Shown here: positions 1-64,000 of the stretch, piece after piece
How positions within the stretch are numbered: position 1 is the first letter of the stretch
How the letters are laid out: the number at the start of each line of letters is the position of its first letter
Source of the DNA: Escherichia phage SP15
Reading direction: 5' to 3' (one strand)
DNA: 64,000 bases
Sequence record: AP019559
Made by a program: the position numbers and the translations under genes
Notes under the pieces: model-generated
Database searches by the model: none
Seen by the model: the letters and a program-made list of their open reading frames with translations, nothing else
Told to the model about the DNA's origin: nothing

Positions 1-123
1 GGTGCAGTGGGTCGGGCGAAAATACTTAGTCTGCTAACCGCCACCCCCGTTACAATTACCATGCTAATTGTTTCACCCTGCAACCATTTTAATTGCAGGG
101 TGAAACAATTTCAACTTTAATTA

Positions 124-858
124 TTACGCAACTTTTAATTTCTCAATATATTGTTGCGGGCTGCAACTATATTCTGCGCGTTCTTCTTCGGTCATACTTT
201 CCCAACATAATTGCAGGCGGTCGGCTAGGAATTGATAATCATTATCATCGTCGAGCGATTCATCAATAAAGGTTTCACCTATCAATGTAACACCGATTGA
301 TAGAATATCGTTAATAGCTTGCGCGTCCAGCGTTTTAAATCCGTATGATGCCGCCGCTGATAGCACGCCTTTATGATCATCAATCATCGTAAAATCAGCG
401 TTCGGATATAACTGTTTAAATAACTCAAAATAATAAGATTTATAAACTGCGTCTTTGCTGTGGTATATTTCGCTAACTTTATCAGCTTCAAAATATTTGT
501 GCAGCGTGTCACGGGAGAACACGCGGATATTGCTGTTCCCACGCCCTCGCAATCCTTGCTTGCGTAGGAAGTAATAATCTGACTTGCTCATTAGTCGAGC
601 GGTGCAAATAATGTTTAAAGTATTTGCGTCATTCATGCACTGGCGCATATATGTAACAAGGGGCAATAAGGAATCTTGCATTATTAAATCATGTTTGCAG
701 GCTTCATTTTTATACTTATTTAAATCTAAATTGCCCTCGCTATCAAAGCAAGGCGCTACACGATGAAACGAATTAATGATAGTGCCGTCTAAATCCCAAA
801 TCATAACGCGGGAAATATGCGGGAAATTACGGGTAATATTCATTTTAACTTGATTCAT
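124..858 (-). CDS. dmp: 5'-deoxyribonucleotidase (HAD-superfamily dNMP phosphatase), T5 Dmp-like
   Basis: 244-aa ORF; N-terminal HAD motif I 'IWDLDGTI' (DxDGT); size and position match T5 pre-early dmp as I recall it. Confidence 0.8.
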   Translation of the reverse strand: MNQVKMNITRNFPHISRVMIWDLDGTIINSFHRVAPCFDSEGNLDLNKYKNEACKHDLIMQDSLLPLVTYMRQCMNDANTLNIICTARLMSKSDYYFLRKQGLRGRGNSNIRVFSRDTLHKYFEADKVSEIYHSKDAVYKSYYFELFKQLYPNADFTMIDDHKGVLSAAASYGFKTLDAQAINDILSIGVTLIGETFIDESLDDDNDYQFLADRLQLCWESMTEEERAEYSCSPQQYIEKLKVA

Positions 859-945
859 TTTGTTACGTTCTCCATTTAAGGGATTAGATTAATTCAATCT
901 AGCCCACTAATTATATTTTGTTAGTGGGCTATGTTTAATTAACTA

Positions 946-1344
946 TTAGAATGCTAGACCGAAAGCGAGAGCGTCGGCAATAAAGCTAACATCTTCACCT
1001 GATACATAGGAACGAATCCCCGCACAAGTATATACTTTTGCGCTGATCAATTGATCATCGAGGCAAGCGGGGCAAGGCGCGACAACTGCAAAGGCTAGGC
1101 CGGATTTTACAGCGTCGATGATAATCGTTTCTTGTTTCACCGTATCAATATAAACGCCTGCGGCCTTAATGTAACTACTTGCGCAGCCTTGCGTATAGGC
1201 AAAGGTAGTAACCTGCAAGGCGTCGTTAAATTCGATTAAATCATCGACAACGTGCCCCGCCTCGACGTGATAACGCTCACCATTAGAATAAACCAGAACA
1301 ATTGAGGATTGAGCGCGATCGAATGGAATATTTTGCTTTTTCAT
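946..1344 (-). CDS. hypothetical protein
   Basis: 132-aa ORF co-oriented in the compact pre-early array; no motif recognised. Confidence 0.5.
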   Translation of the reverse strand: MKKQNIPFDRAQSSIVLVYSNGERYHVEAGHVVDDLIEFNDALQVTTFAYTQGCASSYIKAAGVYIDTVKQETIIIDAVKSGLAFAVVAPCPACLDDQLISAKVYTCAGIRSYVSGEDVSFIADALAFGLAF

Positions 1345-1382
1345 ATTTATATAACTCCAATTAGTTTAATAAGGGGTTTAAT

Positions 1383-1640
1383 TTATTTGATAATAATCTG
1401 CATTTGATACGGCGTTAATTCACCGTTTACGGGTAAATTATTATCGCTTAGCCACTCATAAAAAGCACCATCATCATCAAAAGGGACAATATCGTTATCA
1501 CGGGAATCGACGGAAATAATACCATCCGTATTAGTTTTGGCGGCTAGGATAGGCCCGAAGCTGTAAACTTTATCAGATTCCATTTCATCCGGTGAAATGA
1601 ATACTTTTTCGTCCAATGTTTTGGGTAATGTAACTTTCAT
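1383..1640 (-). CDS. hypothetical protein
   Basis: 85-aa ORF, co-oriented, acidic. Confidence 0.5.
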   Translation of the reverse strand: MKVTLPKTLDEKVFISPDEMESDKVYSFGPILAAKTNTDGIISVDSRDNDIVPFDDDGAFYEWLSDNNLPVNGELTPYQMQIIIK

Positions 1641-1697
1641 TCTAATTTAGCTCCTGTAATAGCGGCTATATTTCAAGCCGCTAGGGTAATAATTTAA

Positions 1698-3362
1698 TTA
1701 TGCAAAGAATTTACCGTTCTTAAAGTCGATCAAAGTACGCTGACCGTTTGCATAGGTAATTAAATGCGTTTGTGTCCAGCTTGACGCGCCAACGTTGTAA
1801 CCCATATCCAGACTACCAGCTACGCCAGCGGTATATACCCCGCCGTAAATGCTGGCGGTATGAGTGTGCCCCGTGTTCAGTTTACCCAATTTCTTAAACT
1901 GTTTCGGATTGCCACGGCTGCCGTTTATGCCATTGTGACCGTGTACGCCGCATTCAATGCCTGCAATTTTAAATGATTGGTCAGTCGTTAGGAAAATGGC
2001 GTTAAACTCGCAACCTGCAACCTTACGCAGCGCATAATCTAGCACGTTGAAAGTATCGTCTTTTTCTGCAATAGCTCCATAAATCGCGGCATTAAGGCGG
2101 TGATATAGTTCCGCGTTTGCTGGGTCGTCTTTAATGTTAGCATTACGATCATCAAGCCAACGGGATAACGCCAGATCATGGTTAGATTCAACAATGATTG
2201 TTTGCGAGAAATCGCGCTCCATTGATTCCAGTACGCGCCCCGTATCGATGAGATCATCCAGAACTTTATCACGTCCGGAGGCATACTGTTTTGCTAGGAA
2301 TACACCCGAAGCGCGGTTGTGATGGTTGCGTGATGTAAAGTCGTGAACGTCATGGATAAACTGATATTTTGGTTTAAGAATATCAAGCAAGCTATTTTCG
2401 CCAGCCCATGACGCAGCGGCGCATTCTTCATCTAATTTTTCAGCGTGGATGTCGCCATATTGTAAACCTAAAACGTGCCCCGTTGTTTCATAGCATCCGG
2501 CAGGAGTAGCGCAAACATTCAGATCATAAAACACGCCGCTTTCGTCCATTGTTTCAAGCTGGCGAACAAAAAATTCCCCGTCCTCATCGAACTCAACAAT
2601 CAGCGCACCGAAATTATGCAGCGCCTCGGCCTTTTGTCCTGCTTTCTGCTGAATGTAATTTTTGAGCGTTGCCGTTCCGGTTGAATACATGCGGCGCACA
2701 ATTTCACCTTTTAAAGCTGGCACGCTTTCGGCGGTGATTTTAGCCGCTCCAATTGCCAGACCTTCCAGATTAAGCGCGGTTGCAGTTTCAGCGAATCCAG
2801 AAAGCGGATAATCTGCGGTTGGCAAAACATTAATTTCAGCCATGAAAGCAAAACGGCGGTTATTTAAAAACACGTTTTTATTGCAGATATATTTATCAAA
2901 AGCGGAATCATATTTGATTCCGTCTGCGCCCTCGCCATTTTGAAAACCGTTTTTGTTATAGATATATTTTGAAACGAGCAAATCAGCGCCGATATATTTA
3001 GCAAATTGCTCCAGTGAGGCTAAAAAGTTTTTATGCGGGAAAGTATTATTCTGAATCGATGTAATAATAAAGCGTTTGCCTTGTTTTACTTCCCAGCTTT
3101 CCACCGTGCTAGAAACAATCCCCGCCGCTTCTGGGCGCTCATCGTTTTTAATGGCTTTTGCTACTTTCGCCGCTTTCGGTTTAGCTGGTTTATTTGCTTC
3201 CAACCAGTCGCAGATAGCGGTCGAGTGTTTTGTTGTATCGTAGACCGCTTTTGATATATCGTCGCAGACCTCCAGTTTAGTAGCGCGCAGACGTTTACCA
3301 TAGAAATTAAAGTCAGCGGCCATTTTCAGGATAACGGTTTGTTTTTCTGCGGAAATAATCAT
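1698..3362 (-). CDS. A1: A1-like pre-early protein, calcineurin-type metallophosphoesterase (predicted nuclease)
   Basis: Track ORF extends to 3452; I place the start at the ATG at 3362 (MIISAEK..., GGAG about 10 nt upstream), giving ~554 aa; motifs 'GDIHAEKLD' and 'GHTHTASIYGG' typical of metallophosphoesterases. Confidence 0.7.
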   Translation of the reverse strand: MIISAEKQTVILKMAADFNFYGKRLRATKLEVCDDISKAVYDTTKHSTAICDWLEANKPAKPKAAKVAKAIKNDERPEAAGIVSSTVESWEVKQGKRFIITSIQNNTFPHKNFLASLEQFAKYIGADLLVSKYIYNKNGFQNGEGADGIKYDSAFDKYICNKNVFLNNRRFAFMAEINVLPTADYPLSGFAETATALNLEGLAIGAAKITAESVPALKGEIVRRMYSTGTATLKNYIQQKAGQKAEALHNFGALIVEFDEDGEFFVRQLETMDESGVFYDLNVCATPAGCYETTGHVLGLQYGDIHAEKLDEECAAASWAGENSLLDILKPKYQFIHDVHDFTSRNHHNRASGVFLAKQYASGRDKVLDDLIDTGRVLESMERDFSQTIIVESNHDLALSRWLDDRNANIKDDPANAELYHRLNAAIYGAIAEKDDTFNVLDYALRKVAGCEFNAIFLTTDQSFKIAGIECGVHGHNGINGSRGNPKQFKKLGKLNTGHTHTASIYGGVYTAGVAGSLDMGYNVGASSWTQTHLITYANGQRTLIDFKNGKFFA

Positions 3363-3451
3363 AGTATAAAACTCCATTAAAGGGACTAGGTTAATAACGG
3401 CAATATTGCCAAATATAACGCCGCAAATGAGTGGCGTTATAATTTGCAACA

Positions 3452-3649
3452 TTAATTTAAAGGTATAAGGCTAGAACTAACACCACAAGCAACGGCGGCA
3501 ATAAAACAAATCAGACCTAAACGCTTTGCCAATTTAGACTTACGTTTAAAATAATATGAATCTAAATCATTTTGAAAATAAGCGAATAGTAACGAGGCCG
3601 CCATAATAAATAAGCCTAGAATGAGGGATTCAGTAGGGTAAAAGATCAT
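3452..3649 (-). CDS. small two-helix membrane protein
   Basis: Track ORF 3452..3697 begins at a GTG inside an 18-bp palindrome; ATG at 3649 with GGAG upstream is the more likely start; two hydrophobic helices. Confidence 0.4.
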   Translation of the reverse strand: MIFYPTESLILGLFIMAASLLFAYFQNDLDSYYFKRKSKLAKRLGLICFIAAVACGVSSSLIPLN

Positions 3650-3679
3650 TTTAATAACTCCAGTCAAAGGGAAATTATA

Positions 3680-3697
3680 GTGGGGAATATTCCCCAC
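3680..3697. repeat. perfect 18-bp palindrome GTGGGGAATATTCCCCAC between the A2-like and A1-like genes
   Basis: Read directly; sequence is its own reverse complement. Confidence 0.8.
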
Positions 3698-3706
3698 TAA
3701 TTAAAT

Positions 3707-4123
3707 TTATTCGCCTGCGGCTTGTTTCACTTCATCGGCAACGCCTAACAGTTGCGCCACGGCGTCCAGCGTTTCCAGTTTTGCGCTTTCCAGTGATGCC
3801 AGATCGTCGGCGTCTTTGATAATGCCGGAATCGATGGCGTGTTTTGCAATTACGCGCACATAATGCGCTTTGCGGATTGAGCTACCGCCGCCAACTTTGC
3901 GCGGCTTATCGCTTTTCTGATACGCTTTCGCGCTGGTCAATTTTGAGCGAACGGACACGGGAGAAGCCGCGCCCACTGCTTTCGCGATCTCTTTCAGGCC
4001 GTCGCTATTTGCGAAATCTAAACCGTTTTCATTAATTAACTGCTGGTACATGGTAACAGCTTTTTGGGTGTTTTCTTCATTCCATGCAAATTTTGCGGAT
4101 TTTTCGGTTTTAACGTTAGCCAT
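3707..4123 (-). CDS. A2: A2-like pre-early DNA-binding protein (tentative)
   Basis: 138-aa basic/acidic protein immediately upstream (in transcription) of the A1-like gene; assignment rests on gene order and size. Confidence 0.5.
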   Translation of the reverse strand: MANVKTEKSAKFAWNEENTQKAVTMYQQLINENGLDFANSDGLKEIAKAVGAASPVSVRSKLTSAKAYQKSDKPRKVGGGSSIRKAHYVRVIAKHAIDSGIIKDADDLASLESAKLETLDAVAQLLGVADEVKQAAGE

Positions 4124-4221
4124 GATTGTAGCTCCTATTAGTTTAATTTAAGGGATAAGATTAACATAATGTTAATCGTTATATACCCCGAACTACTGGG
4201 GTATATAAAGTTAACACTAAA

Positions 4222-4473
4222 TTATAAAACAGCTTCCCATTTTTCGTTACGCTGGACAACCTTTACAACGTCGCCGGATTTAACGCGAACGCTAAAAACG
4301 GTTTTGCCGTTGTTACTACGTTCCGTTTCAGCGTATACCGCGTCGATTGTATCAAATGGCATAAGCGCCGCGCCTTTAATGCGTTCGGCCTTTCCGGTTA
4401 ATTCATCCGTTTTAGTAACGAAAGGAATAAAAACGGATTGACCAATTTTAGGCGTGGTAATAATGTTTTGCAT
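4222..4473 (-). CDS. hypothetical protein
   Basis: 83-aa ORF co-oriented. Confidence 0.5.
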   Translation of the reverse strand: MQNIITTPKIGQSVFIPFVTKTDELTGKAERIKGAALMPFDTIDAVYAETERSNNGKTVFSVRVKSGDVVKVVQRNEKWEAVL

Positions 4474-4671
4474 AGTATAAACTCCAAGTTATTTAGGGGA
4501 TTGTTCCGCATTACCTGCTAGAAAGTAGCAGGTAATAAGCAACAATCCGCTCGCCAATATAATCAATTTAAAGAACTCCACGCAGGCCGCTATATCCCAG
4601 TTAGGGGGCGGGGCACATTATGGTAAGTGCCGACCGTCAAATTTTATCAAATTATCGCTCTTATCGAACTG

Positions 4672-4960
4672 GGTACATCTTAAAGCCTATCGGCTAGGGT
4701 GTCAAACTATTTTTTGCAGTTTTTTATGGTTTTCCTTCAGGTCGATCATAATATTACGCCAGATCATTTCCAGACCTTGCTGGCGGCCTTTCTTGTACTG
4801 CGTGAATCGGTATTTTACCGATCTTTGCGCTACTGTCAACAAATTTTTTGTTTTGCTATCTAGTGCCTTGCTAGGCTTGCCAGTGATCAATAAAGTTTGT
4901 TTCATATCGTCGATTCCTTATAATGTATAAGTTTACCGCCGATAGGCTTTAAGATGTACC
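4672..4960. repeat. 22-bp perfect inverted repeat (4672-4693 / 4939-4960) flanking a 67-aa ORF
   Basis: GGTACATCTTAAAGCCTATCGG and its exact reverse complement, 245 bp apart. Confidence 0.8.
4702..4905 (-). CDS. hypothetical small basic protein
   Basis: 67-aa ORF lying exactly between the 22-bp inverted repeats. Confidence 0.4.
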   Translation of the reverse strand: MKQTLLITGKPSKALDSKTKNLLTVAQRSVKYRFTQYKKGRQQGLEMIWRNIMIDLKENHKKLQKIV

Positions 4961-4966
4961 CAATTT

Positions 4967-5191
4967 TTAAAGAGCGCGGCGGTAACTTCCCGCCGTGTAG
5001 TTCGTCATTGCCGTCCTACGTGATAAATAATAGGGGATTCCCGAAAATGGCGCAACCTTATTTTTGTAAAGAAACGTAAAGACACGATTCACCGCACGCC
5101 GTCCGGCGGCATGGGCGCGGCGCACTAAAATTAAAAGAAACGGGCGCGCGAGTACCACAAAACAGAGCAAATAGGCAAGTAATTTTTTCAT
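4967..5191 (-). CDS. hypothetical protein with hydrophobic N-terminus (doubtful)
   Basis: 74-aa ORF over a locally GC-rich patch; Arg-rich; coding status uncertain. Confidence 0.3.
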   Translation of the reverse strand: MKKLLAYLLCFVVLARPFLLILVRRAHAAGRRAVNRVFTFLYKNKVAPFSGIPYYLSRRTAMTNYTAGSYRRAL

Positions 5192-5362
5192 TTATATTTG
5201 CTTTGCCCTACTTGACAAAACTTAAAAAGCTCGTGGTAGCGATAAACGAGGGTAGGCAATGCAATGGCACGGCTAAAACTTTCATCGCGTTCTAGGGCGT
5301 TTTAGGCGCATTCTAGCCTTGTTGATAACTTATCCCCAAAAGCAAAAATGAAATTTTCCTAG

Positions 5363-5771
5363 TTATCCACTTGACTTTTATTTTCCAGTGGATAACTACT
5401 TATTTTATGAAATAAATTAATTGACTTTTATTTGTTAGTATGCATCGGAAGAATAGCAGACTAATAATTACTAGAATAATAATCATGCTGGTGGATTGTA
5501 ACGGCCTAAACTATCAGCAGACTATTAATCACGAAAAATCTCGTTAGCTAACTAACTATTTCATGATGTATAATATACATATAAATTAATGAGAAATAAT
5601 AATTATAATAAATAATAACTACAGTAAATAATAACTATAAGAAACTATCGGCCTAAGTGAGAACCACTATCATTTAAGTTATCCACAACGTTATCCACAG
5701 CACAAAATAATTTGACACGATAGGCGGCGATATAAGGGCTTATCCACAGACTTATCCACAGGTTATCCTAC
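5363..5771. promoter_or_regulatory. DnaA-box cluster A (six to seven TTATCCAC[A/T] 9-mers) with adjacent AT-rich low-complexity stretch
   Basis: Boxes at 5363-5371, 5387-5395 (opposite strand), 5679-5687, 5691-5699, 5740-5748, 5752-5760, variant 5763-5771; AT-rich tract about 5540-5640. Confidence 0.7.
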
Positions 5772-5786
5772 TGTATAAATATACAG
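5747..5786. repeat. left arm of a 40-bp inverted repeat (39/40 match with 9138-9177)
   Basis: Reverse complement of CAGACTTATCCACAGGTTATCCTACTGTATAAATATACAG recurs at 9138-9177 with one mismatch. Confidence 0.8.
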
Positions 5787-6053
5787 GGTAGAAAGGTAGT
5801 GTTAACAACTGCAATCAATTTTAAGCGGCCTAAAACGCTTTCTAACGAGCTAAATGCGGTGGGGTAATATTAAAGTAAAGCCTTCACCCGTCGCCCTGGT
5901 GGCTTCGCCGTGTTTTGCTCTTTATTGCACCGCTGCGCGGTTAGCATAAAACTAGGCGCTAGGCAAGGAAAATAAAAAGGTAAAATAATATTTGCCTATG
6001 TTAGAAAATTACCTTTATCATTCACTCACCGATTAACGAGGGAGGCCGAACAA

Positions 6054-7046
6054 ATGAGGCTATATAAACCAGATAACGCAACCGTCTTAAAAGGTGCGCT
6101 GCGTAACCTGCTGGACGGTAGCAGAACAACCAGCATCAAACATTTTGTTTTCAATATTGAAACTATTCATCAAAACTTTTTTGGTGATTATGATGCTTAT
6201 AATATGGATAGTTTTCTACCGTTATATAAACAAGGGGCAACGCTTGTTTTATATAATCAGGAATCTCACTTGCTTACTAGTCGAGGGCCAGATACTGATT
6301 TTATTTTAGTAAAAGGCAACACAGTAAAAGCCTATGATGCGGGGGCGGGCTTAGAAGTTTTCACAATAGAAAACTATGAGGCTAATGATAATGATCTTTA
6401 TGATGTAGAAAATTTTCTCGATTCATTTTGGCGTTATTTATCAGTTGGATGGAATCGATCAGATTATGACGGGTATCGTTTTGCGGCTGTAATGGCTTTT
6501 GATGATAACGGTAATTTTTTATTACCATCGGAATTATACCCGTATGTGCATAATGAGCTAGTACAAGAAGCGGGTTTTATTTTCTGGAAAGATGAAGATC
6601 AGATTATTGACAGCGTAGAAAACCATGCTGTAAATTCTAACACTCAAAGCGTTAAAACTCAAACTACTGAAAACAAAGGAAAAAACACCATGACCAAGAT
6701 CGCTAATATTGTTGCCGCTAATAAATCCGCTGTTGTAAACGCTGCAAAACTGGAAGCGGGTAAAATTGCACTGACTCAAATTACGAAAGTAGCGGCTAAA
6801 AAAGCACCGTTTATGATTAAAGGTTATATTGATACACCTATCGGTCGAGTAGTGATTGCCAACCTGCTGAGCGTAGCGGTTGACCAGTACGCCCCAAGTA
6901 ACCAAAAGGCGAAAGCGGTGGCAGGTGCAGCTATGGAAGCGGCTATGTTAGAAATGGTGCAAAGTTTTAACATCGCTGAGATGATTGATGAAATGGTAAA
7001 AGGTATTGATATTTCTACTTTTACCACTAGCACCGAAAGCGAGTAA
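6054..7046 (+). CDS. hypothetical protein
   Basis: 330-aa ORF; RBS GAGGGAGG upstream; first gene of the plus-strand cassette. Confidence 0.55.
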   Translation: MRLYKPDNATVLKGALRNLLDGSRTTSIKHFVFNIETIHQNFFGDYDAYNMDSFLPLYKQGATLVLYNQESHLLTSRGPDTDFILVKGNTVKAYDAGAGLEVFTIENYEANDNDLYDVENFLDSFWRYLSVGWNRSDYDGYRFAAVMAFDDNGNFLLPSELYPYVHNELVQEAGFIFWKDEDQIIDSVENHAVNSNTQSVKTQTTENKGKNTMTKIANIVAANKSAVVNAAKLEAGKIALTQITKVAAKKAPFMIKGYIDTPIGRVVIANLLSVAVDQYAPSNQKAKAVAGAAMEAAMLEMVQSFNIAEMIDEMVKGIDISTFTTSTESE

Positions 7047-7111
7047 TAATATTAAGCGGGGATTGTTACCCCGCTTTACTATTCCCTTGTTAACTAATAG
7101 GAGGCTAATAA

Positions 7112-7606
7112 ATGGCGGATGAAAAATATGGCTTCTCACTGGGAGAAGTGAGCACGGCAAAACATGATATGATCATTTTGGTCGATTGTCATACTGGCTA
7201 TTGCGGGGAAGGGAACACCGAGGAATATTTTGTTCCTACTGGTACGGATCTGGACGCTTTCGCTCAGGAAATGGCTATTGATAATGCCTCTCGTTTTGGT
7301 AGCGATGGTTACGAAGACGAAGAAACTGGCGAATGGTATGATAATGAAAACGTATATGCAAGCCTTTATCATTATCAATTAAGTAAATCCGGCACATATG
7401 TAAACGGCGGCGATCCTATTAATTCCGTCATGAGATTAATTATTAAATATGGCGGCGTCGAGATAATTGACAACAAAGCGGTAATATATGCAAACCGATT
7501 AAAACAGCTTGTTTATATTCCTGATAGTACCCGATGGGATGAATATGCTGTTTTGCATGACGAATTGAAACGATGTTTCAATATTGAATCCTTACAAGTA
7601 GTCTAA
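7112..7606 (+). CDS. hypothetical protein
   Basis: 164-aa ORF; RBS AGGAGG 7 nt upstream. Confidence 0.55.
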   Translation: MADEKYGFSLGEVSTAKHDMIILVDCHTGYCGEGNTEEYFVPTGTDLDAFAQEMAIDNASRFGSDGYEDEETGEWYDNENVYASLYHYQLSKSGTYVNGGDPINSVMRLIIKYGGVEIIDNKAVIYANRLKQLVYIPDSTRWDEYAVLHDELKRCFNIESLQVV

Positions 7607-7619
7607 TGTAAAGTTTTGT

Positions 7620-7651
7620 AAAGGTCGCCTTTTATGGTGGCCTTTTTTGTT
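7620..7651 (+). terminator. Rho-independent terminator candidate
   Basis: 10-bp stem (two G-U pairs) AAAGGTCGCC/GGTGGCCTTT, loop TTTTAT, then T-run. Confidence 0.5.
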
Positions 7652-7711
7652 ATAATGCCTTTACACCGTTTGAGGACGGTTGAAAATTTTCCCAAAAATT
7701 GGAGGCTTAAA

Positions 7712-7942
7712 ATGGTTGCTTACTCTTCTGCTAGTCATCTGTTCACCGCTCAAGGCTGGGTATCTAACCGCGTTATTATTCACGAAATGGTGCAAGAATA
7801 TGGCATTGCTAAAACTTACACTACCATTCAGGCGCTTTATGATAATGATCAAATCGATCAGCAAACGGCTGGCTTTTTGCTGGATACCCTGAAAGCAGAA
7901 CATTGCACCAAAAAACAAGCGGCTAAAATTGTTTTAATGTAA
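7712..7942 (+). CDS. hypothetical protein
   Basis: Track ORF 7634..7942 trimmed to the ATG at 7712, which has a GGAGG RBS and lies downstream of the terminator hairpin. Confidence 0.5.
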   Translation: MVAYSSASHLFTAQGWVSNRVIIHEMVQEYGIAKTYTTIQALYDNDQIDQQTAGFLLDTLKAEHCTKKQAAKIVLM

Positions 7943-7988
7943 TTAATAACGGGGGATATTATATCCCCCGCTAACTAGGAGGATGAAA

Positions 7989-8138
7989 ATGGTTATTTTT
8001 CGAGCTATTCTGGCGGGTATCTTGGGCGCTATTTTATCTTTATTTGCAATAGCTTTCGACGTTCACGCGGTTATTATCGGCGCGGGTATCGCTGTATTTT
8101 CTTATCTGCTGGGCTGCATGACTAGTAAAGGAGAATAA
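7989..8138 (+). CDS. small hydrophobic membrane protein (49 aa, below ORF-track cutoff)
   Basis: ATG with AGGAGG RBS; single long hydrophobic segment; stop 2 nt before the next ATG. Confidence 0.4.
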   Translation: MVIFRAILAGILGAILSLFAIAFDVHAVIIGAGIAVFSYLLGCMTSKGE

Positions 8139-8140
8139 AA

Positions 8141-8353
8141 ATGATCCGCAACGTTTCCCTTGCACGTTCGAAAGGCTTTAAGCTGGTGGACGTTAACACG
8201 TTCGAGCGTGAAGATTGTAAAATCGAATATGTAGCACGTAATAAGAATGCCTTTCGTGTTACCGAGAAAAAATTCGATAAGCGCGGCAACGTGATCGCTG
8301 AAACGGTTAAACACTTTGCCACCTTTTACGCTGCGTTTCGGGGAGTGTTATAA
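8141..8353 (+). CDS. hypothetical protein
   Basis: 70-aa ORF; RBS AAAGGAGA. Confidence 0.5.
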   Translation: MIRNVSLARSKGFKLVDVNTFEREDCKIEYVARNKNAFRVTEKKFDKRGNVIAETVKHFATFYAAFRGVL

Positions 8354-8354
8354 A

Positions 8355-8699
8355 ATGGTAATTTATGAAGGTAATCGTTTTGTTGCTAATTGCCGTCCGG
8401 CATTATTAGCAAACTATTTAAACCAGCTTTCACCAGCTTATAAGGGCGTTATTAATATTTATGAGGGCACGGCGCATTATAAAATCAATGCGGTCGTTGC
8501 CCGTGAACTAGCGTTTCAATTTTTGACCTTTGCATCTTGTGACGTTCAGGTTATGGGTGAAGCGTTAATTGCAGAAAATGAAGATGATTTTATTAATATT
8601 TTCCGCAAGATATGCACCGAGCGCCTGATAATGAAAGGCGCGTATATTCAATCCACTGCGGATAGTATTGAAACAGCGTTTCGAAAGGTGGCGCAATGA
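8355..8699 (+). CDS. hypothetical protein
   Basis: Track ORF 8316..8699 trimmed to the ATG at 8355 (MVIYEGN...) with GGGAG upstream. Confidence 0.5.
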   Translation: MVIYEGNRFVANCRPALLANYLNQLSPAYKGVINIYEGTAHYKINAVVARELAFQFLTFASCDVQVMGEALIAENEDDFINIFRKICTERLIMKGAYIQSTADSIETAFRKVAQ

Positions 8700-8799
8700 G
8701 ATTATATATTTTCGCGGGTAATGTTGAGGCTGCAAATGATTCCGCTGGTGGCGATAACGTTCGTCACTACTGGCAAAAATATATTTACTAGGGGTTATT

Positions 8800-8994
8800 A
8801 TGAGCAATAAAATTATTGTGACCAAAACTACCACAACGGTTGACGTTTTTTATGTGCCTGATACGCCGGAAAACCGGCAAGCGGTCGAGCGGGGCGAATA
8901 TGATAGCGTTATTTATGATCACGATGGTTACTACCAACATTTGGTGGATTCCTACGGGGAGGAGGAAAAAATCACGCATCAATTACCGGACTGA
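8800..8994 (+). CDS. hypothetical acidic protein
   Basis: 64-aa ORF, last gene of the plus-strand cassette. Confidence 0.5.
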   Translation: MSNKIIVTKTTTTVDVFYVPDTPENRQAVERGEYDSVIYDHDGYYQHLVDSYGEEEKITHQLPD

Positions 8995-9001
8995 CAACAA
9001 G

Positions 9002-9023
9002 CGGGGATCTGCTCCCCGTTTTT
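9002..9023 (+). terminator. Rho-independent terminator
   Basis: CGGGGA-tctgc-TCCCCG stem-loop followed by TTTTT directly after the stop at 8994. Confidence 0.7.
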
Positions 9024-9137
9024 CACGCCTCCAGTTAAATACCTCTTTGTTTTAGTATCCCCACCAAAATTAAACGCGTCAGAATGCGATCTAGGACGTT
9101 TTAGCGGTATATTAGAATTATTCACTACATAGGAATA

Positions 9138-9245
9138 CTGTATATTTATACAGTAGGATAAGCTGTGGATAAGTCTGTTAATAACGCTTCAAAATGGCTA
9201 GGATTCTGTCAAGTCAAATCGTGCTGTTAATAAGTCTGTGGATAA
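9138..9245. promoter_or_regulatory. DnaA-box cluster B (three boxes, opposite orientation to cluster A) including the right arm of the 40-bp inverted repeat (9138-9177)
   Basis: Reverse-complement TTATCCACA boxes at 9164-9172 and 9237-9245, variant at 9153-9161. Confidence 0.7.
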
Positions 9246-9255
9246 CTTAAATAAC

Positions 9256-9440
9256 AGTGTTTCTCACTTCCATTCTTAAATGAGAATCATTATCATTCGC
9301 ATTCCACTGTCTAACCGATAATCATTTCACTTTTTGAATAGTTCTCATTTCACTTCTTAAATGAGAATCATTATCATTCGCATTCCACTTCTTAAATGAT
9401 AATGATTCTCATTCAAAGTCGCAGGGCAATTGCCCTGCGC
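9256..9440. repeat. nested direct and inverted repeats ending in the perfect 18-bp palindrome GCAGGGCAATTGCCCTGC (9421-9438)
   Basis: 34-bp unit CTTAAATGAGAATCATTATCATTCGCATTCCACT at 9275-9308 and 9356-9389; inverted copy AATGATAATGATTCTCATT at 9395-9413. Confidence 0.75.
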
Positions 9441-9444
9441 TTTT

Positions 9445-10045
9445 GTGCAAATCCGACATTTGCCCCCATGGATTACGCGTGGGCATGTATGTGCAAATCC
9501 GACAATTTTTGGTAGTGTGCAAATCCGACCCGAAAAATTTTTATAGTGTGCAAATCCGACAATGAATTTTCCCAAAAACTCCAGCAATCACGAACTGCGT
9601 TCGAATCCTGTGGAATTAGCTAGAATATGTGCAAATCCGACATGTGTTGAGGTGTGCGAATCCGACAAGATTTTTATGACTTCGATGAGAAGGTGTGTGA
9701 TTGTATAGGTTTGAGGAAAAGATGAGAGAGCGAGAGAAATTTTGGGGCTAGAAGGATGTGGGCGCAGGATTGGTGCGGAGCACCTGATTTGCAGGTATTT
9801 TGGGGGAGAGTTGAGATAATTTGGGAAGATTTGAGATAGGTGCAGAAAAAGTAAAATTTTATTAGCTAAATGGGGCAAAATAGCTTGACAAGTGAAAATT
9901 CTTGTGGCTCTAAAAACTCAGGCAATCACGGGCCTTCGGCCCGAAATAATGCTGCTATTTTCAGGAGAGTAAGAGTTCCTAAAAACTTAGGCGTTTGTGC
10001 AAATCCGACCATAAATTTCTAGAAACACAATGTGCAAATCCGACA
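9445..10045. repeat. array of eight GTGCAAATCCGAC(A/C) 14-mers, irregularly spaced
   Basis: Copies at 9445, 9491, 9527, 9548, 9629, 9654 (one mismatch), 10007, 10032; a ninth copy inside a CDS at 11823. Confidence 0.8.
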
Positions 10046-10201
10046 GTAAAATCCAGAAATGTGTTTTCAAAAAATGTCTCCTAGAAATAACCGCCCTCCC
10101 TATAACCGCCCTATATTAACCGCCTATTGCTAGAGTTTCTAGGAACAATGAAAACCGCCTGAGTTGACTAGAGTTTTCCTAGAAACTTAGGAGTCTAGAA
10201 G
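10017..10201. repeat. TCTAGAAA-type palindromic motifs and four AACCGCC(C)T direct repeats
   Basis: TTTCTAGAAAC at 10017, CCTAGAAAT at 10081, AGTTTCTAGG at 10133, TTCCTAGAAAC at 10185; AACCGCC at about 10089, 10104, 10119, 10152. Confidence 0.6.
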
Positions 10202-10510
10202 AAAGTGTTGTGCCATCCTAGTAGATGAGCGGCAACAGGTGTATCATCTTGAACACAGATATTGCCTTTAAAAATATTTAAATAATATAAAGAAAAAGAG
10301 ACCCCCAATTTCATGAGAATCTCTCCTGGGGGCGCGTGATTAATTACGTGAGTACTCATGCCGTCATACCGCTGTTGCTAGGCCGCAAGCTATACGAGAC
10401 ATTCGTGTAATAATCATCGCCCCTAGAGTTAATCAACTAGAGTAGTTGTTAATCTATGAGATTATTATAACATGTTTGGGTATGAGAATGCAAGAACTTT
10501 TTGTTAACTT

Positions 10511-11224
10511 TTATTCCTCCTTCTTGGATTTGAGTTTGATGCCTAAGGATGCGAAGTAGATATAAGTTGCTAAATAGGAAGCAGTGGATCCTGTATCATC
10601 GTAATCCATAGTTCCACGAGCTGCTCTAGTATATTCAGGAGCATAGTTTAATATCGTGTAACTTGGCATTCCTAGCGACTTACATAGTTCTTTAAATGTA
10701 TCTTCGTATTTATGGCACATGAAATGCACAGCATTTTCTAATGGCGTTAACTCTAGATCTTTATGGAGAGCTACAGTCAAACTCGCTAGCATTGTGCCAA
10801 TCCCACGATAAACTTCATCTTTAACTAGAGTTGGTTTCTCTTTTTCTAGTGGAGGAAGGTGGGCATATTTCCCATGTTTGAAAGGGATAAGATCTTCGCT
10901 AGCTAATGCTTCTTTAAATGATGCTTCCTTAAATCTTGGGAGATCTTCATCGATTAGGATATGAATAGCATTAGAGGAGAAACCTTTTGCTTCAGGATCT
11001 AAAGCTTTCAACGCTTTATTCACTTCTACATATGAGCCTGACCAAACTACTTGTTTTGCATCTCGATCATACTTGATCTTACCTTTATCCCACCTAGCAG
11101 GATAATGATCTCCTAAAAACATTACTGCATATTTTTCTTCCTCAGTTAGCTGGGAAAGACTCTTTTGTGTAGCACCACGCGCTAACTGAATGAGACGTTT
11201 TAATTTTTCAGCTTCTTTAATCAT
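10511..11224 (-). CDS. hypothetical protein, possible GNAT-type acetyltransferase
   Basis: 237-aa ORF; 'VYRGIGTML' resembles a GNAT acetyl-CoA binding motif; weak. Confidence 0.45.
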   Translation of the reverse strand: MIKEAEKLKRLIQLARGATQKSLSQLTEEEKYAVMFLGDHYPARWDKGKIKYDRDAKQVVWSGSYVEVNKALKALDPEAKGFSSNAIHILIDEDLPRFKEASFKEALASEDLIPFKHGKYAHLPPLEKEKPTLVKDEVYRGIGTMLASLTVALHKDLELTPLENAVHFMCHKYEDTFKELCKSLGMPSYTILNYAPEYTRAARGTMDYDDTGSTASYLATYIYFASLGIKLKSKKEE

Positions 11225-11568
11225 ATATCAGACGCTTGCTCCCCTGTTTCTTTCTTTTCTGTCTTAGGTTTTCTTGCAACTTCTCCAAAGGTTCCTTTGG
11301 TTCTTTCTTTAGCTGGAAGATCTACTTTATACCATAGGATTCCTAATTGTTGCGCTAAATGGGCTATATTCTTTGGTGTTATACTTGGAACATCTTCCCT
11401 ATCAGAAACTTTAGAAATTATATCAAGTAACTCTCCTATTTTTGGCTTACTAGTAGTTATTAGAATATATTCTAATGTTTCTATTTCTACATTTTCATCT
11501 TTATAGTAAAGACTAAGAGTAATTAAATCGTCACCAGCAGAAGTTATTTTTGTTTTACCAAATATCAT
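11221..11568 (-). CDS. hypothetical protein
   Basis: 115-aa ORF, 4-nt overlap with the downstream gene. Confidence 0.5.
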   Translation of the reverse strand: MIFGKTKITSAGDDLITLSLYYKDENVEIETLEYILITTSKPKIGELLDIISKVSDREDVPSITPKNIAHLAQQLGILWYKVDLPAKERTKGTFGEVARKPKTEKKETGEQASDI

Positions 11569-12173
11569 TAACTACCTCTCTTATCTTCATTAAGAGCAGC
11601 TCCCAACGCTTCAAGGATAGTATCATTTATACTCCCAGGCCTAAGATTATTAAAGTGAGTAACATAGATGGGACTTCTAAAACCCTCAGCATCCGCAGGT
11701 GCTACGCTTCGCATATCAGATTCAAAAGCTTCTTGAGTATGTTGCAACTGTACAGAAGGGCCGTAATCTTCACCAACTCGATATGAGGAATTATTTTCTA
11801 TAACGCCACCACATGGAACATTGTGCAAATCCGACGTTATTTTAGGATTAAATGCGATACCACTTTTGGTCCAGGAACCTCCAACAGTCACAGGAGTACT
11901 AGGGCGGTTCACCTCAGTCTTTACGAGTTTATAACCAGCATCTATTAATGCGTTAATAAGGTTATCAGCTGGAATCCGAGCCTTGCCAAAGATCTTACGA
12001 GCTTCTTTTAATTTATGCTCAAGATCTTTACAGGCTTTAATATCAGTGTGCGCAAAGGTTAATTTCATAGATTTGAACTGTACAGTGGCAGTTAAGTCTT
12101 TAAAATCATAATCCCATGTATTTAATTCATGGTCTGGTACTACTTGAACAGGTTGTTGTGCATATAAAGTCAT
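11568..12173 (-). CDS. hypothetical protein
   Basis: 201-aa ORF; contains one copy of the 14-mer repeat at 11823-11836. Confidence 0.55.
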   Translation of the reverse strand: MTLYAQQPVQVVPDHELNTWDYDFKDLTATVQFKSMKLTFAHTDIKACKDLEHKLKEARKIFGKARIPADNLINALIDAGYKLVKTEVNRPSTPVTVGGSWTKSGIAFNPKITSDLHNVPCGGVIENNSSYRVGEDYGPSVQLQHTQEAFESDMRSVAPADAEGFRSPIYVTHFNNLRPGSINDTILEALGAALNEDKRGS

Positions 12174-12358
12174 TACTTATTCTCCAATTTGTCTAGTAGC
12201 TTGTGCGCTGCTATGTTATATTGTTTAAGTTCACGATTAAGGATTTGGTTTTCACACTTTAGCTCTAGATTCTTATTATTAAGAATATTGCAGATCAGTA
12301 GAAGTGCTAATATAACTAGCAAGGAACCTACGAGCATTAAAAGAAAAAGAGTTTCCAT
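12173..12358 (-). CDS. small membrane protein
   Basis: 61 aa, N-terminal hydrophobic helix then charged tail. Confidence 0.5.
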   Translation of the reverse strand: METLFLLMLVGSLLVILALLLICNILNNKNLELKCENQILNRELKQYNIAAHKLLDKLENK

Positions 12359-12591
12359 TATTTAACTCCCATGTAACGTTTGAGATATATGATGAAGTCT
12401 TCTGCTGTATGCTCTACGCTACCTTGAGCTACAAATAGTTTGAGGGCTTCACGTTGTAGTTTAAGAGCAGCCAACTCACCACGTAATTTTATTAGATCTT
12501 CTGCTAGTTCTTTAGCTCTGCGCATAATAGCAAATGATACAAATGTTACAATAAATAACATAACTGCTAAAATAATTACTATGATCTCCAT
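12358..12591 (-). CDS. small membrane protein
   Basis: 77 aa, N-terminal transmembrane helix and amphipathic helix. Confidence 0.5.
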   Translation of the reverse strand: MEIIVIILAVMLFIVTFVSFAIMRRAKELAEDLIKLRGELAALKLQREALKLFVAQGSVEHTAEDFIIYLKRYMGVK

Positions 12592-12869
12592 ATTAACATC
12601 CAGCTCTTATCATATATTTGGGCATGTTCTACTAATTCATTTATCGATGTAGAATTATCGTAGATACCCTCTAGTAAACGTTTTCTGTCAAATTTATCAA
12701 CCAAATACTCTGTGCCATTTATCACTACCCTATACAGCTCTGGAACTAAGGGGTGTTTGTTTGGTATTGGGCGACTACCTAAGTCTATTTCATTATATCC
12801 CCACGTTGTTTTAAATAGTTTGTTGCTAAGTGCTGCTAGTGGGTTTGACCATACAATATAGCTACTCAC
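12579..12869 (-). CDS. hypothetical protein
   Basis: 96-aa ORF co-oriented. Confidence 0.5.
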   Translation of the reverse strand: MSSYIVWSNPLAALSNKLFKTTWGYNEIDLGSRPIPNKHPLVPELYRVVINGTEYLVDKFDRKRLLEGIYDNSTSINELVEHAQIYDKSWMLIWRS

Positions 12870-13308
12870 TACTTATCTCCATTCTTAGCTTTGAAAACTT
12901 ATTATACCAAATTATATGATTATCGTCAATTACAAATTTATGGTAACATGCTGGTACGGTATAAGTTCCATAATCCGTGACACGCTGCACAACCTTGTGT
13001 GCACACAGTCGACAACCATGCCCTTCTAAATGAGATCTAGCAGTTTGCCAGTAATAACCATCGTGATCTGGACAATAGATCTCGACTTGCTGTTGCATTG
13101 TCTTATAATTTACACGCTCATATCCGAAGAAAGCCCCGTGAGCTGCAACGGCTTTCTTGATAAATATAAGGTTTAGTGCTTCTTGCTGGAAGTCGGGATG
13201 TAGCTGCTTAATCTTAGTTCTATTAATAGATCCATCCGATTTAATGAACCTATTTATTGGAAAGTTGTTAGCTTCCTCGATTAATAATTCATTTACTTTC
13301 TCTCTCAT
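12862..13308 (-). CDS. hypothetical Cys/His-rich protein
   Basis: Track ORF 12862..13410 trimmed to the ATG at 13308 (stop-start TAAtATG coupling with the upstream gene); 'CPDHDG...HGCRLC'. Confidence 0.45.
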   Translation of the reverse strand: MREKVNELLIEEANNFPINRFIKSDGSINRTKIKQLHPDFQQEALNLIFIKKAVAAHGAFFGYERVNYKTMQQQVEIYCPDHDGYYWQTARSHLEGHGCRLCAHKVVQRVTDYGTYTVPACYHKFVIDDNHIIWYNKFSKLRMEISSE

Positions 13309-13309
13309 A

Positions 13310-13588
13310 TTAAATAGTCTCACAGTTAAGGTAGAAACATTCGTAAGCATCTCCAGTAAACTCTTTATCTTGTAGTAAACACTTAGCTTGGTCTTCCGGT
13401 ACTCCAGCATCTAATAATTGTTGTTTACTTGGCTTTTCAGCGAATACTTTTACAAAATACTCACCATCCTGATTATACTCATTTATATCTCTGGTAAGGA
13501 CATATACTTGCATTTGAAGTTCCTTGAAAACATAAAAGGCCAGAACAATTAAGTCCTGGCCTCTAGAATTAATGAAGTTGTTTACCAC
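13310..13588 (-). CDS. hypothetical protein
   Basis: 92-aa ORF. Confidence 0.5.
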   Translation of the reverse strand: MVNNFINSRGQDLIVLAFYVFKELQMQVYVLTRDINEYNQDGEYFVKVFAEKPSKQQLLDAGVPEDQAKCLLQDKEFTGDAYECFYLNCETI

Positions 13589-13940
13589 TTCGTAACATAG
13601 TGGCTGTTTCCATAAGACCTAGCGTAGCATCACGCTTATTGATCTGTTTACCAAGTTCATCGGTACGTTTACCAATGTAAGCGTTAATAGCCATATTCAT
13701 AGCTGTAGCGAGATCTTCTTTGGTTATCTCTTCATCGTCTAAGGCTAATTTAGCCAAAGAATCAAATGTGCTAGAGAGTCCTATAAGATCTGAGGTTTCT
13801 CCAGCCAGAATAGGATTAATATTATCTACTGTTACTTCTAGCATGGAGTTAACAATATCTTCACCATCTATTAGACCAGATTCAATATTACTCTCCCACT
13901 CCTTCATCTGCTCCAATAATGGATTTTTCTTTTCTGTCAT
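13569..13940 (-). CDS. hypothetical protein
   Basis: Track ORF 13569..14006; ATG at 13940 with AGGAAA upstream preferred; start uncertain. Confidence 0.45.
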   Translation of the reverse strand: MTEKKNPLLEQMKEWESNIESGLIDGEDIVNSMLEVTVDNINPILAGETSDLIGLSSTFDSLAKLALDDEEITKEDLATAMNMAINAYIGKRTDELGKQINKRDATLGLMETATMLRSGKQLH

Positions 13941-14349
13941 GGTAGAGGTTTCCTGTGTCAGTCGGTAAGAAGGATGATTGAGCTTTAGGCGGATGTTGTT
14001 TAGCAATCCAGCTAAGAATCAGTACACGACTAGGAACAATATCAGTGTTGTACCAGAAATCATGAACCCATTGACGAGCATTCTCAAACTTACCAAATTT
14101 ATATGCTTTCTTAAACAATTCAAACCCAAAACAATCTGGTGTAAAGTCTACTTCACGATATTGAACTACTTTAGAACCAGTTAGGTCTTGGATCGCTGCA
14201 TTAATTTCTGTATGCGAGAATTTTGTTTCGTGAAACTTATTAAAGAATCGGTAGTTGAAGCGTCCGTTCGTTTCGACAAACAACTGGATGAAAAGATCGT
14301 TAAATTGGTTATCAAACCAGTAATTCTGTAGTTGTTGTAGTGCTGTCAT
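13888..14349 (-). CDS. hypothetical protein
   Basis: 153-aa ORF, aromatic-rich. Confidence 0.5.
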   Translation of the reverse strand: MTALQQLQNYWFDNQFNDLFIQLFVETNGRFNYRFFNKFHETKFSHTEINAAIQDLTGSKVVQYREVDFTPDCFGFELFKKAYKFGKFENARQWVHDFWYNTDIVPSRVLILSWIAKQHPPKAQSSFLPTDTGNLYHDRKEKSIIGADEGVGE

Positions 14350-14546
14350 TTACGAACTCCGTTAATTGCCACGATGATGCCTTCATACATAAAAGGAAGT
14401 AGTTCAGAAGTGTAGAAGATATTTTCCGTTATTCCTAGATGTCGAAAAAGTATATTAAATAATGCTGTTAGAAATACAATCTGGGGCAGTAATACAAAAT
14501 ACTCAGTTACAATCTTTGGTGCCCGATAAACAAGACGTTTTATCAT
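14346..14546 (-). CDS. small membrane protein
   Basis: 66 aa, hydrophobic. Confidence 0.45.
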   Translation of the reverse strand: MIKRLVYRAPKIVTEYFVLLPQIVFLTALFNILFRHLGITENIFYTSELLPFMYEGIIVAINGVRK

Positions 14547-14645
14547 TGTTTTTAAGTCTCCTTATTACTTTGGCCTGCTCCACAATAATGAAAACTGCGA
14601 GCACTAATAGTGCTATTAGCCCCGCAGTAATTGGTACTAAATCAA

Positions 14646-14972
14646 TCATGGGAGACGCCATACGTAATTAGCTGTCTGTAGAACCTTAGGTGTGTCATCA
14701 TGATACATTACTACAGACTTTGGTGAATAGCTATCAGCTAGCTCTTTACGAATCATCTTACATTCTTCACCAGTATCGATATTTTTAACTATCACTTTCA
14801 TATTAAGAGGTGTTAATACAGAAAGCGGTTTCCAGAAGTCCTCAATCTCAATTCCTACCTTTTTCTCGATTACCATGAGGACTTCTAGTGTATCATCTGG
14901 AATACTAATATTATTATTCACAAACTGTAATATCTCATGTAAGGTATTTAATTCATTAAAATTAAGCTTCAT
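14646..14972 (-). CDS. hypothetical protein
   Basis: Track ORF 14646..15023 trimmed to the ATG at 14972 to reduce overlap. Confidence 0.45.
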   Translation of the reverse strand: MKLNFNELNTLHEILQFVNNNISIPDDTLEVLMVIEKKVGIEIEDFWKPLSVLTPLNMKVIVKNIDTGEECKMIRKELADSYSPKSVVMYHDDTPKVLQTANYVWRLP

Positions 14973-15207
14973 CTTTAAGAATATCCTCAACCATATCACA
15001 GGACTGTTGCAATTCGTCAGCAATGCGCTTAATATCGGTCTTCGTCACTCTACCGATTAACATCACCAGTAACATAGAAAGTATAATAAGTGGGACTGGA
15101 ATAACAAATAAAGCTACCTTAACAACATTCTTTGGCGTCCATGTGTGGTACTTGGTAACCAGTACACCAACCACAATTAGATAAAACGCTAGAATAAACA
15201 TCATCAT
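14962..15207 (-). CDS. membrane protein
   Basis: 81 aa with two hydrophobic helices. Confidence 0.5.
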   Translation of the reverse strand: MMMFILAFYLIVVGVLVTKYHTWTPKNVVKVALFVIPVPLIILSMLLVMLIGRVTKTDIKRIADELQQSCDMVEDILKDEA

Positions 15208-15485
15208 TTTTTAATCTCCGTAATTATCTGTGCACGCATTACTTTATTAGGTAATTTTGTATTCCCAGCTATTGCTTCAATATTATTTAGTTTTTCTTTT
15301 AGAATATCTGAGCGTCTCTGTGCTAGTTCAATATCTTGTTCTTGTTCTATTAAGCGGCAGTGAAGTCCACTATTAGTAGTAAGCATACTCTCTATATTTT
15401 TTCGCATGCTTACAATACCAATAATCCCGCCAATCGCTACTAGTGTAGTAAGAACTAGTAACCCAATAAGAATTTCAATCAACAT
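15204..15485 (-). CDS. membrane protein with coiled-coil tail
   Basis: 93 aa, N-terminal transmembrane helix. Confidence 0.5.
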   Translation of the reverse strand: MLIEILIGLLVLTTLVAIGGIIGIVSMRKNIESMLTTNSGLHCRLIEQEQDIELAQRRSDILKEKLNNIEAIAGNTKLPNKVMRAQIITEIKK

Positions 15486-15507
15486 TAATTATATACTCCC
15501 TTAGTCC

Positions 15508-15777
15508 TTATTTCTTACCTTTCAGTTGCTTAACTTCACGCTCAAAAGATGCTGCACGACGTTCGGCAGTCGCTTGATGCTCTTTAGCAAAACGAGCTTC
15601 CTGTTTTGCAAGGTTGAACGCCATAGCATTCTTATTCAGAGAATCATACATCTTTTTCATCGCCGGAATAGACATCTTCATGAGCTGACCCTCAAAACCC
15701 TGCATGTCGAGGAGAATTGCCAGAACGTTAGCCATTTCGTTTTTAGTCATGTTTTCCATTAGAATTTCCTCTCTCAT
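15508..15777 (-). CDS. hypothetical protein
   Basis: 89-aa ORF directly downstream of an early promoter. Confidence 0.55.
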   Translation of the reverse strand: MREEILMENMTKNEMANVLAILLDMQGFEGQLMKMSIPAMKKMYDSLNKNAMAFNLAKQEARFAKEHQATAERRAASFEREVKQLKGKK

Positions 15778-15791
15778 TAACTTATGAACTT

Positions 15792-15820
15792 ATTATACAG
15801 AATTTTAAGGCTTAAAGCAA
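15792..15820 (-). promoter_or_regulatory. T5-type early promoter (sigma70-like)
   Basis: On minus strand TTGCTT, 17-nt spacer, TATAAT, AT-rich upstream. Confidence 0.6.
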
Positions 15821-15837
15821 CTGAATTTTTTAATTAC

Positions 15838-16269
15838 TTACCAATCGTTAACAACGCCGGAGAACTCAGAAGCAAAAACTTTTTCAAATTTCTCTGCAAT
15901 TTCAGGATGATCTTTGCAGATCAGCTCAATACATGCTTCTGGAGTCATTCCTTCATCTTCAGGATCACCATAGTATTTATCCCAAAGATCATCGGGAATG
16001 ATATGCTCCGCCAAATCTTGGAAAGAGACTAACTGATAACGTTCTGCCTCCTCAGCGATAAGAATTTCGCATAGATCTTTATCTATATCGCTACGATAAT
16101 CCGCAATTAATAAGGCATTGCAAGCATGACACTCCCAAACCATCAAGCGTTCAGAAATAGGATTAGACTTATCCTGTACGTAAGACTGAAACAGGGTTCG
16201 GAAAGTTGCCTTAACTTGTTCAAACTTATCTGCTGCTGCGAAAACTAGAGCTTTATCAACTTTGTTCAT
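15838..16269 (-). CDS. hypothetical acidic protein
   Basis: 143-aa ORF. Confidence 0.55.
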   Translation of the reverse strand: MNKVDKALVFAAADKFEQVKATFRTLFQSYVQDKSNPISERLMVWECHACNALLIADYRSDIDKDLCEILIAEEAERYQLVSFQDLAEHIIPDDLWDKYYGDPEDEGMTPEACIELICKDHPEIAEKFEKVFASEFSGVVNDW

Positions 16270-16299
16270 TTTGATTCCTTCTCATCAATTTATACAGTA

Positions 16300-16328
16300 A
16301 TTATACAGAAACTTAAGCATTTTAGCAA
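16300..16328 (-). promoter_or_regulatory. T5-type early promoter
   Basis: Minus strand TTGCTA, 17 nt, TATAAT. Confidence 0.6.
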
Positions 16329-16436
16329 ATAAAACTTTTAATTAAAATGCCTAATCCTGTGCCAATAGCAATACAAATGATTATAAGTATTGCTATCGCC
16401 TGTATGATTCGTTTAATAATAACCTCAGCTATATAC

Positions 16437-17027
16437 TTAGACATTTATATCGCCACGCAATACAGCAGCTACGTCTTCTCCTATTTGTAATACCTCGCCG
16501 GTAGTACAATTAACCACTCTATCGTAACTAGTAAACTTACCAGACACAATATCCTCTAGTGGAATTGGAGTTCTACTCATTTCAAATGAGACATTAATAT
16601 AACGTGGGTCACGTAAAGAAGTAGTATGTACATGTCCGTGAATATTTAGTTTGCCACGAAGTTCATTGGGATGCAAAGGGCAGTGAGATAGCCAAAACTT
16701 TTTGCCACCTCCAGTCTGTTTGCCTAGAGCTTGAATATCGTCATAAACTTCCGCTAAGTCCCTAATACTCAGTCCTTGACGCTCCGCATCATGATTACCC
16801 ATAATGAGTTGATTAGGGACATTGTGGATAACCGACTTTAATTTGGCCAGACCTTCACGACCTACTGCAATATCTCCTAGCAAAATAAGTTTTGTTCGTT
16901 TACCAATATGCTTGGACAAAGTATCTAGAATATACTCGTCGTGCTCTTTCATGTTCTTAAACCACGGACGGAAACGTAACGCTCCAGGGTGGTCTAGATG
17001 CAAGTCTGACCAGAATTTAACTTTCAT
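16437..17027 (-). CDS. calcineurin-like metallophosphoesterase
   Basis: Motifs 'DLHLDHPG', 'GDIAVG', 'GNHD'. Confidence 0.65.
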   Translation of the reverse strand: MKVKFWSDLHLDHPGALRFRPWFKNMKEHDEYILDTLSKHIGKRTKLILLGDIAVGREGLAKLKSVIHNVPNQLIMGNHDAERQGLSIRDLAEVYDDIQALGKQTGGGKKFWLSHCPLHPNELRGKLNIHGHVHTTSLRDPRYINVSFEMSRTPIPLEDIVSGKFTSYDRVVNCTTGEVLQIGEDVAAVLRGDINV

Positions 17028-17316
17028 TACTCTTTTCCTTATTCTGTATTAAACTATCAACCCAAGAGGTTAACACTTTGGTTTTAAACTCCTCGGGAGT
17101 CTCTCCTTCCTTAAGGTCTACCTCATTAAGGTAGGTAGTAAGCCTTGTTTCTATATCTATTTCAGTAGGAGAATTAAAACAAAAATTGACTGCTATTCCA
17201 GAATATATTACTCCGGTATCTCCTTTGACGAAAGCATTAACTAATGCCCTCCAACGAAGGGCATCAATACGCATTGCTCGTAATTCTTCTCGTACTTCTT
17301 TCATTCTATCATTCAT
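17017..17316 (-). CDS. hypothetical protein
   Basis: 99-aa ORF. Confidence 0.5.
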   Translation of the reverse strand: MNDRMKEVREELRAMRIDALRWRALVNAFVKGDTGVIYSGIAVNFCFNSPTEIDIETRLTTYLNEVDLKEGETPEEFKTKVLTSWVDSLIQNKEKSNES

Positions 17317-18191
17317 TAAAGAGTCCTCTGTACACCGCAGCTATTATTTTTGTCTGTGGTAAATGTGGTGATTTTGCCAGTTTCATCATTAACTTGCGCA
17401 ACCGTCAACTGCCCGTTGAAGACACCGCCAGTATCTAGGTAAACACGGTTTTTATAGAGAAGCGGGTAAGGTACTCCAGTATGCCCATGGAACACAAAGT
17501 CTACTCCACTAACTGGAGGTACTTCTACCATGTATTTTTCTTTAAATCCTGCATAACGCTGGAAATACGAGTGTTCCTCGCCATTTTTAGACAAATGGAA
17601 GCCTATTTCTTGGATTACATCTCGATCCCATAAGTATGGTTCAACATGGTATCCAGGATGGTCATGCGGGTCTTCCTTAGCTGCTTCTACTTGTGCAATA
17701 AGGTTATCCCATACTGGGGTTTCTACTTCGTTACCACATTCTTTGTACGTAAAAGGTACACCACCATGAACAACACCATACTTCTTACCACGATGTCTAA
17801 CAGTTAGGAATACTGGCATTTTTTCAGCCATGTCTTCGGCAATATTTTTAATGGTATCTGCATCTAGCTCATTCATAGCCCACATACCACCGTTATACAT
17901 CCAATTAGCCCAATCTCCCACAATCATAAACTGGTCGTGGTTTCCACGAACGCTACAAAAACGTGGATTATATAAGAATTTAGCTAAAACTTGTAGGTTC
18001 TGCGTGCCTCGATCAATTAAATCCCCCACGCATATAACGCAATCTTTCTTGCCGTTATAGCCAGCTAATTGTAGGGCATCTTCTAGCAAATCATTGCATC
18101 CATGAATATCGCCAACAAAGAATAAGTTAACATCATCAGGTACTACTAGTGTTTTATGCACATTAAATTCTTTTTTCATAATTATTCCCAA
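17316..18191 (-). CDS. Ser/Thr protein phosphatase (PPP family, lambda-phosphatase-like)
   Basis: Motifs 'GDIHG', 'GDLIDRG', 'GNHD'. Confidence 0.8.
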   Translation of the reverse strand: MGIIMKKEFNVHKTLVVPDDVNLFFVGDIHGCNDLLEDALQLAGYNGKKDCVICVGDLIDRGTQNLQVLAKFLYNPRFCSVRGNHDQFMIVGDWANWMYNGGMWAMNELDADTIKNIAEDMAEKMPVFLTVRHRGKKYGVVHGGVPFTYKECGNEVETPVWDNLIAQVEAAKEDPHDHPGYHVEPYLWDRDVIQEIGFHLSKNGEEHSYFQRYAGFKEKYMVEVPPVSGVDFVFHGHTGVPYPLLYKNRVYLDTGGVFNGQLTVAQVNDETGKITTFTTDKNNSCGVQRTL

Positions 18192-18427
18192 ATAACATTT
18201 AAAATAGTTGTGCCATATTCATTAGATAGTTGGAGAGTATAACCCTCTTTATTGAGGGCTTTTATAGCTTCATAACTAATTTCGTCACGGTTAAACTGCA
18301 CATAAGAACCTCCAATCTCTACAGAAGATACTATCCTCCGCTTAACCCATCTATATGTTTTCTTTCGGCTCTTAAGGGACGCGGCTCTATTTATCCTAGC
18401 TAAACGTTTTGCTTGCTCTGCTAACAT
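18182..18427 (-). CDS. hypothetical protein
   Basis: 81-aa ORF. Confidence 0.5.
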   Translation of the reverse strand: MLAEQAKRLARINRAASLKSRKKTYRWVKRRIVSSVEIGGSYVQFNRDEISYEAIKALNKEGYTLQLSNEYGTTILNVIWE

Positions 18428-18454
18428 TTAATCCTCCTATCAATCTATACAAAT

Positions 18455-18483
18455 ATTATACCAAAATTTTTAGCAAAAAGCAA
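18455..18483 (-). promoter_or_regulatory. T5-type early promoter
   Basis: Minus strand TTGCTT, 17 nt, TATAAT. Confidence 0.6.
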
Positions 18484-18524
18484 GTAAAATAAAAGCCTGA
18501 TCCGCTAAGATCAGGCTTGGTTTA

Positions 18525-18815
18525 TTAATCCTCTGGATTATCATCCAGGAAATTTTTAATAGCTTCGTGCATAGTTTCTTTACGAAGCTGACGTCCAATC
18601 AAAATATGATTAGCTTCTATTCGACCATTAGGTAAGCGATCTGCCAGAACTACTACAGGTACTTGACGTACACCAAATTTCTGCATTAATTCTGTATTAT
18701 CAGTCTCTTTATGGATTTCCAAATTATAGTCATTGACTACTTTATCAAATACTGGTTCGAAAAGTTTACATGGGTTACAGGTGGAACCTTTTAATAGATA
18801 GACTAATTTAGACAT
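18525..18815 (-). CDS. thioredoxin-fold redoxin (CxxC)
   Basis: Track ORF 18525..18842 trimmed to the ATG at 18815 (AAGGAAA RBS); 'CNPC' active-site-like motif. Confidence 0.5.
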   Translation of the reverse strand: MSKLVYLLKGSTCNPCKLFEPVFDKVVNDYNLEIHKETDNTELMQKFGVRQVPVVVLADRLPNGRIEANHILIGRQLRKETMHEAIKNFLDDNPED

Positions 18816-19314
18816 TTTTATTTCCTTTGCTGGCAAACTCACCGTGGAGTTCTTCTAGTTTTTCATCTCTCCATGCAATTGCTTCTTCCAAAGAACTGCA
18901 CGTTTTCATATAATTGATTCCTGCTCTAGAGATTTTTACTCTAAAAGACTTCCCTCTTTGAGATATATTTTTTAATCCCAATAGGTTATTTTTATTAGCC
19001 GATTTCCTATTAAAAGCATTTTGAGCTTTTGTAGCTTCTCTTAAGTTACCAATACGATTGTTTAGCGTATTGGTATCATCATGATCTACTATATCAGGTA
19101 AATAGCCTTTGTGCATAAAGAAGATTGCTCTATGCGCAAGTATTCGTTCTCCATCAATAGAGAGCATTAGATAGCCATCAGCATTAATAGACCCAGCAGG
19201 CATATTGTTAAGGCTAGTATTCCAACCTCTTGTACCTTCCGGTCTAGGTTTCCAGGTTAGAGTACCATCTTCGTGGTACTCTAATACCTCTAATAATCTC
19301 TCCCTAGTAATCAC
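18808..19314 (-). CDS. HNH homing endonuclease
   Basis: 'VDHDDTNTLNNRIGNLREATKAQN' HNH core; C-terminal tail shared with the ORF at 23623. Confidence 0.7.
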   Translation of the reverse strand: MITRERLLEVLEYHEDGTLTWKPRPEGTRGWNTSLNNMPAGSINADGYLMLSIDGERILAHRAIFFMHKGYLPDIVDHDDTNTLNNRIGNLREATKAQNAFNRKSANKNNLLGLKNISQRGKSFRVKISRAGINYMKTCSSLEEAIAWRDEKLEELHGEFASKGNKNV

Positions 19315-19739
19315 AATTTATTAATGGCCTCTAAGAAGTTTTTCATAGTTTTTACGGTTGCGGTGCTCAGATCAAGATTTACACCCAAACACTCGGTTAA
19401 TGCTTCCTGATAAGGAGCCTTTAATCTGCCTTCTGGGACTTCTACCTTCTTATACTCTTTATTTTTGACCTTTTTAATCATAGTCTCTAGTACAAGAAGC
19501 GGTAATTTAGCACCTTCAATATCAGTACCCAAAAGTTCAGTTAAAATTTTATTAAGATCAAGACGAGTTAACTTTTTGCCCTTAGACATAGATGCACCTA
19601 CCTTTGTATCAATAGATTTTTCCGCTTTCTTTTCGAGCTTTTTGTACTCAGGAGAGTCATGATCACGGAGTGCAATGTTTAGCTCGTAATGTGGTATACG
19701 AAAATGTTCCGCCATTTGAGTGTAGAAACGATCAGACAT
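19311..19739 (-). CDS. hypothetical protein
   Basis: 142-aa ORF. Confidence 0.5.
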   Translation of the reverse strand: MSDRFYTQMAEHFRIPHYELNIALRDHDSPEYKKLEKKAEKSIDTKVGASMSKGKKLTRLDLNKILTELLGTDIEGAKLPLLVLETMIKKVKNKEYKKVEVPEGRLKAPYQEALTECLGVNLDLSTATVKTMKNFLEAINKL

Positions 19740-19814
19740 AATATATACCTCTCTTAACTAATTTATGTATATATTATATAATAACTAGGGCTAAAAGTCA
19801 ACTACTTTTTTATC

Positions 19815-20231
19815 TTAATCTACTGCATGTATAAATCTTTTCCTAACTAGATACATAGTTATTGGGTAAATTGAGTACATAAGTATCGGGGAGAAAAGGG
19901 TGAAATACGCTGTAACTCCCCCAGCTAACATCAAAGGTATTAATGCTAGAGTAAGGGCCATAAGAATCATACCGAATGAAACAGCCAGAGCTATGGATAT
20001 AGGATTCTCTAGTTCCATCCATAACCAACAATATTTCGTATCTCTATGGCAATTGCATTTACAAACGCCGAATGAACCCATAATTATATACTCTAGTCCG
20101 TGAATAACCTTTATTAATAAGCTATTTCGGGTAGTTAATGCAATGATAGTAAAGACTATCATTAAAACGAATACTACTAGACTTATTTTCCAGATACCTA
20201 GCAGCATCATAGTGAATAGTTCTGCAAACAT
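19815..20231 (-). CDS. multi-pass membrane protein
   Basis: 138 aa with several hydrophobic segments. Confidence 0.45.
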   Translation of the reverse strand: MFAELFTMMLLGIWKISLVVFVLMIVFTIIALTTRNSLLIKVIHGLEYIIMGSFGVCKCNCHRDTKYCWLWMELENPISIALAVSFGMILMALTLALIPLMLAGGVTAYFTLFSPILMYSIYPITMYLVRKRFIHAVD

Positions 20232-20308
20232 GGCTTTCTCCTATCTTCAAAAATTATTAAAGCCCCCTTTGCCTAAAAAGGCGGGAATATTCCCGCCTAA
20301 GTTATTAA

Positions 20309-20722
20309 TTAAACTAGTTCGACATGACCGCCATCATAGGTACCACGTTTTATTTCATCGTGATAGTCTCCCGAAGCATTCCAATCAGCACCAAAACGAA
20401 GTTTAATGCCTAGCTCTTTACCAGCTTGTTCAAAAGCCTTTTTAACTGCCCAAAATGCTTCTAAGTCATTCCAATCAATTTTGCCATTAATATATGGAGC
20501 AAAATCAATAGCATCCCCAGTAATATGTTTGCTTTTACTAGGATCTTTTAGAAATGAAGTACCATTAGCAATGTTCTGGGCACTTTGTGCTACTGTACGA
20601 ATACCTTGCACGATTGTGAAATCATACGGAGATAGTTCTAAAGCCCTACGAGCTACTTTTTGTAGCTCGGGCTTAACGGTAGCTAATTGTTTTTCACTAT
20701 TTTTACCAAATTTAAAACTCAT
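20309..20722 (-). CDS. lys: endolysin, L-alanyl-D-glutamate peptidase (M15-type, EndoT5-like)
   Basis: 137-aa protein; length and sequence match what I recall of the T5 endolysin. Confidence 0.85.
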   Translation of the reverse strand: MSFKFGKNSEKQLATVKPELQKVARRALELSPYDFTIVQGIRTVAQSAQNIANGTSFLKDPSKSKHITGDAIDFAPYINGKIDWNDLEAFWAVKKAFEQAGKELGIKLRFGADWNASGDYHDEIKRGTYDGGHVELV

Positions 20723-21375
20723 ATTGATCTACCTAAAGATCTCTGTTGTGGGGAACAGAGCTTTGCTAAATATTCCTTGAACTGTTCAGAATCAGCTGTA
20801 TCTACCGGATTATCTTTCCAAGCAATACCAATGTACCCAGCATAGATATTTTTTAGATTGAAGTATGGACAAGTGTATATGTAATTAAAAGTAACGTTTT
20901 TAAACGCAGGTATATTTAACCCCATATATTTATTTACTCTTACACTTAAATCCGATGCGTAGTTAAAGCCCTCTAAATGACGTCTGTATAATTCAGACGT
21001 TTTATTTACCGCTTTATCGGCCAAGTCAGCCCTATCTAATTGCGCATTACTTTCCCATGCAATAATATTGGAATAATCATTGATAGCATCTGGTTTATAC
21101 TTGACTACAAAAACAGCATCTGCACCCGTTTGAGAGAAGAGAACCATGCTCTTTTCCCTCGCCACATTAGGGAAGTTATCTATCCTCTGGGTTTGTAAAT
21201 CTTGTAAAACTGCAGACGTGGAAAAAGTCTTTAAGAATGACATCACTTCACTAGTATTACTAACAAATAAGAAAATAATGACAGCAACTAAGATAGTTAG
21301 CAGACGTTTAAGAAGCGATGCTGGATCTTTCGCTTCTTGGAGCAGTACCGTTAATAATTGTAAGAACTTTTCCAA
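20719..21375 (-). CDS. holin-like membrane protein
   Basis: 218 aa with N-terminal transmembrane segment, directly upstream of and 4-nt overlapping the endolysin. Confidence 0.6.
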   Translation of the reverse strand: MEKFLQLLTVLLQEAKDPASLLKRLLTILVAVIIFLFVSNTSEVMSFLKTFSTSAVLQDLQTQRIDNFPNVAREKSMVLFSQTGADAVFVVKYKPDAINDYSNIIAWESNAQLDRADLADKAVNKTSELYRRHLEGFNYASDLSVRVNKYMGLNIPAFKNVTFNYIYTCPYFNLKNIYAGYIGIAWKDNPVDTADSEQFKEYLAKLCSPQQRSLGRSI

Positions 21376-21531
21376 TTGTAACCTCCTCTAACCAGTACCA
21401 TTATACTAATTTTGGAGGAAAATTACAATGTGTTTTTAAAGATCACTTCTGGAGCATAAAATTTTGTCGTTGTCAAGAAGAATTTTAGATAAAAGAAAAG
21501 CCAGGGTCGTTAAACCCTGGCTTAAAATTAC

Positions 21532-22131
21532 TTACTCTTCGTTATGCTCCTCGGATTGAGGTAACTGGGCTTTATTATATTGCTCAGATCGATATTTTGC
21601 CAAGATTTCAATACGCTTATGGATTTCTTTGCTATCTAGATAGATATTTTTGTTGTCTTTTACCATCTCGTCGATTTCGTCTATAGAGAAGAACGGATAG
21701 TAGACATCTAGCATCATATCTTCTACGAACTTGTTGTAAGATTCATAGGCTTTCTTGATTTCTTGACCCTTCTCACAGAATCCGCCAGAGAACGTGTGTC
21801 CCATTAGCGTAGCATGTGGATGTACTACCCATCCATGACAGGATAGGAAAATTGTGCAGTAAGCAGAAGCACTAGGACCAATCAGGTGTCCTATAACTGT
21901 TCCACGGCAATTAGCAATTAAGTTAGATAACTGTGCAGCAGTATCAACATAACCACCAGGGCCATTAATCATCAGATTAATTTCGTCGTCCTCATTTGCT
22001 TGCATAAGTACCATTGATAAATCACGGTATTCATCCGGCGGGCCTAATTCTTCATCAAAGAAAAAGGTATACTCATTAGACTGGCGAATGGAGTGAAACA
22101 GGTTAGTCTTTTCTTCTTTTTTATTAGTCAT
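21532..22131 (-). CDS. ClpP-like serine peptidase family protein
   Basis: 'INGPGGYV' and 'GPSASAY' resemble ClpP motifs. Confidence 0.5.
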   Translation of the reverse strand: MTNKKEEKTNLFHSIRQSNEYTFFFDEELGPPDEYRDLSMVLMQANEDDEINLMINGPGGYVDTAAQLSNLIANCRGTVIGHLIGPSASAYCTIFLSCHGWVVHPHATLMGHTFSGGFCEKGQEIKKAYESYNKFVEDMMLDVYYPFFSIDEIDEMVKDNKNIYLDSKEIHKRIEILAKYRSEQYNKAQLPQSEEHNEE

Positions 22132-22143
22132 AGCGATCCTTGA

Positions 22144-22896
22144 TTATCCAACTAGTGGTTCTAGCTCTAAGTCACAGAAGTTATAAACTTCTAGTTTAAG
22201 GTTATTGATACCATCGAATTTATTAACTAATTCGTGAGTAATATATTTTGCAGGAATACCACTTTCAGATGGATGATCTGATTTAATAGTGAACTTCTGC
22301 TCAGCGGGTACTACATTTACTATCAAAGAATCCATATCTAAATGGTTTGTTTCTCTGAGTAACTCTCCTTCATTGGGGAATCTAACATCTGTTATTACGG
22401 CGACATCTGGGTCGTCTTTAGCGATGGATTGCTCCAGAATTATGAGCCAAATGCGTTCATGTACCAGCTGCCTTCCTAGCTCTGTTCCTACGAGCTGTAA
22501 CATTTTTCTCGGAGAAATAAATAAACTATAAAGTCCGTCTTCTTTATTCTCTGAGATAAGTTGTTGAGGATTAAGATATTTTTCCTCAAAAATCGGCCAA
22601 ACGTACGAGAAGTCTTCAAACTTATTGATACCGTATTTAAACCATACGTCTCTAGCTCGCTCCAATTGAGATTGTGTGACCGTAAACCATTGGTCAATCT
22701 CTTTCCCCCTGCGCTCTCCTAGAAACTCTGGAGTTACACCGAGGATTACGGATGCAAGTTCATAAACGGGCTTAGCAAAACTATAACGACGGGGTAAACA
22801 CGTTGGATACGTGTCATTACACCAATCGATAATTAATTTTGCAACGGTATCTTTTCCCGAACCAGCTTCACCATGTAAACCGACTAATACTGACAT
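22144..22896 (-). CDS. dnk: deoxynucleoside monophosphate kinase
   Basis: P-loop 'GEAGSGKDT' near the N-terminus; 250 aa. Confidence 0.7.
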   Translation of the reverse strand: MSVLVGLHGEAGSGKDTVAKLIIDWCNDTYPTCLPRRYSFAKPVYELASVILGVTPEFLGERRGKEIDQWFTVTQSQLERARDVWFKYGINKFEDFSYVWPIFEEKYLNPQQLISENKEDGLYSLFISPRKMLQLVGTELGRQLVHERIWLIILEQSIAKDDPDVAVITDVRFPNEGELLRETNHLDMDSLIVNVVPAEQKFTIKSDHPSESGIPAKYITHELVNKFDGINNLKLEVYNFCDLELEPLVG

Positions 22897-23249
22897 TAAT
22901 CTTTCCTATTGTTAATTGGTGGATAATATACTAAACAACGTTTTTCTTGCAAATCTTGGCGGTAGAAGCAAACCATACTAGTCAGTCGTGAGATATATGA
23001 ATATTCTGCCTCACGGCATTTTGCCAACATATTCCAATCTTTGTATGGTACAACAACTACTACGCCATCTTCCCCATTTGTAGCTAATTTCTTTTCAAAC
23101 TTAAAGTCAAAGCTACAAGGCTGAAGTCCTTTAGGCCAATCCACATGGGCTTGCTTTAACTCATGTGACGGCTCTGGTACTACCGTTTCTGCACAGCCTG
23201 TGATTGTGATTGCGGCTGCGAGCAGTATTCCAAGTTTCCAGTTAAACAT
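22896..23249 (-). CDS. outer-membrane lipoprotein, o-spanin candidate
   Basis: Signal peptide with lipobox 'ITGC'; start lies inside the upstream gene. Confidence 0.5.
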   Translation of the reverse strand: MFNWKLGILLAAAITITGCAETVVPEPSHELKQAHVDWPKGLQPCSFDFKFEKKLATNGEDGVVVVVPYKDWNMLAKCREAEYSYISRLTSMVCFYRQDLQEKRCLVYYPPINNRKD

Positions 23250-23623
23250 GCTAATCTTTCCTCGAACTCCTTACTCTGCTTTTTAGCAATTAATGTAACC
23301 AATCCAGGCTTTGCAGCTATAATATCTTGGCGACTAAGAGCTTTGTCTAACTGCTTAATCTTTTTGTCTAGATCTGCTTGCGAAATATTATTCATTGTGA
23401 AATACTGATTCATTCTAGTCTCACGAAGTTCGCTTTCAGCTTTCACCTTATTGAGGGAAGTCTCTAGAGAAGAAATCTTTTTAGTAGCCACCGCAAGATC
23501 TCCTGCTAAAGTCTCCACTTTATCTACTAAGTGATAAGCACCGAACCCGATGCCTATCGCTAGACCTGCTCCCAGGATATACATCTTGTTATTCCAAACT
23601 AAGTCTACAAACCATTTCCGCAT
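23180..23623 (-). CDS. i-spanin candidate (type II membrane protein with coiled coil)
   Basis: N-terminal transmembrane helix then long coiled-coil; 3' end overlaps the lipoprotein ORF. Confidence 0.5.
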   Translation of the reverse strand: MRKWFVDLVWNNKMYILGAGLAIGIGFGAYHLVDKVETLAGDLAVATKKISSLETSLNKVKAESELRETRMNQYFTMNNISQADLDKKIKQLDKALSRQDIIAAKPGLVTLIAKKQSKEFEERLACLTGNLEYCSQPQSQSQAVQKR

Positions 23624-24120
23624 TAGCCTGTACTCGCAAACTCACCGTGGAGTTCTTTGAGTTTGGTATCCCGCCATTTTATAGCCTCTTCCAAACTCTT
23701 AAGTGTTTTCGAAACTTGCTTACCATGTTTGGTAATTCTTACTTGGTAAGTCCCATTTGTTTTTCTATGGATATTTTTAACGCCTAAATGGTTATCGCTT
23801 CTTACTTTTTGGTTACAAGCATTATCAGATCTTGTAGCAGGCCTTAGATTCTCAAATCTATCATTAGTTGAGTCTTTGTCCTTGTGATCAACTATTTCAG
23901 GCCATTCTCCAGTATGCCATGCATAGATTAATCTATGTGCCCCTATAGCTATGGAACCATTATATAGTTCAACTACTCTATGCCCTGTACTTTGTCTAGA
24001 TCCTGCTACTGTTCCGGCGAATATCTTATTAAAATGTTCGTCCCCTTCCCTGGGTTTCCAGATAAGATTACCATCTTCTTGGTAATCGAACATTCTTCTT
24101 AGCTCTTCCTTACTGATCAT
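23623..24120 (-). CDS. HNH homing endonuclease
   Basis: 'VDHKDKDSTNDRFENLRPATRSDN'; paralog of the ORF at 18808. Confidence 0.7.
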   Translation of the reverse strand: MISKEELRRMFDYQEDGNLIWKPREGDEHFNKIFAGTVAGSRQSTGHRVVELYNGSIAIGAHRLIYAWHTGEWPEIVDHKDKDSTNDRFENLRPATRSDNACNQKVRSDNHLGVKNIHRKTNGTYQVRITKHGKQVSKTLKSLEEAIKWRDTKLKELHGEFASTG

Positions 24121-24815
24121 CTTTTCATATTCCTAAAAGAAGTAACAGTATCAAATCCATGTGCAGCTAAGCGATCCTTATCGGAAATCGTAATAGTATT
24201 TGGTTCGCCGGTTCCTAACACGCCCCAGATATATTGCTCGATCATCTGGTGCAAACGGTATAAGTTACTTTCAATTTCCTGCCACGGAATACCTGACTGA
24301 TGGAAACGAATGTTAGTCTGAATCACGAAGTTACGAACATCATCGTTATCGTTCTTCTTGATACCTTTCACATATGCAATCGGTACACGCAGTTCGGACA
24401 AGATACGTTCTGCTTTAGGTTTTGCTTCAACGAGCAAATCACGCATTGTTTCACGAACATCTCCGCGACTCTTATCCATTAAGTAAGAGCGAGCATGCAA
24501 TCCCATCTCTTCCATTTTATCGAACATAGTGTCGAGGTTGAACGTTTTGAAGCTAAATGCTGGATGCCAGCAGTACAGCTCGTGTAACCAGTAAACTTCA
24601 CCTGCAACAAATAGTGGGTTTACAAAATATTCGAAATCACCACGGAAAGATAGCGAACCATCACGAAATACCTGACGACTATGCACGATGTTCTTTTCTG
24701 CATCATCAGTTACTTTAACCAGTAGCTCTTCAGTTTTACGCTCCCAAACACGATCTGCATCAAATAAACTGTTCTGCAAATCATATACATCGGCGAATTT
24801 AGAAATGATCCTCAT
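24117..24815 (-). CDS. hypothetical protein
   Basis: 232-aa ORF downstream of an early promoter. Confidence 0.55.
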   Translation of the reverse strand: MRIISKFADVYDLQNSLFDADRVWERKTEELLVKVTDDAEKNIVHSRQVFRDGSLSFRGDFEYFVNPLFVAGEVYWLHELYCWHPAFSFKTFNLDTMFDKMEEMGLHARSYLMDKSRGDVRETMRDLLVEAKPKAERILSELRVPIAYVKGIKKNDNDDVRNFVIQTNIRFHQSGIPWQEIESNLYRLHQMIEQYIWGVLGTGEPNTITISDKDRLAAHGFDTVTSFRNMKR

Positions 24816-24846
24816 ATTTAATCCTCTTGCCTCAATCTATAAACAT

Positions 24847-24874
24847 ATTATACAAAAGTTGGGCATCTAAGCAA
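24847..24874 (-). promoter_or_regulatory. T5-type early promoter
   Basis: Minus strand TTGCTT, 16-nt spacer, TATAAT. Confidence 0.55.
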
Positions 24875-24968
24875 CTAAAATTTTATTATAAAAATAGCCC
24901 AGTCGCAAAAGTGCAGGCTGGGCTTTGTCATTATTTGCTTTTGCTAGTAAGCTGACTTAGTGTCAATC

Positions 24969-25349
24969 TTATGTAATATTAGTTTCTCTAGCTTTGCGTA
25001 GTACCCCTGCATTTCTCCACAATTTGATGTCAGCAACTGTTTCTTTATAAGGAGCTATGGTAAAACCTAGTGGGCCAGCACTAAATAATCCTAAGAACCC
25101 TACAATACGCATGTAGAACAAGCATTCTTTGGCTGTCATATTATTTACTGCTTTTTTCTGCTTTTCATCTTTAAACTTCTGTTCTTGATCACCAATACGT
25201 AGATATTTAACAAACCATTCAGCAGAATGTTCGTCCAAATGTCTAATAATAGCTATCGCATATCCAGCACCGATTAAAAACCAAGTTGCAACAAGAATTA
25301 GTAATATAGTCATATTATCTCCAGTTAGGGCTAGCAGCCACCTCACCAC
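24969..25349 (-). CDS. membrane protein
   Basis: 126 aa, two or three hydrophobic helices. Confidence 0.5.
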   Translation of the reverse strand: MVRWLLALTGDNMTILLILVATWFLIGAGYAIAIIRHLDEHSAEWFVKYLRIGDQEQKFKDEKQKKAVNNMTAKECLFYMRIVGFLGLFSAGPLGFTIAPYKETVADIKLWRNAGVLRKARETNIT

Positions 25350-25423
25350 TTACCGCACTAAGGGGCACGACTCCCTTATCCGTAACAGTTGCAGGTGACG
25401 CAACTCGGTCCTACGCGAGTTCT

Positions 25424-25708
25424 TTAAGTATTCTGCATTTCAGCTTTAAATTTTTTCATATTACGAGTTTTTCTATAAAAGAAAAACACAGATGTTGGGC
25501 CTAGAAGAATATCCACAATAAATATCACAGATCTAGCACATCTGAGTAATGTTTTATCATCAAGAGGTGGCAGATCTAACGGTCGAGTTTTATGTATAAC
25601 GTATAATATTACATCTTTATTCTTAGAAATATAAAGATCATCAACCAAGCTGTAAATAGCAACCACAGATCCAATGACAAACCAAAGAGCAAATGGAGAG
25701 ATAATCAT
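25424..25708 (-). CDS. membrane protein
   Basis: 94 aa. Confidence 0.5.
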   Translation of the reverse strand: MIISPFALWFVIGSVVAIYSLVDDLYISKNKDVILYVIHKTRPLDLPPLDDKTLLRCARSVIFIVDILLGPTSVFFFYRKTRNMKKFKAEMQNT

Positions 25709-26001
25709 TTCAGATCCTTTTCATTAATTAGAATATTAGTAAACAGTGGAGTAACTCCTAGACTCATAGTAGGTCCAAACGTATTCATGGCTACCCATAG
25801 CTGCATAGTGATCATCCCATCTTTAATCTCTGGATCTTTATATTCTTCGATACGTTTCTTGGTAAAAGCAACTATATCTGGATTATTTTTATTTTCCTGA
25901 ATATAGTCATGCCAAAACTGAGTATTCTCACTACGTAGGAATGTTAAAACATCCTTAGTTGCTGGAATCTGCACTGTGCTGTTGATGTTTAGTCTTTTCA
26001 C
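25705..26001 (-). CDS. hypothetical protein
   Basis: 98 aa. Confidence 0.5.
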   Translation of the reverse strand: MKRLNINSTVQIPATKDVLTFLRSENTQFWHDYIQENKNNPDIVAFTKKRIEEYKDPEIKDGMITMQLWVAMNTFGPTMSLGVTPLFTNILINEKDLK

Positions 26002-26374
26002 GTTCTTCTCTCCGACGTTTGCGTTCTTTTATCATATGAGCTGCTACAACTTCATGGTAGTAGTCATTAATGTTATCTTCTGGCAAGAAATGCTTAATAG
26101 TCTCTAGCTGACAAATAACTCGATGAAGATGGTTATTTGGTAGACACAATTTTATACCTGCAACAAATCCAGAGAAGCCTGGAACACTGAACATGGGTTG
26201 GGCTTCTACTCTACCTTCAGAGTTGATATTAAGCTCAATTGAGATACCCATTTTCACGCTATAAAGCTGGCAATATTCTCCGTTACCAGACCTTGACCAA
26301 ACAGTGAAGTCCTCATCAATTTGATCTTGAATTTCTGTAATAGCAAATTTAATTCTAGGATCTAAATTATTCAT
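25955..26374 (-). CDS. hypothetical protein
   Basis: Track ORF 25955..26398; internal ATG at 26374 reduces overlap; start uncertain. Confidence 0.45.
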   Translation of the reverse strand: MNNLDPRIKFAITEIQDQIDEDFTVWSRSGNGEYCQLYSVKMGISIELNINSEGRVEAQPMFSVPGFSGFVAGIKLCLPNNHLHRVICQLETIKHFLPEDNINDYYHEVVAAHMIKERKRRREEREKTKHQQHSADSSN

Positions 26375-26666
26375 CTTCACCTTCAAAGTCGCAATCATAA
26401 CGACAAGTAAAAGAATCAGAACTATTAGTACGTTGAGTGGTTATTTCACCGCGTTTGCTAATAGTAACGGCTGGAGTAGAGAAGTTTTTATTAGTATATA
26501 TTTCTACTTTACCATTACGTTCCTTAACATCACGCACTTTACCATACTCGGTAATAATGCCGTTCTGTTGGACTTTAACATTACCATTTTTCATAGAAAC
26601 TTTGGTAGATGCCAGAGAACCGAAACTAACTGTGGAGATCATCAGTGCAATAATAAACTTATTCAT
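26367..26666 (-). CDS. secreted protein with signal peptide
   Basis: Track ORF 26367..26732 trimmed to MNKFIIAL... (GGAGG upstream); cleavable signal-like N-terminus. Confidence 0.45.
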   Translation of the reverse strand: MNKFIIALMISTVSFGSLASTKVSMKNGNVKVQQNGIITEYGKVRDVKERNGKVEIYTNKNFSTPAVTISKRGEITTQRTNSSDSFTCRYDCDFEGEDE

Positions 26667-26940
26667 CTTCATCCTCCCCACTACAATCACGACATACATC
26701 ATAATCGTTGAAAGAACGTTCGTGAGCTTCACACCACCAAGAACAAGAATCGCAGAGAAACATTTCGGTTTTCTCTAGTGCTTGACCTAAAAGATCATCA
26801 GCTTCCTCAGCAGTAATCTTCAATCCGCACACATCTGCCACACGTTCTTTAATTAAACGACCTGCTTCGTGATAAGACATACAGGTTCCCACAACATCAT
26901 GTTCAAGAACATGAACAGCACAGTCTAGACGAGTTTTCAT
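26659..26940 (-). CDS. Cys-rich acidic protein
   Basis: 93 aa with CxxC-like pairs and acidic tail. Confidence 0.5.
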   Translation of the reverse strand: MKTRLDCAVHVLEHDVVGTCMSYHEAGRLIKERVADVCGLKITAEEADDLLGQALEKTEMFLCDSCSWWCEAHERSFNDYDVCRDCSGEDEDE

Positions 26941-26970
26941 TTCAAACCTCTCTCATCAATTTATAAATAT

Positions 26971-26999
26971 ATTATAGCAAGAAAAGAGAGGTTTAGCAA
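26971..26999 (-). promoter_or_regulatory. T5-type early promoter
   Basis: Minus strand TTGCTA, 17 nt, TATAAT. Confidence 0.6.
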
Positions 27000-27016
27000 A
27001 TGAATTATTTCAGAAT

Positions 27017-27364
27017 TTAGTCATAGCACCACCATAATCCACGCTTACGCATGTCATGATCGCGATTATAATCATAATTTTCTGGATCTTTCATCACGCG
27101 GTGGAGTTCTTGACGATTCCCTTGACGAACCATTTTATTAGAATGCCACTTAACATTCTTACTAATAGAATTCCAGTTATAACCATCCTTTTTCTCATTA
27201 CGAATGGTTGCTTCCTTCATTTCCTGTTCTACATCATCCCAGGATTTAGCATAAATAACACGAATCCAGTAGCCATTTTCTTTGATGAAAGAATATTCTT
27301 GAGAGAATTGTTCTTTAGACTTCCACCACTGATCACCAGATTGTTTACGATAAGTACGGCTCAT
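27017..27364 (-). CDS. hypothetical basic Trp-rich protein
   Basis: 115 aa. Confidence 0.5.
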   Translation of the reverse strand: MSRTYRKQSGDQWWKSKEQFSQEYSFIKENGYWIRVIYAKSWDDVEQEMKEATIRNEKKDGYNWNSISKNVKWHSNKMVRQGNRQELHRVMKDPENYDYNRDHDMRKRGLWWCYD

Positions 27365-27485
27365 ATTACCTCCATTAAGTCTTTTAAATTAACCTAATGT
27401 GGATGAATTTTGTTATACATATATTATGTACCTTTATACAGAAAAACCCCAGACTACTTATTCAATAGCTGGGGTTTGTTATTAA

Positions 27486-27800
27486 TTACAGATCGGGGCG
27501 TTCATCTTCGAAACAGCCTGAGCTAATTCCTTCTCCGAATCCTACAAAGCCATCAAATTCATCATTTGAGATGCCCATAATCATTGCTTCCATTTTCCTA
27601 ATCTCCGAAATTTTCATGCCTGCTTTACTATTCTTATAATATTTGCGAGGGTTCCCGCACATCCAACAAGAACAGATGCAAGGAGTAGTAGTGATAATAC
27701 CTAACCGCTTAGGGCTTTCTTCATGTGGGAAGACTGTCCAATACTTCTTGCGGTTGTTCTTCACACGTTGCCGGTGATGGCGTCTTAATGCTCGATCCAC
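27486..27800 (-). CDS. zinc-ribbon-like Cys-rich protein
   Basis: 'CICSCWMCGNPRK' cluster. Confidence 0.5.
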   Translation of the reverse strand: MDRALRRHHRQRVKNNRKKYWTVFPHEESPKRLGIITTTPCICSCWMCGNPRKYYKNSKAGMKISEIRKMEAMIMGISNDEFDGFVGFGEGISSGCFEDERPDL

Positions 27801-27881
27801 ACATTTCTCCTAAAACTTGGGAGATAAACGGAGTTTGCTCGACTACCTTGCGTAGCTGGGAGAAATCATATCCAAACCCCA

Positions 27882-28250
27882 TTACATCGCCTGAGTAAAT
27901 GTACGACTAATAACGTCGTTCTGTTGTTCACGAGTCAGTGCATTAAATCGAACAGCGTAGCCAGAGACACGGATGGTCAACTGAGGATATTTTTCAGGAT
28001 GTTTCTGCGCATCCAAAAGCTGATCACGGCTTAACACATTGACATTTAGGTGCTGACCACCTTCGATTTGAGGGGCGACTTCCACCTTAACTTCACGGAA
28101 GGCTTCGGGATCGAATTGTGGTGTGATACCTTCTAGATCTTCAACTAGAACTTTCTGTTTAAGTTCACCATTGTCGGAGTATAGCTGAATAATCTGATTT
28201 TCATGAACAAGGTTAATTACGCCAGACTTAAGATTTTGATATGCTTTCAT
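27882..28250 (-). CDS. grcA: autonomous glycyl radical cofactor, GrcA/YfiD-like
   Basis: C-terminal '[10 protein letters not shown]...[17 protein letters not shown]' matches the glycyl-radical domain of E. coli GrcA as I recall it. Confidence 0.75.
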
Positions 28251-28292
28251 TAGATCTCCCTGATGTTAGAATTTGGCTCAGCTCTTTATTGT

Positions 28293-28487
28293 CTATAGTT
28301 TACCACGATATACAGAAACTGTCTTACCAGTTTGGTTCATAACGTATGCTACTTCATCTTCTTTTAAGAAGATTGCTTGATCTATTCCAGAAATAGCTAT
28401 GCTTTTATTTCTGGGATTAAACCCTACGCTTTTACCAACATGAATCTGCTCACCACCATCAGTGGACATTATTTTAACTGTTAACAT
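28293..28487 (-). CDS. hypothetical protein
   Basis: 64 aa. Confidence 0.5.
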   Translation of the reverse strand: MLTVKIMSTDGGEQIHVGKSVGFNPRNKSIAISGIDQAIFLKEDEVAYVMNQTGKTVSVYRGKL

Positions 28488-28524
28488 AATTGCTCCTATA
28501 TTTAGCTATCTCTAGCTCTTTTAA

Positions 28525-28600
28525 TGGTAGTTAGTAGTGGATTTGAACCACTGTAGTCGCTCCGTATGAAGGAGGTGCATAACCACTCTGCCAACTAACT
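28525..28600 (-). tRNA. tRNA, anticodon CAT (Met, or Ile if lysidine-modified)
   Basis: Hand fold: 7-bp acceptor, T-arm GGTTCAAATCC, anticodon loop TTCATAC, encoded CCA. Confidence 0.6.
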
Positions 28601-28696
28601 GTTATGTTTTACTAGACTAAGTAAGTATTCTTTATACTCTTTAGACCAATTAGCTTTTTTAAACTTTCCTGGACGCATAGTCTTAATTCCTAGATT

Positions 28697-28773
28697 TGGT
28701 ACTCCGGGAGGGATTTAAACCCCCGATCTCTCGGTTATCAGCCGAGTGCTTTAGATCGCTAAGCTACCGAAGT
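28697..28773 (-). tRNA. tRNA-Ile (GAT)
   Basis: Hand fold: perfect anticodon stem CTCGG/CCGAG, loop CTGATAA. Confidence 0.75.
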
Positions 28774-28788
28774 ATTAGAATATTTACA

Positions 28789-29079
28789 TCATACACTGTC
28801 TAAGTAAGAAGTATAATGGAATTTAGCTTCTCCAGTCTTATCTACTTCTACCTCAGTTCGTGGTACTTGACGAACCACACCATGAATCATCTTATAGCGA
28901 ATGCCTTTAGCTGGTTCATGATCTTTTGGGAATACTTGTTTAACCGTTACTACTTTATATCCTTCACGCGGTGTTAACACTACTACTTGATCACCTTCTT
29001 TGATTTTCCAAGAAGATGGAAATTCATAGGTATATCTTTGACCACCAGTTTGGAATACTACAGAAAGATAACGTTTCAT
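28789..29079 (-). CDS. hypothetical protein
   Basis: 96-aa ORF between tRNA genes with its own promoter. Confidence 0.55.
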   Translation of the reverse strand: MKRYLSVVFQTGGQRYTYEFPSSWKIKEGDQVVVLTPREGYKVVTVKQVFPKDHEPAKGIRYKMIHGVVRQVPRTEVEVDKTGEAKFHYTSYLDSV

Positions 29080-29109
29080 TTGGTTTCCCTCTCATTAATT
29101 TATATAGAT

Positions 29110-29138
29110 ATTATAACAAGAAATAAGAGAGAAGGCAA
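29110..29138 (-). promoter_or_regulatory. T5-type early promoter
   Basis: Minus strand TTGCCT, 17 nt, TATAAT. Confidence 0.55.
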
Positions 29139-29153
29139 ATGAATTTTTAAATT

Positions 29154-29228
29154 TGGTGCTCCCACCAGGAATCGAACCCGGTTCAGATGCTTACAAGGCA
29201 ACTGCATCGCCAGCAATGCTTTAGGAGC
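29154..29228 (-). tRNA. tRNA-Thr (TGT)
   Basis: Hand fold: loop CTTGTAA, acceptor GCTCCTA/TGGGAGC. Confidence 0.7.
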
Positions 29229-29395
29229 GATGATCCCGTTATTTCAACGGGATTTCTTTTTCAATAACAGGAGACTTATCAGTCATAACTGTCATTGCCA
29301 TTTGTTGTAGAAATTCAAAGGTGAAGGCTACACGTTCTTCACCAATCTCTACTTCTACACGTTTCTTTTGTTTATCAATCTTTACTTTTAGGTTG

Positions 29396-29617
29396 TCAGC
29401 CATCTTCGGGTTCTCGTTGCTGTACTACTTCTAGCCAGTCTGGTAGAAGAAACTTTGTACGAAATTCTTCGTAAGTTTCTTTGGGATAAAAGCTAAAACC
29501 TCCTTTCTCATCATTCAGGATAACAGAACCGTCAGTTTGTTCATATGCTCGATATGTTTCTCCAATAATGATAACTCGCTTATCAGTACTTTTATTATGA
29601 AACTCAAAAACGTGCAT
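29396..29617 (-). CDS. hypothetical protein
   Basis: 73 aa. Confidence 0.5.
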   Translation of the reverse strand: MHVFEFHNKSTDKRVIIIGETYRAYEQTDGSVILNDEKGGFSFYPKETYEEFRTKFLLPDWLEVVQQREPEDG

Positions 29618-29633
29618 AATGTTTCCTTAAAGT

Positions 29634-29709
29634 TGGAGCGGCTAGAGGGAATCGAACCCTACTCAGCGAGGCTTGGAAGGCCTGCGACACAACCCGTGTG
29701 CTTAACCGC
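29634..29709 (-). tRNA. tRNA-Gly (TCC)
   Basis: Hand fold: loop CTTCCAA; short D-arm. Confidence 0.65.
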
Positions 29710-29717
29710 TTATTATT

Positions 29718-29793
29718 TGGCTGGAGAAGGAGGAATCGAACCTACCATTAACGGAGTCAAAGGCCGTTGTGCTAACCGTTACACTACTCTCCA
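29718..29793 (-). tRNA. tRNA-Gln (TTG)
   Basis: Hand fold: loop CTTTGAC, U1-A72. Confidence 0.65.
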
Positions 29794-29799
29794 AGTATT

Positions 29800-29875
29800 T
29801 GGCTGGGATGCCACGGATTGAACGTGGAACCTTCGGAGTCAGAGGCCGACGATCTGCCAATTGATCTACATCCCA
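29800..29875 (-). tRNA. tRNA-Gln (CTG)
   Basis: Hand fold: perfect acceptor and T-stems, loop CTCTGAC. Confidence 0.7.
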
Positions 29876-29888
29876 ATAATTCTTTACT

Positions 29889-30083
29889 TTATGTAAATAG
29901 GGTAACTGGCTCAGGTTCTTCAAGGCGCTTACCTTCATGATCTACTCGAATGACTCCGCATCCTTCGCAAACCACAACTGCACCATAACCTTCTTTGACT
30001 TCGGCTTCTGTAATCAGACCAGATAAGTCACCAGTATCTCTGCCCCACATATTAATGGAGCATTGTTTGCAGAAATCAGCCAT
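29889..30083 (-). CDS. small zinc-ribbon protein
   Basis: 64 aa with CxxC...CxxC. Confidence 0.5.
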   Translation of the reverse strand: MADFCKQCSINMWGRDTGDLSGLITEAEVKEGYGAVVVCEGCGVIRVDHEGKRLEEPEPVTLFT

Positions 30084-30108
30084 ATTTTATTTCCTATTTA
30101 AGTTAATT

Positions 30109-30185
30109 TGGGGTGGCTAGTGGAATTCGAATCCACATAGGCCTGATTCACAATCAGGATCATTAACCAATTATGATATAGCCAC
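30109..30185 (-). tRNA. tRNA-His (GTG)
   Basis: Hand fold: loop TTGTGAA, discriminator C, all stems perfect. Confidence 0.8.
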
Positions 30186-30414
30186 AATTGAAAACTCGCA
30201 GGGTTAGCGAAACCTTCCTCAATTAGCATGTTCTAGAATACTAATCAAGTTATCTCCTATTGCACGCAGCTCAAGACGAGTACGAATTTTCAATTGTGGC
30301 AGCTCTCAGAAACTCTTCTATTCTAGCCCCAGAAGCTTACCCCCGAACGCATGTCGGGAAAGTCTTTCCAAGCGCATCAAATAGCACCGTTACACTTTGA
30401 GCCATTGATGTATC

Positions 30415-30499
30415 AAGGAACAGAAGGATTTGAACCTTCACGAGATAGACCATTTATCTCAACCGCTTTTAAGGTATATTTCTAGGAGTGGATGTTCCT
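30415..30499 (-). other. degenerate tRNA-like element
   Basis: Perfect 7-bp acceptor AGGAACA/TGTTCCT, T-arm GAAGG-TTCAAAT-CCTTC, variable-arm-like hairpin; no canonical D or anticodon arm; no CCA. Confidence 0.4.
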
Positions 30500-30552
30500 A
30501 GTAAACCTATTCGGCAGTCCCGTCTACCAATTCCGGCATATTCCAAGAATTT

Positions 30553-30726
30553 TTATAAACCAGCAGAAGCCTCATTTAAAGCATCAACAATAGCTTCACG
30601 TTGGGTCATTCCATACCCAGTGGAATCTAGGTGTGGCAAATAAGCCATCCATCCCTTATCTGTTTCATGAAGGCATGCTTTAAATTTTTTACCGTCCTTC
30701 ATTGTTACAGTAACTGTTTTGCTCAT
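30553..30726 (-). CDS. hypothetical small protein (57 aa, below ORF-track cutoff)
   Basis: ATG with AAGGAA RBS, fills the gap between tRNA genes. Confidence 0.4.
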   Translation of the reverse strand: MSKTVTVTMKDGKKFKACLHETDKGWMAYLPHLDSTGYGMTQREAIVDALNEASAGL

Positions 30727-30746
30727 AATGATTCCTTATAGTTAAT

Positions 30747-30836
30747 TGGAGGAAGGTAATGGAGTCGAACCATCACCGTATCACTACAGCGGGCTAGTTT
30801 TCAAGACTAGTTGCGTACCACTACGCCCTACCTTCC
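30747..30836 (-). tRNA. tRNA-Ser (TGA), class II
   Basis: Hand fold: loop CTTGAAA, long variable arm. Confidence 0.8.
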
Positions 30837-30843
30837 ATTTGTT

Positions 30844-30934
30844 TGGCGGAAGAGGAGAGATTTGAACTCTCAAGCCGTTTTACCAGTCAGCCACTTTCCA
30901 AGCGGTTTTCGTCGCCAATTCGATTTGCTCTTCC
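30844..30934 (-). tRNA. class II tRNA, anticodon unresolved (possibly Ser GGA)
   Basis: Acceptor GGAAGAG/CTCTTCC and T-arm resemble tRNA-Ser; D/anticodon region does not fold canonically by hand. Confidence 0.4.
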
Positions 30935-31046
30935 AAAAATAAGATGATGCCTCTATCACACCAGGCAGTTACGCCCCGCTGGGATTCGAACCCATTAAAA
31001 CAGCTCAACCGAGATAGTAGGTTTAATTTACTCTGACCATCAAATT

Positions 31047-31123
31047 TGGTGCGTGACAAGGGATTCGAACCCTCAAAACCCGACTTCTAAGGACGGTATG
31101 TATGCCAATTCCATCAATCACGC
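31047..31123 (-). tRNA. tRNA with anticodon TAG (Leu by anticodon) but class I architecture
   Basis: Hand fold: loop CTTAGAA, 5-nt variable loop, discriminator A. Confidence 0.55.
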
Positions 31124-31128
31124 GTATT

Positions 31129-31207
31129 TGGTGGAGGATAACGAATTCGAATCGTTCTGATGTCCTCGGTGCAAGCGAGGTGTCCACTCCCAGCAGACCC
31201 ATCCCCC
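31129..31207 (-). tRNA. tRNA-Ala (TGC)
   Basis: Hand fold: G3-U70 wobble in acceptor, loop CTTGCAC. Confidence 0.7.
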
Positions 31208-31492
31208 AAAATCTTTAGTTTACTAAGGCTATTAGCTCGGCGTAACTACAGCACCTTCGCTTCGAGCGGAAGGAACTACGTCATCTCGCAAACCCGATAC
31301 ACTATTCAGTTGCCGCTGAATCTAGTGGACTAATCTAGAACCTCTCCCGAGTCATAGGGATCGTGCTTTTTGGCAGCCAGTCCTAGGTCGAGCTAATACC
31401 TTAGTGAACTATGATGAGGATTTCTCCTCATCAATTTATATAAACATTATATCAAGAAATTAAGCATTAAGCAACTGAATTTCTTATTTAAT

Positions 31493-31566
31493 TGGTACTC
31501 AGTAGTGGAATCGAACCACTGCAACCACCGTGTAAAGATGGAGTTCTACCATTAAACTAACCGAGC
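31493..31566 (-). tRNA. tRNA-Val (TAC)
   Basis: Hand fold: loop TTTACAC. Confidence 0.7.
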
Positions 31567-31719
31567 AAAAGACGTTCTATAATATAGGCTTCAGTTATAA
31601 GCTCATAAAACCCTGCGAATATCATTGCAATAGTAAAATTATCTATGATTACTATTGGCTCTTTAATTTTTTGAATGATTAAATAAAACCAGATAGTCAT
31701 ATCTGACTTCCTCGTAATT

Positions 31720-31798
31720 TGGTAGATCGCCTGGGACTCGAACCCAGAACCTTCCGATTAAAAGTCGGATGCTACTAAACCTATTGAGCTAGCGACCT
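31720..31798 (-). tRNA. tRNA-Lys (TTT)
   Basis: Hand fold: perfect anticodon stem, loop CTTTTAA. Confidence 0.7.
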
Positions 31799-31987
31799 AT
31801 TAGTAGCCATTATATACTTCTTTAATAGAATGGACTTTTAAGTAAGGATGATTAATCCCAAACTCCGCCATTACTTCTTTTTCATCTTTTCCATAATGTG
31901 CAAGTAAGGATCTTGAGGTATTATTACCTAAACGTTTGTCATTTACTACTAATCGAAATACTTTCATTTCGAAATCCTCTATTAAAA

Positions 31988-32064
31988 TGGAAGCGGGTGC
32001 AGGAATCGAACCTACCTCTTTCTAGCTTATGAGACTAGCGATCTCTACCAGAGATCTAACCCGC
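31988..32064 (-). tRNA. tRNA, anticodon CAT (Met/fMet/Ile2 not resolved)
   Basis: Hand fold: loop CTCATAA; acceptor pairing ambiguous at the 1-72 position. Confidence 0.6.
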
Positions 32065-32071
32065 AATTGTT

Positions 32072-32147
32072 TGGTCAGTGCGGCAGGACTCGAACCTGCG
32101 ACCCGAAGCATCCAAGGCTCCCACGCTACCAACTGCGCTACGCACTG
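32072..32147 (-). tRNA. tRNA-Pro (TGG)
   Basis: Hand fold: perfect acceptor CAGTGCG/CGCACTG, loop CTTGGAT. Confidence 0.8.
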
Positions 32148-32156
32148 TTAATTCTT

Positions 32157-32354
32157 TTATTGTGGGGGGATATTAATAATTCGTCCATCTACACAATAAA
32201 CGGTACTAGGGATTGTACTGTATATGTAGAAATTCTTTATATTACTCTCTCCGCCACAGAAATTTTTAGCAAATTCATACTCTTTATTAATGGTTGAGTC
32301 AAGTTTAAAACAACCAGTAAGTAGGAATACAGATAGCAATAAAACTTTCTTCAT
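32157..32354 (-). CDS. small lipoprotein
   Basis: 65 aa, signal peptide with lipobox 'LLTGC'; early-type promoter upstream. Confidence 0.5.
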   Translation of the reverse strand: MKKVLLLSVFLLTGCFKLDSTINKEYEFAKNFCGGESNIKNFYIYSTIPSTVYCVDGRIINIPPQ

Positions 32355-32564
32355 TTTGCTTTCCTTCTCTTCACTTTATAAAATATATTATACAGAGAAT
32401 TAAGTAAAATAGCAAATGAATTTTTAATAAATTTACTTATTGTGTAGGCCACCTGGAGGCTATGAACCCCACGGCTGACAAAGAAGTTTGCGAGACTTCT
32501 CTTAAAAGCCAGAATAGACCCGCCGATCTATCGGAACCTACATAATAAGTAAACTTTATAGTGT

Positions 32565-32640
32565 CATTCTAGACAGGACTCGAACCTGTTATCACTTGTG
32601 CGGACTTACGAGAACCATTCTTTCACTCGAATCGAACGAG
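32565..32640 (-). other. degenerate tRNA-like element with two T-arm-like hairpins
   Basis: ACAGG-TTCGAGT-CCTGT and CTCG-TTCGATT-CGAG hairpins; no canonical anticodon arm. Confidence 0.35.
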
Positions 32641-32807
32641 CTTCTGCCCTAGCCAAGCTGGTTTCCCCATCAACCACGCTAGAATGTTTGATTGTTTTCA
32701 GTGCAAGAGTCCGAGTCTTGGACACGACCGCTTCGCAAGTACATAGGCAGCTTATCATGAGTCAGCACTTCCGAATTGCTAGCCCCGTGTTCTGCACTGA
32801 AATTTTA

Positions 32808-33155
32808 TTAGTTTAACCGTAAAGTATTATCTACTTCACCATTAATTGTTCGGCATTCCTCTGGGATTGCTGGTGTAGCCTTGTATTCCCACCACTCAGC
32901 ACCATCATATTCCCCACGTTCTAGCCAAGTTCCATCGGCAAACCATACATTACCATAAAGTAATTGTCCACCGTATCCAGAATCATATTCAAAGTCTAGG
33001 TTATTAAGAAACCCCTCAATGTCTTCTTCTGTATAACCTAAAGGTAATACCCAGACTTTTTTGTCCCCATAATACCCAAATTCTATTTTAATACACTTAA
33101 CTTTAGAATTGGTATTTTTTAAGGCGAGTAACAGCTCTTCTTTAGCATTACGCAT
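32808..33155 (-). CDS. hypothetical protein
   Basis: 115 aa, Trp/Tyr/Gly-rich. Confidence 0.5.
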   Translation of the reverse strand: MRNAKEELLLALKNTNSKVKCIKIEFGYYGDKKVWVLPLGYTEEDIEGFLNNLDFEYDSGYGGQLLYGNVWFADGTWLERGEYDGAEWWEYKATPAIPEECRTINGEVDNTLRLN

Positions 33156-33180
33156 AGTATATTCTCATACTGAATTAAGT

Positions 33181-33257
33181 TGGCGCGACCGATGGGATTT
33201 GAACCCACATTCTCTCCCGTGACAGGGGAGTACCATTACCAAGCCAGCCCCGGTCGC
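33181..33257 (-). tRNA. tRNA-Asp (GTC)
   Basis: Hand fold: perfect acceptor GCGACCG/CGGTCGC, loop CTGTCAC. Confidence 0.8.
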
Positions 33258-33266
33258 ATAATTCAT

Positions 33267-33452
33267 TTACTCAGCTTTGAGTTTTTCAATAGCTGCATTA
33301 AGTTCTTTAAGAAACTCTTTTCGTACATTAAGACGATTGAGACTTACTAGTATATCGTGTTTAAGTTCTTCGATGTATTTCTTTTCAACTTCAATATTGT
33401 TGATAGTGCTATCACGATGAACTTCTAGCTGCGCAATTACATTCTTGGACAT
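33267..33452 (-). CDS. small coiled-coil protein
   Basis: 61 aa. Confidence 0.5.
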   Translation of the reverse strand: MSKNVIAQLEVHRDSTINNIEVEKKYIEELKHDILVSLNRLNVRKEFLKELNAAIEKLKAE

Positions 33453-33554
33453 GCTTGTTTCCTCAGTTATTAATGAAAATGGTATCTGTGGCTGAATTCG
33501 ATGTCAGCAATGATAGCTGGTTGGCTACCGGTTTACTTAACTCTACACAGAATT

Positions 33555-33637
33555 TGGCGGGCCGTGTAGGATTCGAACCTACGTTGTCTTTCGACATGGA
33601 TTAACAGTCCACCGCCAAACCGCTTGGCTAACGACCC
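33555..33637 (-). tRNA. class II (long variable arm) tRNA with anticodon GTT (Asn by anticodon), discriminator G
   Basis: Hand fold is clean: D-stem GCCA/TGGC, anticodon stem GTGGA/TCCAT, loop CTGTTAA, variable hairpin GTC-GAAA-GAC, T-arm GTAGG-TTCGAAT-CCTAC. Confidence 0.6.
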
Positions 33638-33789
33638 TAAATTTATATTGCTGACTAGGATTTTCACCTAGACGGAGTTAGCACCGTAGCGTGTAGCGGC
33701 ATACCTCTCCAAACCGTGCCTCATCTTTCAATTACGGAGACAGTGTTCCTACGCGTGCCTGAATTGATTCAACAATTCTTCCAGCAAAT

Positions 33790-33865
33790 TGGACGACCGC
33801 ATGAGATTTGAACTCACATAAAAAGGATTTGCAATCCTTCGCCTAAGCCCTTCAGCCAACGGTCG
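33790..33865 (-). tRNA. tRNA-Cys (GCA)
   Basis: Hand fold: perfect anticodon stem AAGGA/TCCTT, loop TTGCAAA. Confidence 0.75.
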
Positions 33866-33934
33866 GTTTATCTTGTTCTGTCATGTTGCTTCTCCAGTTC
33901 AATTTATGTAATTATTATACAGAACTTTTGGAAA

Positions 33935-34207
33935 CTAAGCAACTACATTTTTTAAGAATTTGATGCCTTTCTTTTTCTTCTTATATTTCCACGTTAATGG
34001 ATTCTGTCGATTATGAACGCTTGAGATCTTTGTCTCGTCAAAGTTCTTCAATATCATGTAATCACAGGATAATTGTTCTAGTAGAATGTGATCACCGTCA
34101 AAAGCGTATACATAAGGCTGTTGACTAACACGATAATGATAGACTTTGTTAATTCTACGTTTCAGCGACTTATCAGCGCAGTAAATAAAGAAGTTTTCAG
34201 GATGCAT
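33935..34207 (-). CDS. hypothetical basic protein
   Basis: Track ORF 33935..34222 (TTG start) trimmed to the ATG at 34207 with AAGGAG RBS. Confidence 0.5.
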   Translation of the reverse strand: MHPENFFIYCADKSLKRRINKVYHYRVSQQPYVYAFDGDHILLEQLSCDYMILKNFDETKISSVHNRQNPLTWKYKKKKKGIKFLKNVVA

Positions 34208-34224
34208 CAGCAGCTCCTTCAATT

Positions 34225-34299
34225 TGGTGCACCCTGTTCGTATCGAACGAACCTCTCAAGCTCTTCAGGCAAGCGCTAATCCATCTCAGCTAAAGGTGC
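34225..34299 (-). tRNA. tRNA-Phe (GAA)
   Basis: Hand fold: U8-A9, D-stem GCTG/TAGC, loop CTGAAGA; two U-U mismatches in anticodon stem. Confidence 0.55.
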
Positions 34300-34305
34300 A
34301 AATTT

Positions 34306-34382
34306 TGGCAAACCTACTAGGACTCGAACCTAGACCGTACGGTTTTGGAGACCGACATGCTGTCCAGTAACACTCTAGGAAT
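34306..34382 (-). tRNA. tRNA-Trp (CCA)
   Basis: Hand fold: loop CTCCAAA, perfect T-stem; acceptor has two U-U mismatches. Confidence 0.55.
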
Positions 34383-34390
34383 GCAGAAAT

Positions 34391-34467
34391 TGGCGTCCTG
34401 TGCGGGGATCGAACCCGCAAATCCTACCTTGAAAGGGTAGTGACTTTACCAGTTTGTCTAACAGGAC
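34391..34467 (-). tRNA. tRNA-Glu (TTC)
   Basis: Hand fold: all four stems perfect, loop CTTTCAA. Confidence 0.85.
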
Positions 34468-34474
34468 TTAAATT

Positions 34475-34565
34475 TGGTGTTGGATGATGGAGTCGAACCA
34501 CCCGAGACCCTTCCGAGTCGGCAGATTTACAGTCTGCTTCGCTACCTCTACGATACTAATCCAAC
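34475..34565 (-). tRNA. tRNA-Tyr (GTA), class II
   Basis: Hand fold: perfect acceptor GTTGGAT/ATCCAAC, anticodon arm GCAGA-CTGTAAA-TCTGC, long variable arm. Confidence 0.75.
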
Positions 34566-34630
34566 ATATTTAGAAGTATTCAAAAATTCTCATTTAAACA
34601 CTTTTAAATATGTTTTCAAATTAGGTAACT

Positions 34631-34687
34631 ATTATACCAAGTTTTAAGGCACTGAGCAAGTCAAATTTTAAAGAACTTGCTCAGTGC
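34631..34687 (-). promoter_or_regulatory. early promoter for the tRNA cluster overlapping a 13-bp perfect inverted repeat
   Basis: Minus strand TTGCTC, 17 nt, TATAAT (34631-34659); inverted repeat GCACTGAGCAAGT 34649-34661 / 34675-34687. Confidence 0.55.
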
Positions 34688-34695
34688 TATATTAG

Positions 34696-34971
34696 TTAGT
34701 CGAACTTAGGAGTGACAGTTAAGGAGAACGGAAGTTCGAAAACTTCTTCACCCTCATTACTAACGGTAACTACACGACCTTTAAGTTCAGACATTAAAAT
34801 ATCAATATCAGCTTTTGCATCTGGAGCCATACCAGCTTCAACACATTTAGCTTTAACTTCCGGCAGAAGTTCGACATCGTAGAAATAAAGCCATTCAATC
34901 TCACCTTCCCAGCCTTCCCAGGATTTACAGATTGCACTTTCAATACCAGTTGCTACAACACGATTTTGCAT
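34696..34971 (-). CDS. hypothetical acidic protein
   Basis: 91 aa. Confidence 0.5.
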   Translation of the reverse strand: MQNRVVATGIESAICKSWEGWEGEIEWLYFYDVELLPEVKAKCVEAGMAPDAKADIDILMSELKGRVVTVSNEGEEVFELPFSLTVTPKFD

Positions 34972-35061
34972 TCGTTAACTCCTTCATCAATTTATACAAC
35001 TATTATATCAGAAATTTAAAGCAAAAGGCAAGTACATTTTTAAAAATTCTGTTTGGAGGAG

Positions 35062-35268
35062 CTAAACTCCAGATTCTTCAGCTAAGTCTAGGCTAATAAG
35101 AGTTATAGCCATAATTGCTGCACCGTGTTCTTTTTCTCCGGTGTTTTTAGCAGAGTCTATAATAGTCTTAATCTGTTCGTAATAGCCTTTTACTTCTTGT
35201 TCAATACCTGCCTCGGCTATCATGCCTTTAGTCATGATTCGTTGCATAGTAATTTCACGGTTAGCCAT
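35062..35268 (-). CDS. hypothetical protein
   Basis: 68 aa. Confidence 0.5.
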   Translation of the reverse strand: MANREITMQRIMTKGMIAEAGIEQEVKGYYEQIKTIIDSAKNTGEKEHGAAIMAITLISLDLAEESGV

Positions 35269-35428
35269 GATGTTTCTCCAGCTTCATTTTTAATAGTTTA
35301 CAAATGAAATCAACGTCTTCATCTGTACCTAGATCTCTATCTTCAAGAGTTGCCTTGAAGTTTTTAGTCAATTCCATGAGGATAACTTCTCTAGAACGAC
35401 GTGTTGGCGGAGGTGGATGTCTATACAT
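35261..35428 (-). CDS. hypothetical small protein (55 aa, below ORF-track cutoff)
   Basis: ATG with AAGGAAATAAG RBS; 8-nt overlap with the downstream gene. Confidence 0.35.
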   Translation of the reverse strand: MYRHPPPPTRRSREVILMELTKNFKATLEDRDLGTDEDVDFICKLLKMKLEKHHG

Positions 35429-35443
35429 CTTATTTCCTTAGTT

Positions 35444-35520
35444 TGGTAGGGGTGGTGGGATTCGAACCCACAAAACCTGAATTTTAAGTCCAGTACCTAT
35501 GCCAATTCGATTACACCCCC
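35444..35520 (-). tRNA. tRNA with anticodon TAA (Leu by anticodon) but class I architecture
   Basis: Hand fold: good acceptor and T-stem, loop CTTAAAA, 5-nt variable loop, discriminator A. Confidence 0.55.
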
Positions 35521-35527
35521 GTGTAGT

Positions 35528-35716
35528 TTAGTCAATTACTTTTGAGGCTTCAAGGTAGTCGATATAGTGTATGTTTTCTACCGTAATCATATAATCTGTC
35601 ACTTTATCCATAGCTTGGGCTTCAGAGGTAGCTCTGGCTAACCTATATCCTTTTTTATATTCATCCGGGTATTCTCTATCTTGGATAAACACAACATAAA
35701 CTATATATAGATCCAT
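35528..35716 (-). CDS. hypothetical protein
   Basis: 62 aa. Confidence 0.5.
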   Translation of the reverse strand: MDLYIVYVVFIQDREYPDEYKKGYRLARATSEAQAMDKVTDYMITVENIHYIDYLEASKVID

Positions 35717-35735
35717 TTGTGACCTCTATTTAATT

Positions 35736-35813
35736 TGGTGGCTCCCCGAGGATTCGAACCTACGTACCTTCCGGTTATGAGCCGGGTGCTCATACCATAT
35801 GAGCTTGAGAACC
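35736..35813 (-). tRNA. tRNA, anticodon CAT (third copy)
   Basis: Hand fold: perfect D-stem GCTC/GAGC, loop CTCATAA; weak T-stem. Confidence 0.5.
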
Positions 35814-35819
35814 AGAATT

Positions 35820-35908
35820 TGGCGGAAGAAGCGGGAATCGAACCCACAAGGCTATATTTCAAACCGACAGATTAGCAATCTGCTGCAATACCGTTATGCT
35901 ATTCTTCC
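35820..35908 (-). tRNA. tRNA-Ser (GCT), class II
   Basis: Hand fold: perfect acceptor GGAAGAA/TTCTTCC, loop TTGCTAA, long variable arm. Confidence 0.75.
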
Positions 35909-35929
35909 GAATTTATAAGATATATTATA

Positions 35930-36448
35930 TTAGAAATTTAGCTTCATAGCAAGAAAATTTTTCAAGTTTTCGGTAGACATCTCATCCACATCTACGGGAG
36001 AAACAAAGCCGTTTAATTTTCTAGCAAATTTTTCACCCGCAGGATCATTATCTCCGACAGCTACCAATTTAAAAGGTAGTAATTTCAGTTGCTTTAATAA
36101 CGCTTTTCCTGGAGAAGAACCCAACATTGCTAGGGCTGGATAACCAGCATTATGTAACGCAACTGCCTTAAATACAGATTCAGCAATCAATACTACTTTT
36201 TCATCTCCATTGAGAGTTTCTAGTCCCCATACACACTGGGTAGTAGAATAAGTAAAGTATTTAGCTTCAAAGGGGCACTTACCATGACCTTTTGGAGCAG
36301 AAGGATTATAAGTTTGATAGCCCCTCAACATCCCAGAGAAGTCATACAACGGGACTGTTAGCCATCCTTCCGGACTTAACCAGCAATGATATTTATCTGT
36401 ATCAAATCCTCTAGATAAGAGGTGCTGTGTTAGCTCATCAACATTCAT
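35930..36448 (-). CDS. TOPRIM-domain protein (small primase or nuclease-like)
   Basis: Track ORF 35930..36499 trimmed to the ATG at 36448 (AAGAGGAA RBS); conserved Glu in 'LIAESVF' and 'VGDNDPAGE' DxD motif. Confidence 0.5.
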   Translation of the reverse strand: MNVDELTQHLLSRGFDTDKYHCWLSPEGWLTVPLYDFSGMLRGYQTYNPSAPKGHGKCPFEAKYFTYSTTQCVWGLETLNGDEKVVLIAESVFKAVALHNAGYPALAMLGSSPGKALLKQLKLLPFKLVAVGDNDPAGEKFARKLNGFVSPVDVDEMSTENLKNFLAMKLNF

Positions 36449-36623
36449 ATTTGGTTCCTCTTTCAAATTTATAGATATATTATACAGAGAATTTAGCATT
36501 CAAGCAATCAAATTTTTTAACTTTTTAGAGGAAAATCATAGGGCACTTAAGGATAGCAGATAAGTGGTGAGGACCAAAATTTGTGACCCCACTAAAAATT
36601 CAGGGGCAATTTTTAAAGACCCC

Positions 36624-36652
36624 TTGACATTTTCGCTGGGGTAGTGTAAAGT
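36624..36652 (+). promoter_or_regulatory. sigma70-type promoter for the plus-strand three-gene module
   Basis: Consensus TTGACA, 17-nt spacer, TAAAGT. Confidence 0.55.
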
Positions 36653-36713
36653 ATATGTTATGGATGAGTGATCAAAGAGACACACATTTTCTATATACTA
36701 GGAGGTGTCAAAA

Positions 36714-37697
36714 ATGACAGAAGAAGTAGCTAAGAGTCCTGAGACCGTCGCTAGCGTTGCAGCAGAACTGCACCGTCACGAGGAATCAGATAAGAAAAAG
36801 TGGGAGAAGGTCAGAGCCTACGAAGAAAAACATCGTGAACACGATGATGAAGAAGATGACGATGAACATTGTCATAAATATGGAAAACATAAAATGCAAG
36901 AACCAGTAAACGTATTTACTAGTGGCTTCCCTGGCCTACTGGGTGGTTACCCAGCAAACGCAGGTGCTTTCGGTGGTGAAGGTATGGGACTATTCGGAGC
37001 TATCCTAATCGGTGCTCTATTAACAGGCGGATTCGGTGGTTTCGGTGGATTCGGTGGACGTGGTGTAGTTGGTGATGGTACCGCAGTTGATGCAGTACTT
37101 CAGAACCAAGATACCGCTAGTATTCTAGCAGCTATTAACACTACTCGTACAGAAGCTAACCAGGGTACTGGAGCTGTTTTAAGCGCAGTTAACAATGGGT
37201 TTAGCCAGACATCCCAAAACCAGAGCCGTGATACTCAGTCTGTACTAACTACGATCTATGGTACAGGTGCTAATCTGTCTAATCAGATCTGTCAGGAAAC
37301 TCGCAACGTTATTCAGGGTCAGTTCGATCTTTCTCGCCAGATTGATCAATCTTTCGCAGCTAATCAGATAGCTCGTGCACAAGATAAGTTTGATTCTGCA
37401 CAGATCGCTTTCCAGCAGACTTTACAAACTAATAACCAGTTTGCCGCTGTTCAGGCTCAGATGTGTGCTAACCAGAACTCTCTGGAACGTCAGATCGCTG
37501 AATGTTGCTGTGAACTTCAGACTGCTATCGCTGGTGTAACTACTGCTCGTATTCAGGATGAGTTAGATGCATGTCGCCTACGTGAAGCAATCGCTGCGGG
37601 TAACGGTGCTAACGGTCAGGTAATTAATCAAATCGCTGTAAGTCTTGGTGCTATCACTCAGACTCTGGCTGGTCTGCAGGCTAAACTGCCGGCTTAA
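36714..37697 (+). CDS. glycine-zipper membrane protein with long Q/N/A/T-rich helical domain
   Basis: Track ORF starts at a GTG at 36705; ATG at 36714 has AGGAGG 8 nt upstream; 'GGFGGFGGFGG' hydrophobic Gly-rich segment; 'CCC' near the C-terminus; host-like codon usage. Confidence 0.6.
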   Translation: MTEEVAKSPETVASVAAELHRHEESDKKKWEKVRAYEEKHREHDDEEDDDEHCHKYGKHKMQEPVNVFTSGFPGLLGGYPANAGAFGGEGMGLFGAILIGALLTGGFGGFGGFGGRGVVGDGTAVDAVLQNQDTASILAAINTTRTEANQGTGAVLSAVNNGFSQTSQNQSRDTQSVLTTIYGTGANLSNQICQETRNVIQGQFDLSRQIDQSFAANQIARAQDKFDSAQIAFQQTLQTNNQFAAVQAQMCANQNSLERQIAECCCELQTAIAGVTTARIQDELDACRLREAIAAGNGANGQVINQIAVSLGAITQTLAGLQAKLPA

Positions 37698-37718
37698 TAT
37701 TAAGGGGAGGAGCCCATT

Positions 37719-38135
37719 ATGAGTAAATATGGTTTTGTAAATAACGGACTTAATCAAAGTATGGGCTCCCAGCAGCCCATTCCGGGTCTGGATAACCCCT
37801 ACTTACAACAATTGCAACAGCGTTTAGCAGAAGCGCAACAGATGCAACAACAACTCCAGCAAAACCCTGGAAGTGTGAGTCCTATGCAAATGATGCAGCA
37901 AATGAGCGGGCAGTCGCAAATGCCTCAACAAATGCAGCAACAGATGCCGCAGCAGCAAGTTCAGCAGCAAACCCAACAACCGCAGGTTTCTGCGGAAGGA
38001 CAGGCAGTACTAGCCCTTTTCGAAGACTTCACAAAGACAGAGGATGGGAAGCAGCTTGTATCACTTATGGGTAAGTTTAATAGCTTCTGCCAAAGCCAAG
38101 TTGCAAAAGCTCAAAATGGTGGTAATAACTCCTAA
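37719..38135 (+). CDS. Gln-rich low-complexity protein
   Basis: 138 aa with poly-Q/M stretch; RBS GGGGAGGAG. Confidence 0.55.
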   Translation: MSKYGFVNNGLNQSMGSQQPIPGLDNPYLQQLQQRLAEAQQMQQQLQQNPGSVSPMQMMQQMSGQSQMPQQMQQQMPQQQVQQQTQQPQVSAEGQAVLALFEDFTKTEDGKQLVSLMGKFNSFCQSQVAKAQNGGNNS

Positions 38136-38144
38136 GGAGAAATT

Positions 38145-38339
38145 ATGTGTTGCAGAAAACCTGTTTCGTGCTGCCCAATGCCTGTAGCACGTTGTTGCTC
38201 TCCAGCAATGTTTACACAAATACCGGCGTTCAATCCCTTTGCCTTTAAGCCTACTCTTATCCTGCCCCCTAGAGTAGATTTTCAGTCAAGATTGGCCTCC
38301 CGTATGGGTGGTTGCTGTACACCGAGAGTGTGGTTCTGA
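38145..38339 (+). CDS. Cys-doublet-rich small protein
   Basis: 64 aa with four CC doublets; RBS AAGGAGA. Confidence 0.5.
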   Translation: MCCRKPVSCCPMPVARCCSPAMFTQIPAFNPFAFKPTLILPPRVDFQSRLASRMGGCCTPRVWF

Positions 38340-38354
38340 AGAACCAAACAATAA

Positions 38355-38390
38355 AGCCCCTAGTCGAAAGACTTAGGGGCTTTTCTGTAT
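38355..38390 (+). terminator. Rho-independent terminator
   Basis: 11-bp stem with one bulge around a GAAA loop, followed by TTTTCTGTATTT. Confidence 0.65.
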
Positions 38391-38394
38391 TTAA

Positions 38395-38436
38395 GATAAA
38401 AGAAAAGCCCTGCGCTCTCCAGGGAACGCAGGGCTT
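38395..38436 (-). terminator. Rho-independent terminator for the SPFH gene
   Basis: 10-bp stem AAGCCCTGCG/CGCAGGGCTT; on the minus strand followed by TTTTCTTTT. Confidence 0.65.
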
Positions 38437-38459
38437 ACTTCAGATGTTACATGCGGATA

Positions 38460-39407
38460 TTATTTATTACGCATATCCATGATCATTTGACCATCGTAGC
38501 CAGTACCTACCACAGTCTGTGGTACACCACCTTGATATTTCTGAGCACGAATCATTTCGACTTCCAGTTGTTTCCAACGAATCATCTCAGGAGTAATGGT
38601 ACGTTGCAGTGCGGCGTTAGCTTCAGCTTCTTTCTTAGCTGCGTACAGTTTAGCATCTGCGTCACGTTCATTAGCGATAGCTTGGTTGTTGCGAGCTTCA
38701 CGATCTGCTTCTGCTTGTTTAACTTTTTGCTGTGCTTCCTGTTCAACACGAGCTAATTCAGCTTTAGCAGCATTAACCTGTTCTTCACGAACTTTGGTAT
38801 TCTGTACCTGTTCCATGATTACCGGTGGCAAAGTAATATCCTGAAGGAATACCTGCTTAACTGTGTAACCATATGGGCGTGCATACTCTTCAACTTCCTG
38901 TTGAATTGCAGTTTGCAATTGAGCCTGAATTTTAGCATCAAACAAATCTTGTGCTTTAGGTACAGACTTACCAAACTCACGAATAGTAGACAGTAATTTT
39001 TCAGTTACATATTTGTCTAACGCTTGATCCTGAGTACCTGCGTTAATACGGTTAATTGGTGCCTTAGAACCATCAAACTGCAACATAACAGTCAGGTCAA
39101 CAGTGGATTTAAACTTATCCTGGCTAGGAACCTGAAGTTTATCTAATTTTACAGCAATATCTTTTGTACTAAAAGTGTCGAAAGATGCAAATGGGTTTAC
39201 AAGATGGAAACCTGGTAATACTGGGTTAGGATCTACTTTACCCAGAAATGTTTGGGTTTTAACCGTACCATCAGAAACAATAGTATATGAATTAAAGGCT
39301 AGAATCAAGCCTGCTAAACCAACTACAGCACCAATACCCCAACGTTTAATAGTACGAATTACTTTCTGCTCAGAAGTCAGTTCTTTCATATTTTTAGTAT
39401 TAAACAT
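38460..39407 (-). CDS. SPFH/band-7 (stomatin/prohibitin/HflK-C-like) membrane protein
   Basis: N-terminal transmembrane helix, central SPFH-like region, C-terminal A/E/Q-rich coiled-coil; host-like codon usage. Confidence 0.7.
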   Translation of the reverse strand: MFNTKNMKELTSEQKVIRTIKRWGIGAVVGLAGLILAFNSYTIVSDGTVKTQTFLGKVDPNPVLPGFHLVNPFASFDTFSTKDIAVKLDKLQVPSQDKFKSTVDLTVMLQFDGSKAPINRINAGTQDQALDKYVTEKLLSTIREFGKSVPKAQDLFDAKIQAQLQTAIQQEVEEYARPYGYTVKQVFLQDITLPPVIMEQVQNTKVREEQVNAAKAELARVEQEAQQKVKQAEADREARNNQAIANERDADAKLYAAKKEAEANAALQRTITPEMIRWKQLEVEMIRAQKYQGGVPQTVVGTGYDGQMIMDMRNK

Positions 39408-39441
39408 ATATTTCCTTTGTTTTAGTTACAGTTAATAAAAT

Positions 39442-39516
39442 TGGCCGAGGTGACAGGATTCGAACCTGCATAAAGGAATTTAGAAGACTCCTGCCTCTCC
39501 CTTAGACTACACCCCG
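39442..39516 (-). tRNA. tRNA-Arg (TCT)
   Basis: Hand fold: acceptor CGGGGTG/CACCTCG, loop CTTCTAA, discriminator G; isolated from the main cluster. Confidence 0.7.
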
Positions 39517-40018
39517 TTTAAATATTTTTAAGAACTCTCGTAAAAACTCTTAAAAATACAGACGATACCGGGAGAGTCATAAGTCTCACTCATTAAGTAT
39601 TTCAAGACAAAATACAGTAACGTCTATTATTTTCCAGTTTAAGTCAGGGTGACTTAGTGGTTAGGTCCTGCGGTATATTGAGGACTCGGTTAGGCTTGGG
39701 GTCATGACTTCCCGCCTTTTGCTGCTACTCAACAGGAGTTATCGCGAATTACCTGTGCTATTGTGCACCATTAGTGACATCTCTCATGTCAGCATTTCCC
39801 ACTTTGTGGATAGCTTGAAAAACTACTCCGATATGGAGAAAAAACTTCACTATCCTAGAATACCTTCTAAAGTTCTTCTTTAGCCTGGACATAGTTAAAT
39901 CGTAATAAAACTATTCAGCAGACTGGTTGGTTAGCCTGGAACCAACTACCGCGTGGTTTAGGCAGTGCGCAACTAACCTCGGAAGCTTTTACGTTAAAAG
40001 CATCAGTTATCCAGTTCT

Positions 40019-40090
40019 TACCGACCGTAGGATTCGAACCTATATCTTCCACCAGTTACGGCTTGATAATACCAATTATACTAGGACGGC
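40019..40090 (-). other. degenerate tRNA-like element inside an ~800-bp non-coding region
   Basis: Acceptor-like pairing GCCGTCC/GGTCGGT and T-arm TAGG-TTCGAAT-CCTA; no canonical anticodon arm. Confidence 0.35.
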
Positions 40091-40328
40091 AGTGTTACTA
40101 CATAAGTGATTTCCACACCCCACTATTTATAAATTAGAGAAGAGTTTAGGGGAGAGGTTTCAGACGCCTCATTTTACACGTTCTAGCCACTAACCGGGAT
40201 TGCCGCCCCCTGTGTACTAGTTTTACAACTAACCTACCGACTCTATTCAACGAATCTTAGTGCTCGACGCATCTTACATTAAGACAAGTTCAGCGTAATC
40301 GGCTCGCTGTTCTCTAATTTATGAATAT

Positions 40329-40357
40329 ATTATACAGAATTTATAAGCATTTAGCAA
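40329..40357 (-). promoter_or_regulatory. T5-type early promoter reading into the non-coding leader, tRNA-Arg and the SPFH gene
   Basis: Minus strand TTGCTA, 17 nt, TATAAT. Confidence 0.55.
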
Positions 40358-40365
40358 ATAAATTT

Positions 40366-40809
40366 TTAATTAAATTCACCAGCAATCTGAGCAGCAGTAC
40401 CACCATCATAACGCCCAGGAAATTCTTCCTTAATCGCTTTCATCAGCATACCTTTTGTAATTCCAGGGTTTAGCTTAACTAATTCTGCAAAGTATTTACG
40501 AATCTCAGTATCAGATAACTGAGGGGGCAGATACTCCTGCAACCACTTATTTAGAATGTACTCATACTGAGCGGACTGCAAGCTATAACTATCAAGATCT
40601 TGACCATGAAGTTTAGCTTTCATCTGGTTAATGCTTTTTAGTTGAGCTTTGAGATAAGACACAAATTGTTCAGAAGTGATGAAATCTTTATTAATACGCT
40701 GAAGATCCCCGATTATGGTCTGATAGCTTTTAGCGACTTCTTTATCAGAACCATTAAACTTAGAATCCTGCAAAGCTCTACGCAAAACATCTAAAATATT
40801 CTCTTCCAT
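40366..40809 (-). CDS. hypothetical protein (possible GatB/YqeY-like domain)
   Basis: 147-aa ORF; weak similarity impression at the C-terminus. Confidence 0.45.
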   Translation of the reverse strand: MEENILDVLRRALQDSKFNGSDKEVAKSYQTIIGDLQRINKDFITSEQFVSYLKAQLKSINQMKAKLHGQDLDSYSLQSAQYEYILNKWLQEYLPPQLSDTEIRKYFAELVKLNPGITKGMLMKAIKEEFPGRYDGGTAAQIAGEFN

Positions 40810-40979
40810 TATTTCATTCCTAACGCTTGGTTAAAAGATTGTTCTGTCATAACTGCTGAGACTTTGGCGAAATCAAACTTTTTAGGGTTCGTAGTGATCT
40901 CAGCAACGTTAGAAGTTTTAACAATTTTCGTAGTACGAATACCGCGAGTGTTAACACCAATAATTACAACTGATTTCAT
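40809..40979 (-). CDS. hypothetical small protein (56 aa, below ORF-track cutoff)
   Basis: ATG with GAGGAAG RBS; TAATG stop-start overlap with the downstream gene. Confidence 0.4.
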   Translation of the reverse strand: MKSVVIIGVNTRGIRTTKIVKTSNVAEITTNPKKFDFAKVSAVMTEQSFNQALGMK

Positions 40980-41047
40980 ATTTCGCTTCCTCTCATTAAT
41001 TTATGGAAGTATTATACGGAAATTTAAGTATTTAAGCAAGTAAATTT

Positions 41048-41515
41048 TTAAGTTTTAGTGACAACAGGTTTATAAAACGTATGTCCCTTAATCTTAGTTG
41101 TTTTCTTAAACTTCTTTGTCCAGTAAGGTTTATCTTTACCACTATGGAAGTATAGTGCTCCATGTGTAGGATCTTGTGGTAAATCAACGTAGTATATCAC
41201 TCTAGCTAAATTCTTAGCGGTTTGCCAAGCCTCATCAGTTTTATCAACTTTTGGTCTCTTAGATACCCAAGAGAACTGGTTAGACTGATATACTACTTTA
41301 CAGTAGGAATCTGGGAATTTACCGGAGTTTACACGGTTTTTAGTAACGTGTGCAATCGCCGTCATTCCCTTTATGCCCTCACCACGACTTTCGAAATAGA
41401 TATTTTTAGCAATGCAATCTATTTCTTTTGCATCGTGCGATGCCTGACTACTAAAGCTGAAGGTAAGGGCAGCTACTAAAAGCAAAGCTGCCTTCATTCT
41501 TTTTACTCCTGCCAA
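41048..41515 (-). CDS. secreted cell-wall hydrolase, SleB/CwlJ-like
   Basis: Signal peptide; 'FESRGEG...AIAHVTKNRV...VVYQSNQFSW' resembles the cell-wall hydrolase family. Confidence 0.6.
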   Translation of the reverse strand: MAGVKRMKAALLLVAALTFSFSSQASHDAKEIDCIAKNIYFESRGEGIKGMTAIAHVTKNRVNSGKFPDSYCKVVYQSNQFSWVSKRPKVDKTDEAWQTAKNLARVIYYVDLPQDPTHGALYFHSGKDKPYWTKKFKKTTKIKGHTFYKPVVTKT

Positions 41516-41820
41516 TCATATTCAACACGATTGGGGTTTTCTTTGTACCCTAAGTCAAGCAAATCATTACGCATATGTTGCTTAGCTACTGGGTTCGAGG
41601 TTACTAGTACCACTTTCTTTGGTCTCTGCCCAAATTCTAAGAGTAAACGAAGAATTTGATAACCTTCCATACCATCTACAGCCAAGTCATTATCCATATA
41701 AACGAAGTGGCCTGTGGTATCAGTTTTATTCAGAAACTCGACAGCGGCTTCTGGGGTTCGAATGATAATGTCCATTCCGTGAAGATTACGCACATCATCA
41801 ATCAAAATATGAAAAGTCAT
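41503..41820 (-). CDS. hypothetical protein (possible receiver-like fold)
   Basis: 105-aa ORF; assignment weak. Confidence 0.45.
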   Translation of the reverse strand: MTFHILIDDVRNLHGMDIIIRTPEAAVEFLNKTDTTGHFVYMDNDLAVDGMEGYQILRLLLEFGQRPKKVVLVTSNPVAKQHMRNDLLDLGYKENPNRVEYDWQE

Positions 41821-42262
41821 AATAGCCTCGTTTCATCAATTTAAAAATATATTATACAGATAACTTAGTAAATTAGCAAATACATTTTTAAATTGTGAAA
41901 CTAGTAAACCGATAAACAGCCTAGAGGCGCCACAGGCCATATCTTATGAGCCATGTACCTTTGATCTAGGGTTTGAATCATCAACGAATACTTTGCATCT
42001 TTTAGCTTTAGAAGTTTAGAAGTTTGAGTTCTTTAAACTTTTCAGCTTTCATACTTAAATGTTGATCTTTGAAGTTGTGTCGGTAATATCAACGACGCTT
42101 TGTTCTTACGTGTCAGCTTAAAAGGCTGGTGTAATAAACATAATCTCCAATAGATTATACTTTATAGTATGGTCAGCGGTCTTATTTAACCTCGTATTTC
42201 AACCGCTGCTGCGAGGTAAGATGCTTGGGCTTTCGTCTACCGATTTACTAGCTTTTAAATTA

Positions 42263-42901
42263 TTACTCTACTTCAATGAAGGTAGAGGCGTTAGACTCGG
42301 ACAGAACAAAGTCAACATTTGTTGCAAAGTCCTGGTATTCCTCGTCATGCTGCTTAATCAGCTTTTCCAGTTCCAGCGGATCAATCAAGAATGGAGTATT
42401 CTTGAGTTCCAGCAGGTTGAGCTGCATTTTAACTTCATCTTCGGAAGTTTTCTTATCGCGGGTAGCCATGCTATCCTGCAAACGCTCATATTTAGCATCA
42501 AACTGTGCTTTCTGCGTATTAAACTTAACCGTAGCGGCATGGAACTGCTTACGCATGTTAGCCAGCAGTTGAGCTTTAAGTTCCATAGAACGCTTAGCTT
42601 CAATTGCTTCCGCAACAGTCATCTTACGAGAACCGATCTCAACGATTGTTTCTGCATTGCTCTTAATCAGAGCAGATTTAATACGATCACGCCGAGACAT
42701 CATATCCAGCAGAGATTGGAAATCAGTCTTAATACGAGTAGACAGATCAGCTACTTCGATTGCAGCGCCAACTACAACCTGGTTTTTATCCTTACCTTCA
42801 CCAACAGCAATCAGAAGATGTTGTTCAGTAGCTTTACGGATTTTAGCTTCCAGAGATTTGATAGTTGCCAGAGCGCGAGTTTTAGAAATACGAGTAGTCA
42901 T
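42263..42901 (-). CDS. hypothetical coiled-coil protein
   Basis: 212-aa ORF with good codon usage; the overlapping plus-strand 237-aa ORF is rejected. Confidence 0.55.
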   Translation of the reverse strand: MTTRISKTRALATIKSLEAKIRKATEQHLLIAVGEGKDKNQVVVGAAIEVADLSTRIKTDFQSLLDMMSRRDRIKSALIKSNAETIVEIGSRKMTVAEAIEAKRSMELKAQLLANMRKQFHAATVKFNTQKAQFDAKYERLQDSMATRDKKTSEDEVKMQLNLLELKNTPFLIDPLELEKLIKQHDEEYQDFATNVDFVLSESNASTFIEVE

Positions 42902-42954
42902 TATTTGCTTCCTTATATGAAGTTTGAGATTTGAATTTGTTTAAAGTTGGCCTA

Positions 42955-43137
42955 TTACAGACCAATTGCCAGCAGAGTGCGCAGAACAGTATCATTACTG
43001 TTATCAATTTTAGGATTAGCACGATTTAGCAGATCAAAGATTTTCTGGATACCTGATTGACGTTCAGCCATACGACGGATACCAAGATTACGAGTAGCTT
43101 TCTTACCATTTTTACGAACATTTTTAGATACTGGCAT
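42955..43137 (-). CDS. small basic protein
   Basis: 60 aa. Confidence 0.45.
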   Translation of the reverse strand: MPVSKNVRKNGKKATRNLGIRRMAERQSGIQKIFDLLNRANPKIDNSNDTVLRTLLAIGL

Positions 43138-43207
43138 ATTTGTTTTCCTTTTATTGTTTTCTCAAATTTATGAATATATTATACAGAATTTTGGAGCCGG
43201 AAGCAAA

Positions 43208-43909
43208 TCAAATTTTCATTTTTTCGATCATAGCTGCAACACAATAGCTTTCAACTAAGGCATCAAATGCAGGATCATGCTTAACAGGATAGATCCCATA
43301 ACGAATAGTGTCCATCTTCTCCATTTTAGCTATTGCCCAGCTAATACCTTCGGTCTCTAGAGCCTTATAACTGTATCCAGCTTGCATCCAGAGATTACGG
43401 AGAGATCTAACATTACCCAAGTTCCAGAATTTCCACGGAACTATTTCTTCATTGGTTCCAGCATGGAAAGTGTTTGCAGAGTAGATAGTCATATCAAACT
43501 CTGGGCCATTGCCATAATACAAAGCATTTTCGCCTAGAGCCAACTCCATAATATTTTGAGCCATAGAGAAGGCAGCATGGTTAGAGCCAAGTTTATTAGT
43601 GCAATGATGTTTACCATTTTGGAAGGCAATCAGTTTTGGATTACGCTCATTCATAGCTTCCATAATGTGGATAGCAGACGGGCTATGTTTAGCCTGATCC
43701 ATCCAGAATGCTAGAGTAGGTGCTGTAACTTTGGCACCAGAATTAAGTTGATCTTGTACATCTAAAGTAACAAATACTAGATCAGGGTCTTTATCAATTC
43801 CATGCATAGCCACAAAAGCGAATGAAGGCATTACGATATGAGTAGTACCACAATCTCCTGGAGTTCCTAGAGATTCAATATCTAGCATACCAAATGGTTT
43901 TACTTTCAT
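43208..43909 (-). CDS. DEDD-family 3'-5' exonuclease (DnaQ-like)
   Basis: N-terminal 'FGMLDIESLGT' Exo I motif. Confidence 0.55.
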   Translation of the reverse strand: MKVKPFGMLDIESLGTPGDCGTTHIVMPSFAFVAMHGIDKDPDLVFVTLDVQDQLNSGAKVTAPTLAFWMDQAKHSPSAIHIMEAMNERNPKLIAFQNGKHHCTNKLGSNHAAFSMAQNIMELALGENALYYGNGPEFDMTIYSANTFHAGTNEEIVPWKFWNLGNVRSLRNLWMQAGYSYKALETEGISWAIAKMEKMDTIRYGIYPVKHDPAFDALVESYCVAAMIEKMKI

Positions 43910-43937
43910 AACTTATCCTTTATTGTGTAGAAAACTA

Positions 43938-44174
43938 TTAAAGAGCTGTCTCTTTAATAGACTCCCACTTCTTGGGGTCTTTAAAACCAGGGAGCATATC
44001 CTCACTGACATCCCAGTTCTCTTCCATAGAGAAGTCGGGCCATTCATTCCAGCTACCTTCCAGCTCTTCATAAGAGGTATCCATTACCTCATGACTAGAA
44101 AGTCGTGTATAATCCCTAGCTGACTTATGTGTGCTAGCACGGTTAAAATCATTCTTTGCTACAAAATTACGCAT
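43938..44174 (-). CDS. hypothetical acidic protein
   Basis: 78 aa. Confidence 0.5.
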   Translation of the reverse strand: MRNFVAKNDFNRASTHKSARDYTRLSSHEVMDTSYEELEGSWNEWPDFSMEENWDVSEDMLPGFKDPKKWESIKETAL

Positions 44175-44215
44175 AGTTTCTCCAAATAAGAGGGGCTTTC
44201 GCCCCCTGATTTAAA

Positions 44216-44431
44216 TTACTTGCCCAGCAGTTTAAGGATATTTTCCATAATAGTTTGGGCAGATTTTTCACTCTTGTTGGTTTCAGCCAACTTTAAAGCG
44301 AGTTCTTCCTGCTGTTTCTGAATATCCGCAGCAATTTTTTGATCAGCCTCAATACGAGCTTGAAGCTCATCAGTGATAGTGGTAAAGGAAGCAACGATTT
44401 CAGTAACGGAACGTGGTTTCTTAGAGAACAT
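44216..44431 (-). CDS. hypothetical coiled-coil protein
   Basis: 71 aa. Confidence 0.5.
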   Translation of the reverse strand: MFSKKPRSVTEIVASFTTITDELQARIEADQKIAADIQKQQEELALKLAETNKSEKSAQTIMENILKLLGK

Positions 44432-44496
44432 AAAAAAATATCCTTGATTAGTTAGAGAATCAGTAGATTGTAGGGGCTCTCGCCCCTATTTATCTG

Positions 44497-45012
44497 TTAC
44501 TTCGCTTTACGCTTGCGCGCTGGTTTAGCAGATTTACGAGCAGAATCACCCGTGAACTTAATGCCTACACCGTAACACAGAGCACGAACATTATCTTTAC
44601 TATACTCTACGCCAAAGATATTTGGCTTAACAGAGCCAAACTGTCCACGAGTATCACGCAATACATCTGCTGTTGGTTTACGCTTCTGGTTAACTGCCTT
44701 CTCATAGTCTTTCATAGACATACCATTACGAGAGAACAATTCAGCCCCAGCGTTGAAGCTCAGGGAAACTGGGACAGATTTGTGGCCGTAATTTTCTACA
44801 TACATAACCATTTTGTAGGATTTACGGGTAGCATTTTTAGCTTTAGGCTTCTGACGAATCGGAGCCGGATTATTCAGTGCTTGCGCAGCCTGAGCATCGG
44901 TAGGATGCTTACGCAGGTGACGTTCCAGGCGAGCTTTGCGATTAGCCTCAGTCTTCTGGAAAGTTTTAACTGCCGGAGCTGCTTGAGTTTTTGCGTTTTT
45001 CTGCTTAGCCAT
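44497..45012 (-). CDS. basic protein, possibly nucleic-acid binding
   Basis: 171 aa, Lys/Arg-rich termini. Confidence 0.5.
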   Translation of the reverse strand: MAKQKNAKTQAAPAVKTFQKTEANRKARLERHLRKHPTDAQAAQALNNPAPIRQKPKAKNATRKSYKMVMYVENYGHKSVPVSLSFNAGAELFSRNGMSMKDYEKAVNQKRKPTADVLRDTRGQFGSVKPNIFGVEYSKDNVRALCYGVGIKFTGDSARKSAKPARKRKAK

Positions 45013-45095
45013 TATTTGTTTTCCTTTTTGTTTATCAATTTATGAAGTATATTATACGAGAATTTGAAGCGTTTAGCAAATGAATTTTTTAAAAA

Positions 45096-45374
45096 TTATC
45101 TACCAACCATCTTAGCTTGTTCGGCATCTGAGACATATTGATACGCTCCTTTATTATATGCTGGAGCAGTACACATTTTCTTACGCTCAATCTCTTCTTG
45201 AGCTTTTCTTTCGCGTTCAGCTAATTCTTCGTCCAGATAAACTAAACGTTGTTCTGGAGGAGGTGGAAGACGTGTTTCTGGCTCACCAATATTAGCCTTT
45301 CTTATTTGACGAGGTGATTGTGCACGTTTTCTCAATGGTTTAAATCCTAATGAATTTGAGTTATAAATTCGCAT
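45096..45374 (-). CDS. hypothetical protein
   Basis: 92 aa. Confidence 0.5.
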   Translation of the reverse strand: MRIYNSNSLGFKPLRKRAQSPRQIRKANIGEPETRLPPPPEQRLVYLDEELAERERKAQEEIERKKMCTAPAYNKGAYQYVSDAEQAKMVGR

Positions 45375-45449
45375 AAAGCCCCCTCACTTTCAATACGAAT
45401 ATTATACTAAATTAGGGGGCTTTAAGCAAGTGAATTTTTAATTTATTTA

Positions 45450-45926
45450 TTACATCTCGGCCATTTCAGCTTCAGTAATAACTGTGTTACACAGTGCATC
45501 TACAGCTTCATTACCACTAATACCAGAATGCCCTTTAACCTTAATAAAGGTAGGATTAGTATTATGAAAGTTGATATACTGCTGTGTTAATTTAAATGCT
45601 TCCTGCCAAAGTTCTAGATTAAGAGGAACTTCACCATCTGCTTTCTTCCAGCCTTTCCTTTGCCAAGAAAACATCCAACTTTCCATACCATTTTTGCAAT
45701 AAGCAGAATCAGTATAGATAGCAATTGGTCTATTATCTTTTTTAACAGACCAACGTAGAGCTTCTATAATAGCTGTGAGTTCCATCTCATTATTTGTAGT
45801 TTTAGGATTATAACCAGATTTAGAACCTAAACGATCGTCGTTATCATCATAGACAATAAAACCCCAAGCACCTGGACCTGGATTAGACTTACAAGCACCA
45901 TCTGTGTAAATGTGGAAAACCGACAT
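45450..45926 (-). CDS. rnh: ribonuclease H
   Basis: 'IYTDGACKSNPGPGAWG' RNase H motif and 'KVKGHSG...NEAVD' C-terminal block. Confidence 0.8.
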   Translation of the reverse strand: MSVFHIYTDGACKSNPGPGAWGFIVYDDNDDRLGSKSGYNPKTTNNEMELTAIIEALRWSVKKDNRPIAIYTDSAYCKNGMESWMFSWQRKGWKKADGEVPLNLELWQEAFKLTQQYINFHNTNPTFIKVKGHSGISGNEAVDALCNTVITEAEMAEM

Positions 45927-46189
45927 TATTTTTCACCTTCTGTTACAACTCTAGTTTTTGGCGGAGTAGGAGGCATTGGTGGAACTCTTGGGTACTCTCT
46001 TTGTGGACCATTTGATGCTAAAGACGGCTCAGGAGGCTTAGGTTTTATAACCTCTAATTCCCTATCCAAGAATTCCTCTATTGCTCTATCTACAAAGTAG
46101 TCATAAGGTAAATGATAGTATTCTGATAGAGTAAGAAGTTTGTGTTCTTGCCTTTCTGTTAAATAAATTTTCTTTCTAAAGAGTCCCAT
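45926..46189 (-). CDS. hypothetical protein with Pro-rich C-terminus
   Basis: 87 aa. Confidence 0.5.
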   Translation of the reverse strand: MGLFRKKIYLTERQEHKLLTLSEYYHLPYDYFVDRAIEEFLDRELEVIKPKPPEPSLASNGPQREYPRVPPMPPTPPKTRVVTEGEK

Positions 46190-46283
46190 ATGTGTACCTC
46201 CAATTTATAAAATATATTATATTTAAATTTCACTAAATAAGCAAATGAAATTTAAATATAATAGCCCCGAAGGGCTATTTAAA

Positions 46284-47123
46284 TTAAGAAGACATTTTAG
46301 CTTTAAGAGCTGGATGCGGATCATATCCTTCAAGCTGGAAGGACCAAGCCGCAGTATTATTCTCTAATAAATCATAAAGGTCTACAAATTCTGGCATTAC
46401 TAGAGTTGGCAGATGACGTGGTTTACGTTTCAGTTGCTCCTCTACTTGCTCTATATGATCACTGTAAATGTGTGTATCTCCACCACTAAAGATGAGATAA
46501 CGAGGTTTTAGCCCAGTCAGTTTTGCCAGGATATGTGTTAATAAAGCATAACTAGCAATATTGAAAGGTAGGCCTAGAAAACAGTCTACAGAACGTTGTG
46601 TCCATTTAAGATCTAAGTATCCATCATTACTTACGTAGCACTGAAAACCATAATGACATGGTGGTAGTGCCATCTTATCCAGTTCAGCAACGTTCCATGC
46701 AGATACTAGGTGTCTACGACCATGTGGATTATTCTTGAGTCCCTCAATGAGTTCTAAAATCTGATCTCGTCCACCAAAGTTGCGCCATTGTTTACCATAT
46801 ACTGGTCCCAGATTACCCCTGTCATAACCCATGCTTATGGCTTGGTCTTCATAATTTGGAGTCCAGATAGTCCACTGTCCTTCGTCACGCCCAAATGTGA
46901 ATACTCGCAGATCATGGAGATTTGTAGATCCAGATAAAAACCATAAGAGTTCTCCAACTACCGATTTCCAAGCTAGACGTTTAGTGGTTACGGCAGGGAA
47001 CCCCTCACGTAGATCGAACTTAGCATAGGAATCAAAAATTGAAACTGTGCCTGTTCCTGTACGATCATTACGTGGTTCGCCTAGTAGAATTACATCTGTT
47101 AGAATTTTTAAATATTGTTGCAT
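46284..47123 (-). CDS. thyA: thymidylate synthase
   Basis: Blocks '...RLAWKSVVGELLWFLSG...', 'PCH' active-site Cys and 'GDTHIY'. Confidence 0.9.
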   Translation of the reverse strand: MQQYLKILTDVILLGEPRNDRTGTGTVSIFDSYAKFDLREGFPAVTTKRLAWKSVVGELLWFLSGSTNLHDLRVFTFGRDEGQWTIWTPNYEDQAISMGYDRGNLGPVYGKQWRNFGGRDQILELIEGLKNNPHGRRHLVSAWNVAELDKMALPPCHYGFQCYVSNDGYLDLKWTQRSVDCFLGLPFNIASYALLTHILAKLTGLKPRYLIFSGGDTHIYSDHIEQVEEQLKRKPRHLPTLVMPEFVDLYDLLENNTAAWSFQLEGYDPHPALKAKMSS

Positions 47124-47656
47124 TAATAAGTAACCAATTCCTGTACAAATCGCAGGCTGTTATCACTGTTTGCGCCAGTTGCGTAAACTAAACGAGTAGA
47201 TTCATAGTTGTAATCTAGAATCGTATTATCCAGATGTACATCTGCCTCTAGTTTTTGATTACTAAAGATTGTGGATACAAAAGCACTTTCGATATGTCCA
47301 TGAATGTACATTTCGTACAGTAATGTTGCGCCACCTAAAACCACTGTCTGTTGATCTTTTAAGAATGTAGGTAATGTATCCCCAATCTTAGAAATTGGAG
47401 TGTAAATATCATGTGTAATATCGTCTGGCAGTGGACGATCAGCACGAATAAATAGGTCAGAAGCTCCAATCATACGTTCTCTAACGGCGTATGGAAGAGC
47501 TAAATAAGTACCCGCACCAATGATGATGTTATCTGGATTCAACACGTCCAGTTGAGAATAGAAAGCATCTAGTTCTTCTTTGAAGGAACCCCATGGAAGT
47601 TTACCACGGAGGCCGAACTCTCCATTCGGCCCAACTGCGTACATTGCTGTAATCAT
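47123..47656 (-). CDS. frd: dihydrofolate reductase
   Basis: N-terminal 'MYAVGPNGEFGLRGKLPW' DHFR motif; overlaps thyA start by 1 nt. Confidence 0.75.
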   Translation of the reverse strand: MITAMYAVGPNGEFGLRGKLPWGSFKEELDAFYSQLDVLNPDNIIIGAGTYLALPYAVRERMIGASDLFIRADRPLPDDITHDIYTPISKIGDTLPTFLKDQQTVVLGGATLLYEMYIHGHIESAFVSTIFSNQKLEADVHLDNTILDYNYESTRLVYATGANSDNSLRFVQELVTY

Positions 47657-48798
47657 AAGAAATCTCCAAATTCATTACCCAGATCTTTCAGAGTATCAGT
47701 AGAGGTCTCAGTTACCTGACCTACACGGTAAGCTGCACCAATCTGGATTTCTTGTGGAGCAGGCTGTAAAGAAGTGGTATCCAACCAGTTCATGATCCAC
47801 GGAATAGGGTTTTTGGTGATTACTGGTAAATGACTAGGCCATTCTACACCAATGTGCATAAATGCATTACGCCCCACAAAGTACAGATATTCTTCTAGAA
47901 GTTCTGCATTCAAGCCAATCAGACTACGACCTTTGAAAATGAAATGACCCCATTCAATTTCAGTTTTCAGAGTTTTCAGGAGCTGTGCTGGTGCTTTAGC
48001 CACTGCTTCATCTACCAGATCTTTGTCAAACTGCTGGAACATAATCTGGATGATTGTTTTAGACATCTGAGTATGTAGGGCTTCATCTTTAGCAATCAAT
48101 TGCAGATTTTTAGCAATACCTTGCAGAATATCGTTCTCTGCTAACGCAAAGGTACATGCAAAGGATGCGTAAAACTGCATTGCTTCCAGACCATAGATAG
48201 CAAAGTAAGCGTCTAATAGTTTAGCCTGAGTTTCACGTTTAACTTCAGGGAACTCCGTTTCTGGGTATGTATTGTCGCCACGATGATCGCGTACTGCGAT
48301 GAAATACTGACCTAACTGGTATAGTTCATCGAATAGTTCAACAGAATCAGCGATGCGTGCGAATGCTTCTTGGTTTTTGGTTACAGAATCAATAAATTCT
48401 GCTGGATCAGTCAGAACATTACGAATAATATTGCTATAAGCACGACTATGCAGGTCTTCAAAATAGCTCCACTGTTTGAGCATACCTTCCAATTCTGGAC
48501 GACTTACAAGCGGCATAATAGCTGCTTCAGGGGCACGACTGATAAAGGAATCAGTTTGAGTCTGCCATGCTAAGTTCAGGAGTGTAATTTCCTGAATTTC
48601 ACGCGGGAGATTAGGCCATTGTTTCTTATCTGCTTCCAGACTGATTTCAGTTTCAGTCCAAAATTGAGAACGTTGCAGAAGTGCCAGACGTTCTAGTTCT
48701 GGATGTGCTACACGTACATAATCTGCGATACCGAGAGAATCTCCCAGGAAAAGGTCAGCGTTAGTATGATCCCAATTCAGGTTTAGTAAAGTAGTCAT
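47653..48798 (-). CDS. nrdB: ribonucleoside-diphosphate reductase beta subunit
   Basis: Di-iron ligand blocks 'EALHTQ', 'EGMLKQWSYFEDLH'; adjacent to nrdA. Confidence 0.85.
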   Translation of the reverse strand: MTTLLNLNWDHTNADLFLGDSLGIADYVRVAHPELERLALLQRSQFWTETEISLEADKKQWPNLPREIQEITLLNLAWQTQTDSFISRAPEAAIMPLVSRPELEGMLKQWSYFEDLHSRAYSNIIRNVLTDPAEFIDSVTKNQEAFARIADSVELFDELYQLGQYFIAVRDHRGDNTYPETEFPEVKRETQAKLLDAYFAIYGLEAMQFYASFACTFALAENDILQGIAKNLQLIAKDEALHTQMSKTIIQIMFQQFDKDLVDEAVAKAPAQLLKTLKTEIEWGHFIFKGRSLIGLNAELLEEYLYFVGRNAFMHIGVEWPSHLPVITKNPIPWIMNWLDTTSLQPAPQEIQIGAAYRVGQVTETSTDTLKDLGNEFGDFL

Positions 48799-48904
48799 TG
48801 ATTTTCCTCTTTCTCACTATTTCAGGAATATTATAGCAAATCTGATAGCGATTAGCAAGTAAAATTTCAAAGAAAAAGGAGACCCGAAGATCTCCTTGTT
48901 TTTA

Positions 48905-51235
48905 TTAAATAGTACAACCACCTGATGCACAACCGGCTGCTTCTTCTCCAGCACCACCACCATTTGCGGTGTTGAAGTTAGCATAATACCAAGTTTTCCA
49001 CCCGTATTTAACAGCAGTCATGAAATCACGAACTACTACTGGGCCAGGAATAATTTCATTCTCAAACTTGGTGTAGTCGTAGTACATATTCGTACTGATA
49101 GACTGACTGAAGAATTTCTGCATAGTTGCTACCCATTTGATCCACTCGATACGATCTACATCATAAGCCAGTTTATAGCTCATTAAAGTTTCCCAATCGG
49201 TTGCACCTGGAGCAATTGCAATTACTTTATTCACTGCACTACCCTTGATAGACACAATCTTACGAGGTGGTTCAATAGAGTTAGTAACCCCTAACAGAAC
49301 GGAAGAACTTTCTCCCGGCATCTGCGCAGTCAGAACAGAGTTACGCATACCATATTTCAGAATATCTGCACGTAGAGACTCCCAATCCATTTCTAGACCT
49401 ACGGATACCAGTTCATCAACAGTTTTCTTGTATGTGTCGATTACCAGAATTCCTTTAGATGGTTTAGTACGATCAAACCACTCACATGCACCCTGTTCTT
49501 TAGCTAGGCGTACAGAGGCTTTATGCAGGAAGTAAGACAGTTTTTCAGCCTCACGGTGAATCCAGTTACGGGCTTCAATACCTTCATAAGCCAGACCTTC
49601 TGCTGCCATTGCACCTGCTGCGTTCATCAGGCCAATACCAACATTACGACGTTTCTTAGCCGTATATTCCATAGTTGGGAACGGATAATCCTGAATTTCA
49701 ATAATTGTATCAACGAATTTCAGGAGGATGTAGCAAGTTTTTTCCCACTCAGCCAGAGATTCCATGCGTCCAAGTACAACACCACCTAAGTTACATAGAG
49801 ATACTTCACCAATATCCTCCGGCTTCATTTGATCAAGTTGTTCTTTTGTTTTATACAGTTCCGTGATATGGTGGAACGGGCGTGTAGGCTGAGTAATCTC
49901 AACACAAAGGTTTGTCATACGGATCGGATCAAGGAAATTACCGTGACGATTAGATTCCCCGATGTGATGCGCATACATACGTCCTGTTTCCATTCGGATA
50001 CGTAGCCAAGTATCTAGGATTTCTTTTGCAGAGACTTTAGGAGCTGCTGGAACTGTTTTTCCTTCGTGGTCGATCTTTGTAAGAGATGCCACACGTTTCT
50101 CCGCTGCCACGTAGATTTCTTCAAATTTAGCCTCGTCATCACTATAAAACGCTTCATGAACTTCTGGAGCATAGAAGTATGACATTAGCGTAATATCTTC
50201 GTTTTTAAGATAACGTTTTAACAAAAGATTGTTGAAGCTCAGAGAATAATCCATCTTATCGATTTTATTCTCATCTGTAGCACGTTGTTGCTTAACCTGC
50301 ATCAATTGAATGATTTCAGGGTCGAAGTATGGATAAGATACTGTAGCAGAACCACCACGAGTTTGCTGAGTATTGGCCTTTACTGAGCGGTCAATGTGTC
50401 GATAATATGGCAGTTTTCCGGAATGCGGGAATGCCCCATTTCGCACCGGATCAGCAATTGATCGGCTTTCAAGATGATACCCGATTCCCGCTCTGGCTGC
50501 GACCATTTTGAAGACGATGTGCTCGGCGGTGTCGATTGAATCCAACGTGTCAGTGGAATCCACGAGACAGCAACTAGCAAATCCACGGTCACTAGAGCGC
50601 AGACCAACCAGTGGCGGCGTAGGAACGTTGATTTTGTGGAGTGACATTGCGTTGTAGAGGTCGATTGCATCTAGAATTGTCCAGTTAGGTTGAGAAAGCA
50701 TCGCCATTGCCATACCCATGTAGGCAAACTGCGGGGTTTCATAAATTTCACCAGTGGCTATATTACGACGGGAATACTTATCAAAGAACTGCTTCAGCCC
50801 ACCACTAGTAAAAAGACGGTCACGATCATGGTCGATAACCTGATTCAGAGCCTCAAATTGCTCATCGGTAATCCATGCACTCATGTCTTCCCATGCACCT
50901 ACGCTAACCATGTGGTCATGGAAGAAGCGTAGAGAAGGCGGTTCGAAAGAGTCATAAAGGCGTTTACGCATTTGCGCAAGACGTAATTCCTTTGCTGGCA
51001 CATCGTATGCTGGGTTATCTTTGATAAGACTTTCAGCAGCTTTAATTAATGCGTCCATCAGAGTGTCGGAATCTACAACCCCTTTAGGTAGAGTTTTTTG
51101 AGCAGCCATAGTAATGGCGGACCAACTTACATCAACTGTTTTGCAACCATACTCTGCCCAACCATTGAGTTTTTCAGGAGCAAAGTCTTCTACAGTACCG
51201 TCACGTTTAATTACTTTTTCAATGCGATGGCTCAT
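48905..51235 (-). CDS. nrdA: ribonucleoside-diphosphate reductase alpha subunit
   Basis: Track ORF 48905..51340 trimmed to the ATG at 51235 (AAGGAAAG RBS, MSHRIEKVIKRDG ATP-cone start); class I RNR catalytic blocks. Confidence 0.85.
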   Translation of the reverse strand: MSHRIEKVIKRDGTVEDFAPEKLNGWAEYGCKTVDVSWSAITMAAQKTLPKGVVDSDTLMDALIKAAESLIKDNPAYDVPAKELRLAQMRKRLYDSFEPPSLRFFHDHMVSVGAWEDMSAWITDEQFEALNQVIDHDRDRLFTSGGLKQFFDKYSRRNIATGEIYETPQFAYMGMAMAMLSQPNWTILDAIDLYNAMSLHKINVPTPPLVGLRSSDRGFASCCLVDSTDTLDSIDTAEHIVFKMVAARAGIGYHLESRSIADPVRNGAFPHSGKLPYYRHIDRSVKANTQQTRGGSATVSYPYFDPEIIQLMQVKQQRATDENKIDKMDYSLSFNNLLLKRYLKNEDITLMSYFYAPEVHEAFYSDDEAKFEEIYVAAEKRVASLTKIDHEGKTVPAAPKVSAKEILDTWLRIRMETGRMYAHHIGESNRHGNFLDPIRMTNLCVEITQPTRPFHHITELYKTKEQLDQMKPEDIGEVSLCNLGGVVLGRMESLAEWEKTCYILLKFVDTIIEIQDYPFPTMEYTAKKRRNVGIGLMNAAGAMAAEGLAYEGIEARNWIHREAEKLSYFLHKASVRLAKEQGACEWFDRTKPSKGILVIDTYKKTVDELVSVGLEMDWESLRADILKYGMRNSVLTAQMPGESSSVLLGVTNSIEPPRKIVSIKGSAVNKVIAIAPGATDWETLMSYKLAYDVDRIEWIKWVATMQKFFSQSISTNMYYDYTKFENEIIPGPVVVRDFMTAVKYGWKTWYYANFNTANGGGAGEEAAGCASGGCTI

Positions 51236-51377
51236 TTGGCTTTCCTTTTTATAGTTATCAGGATTTAAGGAATATTTTACTTTATTATCGGTCATTAGGC
51301 AAATAAAATTTTCTGATAGAAAAGGCCCGAGTATTTTCATACCCAGGCCCTGTATATTACCAGTCTAGCTTTTTAGC

Positions 51378-51599
51378 TTATTCAATTACTTTAGCTCTAG
51401 CTACTTCTTTTAATAGAATATCTATGGAGGTGCTCAGCTCGTTATAATTGAATGGTTTATTTGGATTTGAGGTTACAATTTTCCACGCTAGGGTTGTCTT
51501 AGGACTTTCTTCCCCTTCCTTACGTGTAATCATATTAGCAGCACTCAGTGAAGTACGATGTATTTTAGTTTTACGGCTCAGATGAACGACGTTTCCCAT
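51378..51599 (-). CDS. hypothetical small protein
   Basis: Track ORF 51378..51650 trimmed to the ATG at 51599, directly after the phoH stop. Confidence 0.4.
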   Translation of the reverse strand: MGNVVHLSRKTKIHRTSLSAANMITRKEGEESPKTTLAWKIVTSNPNKPFNYNELSTSIDILLKEVARAKVIE

Positions 51600-51600
51600 A

Positions 51601-52362
51601 TTACACCTTCCCCATGTCTTTAAAGATGTCATAGAATGCTTTAGACTCAACAGAACGAACGTTATCCATCAATTCGATCATTGAGAATGGGGCATTTTCG
51701 TATTTCTCATAGACTTCCATAAGGAGTGCTAGACCTGAGTCACCTTTAATGTCTTTCTGAGCTATATCTCCGCAGATAATTAAACGGCAGTCTTGTCCTA
51801 CACGAGTTAGGAGACAAATCATTGCCTCAACGGAAATATTCTGAGCTTCATCGACAATTACATAGGAGTTGTTGAAAGTTCTGCCACGAGCATGTTCGAT
51901 AGCCAAAAATTTAATTTTCTGACGTTCGACATATCCCTTATAGGCATGTTCGCCGATGGCCCATTTCATACCATCAGCTATTGGCTCCAACCAAGGCTCT
52001 AGCTTTTCTGCTAGATCACCAGGAAGCATACCAAGAGACTTACCTAGAGGTTCATTAGGACGTACGAGGATCACTTGCTCAATATCTGAGTGAATGTCTA
52101 CGAGTTCCTGAGCTGCAAGAACGGACGGAATAAAGGTTTTACCAGTACCTGGCTCACCGATACCCACAGTCACTGTGTTGTTCTTGATCATATTGATATA
52201 TGATTTTTGCTCGCGGTTTTTACCTACTAGGGATTTAGCAACTGGGTTAGCGTAATCATTAGAAAAATCAGCCTGAATTACGTTATTCTCATACTTGTTG
52301 CCACGCTTTCTTGAACCATTGCGGTTCTCTCTTTTTTGACGTGCTTTTCCCATAAATAACAC
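51601..52362 (-). CDS. phoH: PhoH-like ATPase
   Basis: Walker A 'GEPGTGKT' and PhoH-like length. Confidence 0.8.
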   Translation of the reverse strand: MLFMGKARQKRENRNGSRKRGNKYENNVIQADFSNDYANPVAKSLVGKNREQKSYINMIKNNTVTVGIGEPGTGKTFIPSVLAAQELVDIHSDIEQVILVRPNEPLGKSLGMLPGDLAEKLEPWLEPIADGMKWAIGEHAYKGYVERQKIKFLAIEHARGRTFNNSYVIVDEAQNISVEAMICLLTRVGQDCRLIICGDIAQKDIKGDSGLALLMEVYEKYENAPFSMIELMDNVRSVESKAFYDIFKDMGKV

Positions 52363-52647
52363 TCCTATAGTGTACTTCGCTAACAGAGGATCAACAAAAA
52401 GATCTTGTTTATCAACTTACAAATATATTATACCAATATATACAGTAAAAAGCAACTACAATTTTAAATAAGCCTATGATATTGCATTTAAATAAAAAAT
52501 TTGCTTGCTTTTAACGTGAGATGTGTGATACTAGATAATCATTTTATATCGCGTGCACGAGTGCGTGATTATACAATTTTTAATAGAGATTGGCAAATAA
52601 AATTTTTTGACTCAGATCATGTTACAGAACTTTATAGTAAAATATTG

Positions 52648-52676
52648 TTGACATCCGCCCTCGAATGAGTTATAAT
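52648..52676 (+). promoter_or_regulatory. consensus sigma70-type promoter driving nrdD
   Basis: TTGACA, 17-nt spacer, TATAAT; AAGGAG RBS before the ATG at 52706. Confidence 0.75.
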
Positions 52677-52705
52677 AGTAGTCTTAGTTAGAGAAGGAGA
52701 GTATA

Positions 52706-54580
52706 ATGAATCGCAATGAAGAACTGAAGTATAAAGAAATGCAGGCGTTAATTAGAAACTGCAAAGAGATTATCGAAGGGTCAGCAGATGAAGAGCTGCT
52801 GTTTAATAATGCCAATAAACCCTCAGAACGTTTCCCTACACAAAGGGATATGCTTGCAGGTGAGTTGAGTAAGTATCTAATTCTAGAAGAAATGCCAATT
52901 CAGATTCGAAATGCTCATATGATTGGGGATATTCATTTCCATGATGCTGATTATGCTGCATTAGGCATGACTAACTGTTGCCTGGTAGCTCTGGAAGATA
53001 TGTTGAAGAATGGTATGAAGGTTGGTAATGCTGAAATTAGCACTCCAAACTCTATCACTACTGCGGCGGCTATCACTGCTCAGATTATCACTCAAGTTAG
53101 CTCCCATCAGTATGGCGGTACTTCTGTAGATCGCCTTGATGAAGTATTAGCCCCTTATGTTCGTAAATCCTATGACAAAAATCATGCGTTTGCAAAACGT
53201 TGGACTAAGGATGAAGCCAAAGCATCCGTAATGGCTACGGAGATGACTGAAAAAGAAGTCTATGATGCTTGTCAGGGTCTAGAGTATGAAATCAATACGA
53301 TGTTCAACTCTAATGGTCAGAGTCCGTTTATTACCTTTGGCTTTGGTCTGGGAACTTCTTGGGAGGCACGTCTAGTACAGAAAGCAATACTGAAAGTACG
53401 TATGGATGGTTTAGGTATCAATAAACGTACAGCTATCTTCCCGAAACTGGTATTTGTGCTTCGTGATGGCGTAAATATGAAACCAGGAGATGTTAATTAT
53501 GACATCAAGAAGTTAGCTATGAAATGTACTGCTGAACGTATGTATCCAGATTATATCAGCTATGACAAAGTTGTAGAAGTTACTGGAGACTACAAAGTTT
53601 CTATGGGCTGCCGTTCATTCCTAGCTGCTACAGAAGATGGTGAAACTGCCGGTCGTAATAACTTAGGTGTTGTTTCTGTAAACTTGCCTAGAATTGCTAT
53701 CGAAGCTGAAGGAAATATTGACCTATTCTTTGATTTGCTTGAGCTACGTGTGGATACAGCGTTAAAAGCATTGGAGTGGAGAGTTGATCGCTTAAAATAC
53801 ATTCAAGCTAAAGCTGCGCCCATCCTCTATATGTCAGGAGCCTTTGGACTGCGCTTGGAGCCTGATGAATATGTATTCGATCATTTCTATAACCGTGCTT
53901 CTGTATCTCTAGGGTATATTGGTTGCCATGAAATGCTACAGTTCATGTTTGGCAAAGATGTAGACACAATGTCCGAGACCTGCATCAAGTTTGTTCAGCG
54001 TGTATTGCAGTACATGCGGGATAGAGTAGATCAGAAGAAGGAAGAAACTAAGTTAGGTTATAGCCTGTATGCTACACCATCAGAGTCCCTGTGTGACCGT
54101 TTTTGTCGTCTAGACCGTGAATATTTCCCGGAGCATGAAGATATTCTGTCCAAAGGATACTACACTAACTCTCACCACCTTGATGTGGAACGTAAAGTTG
54201 CTCCTAACGTCAAATTTGATTATGAGTCTAACTTTACTCCTATTGCTTCTGGTGGGTGCATCTCCTATGTAGAATTACCGGATATGAAACGATTCCCAGA
54301 TGCACTGGAATGGGTTATTAATTATGCTGCTAGTAAGGTTCATTACTTCGGTATTAATACTCCAGTGGATTCTTGTGGTAAATGTGGATTCTTAGGTGAA
54401 ACAATAGCATCCGAAGATGGATTTAAGTGCCCTATCTGTGGTAATCATGACCCCGAAACTCTTGAAGTAACTCGCCGAGTTTGTGGGTATCTTGGAAATC
54501 CAGGTGCTCGTCCATTTAACCCCGGCAAACAGCACGAGGTGATGGGTAGAGTTAAGCATCAGGATATTCGAGCTAAGTAA
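52706..54580 (+). CDS. nrdD: anaerobic ribonucleoside-triphosphate reductase
   Basis: C-terminal 'CxxC...C' zinc ribbon and glycyl-radical motif 'RVCGYLGNPGARPFN'. Confidence 0.85.
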   Translation: MNRNEELKYKEMQALIRNCKEIIEGSADEELLFNNANKPSERFPTQRDMLAGELSKYLILEEMPIQIRNAHMIGDIHFHDADYAALGMTNCCLVALEDMLKNGMKVGNAEISTPNSITTAAAITAQIITQVSSHQYGGTSVDRLDEVLAPYVRKSYDKNHAFAKRWTKDEAKASVMATEMTEKEVYDACQGLEYEINTMFNSNGQSPFITFGFGLGTSWEARLVQKAILKVRMDGLGINKRTAIFPKLVFVLRDGVNMKPGDVNYDIKKLAMKCTAERMYPDYISYDKVVEVTGDYKVSMGCRSFLAATEDGETAGRNNLGVVSVNLPRIAIEAEGNIDLFFDLLELRVDTALKALEWRVDRLKYIQAKAAPILYMSGAFGLRLEPDEYVFDHFYNRASVSLGYIGCHEMLQFMFGKDVDTMSETCIKFVQRVLQYMRDRVDQKKEETKLGYSLYATPSESLCDRFCRLDREYFPEHEDILSKGYYTNSHHLDVERKVAPNVKFDYESNFTPIASGGCISYVELPDMKRFPDALEWVINYAASKVHYFGINTPVDSCGKCGFLGETIASEDGFKCPICGNHDPETLEVTRRVCGYLGNPGARPFNPGKQHEVMGRVKHQDIRAK

Positions 54581-54587
54581 GATAATC

Positions 54588-54625
54588 AGCCGGGTTGCTA
54601 GTCGACCTGGCTTTTATTTTATTTG
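54588..54625 (+). terminator. Rho-independent terminator after nrdD
   Basis: 8-bp stem AGCCGGGT/ACCTGGCT then TTTTATTTTATTT; abuts the next promoter. Confidence 0.55.
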
Positions 54626-54651
54626 CTTTCAGCCAAAAATTTATATATAAT
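54623..54651 (+). promoter_or_regulatory. T5 early promoter, P_N26-like
   Basis: TTGCTT, 17 nt, TATAAT, then ATAAATTTGAGAGGAG; near-duplicate of the 62066 promoter. Confidence 0.7.
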
Positions 54652-54679
54652 AGATTTATAAATTTGAGAGGAGAAAGAT

Positions 54680-55060
54680 ATGGAATTAAAGCCCTATATA
54701 GTTGAGTCTACGTGTGGTAGTTTCCATCTGGGCGTGGATGATATTGCTGAAGCTGTCTTTGCTGCCACAGGTGATTACTCGCATATAGAGGGTGTTGCAT
54801 ACCCTACCATTATTGGCGATTGGGTGGGAACAAATCTAGATGTATCGCCTTATAACCCATATTGCTTGTTTGATGAAGACAGAGATGAAGTAAAATGTAA
54901 TCTTGAATTTGTGTATAATAGAGTGTTAAAAGTATACCAACGTAGCCCCAATGGATACGAAGATATTACTTGGAGTATTAAACAGTATCTTAAAGATGTA
55001 TACTCTAGTTTTTCTGACGAAGACCTAGAAACAGTTGCAGTGGAGTTTAATAATGACTAA
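54680..55060 (+). CDS. hypothetical acidic protein
   Basis: 126 aa, first gene after the promoter. Confidence 0.5.
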   Translation: MELKPYIVESTCGSFHLGVDDIAEAVFAATGDYSHIEGVAYPTIIGDWVGTNLDVSPYNPYCLFDEDRDEVKCNLEFVYNRVLKVYQRSPNGYEDITWSIKQYLKDVYSSFSDEDLETVAVEFNND

Positions 55061-55259
55061 GAATGTAAAACATCTTAAATATCGCTTAATTTATAACGGA
55101 CGTATGGAAACAGAAGATCTGGCCCAGTTAGCTATTAATTCTAATGAGGTTACAGTGCGTGCGCTGGCAATTGAAAAGTTGCGTGCCTCTTATGAAAATC
55201 GTGTTATGGAACTAGAGGAGAAACTTTATGGCATTCTCGAAGCCGATGCTACCAGATAA
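55053..55259 (+). CDS. hypothetical protein
   Basis: Track ORF 55035..55259 trimmed to the ATG at 55053. Confidence 0.45.
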   Translation: MTKNVKHLKYRLIYNGRMETEDLAQLAINSNEVTVRALAIEKLRASYENRVMELEEKLYGILEADATR

Positions 55260-55449
55260 GGGTTTAAACGCCGCTTTGGAAAACGCATTAATGCAGCACT
55301 GGGAAACTGGCTATAAGGATGGTGTTGAATCCTGCGCTACTATGCTAGAAGTTATTGCTAATACCTTAATGGAGAAAGGCAATAAAGAATTAGCTGAGCT
55401 ATTAGACAGTATTGGGCAAAACTTCAGAGAACAGGTGAAAAATGCGTAG
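55228..55449 (+). CDS. hypothetical protein
   Basis: 73 aa; start may be the internal ATG at 55246. Confidence 0.45.
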   Translation: MAFSKPMLPDKGLNAALENALMQHWETGYKDGVESCATMLEVIANTLMEKGNKELAELLDSIGQNFREQVKNA

Positions 55450-56260
55450 ATTAATTATTATTAGCGGTGCAGGTTTGAGTGTTGAAAGTGGTGTACGAGC
55501 TTTTCGTACTGATACTGCTAGTGGTAAAGCATTGTGGGATGATTATGATCTAGAAGAAGTATGTAATATTCATGCCTTTCGTGGTAATTTTTATCATAAA
55601 ACCCATATGTTTTACAACAAGCGTCGTGAAGAGCTAAAAACTGTTGAACCTAATCTTGCTCATTTGCGTATTGGTGAGTGGTATAAACAATATCCAGGTC
55701 AAGTAGTAAACTTGACTACCAACGTTGATGACCTTATTGAGCGTGCTGGCGTTCCACATAGTGACATTCTGCACATTCATGGGTACTTAAAAGAGGTTGT
55801 TGTGGCTGATAGTCACAATAGTAGTAATAAACGAGTTATTGATGTAGGATACAATTCTATTGATCCAGATGACTATAAATGGGTTAAACCTAATGTAATC
55901 TTCTTTGGGGAGCATGCTCCAGCATATGCAGAAATGTACAATATTTTTGATGGTATTACCAATCAAGATATGATCATTGTGGTTGGTTGCTCTAACCAAG
56001 TAATTAACTTCTACTGGGAATTATTTCCTATTCTTAACCGTACTGCTGCCAAGCTAATGGTAGTTAACTACTATGATAGTGCCCTAGCGGCAGAACCAGG
56101 CTATCAAGGTATGACTCGTAGTGAGATGTACCAGCTGGAAGAACGCGGTATCCCTTACTGGAGTAAAGGGGCTGTAGATGCCTTCAGTGATCCTGATTTT
56201 ATTGCTCGTGTAGAAGCTCATCTAGAGGGTAGACCTTATGTGTCAGGAAGTAAGAAATAA
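55442..56260 (+). CDS. Sir2-family NAD-dependent deacetylase / ADP-ribosyltransferase-like protein
   Basis: 'ISGAGLSVESGVRAFR' (GAGxSxxxG...FR), 'TTNVDDLIERAG', 'HIHG' Sir2 blocks. Confidence 0.7.
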   Translation: MRRLIIISGAGLSVESGVRAFRTDTASGKALWDDYDLEEVCNIHAFRGNFYHKTHMFYNKRREELKTVEPNLAHLRIGEWYKQYPGQVVNLTTNVDDLIERAGVPHSDILHIHGYLKEVVVADSHNSSNKRVIDVGYNSIDPDDYKWVKPNVIFFGEHAPAYAEMYNIFDGITNQDMIIVVGCSNQVINFYWELFPILNRTAAKLMVVNYYDSALAAEPGYQGMTRSEMYQLEERGIPYWSKGAVDAFSDPDFIARVEAHLEGRPYVSGSKK

Positions 56261-56423
56261 TGAATGGGATATTTTCATAACTGAGTCTGGTACTTGGTGC
56301 TATAGATTTGCCTATAGGTTTCCTAGTGTAAGAAAACGGCTGGGGTACACATATAAAATTATCTACACTACAGATAATATATGGTTGTCCTCTGGAGATG
56401 AGGGGAAACAGATATGTCCATAG
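56238..56423 (+). CDS. hypothetical small protein, paralog pair member
   Basis: 61 aa; shares 'DIF..G.WCYR' with the next ORF. Confidence 0.4.
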   Translation: MCQEVRNNEWDIFITESGTWCYRFAYRFPSVRKRLGYTYKIIYTTDNIWLSSGDEGKQICP

Positions 56424-56596
56424 TTAAATCTGTGTATACACATCCCGATGATATATTTGTATGGGCGGATGGTAGTTGGTGCTATCGATGTGAGCTATGG
56501 GAAATGGACTATAAATCTGATGACTATGGTGTCATATATGTTGATACGGTTGAGTATGATACGTTCTTAGAAAGGGACAAAAATGGAAATAAGTAA
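56414..56596 (+). CDS. hypothetical small protein, paralog pair member
   Basis: 60 aa; 'DDIFVWADGSWCYRCELW'. Confidence 0.4.
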   Translation: MSIVKSVYTHPDDIFVWADGSWCYRCELWEMDYKSDDYGVIYVDTVEYDTFLERDKNGNK

Positions 56597-57089
56597 TACT
56601 CCAATTATTTTTCTAGACATTGATGGGGTGCTTAATTCGAGCATCTCCCACCATCATGCACCTGATGATGAAAAGATTTTCTTTGGAAGTGACTGGGTTT
56701 TTAAGCCACTTCTCAAGGCTTTTCAGGACTTTATTCGTCCTTCTCCAATAATGATTGTTGGGGTATCTTCATGGTTCTCTGTCAGGAATGAGATGGAGAA
56801 CGTTCAGATTATGACCGGATTAGATCTTATCGATCGTTTTCTTGGTACAACGGATTTTACTGGTGGTGGGCTATCTAGGGGTAATTCTGTTCTTCGCTTC
56901 GTTGAAAAGCATAAGCTCAAACATTGGTGTGTGCTGGATGACGCTGGTGCTATGATGTATCAGTATCCAACTGTTATAGTCAATGGTAGAATTGGAATAA
57001 ATCTTCAAGATTTAAGAGCTGTTAGCTATATGTTAGAATTTAGTCCAGATCTTGAAATGTGTAAAGCCCTACAACAATTTAAGGTGTAA
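56583..57089 (+). CDS. HAD-superfamily hydrolase
   Basis: Motif I 'IIFLDIDGVLN'. Confidence 0.55.
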   Translation: MEISNTPIIFLDIDGVLNSSISHHHAPDDEKIFFGSDWVFKPLLKAFQDFIRPSPIMIVGVSSWFSVRNEMENVQIMTGLDLIDRFLGTTDFTGGGLSRGNSVLRFVEKHKLKHWCVLDDAGAMMYQYPTVIVNGRIGINLQDLRAVSYMLEFSPDLEMCKALQQFKV

Positions 57090-57091
57090 AT

Positions 57092-57520
57092 ATGTTCAAT
57101 AATGTGTTCTCTAAAGAAGCTAACCCAATATTAGTTAATTTTTGGCGTACTCTTCCAGCCAACCTGTACAATGAGGCTATTAATGCTCTGAAAATATGGT
57201 GTGAGAATAATGAAATCTCCTTTGCTTTTAAAGGCGAGGTTGAAGAGGCTCCCTGTATTGGTTTAATTGTGCAGGTGGAGGATGGTCTTGAAGAGATTGT
57301 CGGCTGGAAAGAGTTGGATGAAATGGGCTTGGTTTTTGCGTTAAACTATAAGCTGTTTATGCCCAATAAACACCGTATTGTTGTTAACTATAAAACCAAT
57401 GAATCTCCTGGTTTTCAAGTTAATGAACGGTATGGTTGGTCTTACTCACCGGAAGAGGTAAATGATGGTATCCAGAAACTTCGTCGTTTTGGTTATCAAA
57501 TTCCGGGTTTAACTGCCTAA
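57092..57520 (+). CDS. hypothetical protein, tandem paralog A
   Basis: 142 aa; shares 'PCIG', 'MGL.ALN..LF.P', 'IPGL' with the next ORF. Confidence 0.5.
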   Translation: MFNNVFSKEANPILVNFWRTLPANLYNEAINALKIWCENNEISFAFKGEVEEAPCIGLIVQVEDGLEEIVGWKELDEMGLVFALNYKLFMPNKHRIVVNYKTNESPGFQVNERYGWSYSPEEVNDGIQKLRRFGYQIPGLTA

Positions 57521-57529
57521 GGAGGCACA

Positions 57530-57922
57530 ATGGAACAAGTATATTGGCGTCAGATCGACCCTAGTTTGGTGAAGCGTGCAGAGAAGCTGCTACAACGTTG
57601 GTTGGGGGTAAGACAAGCCTCCTTCACTTTTCCGGAGCAGCAAATAGACGATCCCTGTATTGGTGTTTTCCTATCAGGCTACGCTAGGGAATGGGAATTG
57701 GATTGGAATGAATTGTCTGCTATGGGTTTAATTGTTGCACTAAATTTCTCTTTGTTCCATCCACGTGGTTTGGCCATATGTCGTGTGCCTGAGGACGGTT
57801 GTTCGCCCCATCTTTTACAGGTGGAAGATGATATTTGGGAGTACACTCCAGATATTCTCAAAGAAGCCAAAGAACAATTAAACCGTGTTGGAATTTATAT
57901 TCCAGGCCTGAATGATGAATGA
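57530..57922 (+). CDS. hypothetical protein, tandem paralog B
   Basis: 130 aa; same motif set. Confidence 0.5.
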   Translation: MEQVYWRQIDPSLVKRAEKLLQRWLGVRQASFTFPEQQIDDPCIGVFLSGYAREWELDWNELSAMGLIVALNFSLFHPRGLAICRVPEDGCSPHLLQVEDDIWEYTPDILKEAKEQLNRVGIYIPGLNDE

Positions 57923-58061
57923 TTTTTATTGGTTGACCTCTATAATCCGGGCTATTAGTGCTCGGATTATTGCCTAATCTTTCCAGCTAATTGACAGCAT
58001 GAATAAATTGTCATTGACAAATTGAATAGATTATGTAATAATATGTGTATTGGAGGTAAAG

Positions 58062-58514
58062 ATGTCGCTCACACAACAAGAACTTTTAGATAATTTCCGA
58101 TATGAAGATGGAAAATTATTTAGAACCACAGGAAGAAATGCAGGCAAGGAATGTTGTGTTTCAACGGGAAATGGGTATTATCGTATTTCTCTAGGTAGTA
58201 AAACTATGCTCCGACACAGAGCCATCTTCTTAATGCATCATGGTTATCTCCCTGATTTAGTAGATCATGAGAATACTATAAAAGGTGATGATCGTATTGA
58301 AAATCTTAGAGAGCAGACAGTATCCGGTAATCTAAGAAATATCAAATATAAGAAAGGAATGCATGTTTACCCTTCTGGTAGTAAGAACTGGCAAGTAGTA
58401 TTTACTATTAACCGTAAACGTATAGTTAAAGGAACATATGACAACTATGAGGTTGCATGTTCTATGGCCAAGATGTTTAGAGGTCAATTATACGGTAGGG
58501 AATCAATCCAGTAA
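58062..58514 (+). CDS. HNH homing endonuclease
   Basis: Track ORF starts at a TTG at 58050; ATG at 58062 has GGAGGT upstream; 'VDHENTIKGDDRIENLRE'. Confidence 0.65.
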   Translation: MSLTQQELLDNFRYEDGKLFRTTGRNAGKECCVSTGNGYYRISLGSKTMLRHRAIFLMHHGYLPDLVDHENTIKGDDRIENLREQTVSGNLRNIKYKKGMHVYPSGSKNWQVVFTINRKRIVKGTYDNYEVACSMAKMFRGQLYGRESIQ

Positions 58515-58522
58515 AATTTCAT

Positions 58523-58552
58523 TTGCAAGGGAGTATTATTTTATAGTATAAT
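58523..58552 (+). promoter_or_regulatory. candidate sigma70-type promoter preceding a ~480-nt leader
   Basis: TTGCAA, 18-nt spacer, TATAAT. Confidence 0.4.
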
Positions 58553-59049
58553 ATTCCCATAAATGAGAGATATTAGTAAAAATTGATTTTGCTAATTTTT
58601 CTTGTTTACAATCCGCGATACGGAACAGTTAGGCTGCCCCATTAAGGGTTGTTTTAACTGTTACGTGTTAGTTTTTAAGCAAATAATTAATAGAATACTT
58701 AGCGATCTGCGTCCCGTAGGAACCCTGGTAAGGCCTCGAAGCAACCTAGATAGAGGTGGTTGTGAAGTGAGACGGGAGGAGTGAAAAACTCCGAGACGTG
58801 ATTCTGTAAGTTATATTGCATCTAGTATGAGCTAGTATATGAAGCATTAGGTGAGCAAATCTGGCTTAGCGGCCATCCTCAAGGATTTGTGCGGTATAGC
58901 AAAGCAGCAGCGCAGCGTGAAAGTGGAAGTTGCCACCCCACTTCAGTATTTGCGATTAATTTGTTGAGAAATTGACAGTAACAGTTGTTCTATTCTTTCT
59001 GAATAGTCCTAAAGAAAACTTATTTCATTTCCAACACAGGAGTATTGTT

Positions 59050-61839
59050 GTGTTTTCAATCCTACAAGGTCATGCAGGATTTCATCGCGATTTAGCCACA
59101 GGCAATTGGCGAGAAGTTAAGGCAGAAGATTATCTTTTTGCTAAAAGATTTTCCTCAAAGCATCCCGAAGGTAAACCAGCTTCAATGCCCTTCAAGTTTG
59201 ATGTAATTGATGAAGTTGATCCTCAAACCCTAGTAGAAATGCTTCCTCTTATGAGACGTTTAACGTCTGACCCTCATATCGTTGCGGTACGAGGTCGATG
59301 TCTTGCACCTAAAAATAATGTGCGACGTAAGAAGGGCAACTTTAATGTATCTAATCCAAGTCATATAATCGCAATGGATGTGGATGGTATTGTAGATACA
59401 GGAGGTTGTAACAAGTTTGATCTTGTTGGCATGGCGCGTCATATTATTAGGATGTTGAATAGTATTAGTGAGGATATGTTTCCTCTTGATGCAGGGTTTA
59501 TTGCTCATGCATCATCTTCGGCTGGCCTAAAACCAGGTATCCGAATGCACTTAATACTAGAATCTAATGTTAAAGTTACACAGGGTCAGATCAAGTTCTT
59601 ATTTACATCTATCAACGAAAGTAGTAGACAAAAGTATGGCTTTGATATTGCCGACTTAGCTTATTACTCTTCCGTACAGCTCCACTATTTTGCAGATCCT
59701 TTATTTACTGATGGTATAGTTGATCCGTTTAAAGCGGAGGGTGCTTCACGTCTGGTATTTGTTAAAGGCTCAAAAGTAAATTTACCTAATAATCTAGTTG
59801 ACTATGAAACAACTAGAGGAGAGTTTAAAGAGGAATTCTACTCTTTACTCGATCAAATTAAAGGTAAAAAAGCCGCCTCCGATAAAGTAGAGGAAACTAT
59901 CAGCGAACTAGAAGAAGCTGAGGATGGAGTGTATCTACGTATTATTCCTAAACTCTATCACAGGGCTTTAGAGGATGGTGTTGATTTTGCATGGCTAGAA
60001 AAAGAAATCCGCCCAGCCTTATCAGAGTATATTGCAACTAAAGATAATAGTCGTAATATTCAAGATTATTTTAACAACGGTAGAAAACAGGCTCTGAAAG
60101 CGTTTGTTAATAATTCTAAACGTGATATACCGGATGTTTTAAAAGGTATTCCACTTAAAAAGCTAGAAACTAACTCTCTAGAGACTGATAACTTCTTGAA
60201 ATTAAATACTGTACCACCAGAAGGTTATATGACTTTTGTAAAAGCAAGTCTAGGTACAGGTAAAACTACGGCGGTTGTGCGTTGGTTAGATTCAGGAGTT
60301 ATTAAGGGTAATTTCTTAGCAATTACCAATACTCGAGCACTGGTATCTTCAAATGCTAAGAAATTTAGTGCAGGACAATATGATAAGTCTGTAGATATGC
60401 TTAATTTTAAGCGTGGCGCTATTGACCGTATGTCCACAACTATACATTCTTTGCATAAGTTCAAGAGTTTTATTGGTCAAATCGATGCAATCTTTATCGA
60501 TGAATGTGACGCTGTAATGAATGACCTATTATTCGCCCCGGTTGTTAAACAACGTCGTGAATGTATTCAGGTTCTTCGGGATATTCTTGCAACTGCAAAA
60601 ATCATTATATTATCTGATGGTGATATTAGTGCTGAAACAATTGAAGCATATGGTTCTTTGATTGAGTTTGATAAACCGGTTGCATTTTATAATCATCACC
60701 GTAAGATGCTGTCAAAAGCTCATGCTTATGAGTTCCCTGATGAATCTAGTATTTGGGTTGCACTTCAGACCTCTCTAGAGATGGGTGAGAAATCTATTCT
60801 GGTATCTGATTGTGGGCCGGATGAGCTGAATGAGAAAGGTATGGCACTGCGTCGTAATACGGGTGCGTTAGTTAAGGAAATCCATTCAAACTCTACCTCA
60901 GATGTGGATATTAGACGTATTCTGGATTACACAACTAATGAACTAATTGATCAACAAATTGATTGTTTATTATGTAGTCCATCCGTAACGAGTGGTGTTG
61001 ACTTTAACTATTTTGATAACGTATTTGTTATTACTAGAACTAGTAATCAAGCGCCAAACATGCGTTTCCAAGCAATCAGGCGCGACCGTGGTGCTCAGAA
61101 TATCTATTATTTTATTGATAAATCCACTAGTGGATTCTCCGCAGGTTCTGAACAATATAATATTGATGAGGGTTGGCTGGAGTTAGCACAGCAATTATAC
61201 GCACGTCGCAGGGAGCTGGAATCTAGGAACTATACTAGTACTTTACGTTATTACTTACTTGATCAGGGTGCAACTATTGATATTTTCAGTGAAAGCTGGG
61301 GAACTATTGAAGGTGCTGGTAAAGAGTATACAGAAGAGCGAATCAAAGCTATTCTGCACTCAACTCCTGATTATTGTGCTCCACGTCATGCGGATGCGTA
61401 TGAAGCTAAACTACTTCTTGTTCGCTATTATCATCTGGAGTCTATTAAAGATGTAACCGTTGAGCATGTTGAACAATATATCAAAGATAAGCCGAATGAT
61501 CGAGCTGCATTCTTCCATAAGATGCATGAGATGTTCTGGGAAGATATTAAGAAGTGTTCAAATGTCACTATCAAACCTTTCATAGAAGCTCTGAAAGGTA
61601 AGAAGAAAGATTTCTTCCTTAAAACAGGTCAGAGTGCTAACCCAAAATATGCTAGAATGTATCTTGGTATGATGGGTATTGGTAAAGATATGAACACGGA
61701 GAATATCGTAGACTGGTACAGAACCTATTGTAAAATCGAGTGTATGCCAATTCCTTTCAAATTCATGACAGAGGAAGAACGTCAGATGCACGAGGAAGCA
61801 ATGTCAGAGCTAGGTGCTAGAAATGACAGTGAAGAATAA
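59050..61839 (+). CDS. primase-helicase-like protein (AEP-type primase/polymerase-like N-terminus fused to P-loop NTPase)
   Basis: Track ORF starts at 58972; GTG at 59050 has AGGAG 7 nt upstream; 'IIAMDVDG' DxD motif, Walker A 'GTGKTT', Walker B 'IFIDECD'. Confidence 0.55.
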   Translation: MFSILQGHAGFHRDLATGNWREVKAEDYLFAKRFSSKHPEGKPASMPFKFDVIDEVDPQTLVEMLPLMRRLTSDPHIVAVRGRCLAPKNNVRRKKGNFNVSNPSHIIAMDVDGIVDTGGCNKFDLVGMARHIIRMLNSISEDMFPLDAGFIAHASSSAGLKPGIRMHLILESNVKVTQGQIKFLFTSINESSRQKYGFDIADLAYYSSVQLHYFADPLFTDGIVDPFKAEGASRLVFVKGSKVNLPNNLVDYETTRGEFKEEFYSLLDQIKGKKAASDKVEETISELEEAEDGVYLRIIPKLYHRALEDGVDFAWLEKEIRPALSEYIATKDNSRNIQDYFNNGRKQALKAFVNNSKRDIPDVLKGIPLKKLETNSLETDNFLKLNTVPPEGYMTFVKASLGTGKTTAVVRWLDSGVIKGNFLAITNTRALVSSNAKKFSAGQYDKSVDMLNFKRGAIDRMSTTIHSLHKFKSFIGQIDAIFIDECDAVMNDLLFAPVVKQRRECIQVLRDILATAKIIILSDGDISAETIEAYGSLIEFDKPVAFYNHHRKMLSKAHAYEFPDESSIWVALQTSLEMGEKSILVSDCGPDELNEKGMALRRNTGALVKEIHSNSTSDVDIRRILDYTTNELIDQQIDCLLCSPSVTSGVDFNYFDNVFVITRTSNQAPNMRFQAIRRDRGAQNIYYFIDKSTSGFSAGSEQYNIDEGWLELAQQLYARRRELESRNYTSTLRYYLLDQGATIDIFSESWGTIEGAGKEYTEERIKAILHSTPDYCAPRHADAYEAKLLLVRYYHLESIKDVTVEHVEQYIKDKPNDRAAFFHKMHEMFWEDIKKCSNVTIKPFIEALKGKKKDFFLKTGQSANPKYARMYLGMMGIGKDMNTENIVDWYRTYCKIECMPIPFKFMTEEERQMHEEAMSELGARNDSEE

Positions 61840-62056
61840 AAAATGGGAAACAAGGAAGTTTCCAGTAAAAGAACGCAAAGTTCCTGTTTATGATACTTCG
61901 GAGAAGCTATGTAGGGTGGTACCGCATAGATTAGCTGGTATCCCTAACATATCCGAGTGGTTACTTAAACAACGGAGGACTAACGTATCTCTTCGCGTAG
62001 GGTTTGAGTTAGATAAAGTATATGCTGAACTTTCTTCTTTGCTCAAAGAATCATAA
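61823..62056 (+). CDS. hypothetical basic protein
   Basis: Track ORF 61814..62056 trimmed to the ATG at 61823. Confidence 0.45.
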   Translation: MTVKNKKWETRKFPVKERKVPVYDTSEKLCRVVPHRLAGIPNISEWLLKQRRTNVSLRVGFELDKVYAELSSLLKES

Positions 62057-62065
62057 AAAATTTAT

Positions 62066-62094
62066 TTGCTTTCAGGAAAAATTTTCTGTATAAT
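62066..62094 (+). promoter_or_regulatory. T5 early promoter, P_N25-like
   Basis: TCATAAAAAATTTATTTGCTTTCAGGAAAAATTTTCTGTATAATAGATTCATAAATTTGAGAGAGGAG matches my recollection of the classic T5 P_N25 promoter; TTGCTT, 17 nt, TATAAT. Confidence 0.8.
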
Positions 62095-62125
62095 AGATTC
62101 ATAAATTTGAGAGAGGAGTTTAAAT

Positions 62126-62830
62126 ATGGCTGGTTCTCGCAGAAAGAAACATATCCATGAAATCCCGGATGAAGTCTTTAAAAAAGTTATAGAGCACCTG
62201 GAGAACGGTGGTACTAAGAAAGCAGCATGTGAAATGCTCGGCGTATCATCCAATCCAACTATGGAAAGGATGATAGAAGAGTGGCAAGACCGGCAGATCC
62301 AAGTTGCCGAGATGAAGAAAAAGAAACGCGGTACACTCATTGAAGGCATTGAGTTGGCCAACGTTATTGAACAGTATCTATCTGGTGATTCCTTTGAGGA
62401 GATTGCCGATCGTAATTATCGTTCTGTAGCAATGGTTAAATCTGTTCTGGAACGCTATGGTGCTCTGCTTCGTTTGAACGATATTGTAGATCCATTGAAC
62501 CCACCAATTATTCCTGATGATGCTGTAGCAGAAGAATTTGAGGTAGGTGAGCTTGTTTGGGTTCCTGGATACCAGTGTATCGGTGAAATCAAAAAAGCAA
62601 TGGATAACCCTGTCGGTTGTTACCGTGTATGGCTTCTATCAGAAGGCAAACAACAGAACGTTCATTATATGAATTACGAGCTGGCTTCTGTTAAACATCT
62701 GGAAAAGTTAGGGGTTGATGTAAAGTCTCTGGGGTACAAATGGTCCCGGGAAGAAGTTATCACACTGATTAACGAAGCTGTTAAGGCTGCCCTGAAACTT
62801 GATAAAGAAAAAGGTAAACGTCGTGAGTAG
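62126..62830 (+). CDS. helix-turn-helix DNA-binding protein
   Basis: N-terminal 'GGTKKAACEMLGVSSNPTMERMIEEW' HTH-like segment. Confidence 0.55.
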   Translation: MAGSRRKKHIHEIPDEVFKKVIEHLENGGTKKAACEMLGVSSNPTMERMIEEWQDRQIQVAEMKKKKRGTLIEGIELANVIEQYLSGDSFEEIADRNYRSVAMVKSVLERYGALLRLNDIVDPLNPPIIPDDAVAEEFEVGELVWVPGYQCIGEIKKAMDNPVGCYRVWLLSEGKQQNVHYMNYELASVKHLEKLGVDVKSLGYKWSREEVITLINEAVKAALKLDKEKGKRRE

Positions 62831-63074
62831 ACTAACTGATTTACTTAAAGATGGGGAAGTAAAAACGCTATATCGTAGAAGCTGGGATAACGATAATAAC
62901 GGCTTAGTGTTACTAACTTTAGATGCTGACTCGGATGTAGCTACTCAGCATACCTGGGTAGCCGGTAACTATCCATATAGCGAGGTTGTTTCATTAACAG
63001 TATGCGAAGCTATTGCGGACGATTGGGAGGTTGCCAGCATTGATGATATGCTCGCTGTTGGCCTGGTGGAGTAA
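62823..63074 (+). CDS. hypothetical protein
   Basis: Track ORF 62799..63074; in-frame GTG at 62823 overlapping the upstream stop preferred; start uncertain. Confidence 0.4.
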   Translation: MSRLTDLLKDGEVKTLYRRSWDNDNNGLVLLTLDADSDVATQHTWVAGNYPYSEVVSLTVCEAIADDWEVASIDDMLAVGLVE

Positions 63075-63177
63075 CTACTTAAAAATTTCAGTTGCTTAAT
63101 CCTATAATTCTTGATATAATATTCTCATAGTTTGAAAGAACTATTCTGTTTAATTCTTAATTAAGGAAATATAAAAT

Positions 63178-63588
63178 ATGACTACTCCAACTCAGTGGAC
63201 TGATGAACTGTTTGAAAAAATGTCTTCCGAATATGTTGCTCGTATGGAGCAATTCCCAGAGGATGAACGTCCGGGTGTTAGCATGGAAATTGTTAGCGAA
63301 ATTGCCCAGGAAAATGGTGTAACTCCGAACGGTTTTCGTATGAAGCTGACTAAAGCAGGTTTGTATATCAAGAAAGCTGCTGGTTCTACTTCGAAATCTA
63401 GCGCATCTACTGGAGAAAAAGCTTCCGGTGGTTCTCGTACCTCCAAAGCTCAAGCCCATGCCGACCTTCGTTCAGCTTTCTCTGATGCTGGCTTAGCACC
63501 AGATTTTCTGGATGATGCAATTATCGACAAACTGACCGGTAAAGCGGCTGCTCATCTGGCAGAAGCAATCCGAGCTATCACTAAGTAA
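63178..63588 (+). CDS. hypothetical protein
   Basis: 136 aa; RBS AAGGAAA. Confidence 0.55.
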   Translation: MTTPTQWTDELFEKMSSEYVARMEQFPEDERPGVSMEIVSEIAQENGVTPNGFRMKLTKAGLYIKKAAGSTSKSSASTGEKASGGSRTSKAQAHADLRSAFSDAGLAPDFLDDAIIDKLTGKAAAHLAEAIRAITK

Positions 63589-63625
63589 TATTTAGATAAA
63601 TCCACCAACAAAAGGAACTATAGCT

Positions 63626-63922
63626 ATGACTAAAGCTGAAATTATTGCACAGTGCGAAAAATTTGGTGAGTTTTATCTTCATTACGAGAAACTTCGTCAG
63701 AAAGGAACCACGTACCTTCAGGGTACAATGGAATTTGATCCAGCCCAAGATAAATATCTGGCTGAGCGTATTAAACGTGAACGTATTCGTAAAGCGAAAG
63801 ATGATGAAATCCTTGTCTTCTCTCGTACTAATGATAGCTTCCGTTTTATTCCTGTCGAGAAAGTTCGTCGTGTGACTAGCCTCCAATCAGAGTTAGATCG
63901 TGCTTCTCCAGTAGGCCGATAA
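63626..63922 (+). CDS. hypothetical protein
   Basis: 98 aa; RBS AAAGGAA. Confidence 0.55.
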   Translation: MTKAEIIAQCEKFGEFYLHYEKLRQKGTTYLQGTMEFDPAQDKYLAERIKRERIRKAKDDEILVFSRTNDSFRFIPVEKVRRVTSLQSELDRASPVGR

Positions 63923-64000
63923 GAAAACAATTAGCCCCTATATGGGGCTTTTTGTGTATTTGGGATATGTAAATGAGCGAACAGGTAAATCAAAACTATG

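What the first reader, a model, noticed from the sequence alone, without database searches (positions are those of the whole stretch)
3680..9438. Two perfect 18-bp palindromes with AT-rich centres
GTGGGGAATATTCCCCAC (3680-3697, between the A2-like and A1-like genes) and GCAGGGCAATTGCCCTGC (9421-9438, in the repeat tract) share a G/C-rich arm around an AT core. They look like operator sites for a dimeric DNA-binding protein or attenuator hairpins; the small basic A2-like protein is a candidate binder.
Basis: inference. Interest (0 to 1): 0.45.

Follow-up and report, generated by a model that had tools for sequence, protein, structure and literature searches.

The report
Known T5 hairpins PalB and PalJ
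The two palindromes are real, but they are the already catalogued "palindrome B" and "palindrome J" of a T5-like phage, and they behave like RNA stem-loops (a hairpin between two genes, and a terminator built on the phage's first major nick site) rather than protein operator sites.

Summary
The window is the left end of a T5-like phage (Tequintavirus). Both palindromes exist at the stated coordinates and are longer than reported: 22 bp at 3678-3699 and 20 bp at 9420-9439. There are four perfect palindromes of at least 18 bp against 0.42 expected.

They align to features annotated in T5 record AY587007. "Palindrome B" lies after gene A2. "Palindrome J" lies in the injection-stop repeat region and overlaps "major single-stranded nick 1, 7.9%".

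The A2-operator idea fails. The half-sites match at only 5 of 9 positions. In relatives whose A2 is 94-98% identical, the first palindrome is replaced by unrelated hairpins. The centre of the second varies from 4 to 13 nt.

The hairpin idea holds:
- Every relative examined has a GC-rich stem-loop just after the A2 stop. It shows compensatory changes, and its G·U pairs favour the mRNA strand.
- PalJ shows three independent double substitutions and no one-sided breaks in its 7-bp core. TTTT follows it on the + strand.

Best reading: PalB is an intercistronic RNA hairpin or weak attenuator in the leftward pre-early operon. PalJ is a backstop intrinsic terminator whose right arm doubles as the nick recognition sequence. 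No function has been tested experimentally. The features are already known and of low interest.

The parts
3678..3699 (-). PalB: 22-bp perfect palindrome TAGTGGGGAATATTCCCCACTA. On the A2 mRNA strand it forms a 9-bp stem with a 4-nt loop, starting 8 nt after the A2 stop codon.
   Evidence: centroid -15.2 kcal/mol. It aligns to 'palindrome B' of T5 AY587007.
3707..4123 (-). A2 gene (138 aa, pI 8.75), upstream of PalB in the leftward pre-early operon.
   Evidence: annotated A2 / DNA binding protein in relatives.
3452..3649 (-). 65-aa hydrophobic ORF ('membrane protein' or 'A1 precursor' in relatives). It is the first gene downstream of PalB. Its Shine-Dalgarno GGAG lies about 18 nt after the hairpin.
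1698..3452 (-). A1 gene (584 aa). It has no strong promoter of its own, so it must be transcribed by read-through of PalB.
   Evidence: strong promoter-like sites only at 4839-4812 and 4705-4677 on the - strand; experimentally mapped promoters are listed in 10.64898/2026.04.02.716235.
9420..9439 (+). PalJ: 20-bp perfect palindrome CGCAGGGCAATTGCCCTGCG, an 8-bp GC-rich stem with a 4-nt loop.
   Evidence: z = -4.6. It aligns to 'palindrome J' of T5 AY587007. Covariation is shown.
9433..9440 (-). CCCTGCGC, which reads A/GCGCAGGG on the minus strand: the T5 major-nick consensus R/GCGCRGG. It is homologous to nick 1 (7.9%). It forms the right arm of PalJ plus one more base (9440).
   Evidence: the consensus is quoted in PMC3517423.
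9441..9444 (+). TTTT run one base after the PalJ stem, mirrored by AAAG upstream (9415-9418). This is a terminator tail on the + strand.
   Evidence: (top-ranked terminator-like site).
9445..9458 (+). First of 8 clustered copies of the direct repeat GTGCRAATCCGACA (T5 'direct repeat D'), starting 5 nt after PalJ.
9000..9018 (+). PalC-like primary terminator directly after the last rightward pre-early ORF. PalJ lies about 420 nt downstream of it.
   Evidence: T5 annotates the homologue as a terminator; d = +3.4.
20279..20298 (-). Third palindrome of the same shape (AGGCGGGAATATTCCCGCCT), followed by TTTTT on the coding strand, between the lysozyme gene and the next gene. It is an ordinary intrinsic terminator.
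   Evidence: T5 homologue annotated as a terminator; d = +9.8.
38405..38436 (-). Hairpin at the nick-3 homologue, built from the same 8-mer arms as PalJ in the opposite order (GCCCTGCG...CGCAGGGC) and followed by TTCTTTTAT on the minus strand.
   Evidence: d = +19.1.

Best explanation
Both palindromes are stem-loops that act in transcripts, and they belong to a general set of GC-stem, AT-loop hairpins that punctuate the intergenic junctions of this T5-like phage.

PalB (3678-3699) folds in the leftward pre-early mRNA just after the A2 stop codon. Because A1 and dmp have no promoter of their own, PalB cannot be a full stop. It most likely acts as a leaky terminator (attenuator) and/or as a 3' barrier that stabilises the upstream A2 segment of the message. 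Either would set the A2:A1 expression ratio.

PalJ (9420-9439) is a hairpin followed by TTTT on the + strand. It most likely acts as a second, backstop intrinsic terminator about 420 nt after the primary terminator of the rightward pre-early operon. It would keep RNA polymerase out of the direct-repeat-D tract, the end of the first-step-transfer DNA and, later, the antisense strand of the early genes. Its right arm is also the recognition sequence of the first major nick (R/GCGCRGG on the minus strand). The left arm has evolved to complement an older, more widely conserved nick-site plus repeat-D core.

What is shown: the homology to T5 PalB and PalJ, the positional conservation, the covariation, the strand bias of G·U pairs for PalB, the nick motif and the T-run. 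What is inferred: termination or stabilisation activity, and which strand of PalJ matters.
For: Identity:
- The window is 90-96% identical to T5-like phages.
- The palindromes align base for base with 'palindrome B' and 'palindrome J' of AY587007.

PalB:
- Every relative examined has a GC-rich hairpin within about 15 nt of the A2 stop, but in unrelated sequence forms. These are the T5 type, a TTGCCC...GGGCAA type, a Klebsiella-phage type, Eos and two Vibrio-phage types.
- L037-L039 carry a U-A to C-G double change, and loop bases vary freely.
- In the TTGCCC type and in Vibrio 70E34, G·U pairs make the sense strand 1.1-4.6 kcal/mol more stable than the antisense strand.
- The tail scores as a terminator in L024 (d = +9.0) and Eos (+6.9) but not in the window (-20.7). 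The hairpin is therefore the constant element and the U-tract the variable one.
- 8 of 9 perfect hairpins with stems of at least 8 bp in the first 12 kb are intergenic (P = 2.5e-4).

PalJ:
- Three independent double substitutions occur at three stem positions (L035 G-C to A-U, L089 G-C to U-A, L021 A-U to G-C).
- The 7-bp core has no one-sided change; 0 of 500 shuffles reach the observed covariation.
- The loop is 4, 5 or 12-13 nt.
- It is the top-ranked terminator-like site in the scan of the first 12 kb.
- d = -2.2 in the window and +31 in the BF23-type 22-bp form; fold z = -4.6.
- The nick motif CCCTGCGC occurs exactly three times in the window, all on the + strand, at the homologues of T5 nicks 1-3.
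Against: - There are no transcript-end data for either site. ARNold did not call either one a terminator in BF23, and T5 annotators labelled them only 'palindrome'.
- PalB's U-tail in the window is poor on both strands (d about -21 to -29).
- PalJ lies about 420 nt beyond an annotated terminator, in a region with no known transcript.
- All PalJ variants keep Watson-Crick pairs, so the acting strand, and even RNA versus DNA, is not resolved.
- Klebsiella-type phages and Eos lack the PalJ hairpin while keeping the nick-like motif and repeat D, so the hairpin is not essential to that region.
- Symmetrical changes in a perfect palindrome can also arise from templated quasi-palindrome correction during replication (established mutational mechanism, own knowledge). 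That would mimic selection for pairing.
Confidence: 0.6

Rival explanations
1. PalJ is primarily a DNA-level element of the nicking system or the injection-stop system. The palindrome would present or position the R/GCGCRGG site for the phage nickase. Alternatively, the nicked strand's 5' end (pGCGCAGGGCAATTGCCCTGC...) folds back. Either structure would contribute to the pause of DNA transfer at 7.9%.
For: PalJ's right arm plus GC is the nick consensus, at the homologue of T5 nick 1. The site lies inside the annotated injection stop signal and about 40 bp from the calculated shear point (Davison 10.1101/866236). The nick-3 homologue is also embedded in a hairpin with the same 8-mer arms. Two of the three compensatory changes keep the 7-nt nick consensus.
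Against: The nick-2 homologue has the motif but no hairpin involving it. L035 changes the consensus (GCGCAGA) and still restores the stem, so pairing is kept even at the expense of the motif. Klebsiella-type phages and Eos keep the motif and repeat D without the hairpin. The hairpin at nick 3 is fully explained as the terminator of the adjacent minus-strand gene. Interruption-deficient T5 mutants are viable (Rogers et al. 1979, cited in PMC3517423). That they still transfer DNA in two steps is my recollection and was not checked.
Confidence: 0.15
2. One or both palindromes are operators for a dimeric DNA-binding protein: phage A2, or a host protein.
For: Perfect dyad symmetry is present. A2 is annotated as a DNA-binding protein in many relatives and is mildly basic (pI 8.75). 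Symmetrical double changes are also what a co-evolving dimer site would show.
Against: The half-sites match at 5 of 9 positions. PalJ arm spacing varies by 1 to 9 nt. PalB is replaced by unrelated sequences while A2 stays 94-98% identical with no segregating residue. G·U pairs in replacement hairpins only make sense in RNA. The third site of the same shape is a plain terminator in the early region. There is no overlap with a good promoter.
Confidence: 0.07
3. The palindromes have no function of their own. They persist because palindromes self-correct by intrastrand templating. PalJ's left arm would then be an accidental inverted copy of the selected nick motif.
For: The core conserved beyond the genus is only CCTGCGCTTWTGTGCRAAWCCGACA, without the left arm. 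All stem changes are perfectly symmetrical.
Against: Hairpins of unrelated sequence recur at the same place after A2 across subfamilies of Demerecviridae. Imperfect stems with G·U pairs and loops of different sizes are retained, which templated correction would not produce. Perfect hairpins are strongly concentrated in intergenic junctions.
Confidence: 0.1

Closest known systems
'Palindrome B' and 'palindrome J' of bacteriophage T5 (GenBank AY587007, Wang et al. 2005; reviewed by Davison, bioRxiv 10.1101/866236)
   Same: Orthologous position and sequence. PalB is identical over 22 bp. PalJ is identical to the AY543070 version over 18 bp. The flanking genes and repeats are the same.
   Different: None of substance. 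In the window PalJ's left flank carries a 13-nt deletion relative to T5, and its stem is one pair longer than in T5 (CGCAGGGC against GCAGGGC). The function of both elements is unassigned in the literature read here.
T5 major single-strand interruption sites (consensus 5'-R/GCGCRGG-3', quoted in PMC3517423; nick 1 at 7.9%)
   Same: The window has A/GCGCAGGG on the minus strand at 9441-9433, at the homologue of nick 1. It has two further copies at the homologues of nicks 2 and 3.
   Different: Whether this phage's virion DNA is nicked was not and cannot be tested here. The palindrome is not a general property of nick sites, since nick 2 lacks one.
Rho-independent (intrinsic) terminators and leaky intra-operon attenuators of E. 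coli and its phages
   Same: A GC-rich stem of 8-9 bp and a 4-nt loop. PalJ has a T-run on the + strand with a mirrored A-run upstream. PalB lies between cistrons of one operon.
   Different: PalB has no proper U-tract in this phage. PalJ has only four U's and lies about 420 nt after another terminator rather than directly after a gene.
Intercistronic mRNA-stabilising hairpins (for example REP elements in malE-malF) and the RNase III sites between T7 early genes
   Same: Stem-loops at nearly every intergenic junction of the pre-early operons. Position is conserved while sequence turns over.
   Different: The stems of 8-11 bp are too short for classic RNase III substrates. There is no shared repeat sequence as in REP elements. 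No processing data exist.
Palindromic operators of dimeric phage repressors (lambda, 434, P22 type)
   Same: Dyad symmetry of about 18-22 bp.
   Different: There is no shared half-site, the spacing is variable, there is no promoter overlap, and there is no co-variation with the proposed binder.

Membership tests
T5 PalB / PalJ (annotated palindromes of the T5 left terminal repeat) | Alignable sequence at the orthologous position (after A2; between direct repeats C/E and direct repeat D) | tested here: met
   base-for-base alignment with the annotated features and the same neighbours.
Intrinsic terminator | GC-rich stem of at least 5 bp with a loop of 3-8 nt | tested here: met
   PalB has a 9-bp stem, -14.4 kcal/mol. 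PalJ has an 8-bp stem, -15.9 kcal/mol.
Intrinsic terminator | U-rich tract immediately 3' of the stem on the transcribed strand | tested here: inconclusive
   PalJ + strand has CUUUUGUG (d = -2.2, borderline; +31 in BF23-type relatives). PalB sense strand has UAAUUUCCC (d = -20.7, not met in the window; +9.0 in L024, +6.9 in Eos).
Intrinsic terminator | Transcript 3' ends at the site | not testable with these tools
   No transcript-end data were found in the papers read.
Conserved RNA stem-loop | Base pairs maintained by compensatory substitutions across relatives | tested here: met
   In PalJ, 3 of 8 pairs show double changes, the 7-bp core has no one-sided breaks, and 0 of 500 shuffles reach the score. 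PalB shows one double change plus replacement by other hairpins.
Conserved RNA stem-loop | G·U pairs that fit one strand only | tested here: met
   Met for the PalB position: the sense strand is favoured in type 2 and Vibrio 70E34 hairpins. No such variant was found for PalJ, so that site remains unresolved.
Operator of a dimeric DNA-binding protein (A2) | Shared half-site consensus among the sites | tested here: not met
   5 of 9 positions are identical between the two half-sites.
Operator of a dimeric DNA-binding protein (A2) | Fixed half-site spacing across relatives | tested here: not met
   PalJ centres of 4, 5 and 12-13 nt.
Operator of a dimeric DNA-binding protein (A2) | Site sequence conserved, or co-varying, with the binding protein | tested here: not met
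   A2 is 94-98% identical in carriers of unrelated hairpins, and no A2 column segregates with hairpin type.
Operator of a dimeric DNA-binding protein (A2) | Physical binding | not testable with these tools
   Requires EMSA or footprinting.
T5 major nick site | R/GCGCRGG on the nicked (minus) strand at a position homologous to a mapped T5 nick | tested here: met
   A/GCGCAGGG on the minus strand at 9441-9433, aligned to T5 nick 1.
T5 major nick site | An actual interruption in virion DNA | not testable with these tools
   Needs virion DNA analysis.
Injection stop signal (iss) | Lies in the non-coding repeat region at about 8% of the genome | tested here: met
   PalJ aligns inside the annotated iss of AY543070. 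It is flanked by DnaA boxes and direct repeat D.
Injection stop signal (iss) | Cis-acting requirement for the pause in DNA transfer | not testable with these tools
   No element of the region has been genetically dissected (Davison 10.1101/866236).

The most novel reading that the evidence does not exclude
The PalJ hairpin is selected at the DNA level, together with the adjacent major nick. The nicked strand begins exactly at the base of the stem, so its 5' end could fold back into a hairpin. That structure, or a cruciform, would be part of the physical signal that halts DNA transfer at 7.9% or that marks the strand for nicking. A broader version is that the T5 nickase prefers its motif when presented in terminator-type hairpins, as at 2 of the 3 sites in this window.
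Probability: 0.07. Interest if true: 0.75.

Novelty: already known. Interest (0 to 1): 0.2.

Why it matters
The mechanism that stops T5 DNA transfer at 8% has been open for more than 50 years, and the repeat region holding PalJ is the only candidate locus. Showing that PalJ is under selection for pairing, and that its right arm is the nick-1 recognition sequence, gives a concrete and cheap mutational target: left-arm scramble against compensatory restoration. As things stand, however, both palindromes are catalogued T5 features. The most economical reading makes them ordinary transcript hairpins. The useful outcome here is removing the A2-operator idea, not a discovery.

Tried and rejected
- **Promoter at PalB.** TATAAT follows the stem on the minus strand, but no -35 element exists at 16-18 nt. 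The TATAAT is also not conserved: TATTTT in L024 and L030, TAAACT in L038. Rejected.
- **Rfam.** A search of window 1-12000 at E <= 1 gave only chance-level hits and nothing at either palindrome.
- **Pfam.** No family was found for A2, A1 or the small ORF, so no DNA-binding fold could be assigned to A2 that way. No structure prediction was run, because it would not test sequence-specific binding.
- **A Fur-regulated small RNA.** I considered a transcript from the promoter-like site 9349-9377 ending at PalJ. The distance between the repeat units and PalJ is not conserved; the window has a 13-nt deletion relative to T5. Left as a note only.
- **Strand of PalJ.** I looked for G·U variants in 33 distinct sequence contexts from viral and metagenome contigs. 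None was found.
- **Papers not available.** Davison 2015 (PMC4743489) and Rogers 1979 (PMC353203) are not held.
- **BF23 annotation.** It does not call either site a terminator.

Full report
**What the window is.** Megablast of 3300-4300 and 9000-9800 against phage genomes finds hundreds of T5-like phages (Tequintavirus and relatives) at 87-96% identity. These include T5 itself, BF23, NBEco002 and vB_EcoD-Elw. The window therefore starts at the left terminal repeat of a T5-like genome. From left to right:
- The pre-early genes dmp, A1, a small membrane ORF and A2 lie on the minus strand.
- A divergent promoter region follows, then a rightward pre-early operon (6054-8994).
- Next comes the long non-coding "injection stop signal" region.
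- Last come the early genes, on the minus strand.

**The observation.**
- As perfect palindromes they are longer: TAGTGGGGAATATTCCCCACTA at 3678-3699 and CGCAGGGCAATTGCCCTGCG at 9420-9439.
- The window contains four perfect palindromes of at least 18 bp against 0.42 expected from Markov shuffles. The Poisson P is about 9e-4.
- The shape GGG-MA-WW-TK-CCC occurs three times against 0.05 expected.
- The third instance, AGGCGGGAATATTCCCGCCT at 20279-20298, was not in the finding.
- The half-sites of the two reported palindromes agree at only 5 of 9 positions. They share a shape, not a motif.

**They are already annotated in T5.** In AY587007 the 22-bp element after A2 is "palindrome B", and the alignment with the window is identical. 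The element at 9420-9439 is "palindrome J". It sits between direct repeats C and the nine copies of direct repeat D, and it is overlapped by "major single-stranded nick 1, 7.9%". AY543070 places the same spot inside "injection stop signal (iss)" and marks the interruption on the minus strand. Davison's preprint lists PalJ among the palindromes of Repeat Region 3 and says their functions cannot be guessed (10.1101/866236). The third palindrome is the homologue of a T5 "putative rho-independent terminator" between the lysozyme gene and ORF035.

**PalB: anatomy and comparison.** PalB begins 8 nt after the A2 stop codon on the minus strand. The Shine-Dalgarno sequence of the 65-aa ORF follows about 18 nt later. 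I fetched 40 A2-centred loci from viral contigs and three distant annotated genomes.
- Every one has a GC-rich stem-loop within about 15 nt of the A2 stop, but in unrelated sequence forms:
  - the T5 form;
  - a form TTGCCC(C/T)...GGGCAA nested in an outer AT stem, seen in 11 loci;
  - ATGCGCCTC...GGGGCGCAT in Klebsiella-type phages (A2 64% identical);
  - GCCGCC...GGCGGC followed by TTTATT in phage Eos;
  - TTAGGGGGAATTATCCCCCTAA in Vibrio phage Javier;
  - GGCATTC...GAGTGCC followed by TTTTAT in Vibrio phage 70E34.
- Within the T5 form, L037-L039 carry a T-A to C-G double change. The central bases vary (AATATT, AGTATT, AATAAT, ATTATT), which breaks the perfect palindrome but not the stem.
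- In the TTGCCC form and in 70E34, one pair is G·U on the A2 mRNA strand and therefore A·C on the other strand. The sense strand is 1.1-4.6 kcal/mol more stable. This points to an RNA hairpin in the sense transcript.
- The A2 proteins of phages with the T5 form and with the TTGCCC form are all 94-98% identical to the window's A2. No alignment column segregates with hairpin type. A2 therefore cannot depend on the PalB sequence.

**PalB: likely role.** The only strong promoter-like sites for the leftward operon are at 4839-4812 and 4705-4677, matching T5's annotated pre-early promoters. A recent preprint lists only promoters near gene hdi and upstream of gene 011 as experimentally mapped, and treats dmp, A1 and A2 as one likely operon (10.64898/2026.04.02.716235). 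A1 is essential and lies downstream of PalB, so PalB cannot be an efficient terminator.
- A d'Aubenton-Carafa-type score, with ViennaRNA energies and therefore approximate, is -20.7 for PalB on the sense strand in the window.
- The same score is +9.0 in L024, whose tail is TTTTCCCC, and +6.9 in Eos.
- So the hairpin is constant and the U-tract variable.
- PalB is not special in the operon. Of nine perfect hairpins with stems of at least 8 bp and at least 4 GC pairs in the first 12 kb, eight lie in intergenic junctions: 66-111, 1660-1684, 3678-3700, 4179-4209, 4510-4537, 7054-7077, 7950-7971 and 9420-9440 (coordinates as printed by the script). The binomial P is 2.5e-4.

I conclude that PalB is one of a set of intercistronic RNA hairpins. 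It most likely acts as a leaky terminator and/or a 3'-exonuclease barrier that tunes the relative expression of A2 and A1. The activity itself is inferred.

**PalJ: anatomy and comparison.** On the + strand the 8-bp stem (-15.9 kcal/mol) is followed by C and TTTT and preceded by AAAG. It was the top-ranked terminator-like site in the 12-kb scan.
- Its right arm together with the next base reads CCCTGCGC, which is A/GCGCAGGG on the minus strand. This is the T5 major-nick consensus R/GCGCRGG quoted in PMC3517423.
- CCCTGCGC occurs exactly three times in the window, all on the + strand, at 9433, 22707 and 38408. These are the homologues of T5 nicks 1, 2 and 3.
- I collected 33 distinct sequence contexts from viral and metagenome contigs. 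The stem shows three independent double substitutions at three positions:
  - GCAGAGC/GCTCTGC in L035;
  - GCAGGTC/GACCTGC in L089 and L102;
  - GCGGGGGC/GCCCCCCGC in L021.
- On a 17-row alignment, 3 of 8 pairs have changes on both sides and none has a one-sided change in the 7-bp core. None of 500 shuffles reaches the covariation score, and slid controls are far lower.
- The centre is AATT in most, AAATT in L091, and 12-13 nt (for example ATTTTCATTTTT) in L015 and L037-L039. That excludes a fixed-spacing dimer site.
- Two of the three double changes keep the 7-nt nick consensus. L035 breaks it and still restores the stem.
- In BF23-type phages the palindrome is 22 bp (GCGCAGGGCAATTGCCCTGCGC) and is directly followed by TTTT. 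It scores d = +31, against -2.2 in the window.
- Klebsiella-type phages and Eos lack the left arm altogether but keep CCTGCGCTTATGTGCRAAWCCGACA, that is, the nick-like motif plus the first direct repeat D.

The older, more widely conserved unit is therefore nick motif plus repeat D. The hairpin was built onto it within the Tequintavirus/Epseptimavirus group.

**PalJ: likely role.** The rightward pre-early operon ends at 8994 and has its own terminator at 9000-9018. Its T5 homologue is annotated as a terminator, and it scores d = +3.4. PalJ lies about 420 nt further on, after the DnaA boxes (9164-9172, 9237-9245) and the repeat-C/E units, and 5 nt before the eight clustered copies of GTGCRAATCCGACA.
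- The best-supported reading is a backstop intrinsic terminator for rightward transcription.
- It would keep polymerase out of the repeat-D tract and the end of the first-step-transfer DNA. Later it would keep polymerase off the antisense strand of the early genes.
- This is inferred. No G·U variant resolves the strand, and no transcript data exist.
- The nick-3 homologue at 38408 supports the idea that the GC-rich nick motif is simply good stem material. There the same 8-mers (GCCCTGCG ... CGCAGGGC) form a hairpin followed by TTCTTTTAT on the minus strand, directly after the stop of a minus-strand gene. It scores d = +19.1.
- The nick-2 homologue lies inside a coding region, with no hairpin involving the motif.

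**Rivals.**
- A DNA-level role for PalJ in nicking or in the injection stop cannot be excluded and is the most interesting possibility left. It is weakened by the hairpin-less nick 2, by L035, and by the hairpin-less relatives.
- The A2-operator proposal fails every testable criterion. Binding itself is untested.
- Self-maintenance of palindromes by templated correction could mimic compensatory evolution. It does not explain the recurrent unrelated hairpins after A2, the G·U pairs or the variable loops.

**Verdict.** The novelty is low. The comparative evidence for selection on pairing and the dual coding of PalJ's right arm are modest additions.

Noticed in passing
window 9276-9300, 9357-9381, 9392-9416 (also 228-252): The repeat-C/E units just left of PalJ each contain overlapping forward and reverse matches of 14-15/19 to the E. 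coli Fur box GATAATGATAATCATTATC. There are six hits in 140 bp, against about 4.5 per 64 kb in shuffles. One unit also overlaps a promoter-like site, TTCACT-17-TATCAT at 9349-9377. Davison's preprint on this region discusses DnaA boxes but does not mention Fur. The T5 receptor FhuA is Fur-regulated (own knowledge).
   Followed up: partly
L009, L011-L014, L024, L026, L086 (BF23) and others; homologue of window 9418-9440: In many relatives PalJ is a 22-bp perfect palindrome, GCGCAGGGCAATTGCCCTGCGC, preceded by A. The nick consensus R/GCGCRGG then occurs on both strands, 14 nt apart. Either these phages are nicked on both strands there, or strand choice needs determinants beyond the 7-nt motif.
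   Followed up: no
window 9433-9440, 22707-22714, 38408-38415: CCCTGCGC occurs exactly three times in 64 kb, always on the + strand, at the homologues of T5 major nicks 1-3. The sites at nicks 2 and 3 share 13 nt, CCCTGCGCTCTCC.
   Followed up: partly
window 38405-38436: The nick-3 homologue sits in a hairpin made of the same 8-mer arms as PalJ in the reverse order. The hairpin is followed by a T-run on the minus strand, directly after the stop of the minus-strand gene 38460-39407. So two of the three nick motifs are arms of terminator-type hairpins.
   Followed up: partly
window 66-111, 1660-1684, 4179-4209, 4510-4537, 7054-7077, 7950-7971: Nearly every intergenic junction of both pre-early operons carries a perfect hairpin with a stem of 8-18 bp. 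Eight of the nine such hairpins in the first 12 kb are intergenic.
   Followed up: partly
L006, L009, L010, L013, L015, L017-L019, L021-L023, L036; homologue of window 3655-3706: In about 40% of close relatives the 22-bp PalB is replaced by a roughly 60-nt cassette holding a different, nested hairpin. The flanking A2 and small ORF stay nearly identical, so this is a clean swap of an intergenic module.
   Followed up: yes
window 5679-5760 and 9164-9245: There are six perfect DnaA boxes (TTATCCACA): four on the + strand at 5679-5760 and two on the - strand at 9164-9172 and 9237-9245. This matches the inverted-repeat arrangement Davison describes for T5.
   Followed up: no
window 9445-10045 and 11823-11836: Eight clustered copies of GTGCRAATCCGACA lie on the + strand starting 5 nt after PalJ, with a ninth at 11823 (expected 0.04). 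This iteron-like array is a better candidate than the palindromes for a sequence-specific binding protein. The motif is conserved as far as Eos and the Klebsiella-type phages.
   Followed up: no
L001 (AY587007) 1055-1071 against L002 (AY543070): The two T5 reference sequences differ by one G inside PalJ (GCAGGCAATTG against GCAGGGCAATTG). In AY587007 the palindrome is therefore imperfect and annotated as 17 nt. This is probably a sequencing difference.
   Followed up: no

Follow-up and report, generated by a model that had tools for sequence, protein, structure and literature searches.

Comparative analysis supports four small open reading frames of the T5-like Escherichia phage SP15 as conserved orthologs of annotated T5 genes

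Do the shortest open reading frames (ORFs) in a T5-like genome encode proteins, and are those proteins host-takeover factors? We analyzed a window of 64,000 nucleotides from Escherichia phage SP15 (AP019559), within which a first-pass annotation made from the sequence alone had singled out four ORFs below a 60-aa cutoff as protein-coding genes that are easily missed and resemble phage host-takeover factors. Comparison with relatives indicates that all four encode proteins and are conserved. Their counterparts in phage T5 are already annotated, which makes the finding an ordinary one, and we consider it very probable that they are genuine, non-essential accessory genes of T5-like phages, predicted to be translated and orthologous to T5.013, T5.063, T5.074 and T5.082.

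Results

The window is ~98% identical to NBEco001/FFH1, which identifies a T5-like phage (Tequintavirus). The coordinates of all four ORFs proved correct, and synteny together with sequence identity pairs ORF1 with T5.013, ORF2 with T5.063, ORF3 with T5.074 and ORF4 with T5.082. A PHROG profile search assigned each ORF its own full-length family, and tblastn recovered matches in 350 (ORF1), 107 (ORF2), 229 (ORF3) and 437 (ORF4) phage records. The description of these genes as easily missed is not supported, as all four are present in the T5 reference genome annotation and in most relatives, where they are mostly labelled hypothetical proteins, and each has a catalogued PHROG family and ORF4 a Pfam family. 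The earlier list was itself incomplete, with at least four further T5-annotated ORFs shorter than 60 aa lying within the window.

The reading frame of each ORF is open in every relative examined, third codon positions hold most of the variable sites, and alignments of the relatives give pN/pS values of 0.22 for ORF1, 0.36 for ORF2, 0.07 for ORF3 and 0.17 for ORF4. In a six-frame comparison, only the annotated frame of each ORF was free of stops, and its pN/pS was the lowest. These ORFs lie beyond chance because their frames are open in all relatives and the annotated frame is stop-free, with third-position bias and low pN/pS, a pattern indicating that purifying selection acts on all four at the protein level. 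Conservation of the reading frame in relatives, which the first-pass annotation had proposed as a check, is therefore clear for all four genes.

Each ORF is preceded by a Shine-Dalgarno (SD) motif, AGGAGG for ORF1, TAAGGA for ORF2 and ORF3 and GAGAGGAAG for ORF4, with a spacing of 6 nt to the ATG for ORF1, ORF2 and ORF3. Of the ATGs across the whole window, only ~1.5% have an SD match of ≥6 nt, placing the ribosome-binding sites of the four ORFs, earlier judged good, well above background, and all four lie on the same strand as their neighbors and occupy otherwise unannotated gaps. The proposed stop-start coupling applies to ORF1, ORF3 and ORF4 but not to ORF2, which is flanked by tRNA-Ser(UGA) and a tRNA-like RNA and so has no protein-coding neighbor on either side. 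The junction with the downstream gene reads TAAaaATG for ORF1 and is kept in 29 of 31 relatives, ATGGCTAA for ORF3, an 8-nt overlap kept in 24 of 25, and TAATG for ORF4, kept in all 27.

ORF1 (7989–8138, plus strand; 49 aa) is a short allele of T5.013 (YP_006841.1) from the pre-early (first-step-transfer) region, where the T5.012 and T5.014 orthologs flank it, and matches phrog_5607 with residues 1–49 on profile positions 1–49 of 49 (E 5.2e-32). The ORF-listing program places the start at ATG 7983 rather than 7989. ATG 7983 overlaps the AGGAGG SD, lacks a separate SD and is absent from many relatives, whereas ATG 7989, with the SD (7977–7982, plus strand) 6 nt to its 5′ side, is common to all 31. 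The end of ORF1 contains the SD (AAAGGAG) of the T5.014 ortholog (8141–8353, plus strand; 70 aa), whose start lies 2 nt past the ORF1 stop. As judged from this anatomy, ORF1 would be expressed from the first-step-transfer DNA as part of a compact pre-early operon, 012-013-014-015; the ortholog in phage Bas33, bas33_0175, is expressed together with the pre-early genes (Bas33 dataset). The gene is intact at 31 of 31 loci; an in-frame insertion in the loop distinguishes the long (59–60 aa) from the short (48–49 aa) alleles.

The ORF1 product is very hydrophobic (GRAVY 1.68), and its hydropathy profile has two hydrophobic stretches, residues 2–23 and 28–44, predicted to form two transmembrane segments joined by a loop of only ~4 residues (D-V-H-A). 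T5 gp013 (59 aa) resembles it in position, in the N- and C-terminal hydrophobic segments and in its SD-led start, and differs in an 11-aa hydrophilic loop that is absent from the 49-aa allele of the window. T5 gene 013 has been described as pre-early and dispensable, with two predicted transmembrane domains, and its long allele from T5 was toxic in a lysis-like manner in one study that expressed it alone (bioRxiv 10.64898/2026.04.02.716235); Mahata et al. did not see this toxicity (PMC8201957). Building on the lysis-like phenotype of the T5 long allele, we propose that ORF1 is probably a two-transmembrane hairpin that inserts into and perturbs the inner membrane. We also considered a class II holin or pinholin. 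Two transmembrane segments in ~50–70 aa match that class, but a lysis-cassette location beside an endolysin and late expression are missing, and the T5 holin T5.041 and endolysin T5.040 sit elsewhere in the genome, away from the pre-early first-step-transfer region.

ORF3 (35261–35428, minus strand; 55 aa) lies directly downstream of tRNA-Leu(UAA) (35444–35520), with its SD (35435–35440, minus strand) in the 15-nt spacer, and its stop is overlapped by 8 nt by the start of the T5.073 ortholog (35062–35268, minus strand; 68 aa). It matches phrog_7716 over positions 1–55 of 55 (E 3.2e-43) and is intact in 25 of 25 relatives, in one of which it is 3 aa shorter. A basic, polyproline N-terminal segment (MYRHPPPPTRRSRE) is followed by an acidic segment; synonymous codon changes preserve the proline run, and the internal Met18 has no SD. 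T5.074 (YP_006902.1) is 96% identical and shares the 8-nt overlap with T5.073, but has PPPPP where ORF3 of the window has HPPPP, and is preceded by the homing-endonuclease gene hegA instead of tRNA-Leu(UAA).

ORF4 (40809–40979, minus strand) encodes a basic protein of 56 aa (pI 10.4) that belongs to phrog_5077 and to Pfam DUF7616 (PF24592; 4e-32, 110.4 bits against a cutoff of 27, positions 1–56 of 56), and for which an AF2 model predicts a confident beta-beta-alpha-beta-alpha fold (pLDDT 91.9). A sigma-70 promoter, TTGCTT-17 nt-TATAAT (41011–41039, minus strand), is nearly identical to the annotated T5 early promoter P-D/E 33; with only 3 of 6 positions matching in its −35 hexamer, it escapes a consensus scan. 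Downstream, the start of the T5.081 ortholog (40366–40809, minus strand; 147 aa) overlaps the ORF4 stop in TAATG, an arrangement also found in the divergent Enterobacter phage KKP_3711, and its YqeY-like C-terminus matches Pfam YqeY at 1.7e-5, slightly under the gathering score. This layout suggests an early operon of two genes under the control of the homolog of the strong P-D/E 33 promoter, in which ORF4 would come first and be translationally coupled to the gene for the YqeY-like protein. The latter occurs in 453 records, compared to 437 for ORF4, and is mosaic, with alleles 45–60% identical, while ORF4 stays >88% identical, which argues against a tightly co-evolving complex. T5.082 shares the P-D/E 33 promoter and the TAATG coupling to YqeY-like T5.081, and its protein is 91% identical to ORF4; the N-termini differ (MKSVVII against MKNLIVI), with no functional difference visible.

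Conserved junctions of this kind raise the question of whether some of the ORFs matter through being translated, as coupling or leader ORFs that lie upstream and govern expression of the next gene, and not for their peptides, in the pairs ORF3 and T5.073, ORF4 and the YqeY-like gene, and ORF1 and T5.014. We regard this as quite unlikely. It would fit the overlapping or near-abutting stop/start junctions kept in nearly all relatives, and the PPPP of ORF3 (PPPPP in T5) at codons 4/5–8 could then serve as a ribosome-pausing, EF-P-dependent element. Ribosomes stalled on polyproline require EF-P for relief, and in an unusual reading, weaker than the one considered below for ORF2, the conserved N-terminal run of ORF3 would be a translational sensor dependent on EF-P and controlling the T5.073 gene that overlaps it. 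The absence of a fitness effect on knock-down of each gene (PMC11879866 supplement) would fit as well. However, amino-acid constraint is not confined to the proline run or the junctions but extends over the whole ORFs (pN/pS 0.07–0.22), ORF4 is predicted to be a compact, confidently folded domain, and ORF4 stays >88% identical while its downstream partner is swapped for alleles 45–60% identical. Coupling and a functional peptide are compatible with each other.

ORF2 (30553–30726, minus strand; 57 aa) lies within the tRNA cluster, 20 nt past tRNA-Ser(UGA) (30747–30836, minus strand) with its SD (30733–30738, minus strand) in that spacer, and a tRNA-like stable RNA (30415–30545, minus strand) begins 7 nt past its stop. 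The latter is the homolog of T5 RNA1 according to T5 annotation and alignment, with a sub-threshold match to a tRNA model (25.9 bits, E 0.0056). ORF2 matches phrog_16298 over positions 1–57 of 57 (E 2e-41), and T5.063 (YP_006891.1), 96.5% identical and likewise between tRNA-Ser(UGA) and stable RNA1, shows no material difference. Both ORF2 and ORF3 would be read from long tRNA-cluster transcripts, and tRNA processing would leave each with a minimal leader, given starts 20 and 15 nt past a tRNA 3′ end.

Many Tequintaviruses do not have the ORF2 gene (107 records, against 437 for ORF4); gains and losses of ORF2 go along with those of a particular tRNA-Ser(UGA) allele, and relatives exchange tRNA-Ser(UGA) and ORF2 as one cassette. 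Two alleles, ~59% identical, are both intact, and the frames of more distant homologs (49–62% identical) are open as well. In every context found, the family lies within 0–21 nt of a tRNA-Ser gene in a Demerecviridae tRNA cluster, and this proximity holds across alleles only 49–62% identical. We give an outside chance to the family being functionally tied to the flanking RNA genes and not a random passenger; its product might then bind, protect or help process the phage tRNA-Ser or stable RNA1, and a counter-measure to host tRNA-targeting defense is one possible role.

A more specific proposal, that ORF2 is a HicB-like antitoxin-type domain able to neutralize an RNase toxin of the host, HicA-like or otherwise, originated in the segment GWMAYLPHLDSTGYGMTQREAIVDALNEA, which we take to resemble the G-x-T-x-x-E-A-like motif of HicB, and agrees with the predicted soluble beta-beta-beta-alpha secondary structure. 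HicB-type matches were absent from Pfam and NCBIfam at E up to 1 for ORF2 and its divergent homologs, and searching PDB sequences with a profile yielded no relevant match. A Foldseek search of PDB with the AF2 model of ORF2 (pLDDT 72, moderate) gave nothing significant, with citrate synthase as the best match (E 0.24) and no HicB entry among the 50 matches listed. The genes adjoining ORF2 encode the tRNA-Ser and the tRNA-like RNA and not a HicA-type toxin. With no profile match, no structural match and no adjoining toxin gene, the lead was rejected as highly improbable.

It is just as improbable that one or more of the ORFs is a chance frame in conserved non-coding DNA propagated by annotation pipelines: random ORFs of 30–80 aa abound on both strands of the AT-rich window, ORF2 and ORF3 have highly conserved tRNA and stable-RNA genes around them, and ORF3 and ORF4 have antisense "shadow" frames that are nearly stop-free too. 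Against this, only the annotated frame shows third-position bias and low pN/pS, ORF2 stays open across its divergent alleles and homologs, the length variants of ORF1 and ORF2 are in-frame indels, and strong SD motifs stand at the correct spacing, such that the comparative analysis already largely refutes this explanation.

The suggestion that these small proteins are host-takeover factors finds support for one of them only, through the lysis-like toxicity of T5 gene 013, and even there the second study found the protein not toxic. In a genome-wide CRISPRi-ART knock-down, the T5 orthologs of ORF1–4 were all scored "Not Fit", that is, without a fitness effect (PMC11879866 supplement). Transcription is seen for the Bas33 orthologs bas33_0078 and bas33_0175 (Bas33 dataset). 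For ORF2–4, we found no report of toxicity or a host target in the literature, and no significant structural neighbors. By default, the most likely reading is that the products of ORF2–4 are small and soluble, bind a partner from the host or the phage, and are of consequence only under certain conditions or in certain hosts.

Discussion

As a discovery the four genes carry little weight: the T5 reference annotation has listed them for about two decades, their families are catalogued, and a genome-wide fitness screen has covered them. Their value is one of calibration, in that real small genes were recognized from raw sequence through ribosome-binding sites, orientation and junction architecture. 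Although laboratory growth does not require T5.063, T5.074 or T5.082, all three are well conserved, and the questions that surround them are narrowed by the rejection of the HicB link and by a search for homologs of ORF2–4 that found none outside Demerecviridae.

The small early host-takeover proteins of lytic coliphages offer a further comparison. T7 gp0.4 and the toxic T5 pre-early proteins 008, 011 and 015 have no sequence or structural relationship to ORF1–4, but resemble them in being small, early or pre-early and dispensable in the laboratory. Toxicity on ectopic expression is a likeness that extends to the ortholog of ORF1 only.

Four short reading frames are conserved as protein-coding genes

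Comparative sequence evidence indicates that the four sub-60-aa ORFs called in the first-pass annotation are real genes, each found at the coordinates claimed: ORF1 (7989..8138 (+), 49 aa), ORF2 (30553..30726 (-), 57 aa), ORF3 (35261..35428 (-), 55 aa) and ORF4 (40809..40979 (-), 56 aa). Random ORFs of similar size are common in the AT-rich DNA of the window, so a bare open frame counts as no evidence, and the argument relies instead on 98 related loci from IMG/VR. Conservation of reading frame had been proposed as a check, and the frames are not disrupted in these close relatives: the frame is open in every locus fetched, the sole exception being one ORF3 copy, shorter by 3 aa. Variable sites concentrate at third codon positions, with counts at first, second and third positions of 16/9/32 for ORF1, 18/15/39 for ORF2, 9/5/28 for ORF3 and 14/9/33 for ORF4, and all-pairs pN/pS is low (0.22, 0.36, 0.07 and 0.17, respectively). 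Of the six frames compared as a control, the annotated one alone had zero stops, and its pN/pS was also the lowest; antisense frame -1 displayed the expected 'shadow' effect, yet scored worse than the annotated frame.

Antisense 'shadow' ORFs lie opposite ORF3 (35304-35441 (+)) and ORF4 (40864-41043 (+)); they are nearly free of stops in relatives (0.1-0.2 per sequence) and could mislead gene callers. We rejected both as true genes: they have higher pN/pS than the sense frame, lack a Shine–Dalgarno (SD) motif and are oriented opposite to the transcription units.

Start sites and junctions with neighboring genes

The claim of good ribosome-binding sites was borne out by both reading and scoring, with an SD motif 6 nt ahead of the ATG in each case: AGGAGG before ATG 7989 (ORF1), TAAGGA before ATG 30726 (ORF2) and ATG 35428 (ORF3), and GAGAGGAAG before ATG 40979 (ORF4). 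An SD match of at least 6 nt at suitable spacing precedes ~1.5% of the 2240 ATGs in the window. A mechanical ORF listing begins ORF1 at ATG 7983, a codon that overlaps the SD motif, lacks a separate SD and is missing in many relatives; we rejected this start in favor of ATG 7989, the original pick, which is universal in relatives. The ORF3 protein has a basic, proline-rich N terminus and an otherwise acidic remainder, and its proline run is preserved by synonymous changes at codons 5-7, which places the start at 35428 and not at the internal Met18, a candidate with no SD and with upstream codons under protein-level selection.

Stop-start coupling with neighbors, claimed for all four ORFs, held for three. 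ORF1 ends in TAA, followed after 2 nt by the ATG of the T5.014 ortholog, an arrangement kept in 29 of 31 related loci; ORF3 shares an 8-nt overlap, ATGGCTAA, with the T5.073 ortholog (24 of 25 loci); and ORF4 overlaps a YqeY-like gene (40366..40809 (-)) through TAATG in all 27 related loci. For ORF2 the claim fails because neither flank is a protein gene: its start lies 20 nt past tRNA-Ser(UGA) and its stop 7 nt short of a tRNA-like stable-RNA region.

ORF2 lies in a variable segment of the tRNA cluster

Three features show that the window covers the left half of the genome of a Tequintavirus. Megablast of 29-42 kb matched hundreds of T5-like phages, of which NBEco001 and vB_EcoS_FFH1 are closest (~98% identity); 23 tRNA genes occupy 28.5-39.5 kb, every one of them on the minus strand; and the T5 left terminal repeat, the first-step-transfer (FST) region with its pre-early genes, has its counterpart in the first ~10 kb.

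Within this cluster, ORF2 occurs as two alleles, ~59% identical and both open. In phages FFH1 and Bas33 the segment comprising tRNA-Ser(UGA) and ORF2 (window 30553-30836 (-)) is replaced by another tRNA-Ser(UGA) allele with no ORF, and the tRNA and ORF2 thus behave as a single replaceable, variable cassette. With ORF2 as query, a full HMMER search across 1.84 billion representative sequences recovered two true homologs (identities of 62% and 49%); further matches, with E up to 0.001, were longer multi-stretch proteins and were judged spurious. The distant homologs (49-62% identical) also have open frames and sit within tRNA clusters, 0-21 nt from tRNA-Ser genes, one of them on a contig resembling Klebsiella T5-like phages. 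Given the shared gene order Ala-Leu-...-ORF, inherited synteny is the simplest explanation for the recurrent placement of ORF2 beside tRNA-Ser. A functional link of ORF2 to tRNA-Ser or to RNA1, the T5 stable RNA whose homolog (30415..30545 (-)) lies just past the ORF2 stop, is a possible but improbable reading.

A structure model of ORF2 built on 4 near-identical sequences predicts a beta-beta-beta-alpha arrangement at moderate confidence (pLDDT 72), and Foldseek comparison of this model with the PDB gave no significant match. A weak resemblance to LSM/Sm proteins (Pfam E 0.016; PDB 6tfl E 0.083) is below threshold, spans only 23 residues of a beta-hairpin and has no Foldseek support, and we attribute it to chance. 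An initial motif impression of a HicB-like antitoxin was discarded, as there was no Pfam/NCBIfam, PDB-sequence or Foldseek match and no adjoining toxin gene.

The surrounding RNA genes showed several further features. The interval between ORF2 and tRNA-His (30186-30552 (-)) is near-invariant among the window, FFH1, Bas33 and T5, more conserved than ORF2 itself, and is the counterpart of RNA1, RNAI and RNAIII, T5 stable RNAs annotated with 'unknown functions'. T5 annotates the region past the ORF2 stop as RNA1; in the window, a tRNA model matches 30415-30545 below threshold and with a long insertion (25.9 bits, E 0.0056). The segment at ~30843-30935 (-) resembles tRNA-Ser(GGA) and is homologous to T5 tRNA-Ser2(GGA). 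It received no ARAGORN call and no Rfam call at gathering score, its sole match being to the long-arm tRNA-Sec model (19.7 bits), and may represent a degenerate or non-canonical tRNA. At 35739-35813 (-), Rfam detects a tRNA missed by ARAGORN (40.3 bits), at a position annotated as tRNA-Ile2(CAU) in T5 and tRNA-Met(CAT) in FFH1.

ORF4 is a conserved DUF7616 protein next to a mosaic YqeY-like gene

ORF4 encodes a basic protein (pI 10.4) that scores 110 bits with Pfam DUF7616 (cutoff 27), and its confident AlphaFold model (pLDDT 91.9) predicts a beta-beta-alpha-beta-alpha arrangement. Comparison of this model with the PDB returned nothing significant (best E 0.35), and a viral structure library matched only uncharacterized Demerecviridae orthologs from Yersinia phage phiR2-01 and Pantoea phage AAS21. 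Likeness to the small phage inhibitors Dmd and p56 was faint (TM-scores <0.5) and was set aside. No function is transferable to ORF4 from these searches. Upstream of the gene lies TTGCTT-17 nt-TATAAT, a near-identical match to the T5 promoter annotated as P-D/E 33; a generic promoter scan misses it because its -35 hexamer agrees with the consensus at just 3 of 6 positions.

ORF4 and its YqeY-like partner are distributed almost equally (437 and 453 records), and their 1-nt overlap is retained even in the divergent Enterobacter phage KKP_3711. The partner is mosaic among T5-like phages: its alleles, such as those of EC105 and Bf23, share 45-60% identity, while ORF4 remains >88% identical and the TAATG junction near-unchanged. 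This disparity in sequence identity argues against the two proteins forming a tightly co-evolving complex. Database names for the YqeY-like gene vary, including 'tRNA amidotransferase' and 'recombination-related exonuclease'; the sole support for any name is a weak YqeY-domain match (E 1.7e-5) just under the Pfam cutoff.

The four ORFs are known T5 genes and one has reported host-directed activity

All four ORFs have full-length PHROG matches (ORF1 phrog_5607, ORF2 phrog_16298, ORF3 phrog_7716 and ORF4 phrog_5077; E 5e-32 to 3e-43) and are named in the T5 reference as T5.013 ('contains two transmembrane domains'), T5.063, T5.074 and T5.082, respectively. By tblastn, ORF1, ORF2, ORF3 and ORF4 occur in 350, 107, 229 and 437 phage records, and the loci of all four are nearly always annotated, as 'hypothetical protein'. 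ORF3 and ORF4 are ORF72 and ORF80 in FFH1, and ORF1, ORF3 and ORF4 are bas33_0175, bas33_0092 and bas33_0078 in the Tequintavirus Bas33. A word-indexed search of 5.8 billion clustered proteins with ORF2, ORF3 and ORF4 found only T5-like phage proteins, and our literature search found no paper on T5.063, T5.074, T5.082 or DUF7616. RNA-seq of Bas33 classed bas33_0078 as an early gene (~1000 TPM) and found bas33_0175 expressed with the pre-early class (PMC13250531). In a genome-wide CRISPRi-ART screen, T5.013, T5.063, T5.074 and T5.082 were all scored 'Not Fit' with 4-7 guides each (PMC11879866, supplementary file 16). The description of these ORFs as easily missed therefore does not stand, as they belong to the standard T5 annotation and have been screened before. 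The list of four was also incomplete, since the window holds four more T5 CDS orthologs of <60 aa each (80-96% identity): T5.009 (4905-4994 (-)), T5.057 (28598-28678 (-)), T5.059 (29242-29403 (-)) and T5.065 (31803-31967 (-)). The window lacks counterparts of T5.031, T5.066 and T5.070.

ORF1 encodes an extremely hydrophobic protein (GRAVY 1.68). It occurs as two length alleles, a short one of 48-49 aa, carried by the window, and a long one of 59-60 aa, carried by T5, which differ by an in-frame insertion within the loop joining two hydrophobic segments; in the window allele, D-V-H-A alone parts these segments. Between the T5.012-ortholog stop and the ORF1 SD lies a near-perfect 19-nt palindrome, GGGGGATATTATATCCCCC (7951-7969 (+)), which is not an obvious terminator because no T-tract follows on the coding strand; it may form a hairpin in RNA or serve as a binding site for a protein. 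Further downstream, the activity annotated at 8086-8644 of T5 record NC_005859 (window 8141-8699) belongs to T5.015 (345 nt) according to the original paper and the CRISPRi-ART table, and the label appears to reflect an off-by-one annotation error since propagated to relatives.

The four ORFs are thus already known genes, and the first-pass observation was correct apart from the detail of ORF2 coupling. Its interpretation was half right: the small proteins are real, and host-directed activity is on record for the ORF1 ortholog only. T5.013, cloned with its natural RBS alongside twelve other pre-early genes, was reported as non-toxic (Mahata et al., PMC8201957). A 2026 preprint found 13 of 17 T5 pre-early genes, 013 among these, to be deletable, and listed 013 among seven that are toxic when singly expressed, a discrepancy with Mahata et al. 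on which its authors remark; in that study gene 013 was the one that compromised cell integrity, an effect the authors credit to its two predicted transmembrane domains (10.64898/2026.04.02.716235).

What the first reader, a model, noticed from the sequence alone, without database searches (positions are those of the whole stretch)
9250..10300. Repeat-dense non-coding tract: 14-mer family, palindromes and short iteron-like motifs
About 1 kb without convincing coding potential carries eight GTGCAAATCCGAC(A/C) copies, two 34-bp direct repeats with an inverted copy, a perfect 18-bp palindrome, a duplicated AAAAACTC(C)AGGCAATCACG-plus-hairpin unit (9571-9603 and 9911-9942), TCTAGAAA palindromic motifs and four AACCGCC repeats. 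A ninth 14-mer copy lies inside the CDS at 11823-11836. This density suggests a protein-binding platform; from its position I interpret it as the injection-stop / terminal-repeat boundary region of a T5-like genome.
Basis: partly seen in the sequence, partly recalled or inferred. Interest (0 to 1): 0.65.

Follow-up and report, generated by a model that had tools for sequence, protein, structure and literature searches.

The report
T5-type injection-stop and terminal-repeat boundary region
This repeat-packed non-coding kilobase is the well-described "injection stop signal / Repeat Region 3" at the right end of the left terminal repeat of a T5-like phage; it is real and conserved across the phage family, it was already annotated in phage T5, and its mechanism is still unknown.

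Summary
The window is a Tequintavirus genome (94% to Salmonella phage VSe12, 92% to BF23). The tract is collinear with T5 "Repeat Region 3" (AY587007 9194-10409).

The 14-mers are T5 "direct repeat D" copies 1-8, with identical spacing. The 36-nt repeats are T5 DRC/DRE. The palindrome is palJ and carries the major nick-1 site. The terminal-repeat ends of T5, BF23 and SIA3lw all map to window 9910. T5's nominal first-step-transfer shear point maps to about 9401.

What I add:
- The conserved non-coding block is 9048-10254 (mean identity 0.88, against 0.30-0.35 in the flanks).
- The iteron motif GTGCRRAWYCKAY and the overall layout persist across Demerecviridae (Klebsiella, Pantoea, Pectobacterium and Vibrio phages).
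- The block contains a near-consensus LexA SOS box (9136-9155, with a twin at 5769-5788).
- It contains three copies of a 15-mer identical to the core of the aerobactin Fur operator.
- It also contains the already-reported DnaA boxes.

I found no mention of the LexA and Fur resemblances in the literature I could search. Which element stops DNA transfer, and what binds the 14-mers, remains untested.

The parts
9000..9019 (+). GC-rich hairpin plus T-run. Terminator ending the rightward pre-early operon (T5 palindrome C).
   Evidence: Annotated as a terminator in T5 and BF23.
5655..5788 (.). IRC-spacer-IRD, the inverted twin of 9136-9268. It carries four perfect DnaA boxes (TTATCCACA) and an SOS-box-like palindrome at 5769-5788.
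   Evidence: (41 nt at 97.6% and 33 nt at 91%, inverted).
9136..9155 (.). Palindrome D, TACTGTATATTTATACAGTA. It matches the LexA SOS-box consensus TACTGTATATATATACAGTA at 19 of 20 positions.
   Evidence: Kept at 18-19/20 in 14 of 15 relatives, and at 16-19/20 in Klebsiella (Sealy), Pantoea (AAS21) and Vibrio (PG07, D423, Brizo) phages.
9138..9268 (.). IRD'-spacer-IRC' with two pairs of DnaA/DnaA* boxes on the - strand: 9164-9172, 9176-9184, 9225-9233 and 9237-9245.
   Evidence: Described in Davison bioRxiv 10.1101/866236.
9273..9416 (.). DRC/DRE repeats. Direct copies at 9273-9308 and 9354-9389; inverted copy at 9395-9413. Each holds AATGAGAATCATTAT, which is Fur-operator-like (15/19 to GATAATGATAATCATTATC). 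T5's nominal FST shear point maps to 9401.
9420..9440 (+). Perfect 20-bp GC-rich palindrome (T5 palJ). It overlaps the homologue of the T5 major nick-1 site (7.9%), CCCTGCGC, at 9433-9440.
   Evidence: mean identity 0.97.
9445..9667 (+). Iteron cluster 1: six direct copies of (T)GTGC(A/G)AATCCGAC(A/C), equal to T5 direct repeat D copies 1-6. Start-to-start spacings are 46, 26, 31, 81 and 25.
9574..9592 (+). First copy of AAAAACTCCAGCAATCACG, followed by a short hairpin.
9797..9838 (+). G-rich tandem repeat (T5 direct repeat A copies 2 and 3; TTGGGGnAGAnTTGAGATA). Retained in Klebsiella and Pantoea phages.
9885..9930 (+). Predicted right end of the left terminal repeat, between 9910 and 9911 (...AAATTCTTGTGGCTC|TAAAAACTCAGGCAATCACG). 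A conserved TTGACA lies upstream. The second copy of the AAAAACTC...CACG unit follows immediately.
9931..9943 (+). GGGCCTTCGGCCC hairpin (a C(UUCG)G tetraloop if transcribed), 21 nt beyond the terminal-repeat end.
   Evidence: kept in BF23, T5 and Pantoea AAS21.
9997..10045 (+). Iteron cluster 2: two copies (T5 direct repeat D copies 7 and 8), in unique DNA just outside the terminal repeat.
   Evidence: identity 1.00 and 0.995.
10016..10187 (.). YCTAGRAA palindromic motifs and four AACCGCC(CTCC) repeats (10089, 10104, 10118, 10153). A 12-nt perfect inverted repeat lies at 10134-10145 / 10176-10187.
   Evidence: AATAACCGCCCTCC repeats are kept in Sealy and AAS21.
10294..10327 (-). Terminator-like hairpin plus T-run that ends the leftward early operon.
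11823..11835 (+). Ninth iteron copy, inside the leftward CDS 11568-12173. It is kept at the same relative position in many relatives.
   Evidence: motif identity 0.95 against a CDS mean of 0.79.

Best explanation
The tract is this phage's homologue of bacteriophage T5 "Repeat Region 3". That is the conserved non-coding block (window 9048-10254) lying between the last rightward pre-early gene and the first leftward early gene. It holds the injection-stop (iss) region, the major nick-1 site and the right boundary of the ~9.9-kb left terminal repeat (predicted at 9910/9911).

It is a composite of cis-acting sites, not one element. From left to right:
- an SOS-box-like palindrome plus paired DnaA boxes, with an inverted twin 3.35 kb upstream;
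- three Fur-operator-like DRC repeats, where T5's first-step-transfer shear point maps;
- a GC palindrome carrying the nick site;
- six direct iterons (T5 DRD);
- an almost invariant ~200 bp spanning the terminal-repeat end;
- two more iterons;
- AACCGCC and CTAGRAA repeats;
- the terminator of the early operon.

Inferred mechanism (none of these steps is shown here). Sequence-specific proteins occupy these sites. When the left 8% of the genome has entered the cell, the DNA is held at or near 9136-9416 until the pre-early proteins A1 and A2 are made and transfer resumes. The same block, present again in the right terminal repeat, supplies the nick site and the end-cutting signal used at packaging.
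For: Identity of the region:
- The window is 94% identical to VSe12 and 92% to BF23 over the tract.
- The three-way alignment with T5 and BF23 has 88% mean column identity.
- Every T5-annotated repeat maps onto a window repeat. DRD1-8 have the same sequence and the same spacing.
- T5 publications define this tract as the iss region.

Terminal-repeat end:
- Three independently annotated ends map to window 9910.
- The motif spanning the end is conserved in Klebsiella and Pantoea phages.

Functional constraint:
- The block averages 0.88 identity against 0.30-0.35 in the flanks.
- The adjacent early protein is only 33-60% identical in most of the records that encode it (236 of 289 below 60%), many of them phages whose non-coding block is 78-90% identical to the window's.
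- Iterons are more conserved than their spacers (0.93 against 0.82).
- The same layout and the iteron motif GTGCRRAWYCKAY recur in Klebsiella, Pantoea, Pectobacterium and three Vibrio phage lineages.

A second FST band reported near the upstream twin module fits the LexA/DnaA-box module as the stop element (section 4.3 of the preprint).
Against: - No experiment identifies which sub-element stops transfer. The 7.9% shear point is a rough estimate, made in T5 only.
- The window does not include the right genome end, so the terminal-repeat boundary is inferred by homology. Two relatives annotate it 29 nt and about 210 nt further left.
- The iterons lie distal to the nominal stop, so they may have nothing to do with stopping.
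- Complete T5 DNA ejection occurs in vitro with FhuA proteoliposomes (preprint text). A DNA-intrinsic block alone is therefore insufficient.
Confidence: 0.85

Rival explanations
1. The iterons, the G-rich DRA repeats and the invariant segment are mainly a packaging signal. The small terminase subunit binds the direct repeats that flank the terminal-repeat end, and the large subunit cuts at ...TGTGGCTC|TAAAAAC to make the right genome end. Under this reading the injection stop is a separate function of the left part of the block, or is not sequence-encoded at all.
For: - Six iterons lie 245-465 nt inside the predicted repeat end and two lie 87-122 nt outside it.
- The most conserved DNA of the block surrounds the end (0.92-0.96).
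- The end-spanning motif is conserved across genera.
- In BF23 the gene annotated as nicking endonuclease sits between the terminase and portal genes, and nick site 1 abuts iteron 1.
Against: - No iterons occur near the left cut site (the start of the right terminal repeat in BF23).
- Extra copies sit in two coding regions far from any end.
- No terminase-binding data exist.
Confidence: 0.25
2. The block is an iteron-type replication origin. Paired DnaA boxes plus direct iterons in one orientation, with a second smaller iteron cluster, would be bound by a phage initiator such as the UL9-like 'origin-binding' helicase.
For: - DnaA boxes and same-orientation iterons in two clusters resemble plasmid P1/F/R6K-type origins (my knowledge of those systems).
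- The window encodes a 955-aa helicase matching Pfam Herpes_ori_bp.
- The reverse complement of the variant iteron contains TTCGCAC, the core of the HSV UL9 box as I recall it from memory.
- Old electron-microscopy work reported multiple T5 origins (cited in the preprint).
Against: - The Pfam match covers only helicase motifs (profile positions 51-197 of 820), not the UL9 DNA-binding domain.
- No initiator gene is adjacent.
- There is no conserved AT-rich unwinding element. The AT-rich stretch at 10255-10300 is not conserved.
- The preprint places the main origin near the genome centre.
- GC skew follows gene orientation and is uninformative.
Confidence: 0.12
3. The block is chiefly transcriptional. 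It would hold operators for host LexA, Fur and DnaA that control promoters firing into or out of the repeat end, plus terminators and perhaps a small RNA.
For: - Near-consensus SOS box and Fur-operator-like repeats.
- Promoter-like hexamers overlap them.
- Conserved TTGACA at 9885.
- A UUCG hairpin at 9931-9943.
- Terminator-like sites number 4, against 1.3 expected.
Against: - Promoter-like sites are not enriched (5 found, 5.3 expected).
- There is no Rfam match.
- T5 and BF23 annotate no promoter here.
- I found no transcript-mapping data.
Confidence: 0.15
4. The repeats are neutral debris of replication slippage in a gene-poor spacer, or the tract hides small protein genes.
For: Some GenBank records annotate several small hypothetical proteins here. 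One 50-aa ORF (9870-10022) stays open in 13 of 15 relatives.
Against: - The block is far more conserved than the neighbouring genes.
- The motifs persist across subfamilies while the spacers diverge.
- All other ORFs are frameshifted or stopped in relatives.
- The surviving ORF lies in almost invariant DNA, so it would stay open whether or not it is a gene.
Confidence: 0.03

Closest known systems
Bacteriophage T5 Repeat Region 3 / injection stop signal (iss) region. AY587007 9194-10409; Heusterspreute 1987 and Wang 2005 from my knowledge; Davison bioRxiv 10.1101/866236.
   Same: - Same genomic position.
- Collinear sequence (84% overall identity to T5, 89% to BF23).
- Same named repeats: palC, palD, IRD'/IRC', DRB, DRC, palE-J, DRD1-8 and DRA2-3.
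- Same nick-1 motif and same terminal-repeat end.
   Different: - T5 DRD copy 9 lies in a 46-bp insertion that is absent here and in BF23.
- One DRC copy (T5 DRC2) is missing through a 23-bp deletion.
- palJ is a longer perfect palindrome here.
BF23 left-terminal-repeat end (OR083247, repeat of 9743 bp determined with PhageTerm; PMC10644984).
   Same: The repeat end aligns to the same base as T5's and to window 9910. There are 8 iterons in the tract plus one in the downstream CDS.
   Different: BF23 has a rearranged copy 5 region and different sequence between DRD7 and DRD8.
Iteron-plus-DnaA-box plasmid origins (P1 oriR, F oriS, R6K gamma).
   Same: Paired DnaA boxes next to an array of direct 13-19-bp repeats in one orientation, with a second separate repeat cluster.
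   Different: There is no adjacent initiator gene and no conserved AT-rich unwinding element. Iteron spacing is irregular (25-81 nt). No replication evidence exists.
E. coli LexA SOS boxes and the aerobactin (iucA) Fur operator.
   Same: - palD matches the SOS consensus at 19 of 20 positions, with CTGT-N8-ACAG intact.
- The DRC repeats contain the 15-mer AATGAGAATCATTAT. That 15-mer lies within a 43-nt stretch found 21 nt upstream of iucA on 804 plasmids.
   Different: The sites are not demonstrably in promoters. Binding is untested. T5's own DRC copies are somewhat less Fur-like.

Membership tests
T5-type Repeat Region 3 / iss region | Non-coding tract between the last rightward pre-early gene and the first leftward early gene, about 8% from the left end. 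| tested here: met
   ORF map; BF23 and T5 annotation; ORFs not conserved.
T5-type Repeat Region 3 / iss region | Collinear sequence homology with T5 9194-10409, including the named repeats. | tested here: met
   All features map except DRD9 and DRC2.
T5-type Repeat Region 3 / iss region | 131-bp IRD'-spacer-IRC' with paired DnaA boxes, and an inverted twin a few kb to the left. | tested here: met
   9138-9268 and 5655-5788.
T5-type Repeat Region 3 / iss region | Series of direct repeat D copies, all in one orientation. | tested here: met
   8 copies plus 1 in the CDS, against 0.04 expected by chance.
T5-type Repeat Region 3 / iss region | The terminal-repeat boundary lies inside the tract. 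| tested here: inconclusive
   Three annotated relatives map to 9910 and two map 29 nt and about 210 nt to the left. The window lacks the right genome end, so the boundary cannot be read directly.
T5-type Repeat Region 3 / iss region | First-step DNA transfer actually halts here. | not testable with these tools
   This needs blender-shear or sequencing of first-step-transfer DNA. Only T5's approximate 9618 could be mapped, to window 9401.
Iteron-type replication origin | Direct iterons plus DnaA boxes. | tested here: met
Iteron-type replication origin | Adjacent initiator gene and a conserved AT-rich unwinding element. | tested here: not met
   Neighbouring ORFs have no Pfam match. The AT-rich stretch at 10255-10300 is not conserved.
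Iteron-type replication origin | Replication initiates at the site. | not testable with these tools
   No data.
Terminase recognition / end-cutting site of a direct-terminal-repeat phage | A conserved sequence spans the genome end. | tested here: met
   AAATTCYTGTGGCTC|TAAAAA is kept in Escherichia, Salmonella, Klebsiella and Pantoea phages.
Terminase recognition / end-cutting site of a direct-terminal-repeat phage | The small terminase subunit binds nearby repeats. | not testable with these tools
   No binding data.
LexA SOS box | CTGT-N8-ACAG palindrome close to TACTGTATATATATACAGTA. | tested here: met
   19/20 at 9136 and 17/20 at 5769. These are the only two sites scoring 17/20 or better in the 64 kb.
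LexA SOS box | Bound by LexA, and overlapping a regulated promoter. | not testable with these tools
   Only a weak promoter-like match on the minus strand at 9144-9117.
Fur box | At least about 14 of 19 matches to GATAATGATAATCATTATC. | tested here: met
   Three repeat copies score 15/19, giving 5 of the 10 best strand-hits in the window. Shuffles of 9251-9420 give a mean of 0.007 hits at that level.
Fur box | Bound by Fe-Fur. | not testable with these tools
   No data.

The most novel reading that the evidence does not exclude
The conserved block may be a landing pad for three host global DNA-binding proteins. Near-consensus LexA, DnaA and Fur operators are the only BLAST-detectable islands shared between coliphage-type and Vibrio or Pectobacterium Demerecviridae.

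Binding of these pre-existing host proteins to the last-entered DNA, and to its inverted twin 3.35 kb upstream, could be what arrests first-step transfer without new protein synthesis. The family-wide GTGCRRAWYCKAY iterons just beyond would bind a conserved phage protein (A2, small terminase subunit or the origin-binding-like helicase) that restarts transfer or marks the repeat end.

I found no mention of the LexA and Fur resemblances in the literature I could search. Older subscription papers were not searchable.
Probability: 0.15. Interest if true: 0.75.

Novelty: already known. Interest (0 to 1): 0.28.

Why it matters
How T5 stops and restarts DNA entry after 8% of its genome has been open since the 1960s. 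Papers from 2026 still describe the mechanism as poorly understood.

The finding itself only rediscovers the annotated region. The comparative map made here narrows what to test. It gives a defined 1.2-kb constrained block. It gives a family-wide iteron consensus that could be used for pull-downs. It also gives three host-factor operator types (LexA, DnaA, Fur) that can be tested simply by measuring first-step-transfer length in lexA, fur and dnaA mutant hosts.

Tried and rejected
- Rfam scan of 8800-10800 at E up to 1: only sub-threshold noise.
- Sigma-70 promoter scan: no enrichment, 5 found against 5.3 expected.
- GC/AT skew: follows gene orientation and is not informative about an origin.
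- Small ORFs in the tract: broken in relatives.
- Idea that the iteron co-varies between genera, which would imply a genus-specific phage binder. I withdrew it. Brizo, D423, PG07 and DU_PP_V all use variants of one degenerate motif, and variation within a genome is as large as variation between genomes.
- Idea that iterons mark all major nick sites. I rejected it. No iteron-like match lies elsewhere in the 64 kb, where T5's nicks 2 and 3 would map. T5's DRD11/12 do lie 370 bp from nick 4.
- Resemblances of the 14-mer to CRP, sigma-54, IHF, XerC-arm and tRNA T-arm sequences, considered by eye. All were too weak to pursue.
- UL9 box resemblance (TTCGCAC). It stays a lead only, because the Pfam match to Herpes_ori_bp covers helicase motifs alone.
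- Davison 2015 (Bacteriophage 5:e1086500) and the reference list of the 2020 preprint could not be retrieved.
Full report
**1.

- Reading 8800-10800 and searching GTGCAAATCCGACM with up to one mismatch gives nine matches. All are on the + strand: eight between 9445 and 10045 and one at 11823. Dinucleotide-preserving shuffles expect 0.04.
- The repeat finder and a self-BLAST show perfect 36-nt direct repeats at 9273-9308 and 9354-9389, with a 19-nt perfect inverted copy at 9395-9413.
- There is a perfect 20-bp palindrome at 9420-9439.
- The AAAAACTC..GCAATCACG unit occurs at 9574 and 9912. These are the only two GCAATCACG in 64 kb.
- Four of the window's nine AACCGCC lie within 70 nt.
- The YCTAGRAA palindromes are clustered.
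- The mechanical ORFs in the tract are frameshifted or stopped in relatives. The exception is a 50-aa ORF at 9870-10022, which lies in almost invariant DNA.

**2. What the tract is**

Megablast finds 454 phage records. The best are Salmonella phage VSe12 (94%) and Escherichia phage BF23 (92%), so the window is a Tequintavirus genome read from its left end.

The GenBank record of T5 (AY587007) annotates the homologous stretch in detail. It lists palindromes C-J, inverted repeats D' and C', direct repeats A, B, C and D, "major single-stranded nick 1, 7.9%", and the end of the left terminal repeat at 10139.

A three-way alignment (88% mean column identity) and a coordinate transfer put each of these on a window feature:

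| Window feature | T5 counterpart |
|---|---|
| 14-mers 9445-10045 | Direct repeat D copies 1-8, same spacings (46, 26, 31, 81, 25, 343, 35) |
| 36-nt repeats | DRC/DRE |
| Palindrome 9420-9439 | palJ; nick-site octamer CCCTGCGC identical at 9433-9440 |
| 9797-9835 | DRA copies 2 and 3 |

T5's DRD copy 9 sits in a 46-bp insertion that is absent here and in BF23.

The repeat end of T5 (10139), of BF23 (9743, determined with PhageTerm) and of SIA3lw all fall on window 9910 (...TTGTGGCTC|TAAAAACTC). Two other records annotate it 29 nt and about 210 nt further left. T5's nominal first-step-transfer shear point (9618) maps to window 9401.

The literature calls this tract "Repeat Region 3" and treats it as the seat of the injection stop signal (Davison, bioRxiv 10.1101/866236). 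[quoted passage not shown]

**3. Extent and constraint**

Aligning 15 non-identical relatives (52-89% identity overall) shows a sharply bounded conserved block at 9048-10254. Mean per-base identity is 0.88, against 0.30-0.35 immediately outside.

The flagged start (9250) therefore cuts off the left quarter of the element. That quarter holds palD and the four DnaA/DnaA* boxes at 9136-9268, which the preprint regards as the prime iss candidate. Its inverted twin is present in the window at 5655-5788, with four perfect TTATCCACA boxes.

- Iterons are more conserved than their spacers (0.93 against 0.82).
- The most conserved stretch is 9780-9995, around the repeat end (0.92-0.96).
- The first early protein next door is below 60% identical in 236 of the 289 records that encode it. 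The block's nucleotide identity to the window is 78-90% across most T5-like records.

**4. Reach across the family**

Repeat analysis of the equivalent intergenic regions was done for these phages:
- Klebsiella phage Sealy;
- Pantoea phage AAS21;
- Vibrio phages PG07 (Pogseptimavirus), D423 and Brizo (Ermolyevavirinae);
- Pectobacterium phage DU_PP_V (Mccorquodalevirinae).

They show the same order of parts in Sealy, AAS21 and PG07, inverted in DU_PP_V and with parts missing in D423, Brizo and DU_PP_V: palindrome D, DnaA boxes, DRC-type repeats, a GC-rich palindrome with GCGC, then an iteron array. The array is usually split into two clusters 270-370 nt apart.

The iteron is one degenerate motif, GTGC-R-R-A-W-Y-C-K-A-Y:

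| Phage | Iteron |
|---|---|
| Window / T5 | GTGCAAATCCGAC |
| Brizo | GGTGCAAATCCGAC and GGTGCAAATTCTAT |
| D423 | GTGCGAAACCTAT |
| PG07 | GTGCGGATTCTAT |
| DU_PP_V | GTGCAAATCCGAT |

I first thought the iteron co-varied with genus. I withdrew this, because variation within a genome equals variation between genomes.

Beyond the tract, copies occur in the CDS at 11823, where the motif is more conserved than the gene (0.95 against 0.79). A tandem pair lies in the D13/exo2 gene of BF23 and T5 and is annotated in T5 as DRD 11 and 12. All copies share one orientation.

**5. Things seen that I could not find in the literature**

- palD (9136-9155, TACTGTATATTTATACAGTA) matches the E. coli LexA SOS-box consensus at 19 of 20 positions. 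Its twin at 5769 matches 17 of 20. These are the only sites in 64 kb scoring 17/20 or better.
- The box is kept at 18-19/20 in 14 of 15 relatives and at 16-19/20 in Sealy, AAS21, PG07, D423 and Brizo.
- The three DRC copies each match the 19-bp Fur consensus at 15/19. They give 5 of the window's 10 best strand-hits. Shuffles of the segment give a mean of 0.007 such hits.
- The DRC copies contain the 15-mer AATGAGAATCATTAT. I recalled the aerobactin promoter from memory and checked it. The 43-mer containing GATAATGAGAATCATTATT sits 21 nt upstream of iucA on 804 plasmids.
- BLAST between PG07 and enterobacterial T5-like phages detects only the LexA/DnaA-box module. Between PG07 and the D-series Vibrio phages or DU_PP_V it detects only a Fur-like element.
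- Neither LexA nor Fur is mentioned in the 2020 preprint. My searches found no paper linking them to T5. Older subscription papers (Heusterspreute 1987, Wang 2005, Davison 2015) could not be read, so I do not claim priority.

**6. How it most likely works**

Shown here:
- homology with T5 Repeat Region 3;
- position in the genome;
- strong purifying constraint;
- family-wide motifs.

Inferred: the block is a composite of protein-binding sites.
- The left modules, which hold host-factor-like operators and lie where the nominal stop maps, are the best candidates for arresting first-step transfer without new protein synthesis. An old report of a second FST band near the upstream twin module fits this.
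- palJ/GCGC is the nick-1 site.
- The invariant segment with ...TGTGGCTC|TAAAAAC is the end-forming site used at packaging.
- The iterons bind a conserved but unidentified protein.

Rivals for the iterons are terminase recognition (about 0.25), a replication origin (about 0.12) and transcriptional control (about 0.15). The window's 955-aa "origin-binding" helicase matches Pfam Herpes_ori_bp only in its helicase motifs.

**7. Verdict**

The feature is already known and is annotated in the T5 reference genome. Interest is low to moderate. Residual value lies in the sharpened map and in the LexA/Fur/DnaA host-factor hypothesis, which mutant hosts can test directly.

Noticed in passing
window 9136-9155 and 5769-5788: Near-consensus LexA SOS boxes (19/20 and 17/20 to TACTGTATATATATACAGTA) sit at the outer end of each arm of the long inverted repeat IRD/IRD'. 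They are conserved out to Vibrio phages. I found no mention of them in the T5 literature I could search.
   Followed up: partly
window 9276-9294, 9357-9375, 9398-9416: The DRC/DRE repeats are Fur-operator-like (15/19). They share the 15-mer AATGAGAATCATTAT with a 43-nt sequence found just upstream of iucA (aerobactin). Fur-like elements are also the only DNA shared between distant Vibrio and Pectobacterium relatives.
   Followed up: partly
window 228-252: The best Fur-consensus match in the whole window (16/19, GGAATTGATAATCATTATC) lies inside the dmp gene, about 230 nt from the left genome terminus. That is in the first DNA to enter the cell.
   Followed up: no
window 5655-5788: This is the inverted twin of the iss-proximal module. 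It carries four perfect DnaA boxes (TTATCCACA) in two pairs, and lies between the divergent pre-early operons.
   Followed up: partly
L124 19272-19299 (BF23 74272-74299); T5 79019-79048: A tandem pair of the 14-mer lies inside the D13/exo2 gene at about 65% of the genome, 370 bp from T5's major nick 4. It is outside this window and in the same orientation as all other copies.
   Followed up: partly
window 9870-10022: A 50-aa ORF spanning the predicted terminal-repeat end stays open in 13 of 15 relatives. The DNA is almost invariant and I saw no obvious Shine-Dalgarno sequence, so this is probably not a gene.
   Followed up: partly
L083 982-1598, L113; records OQ383622 and MK770410: Some relatives carry an insertion of about 0.5-0.6 kb within the iteron array. 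In two other records (OQ383622, MK770410) a homing HNH endonuclease gene is annotated under the match. The spacing between iterons 3 and 5 is therefore not critical.
   Followed up: no
window 58972-61839: A 955-aa protein matches Pfam Herpes_ori_bp (E = 3.6e-7), but only over helicase motifs. Its first ~420 residues have no family match and could be a DNA-binding domain.
   Followed up: partly
window 10511-11224 (minus strand): The first early gene product is only 33-60% identical in most T5-like phages, much less conserved than the adjacent non-coding block. It has no Pfam match.
   Followed up: partly
window 9931-9943: GGGCCTTCGGCCC would form a C(UUCG)G tetraloop hairpin if transcribed. It lies 21 nt beyond the repeat end and is conserved in T5, BF23 and Pantoea phage AAS21.
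   Followed up: no
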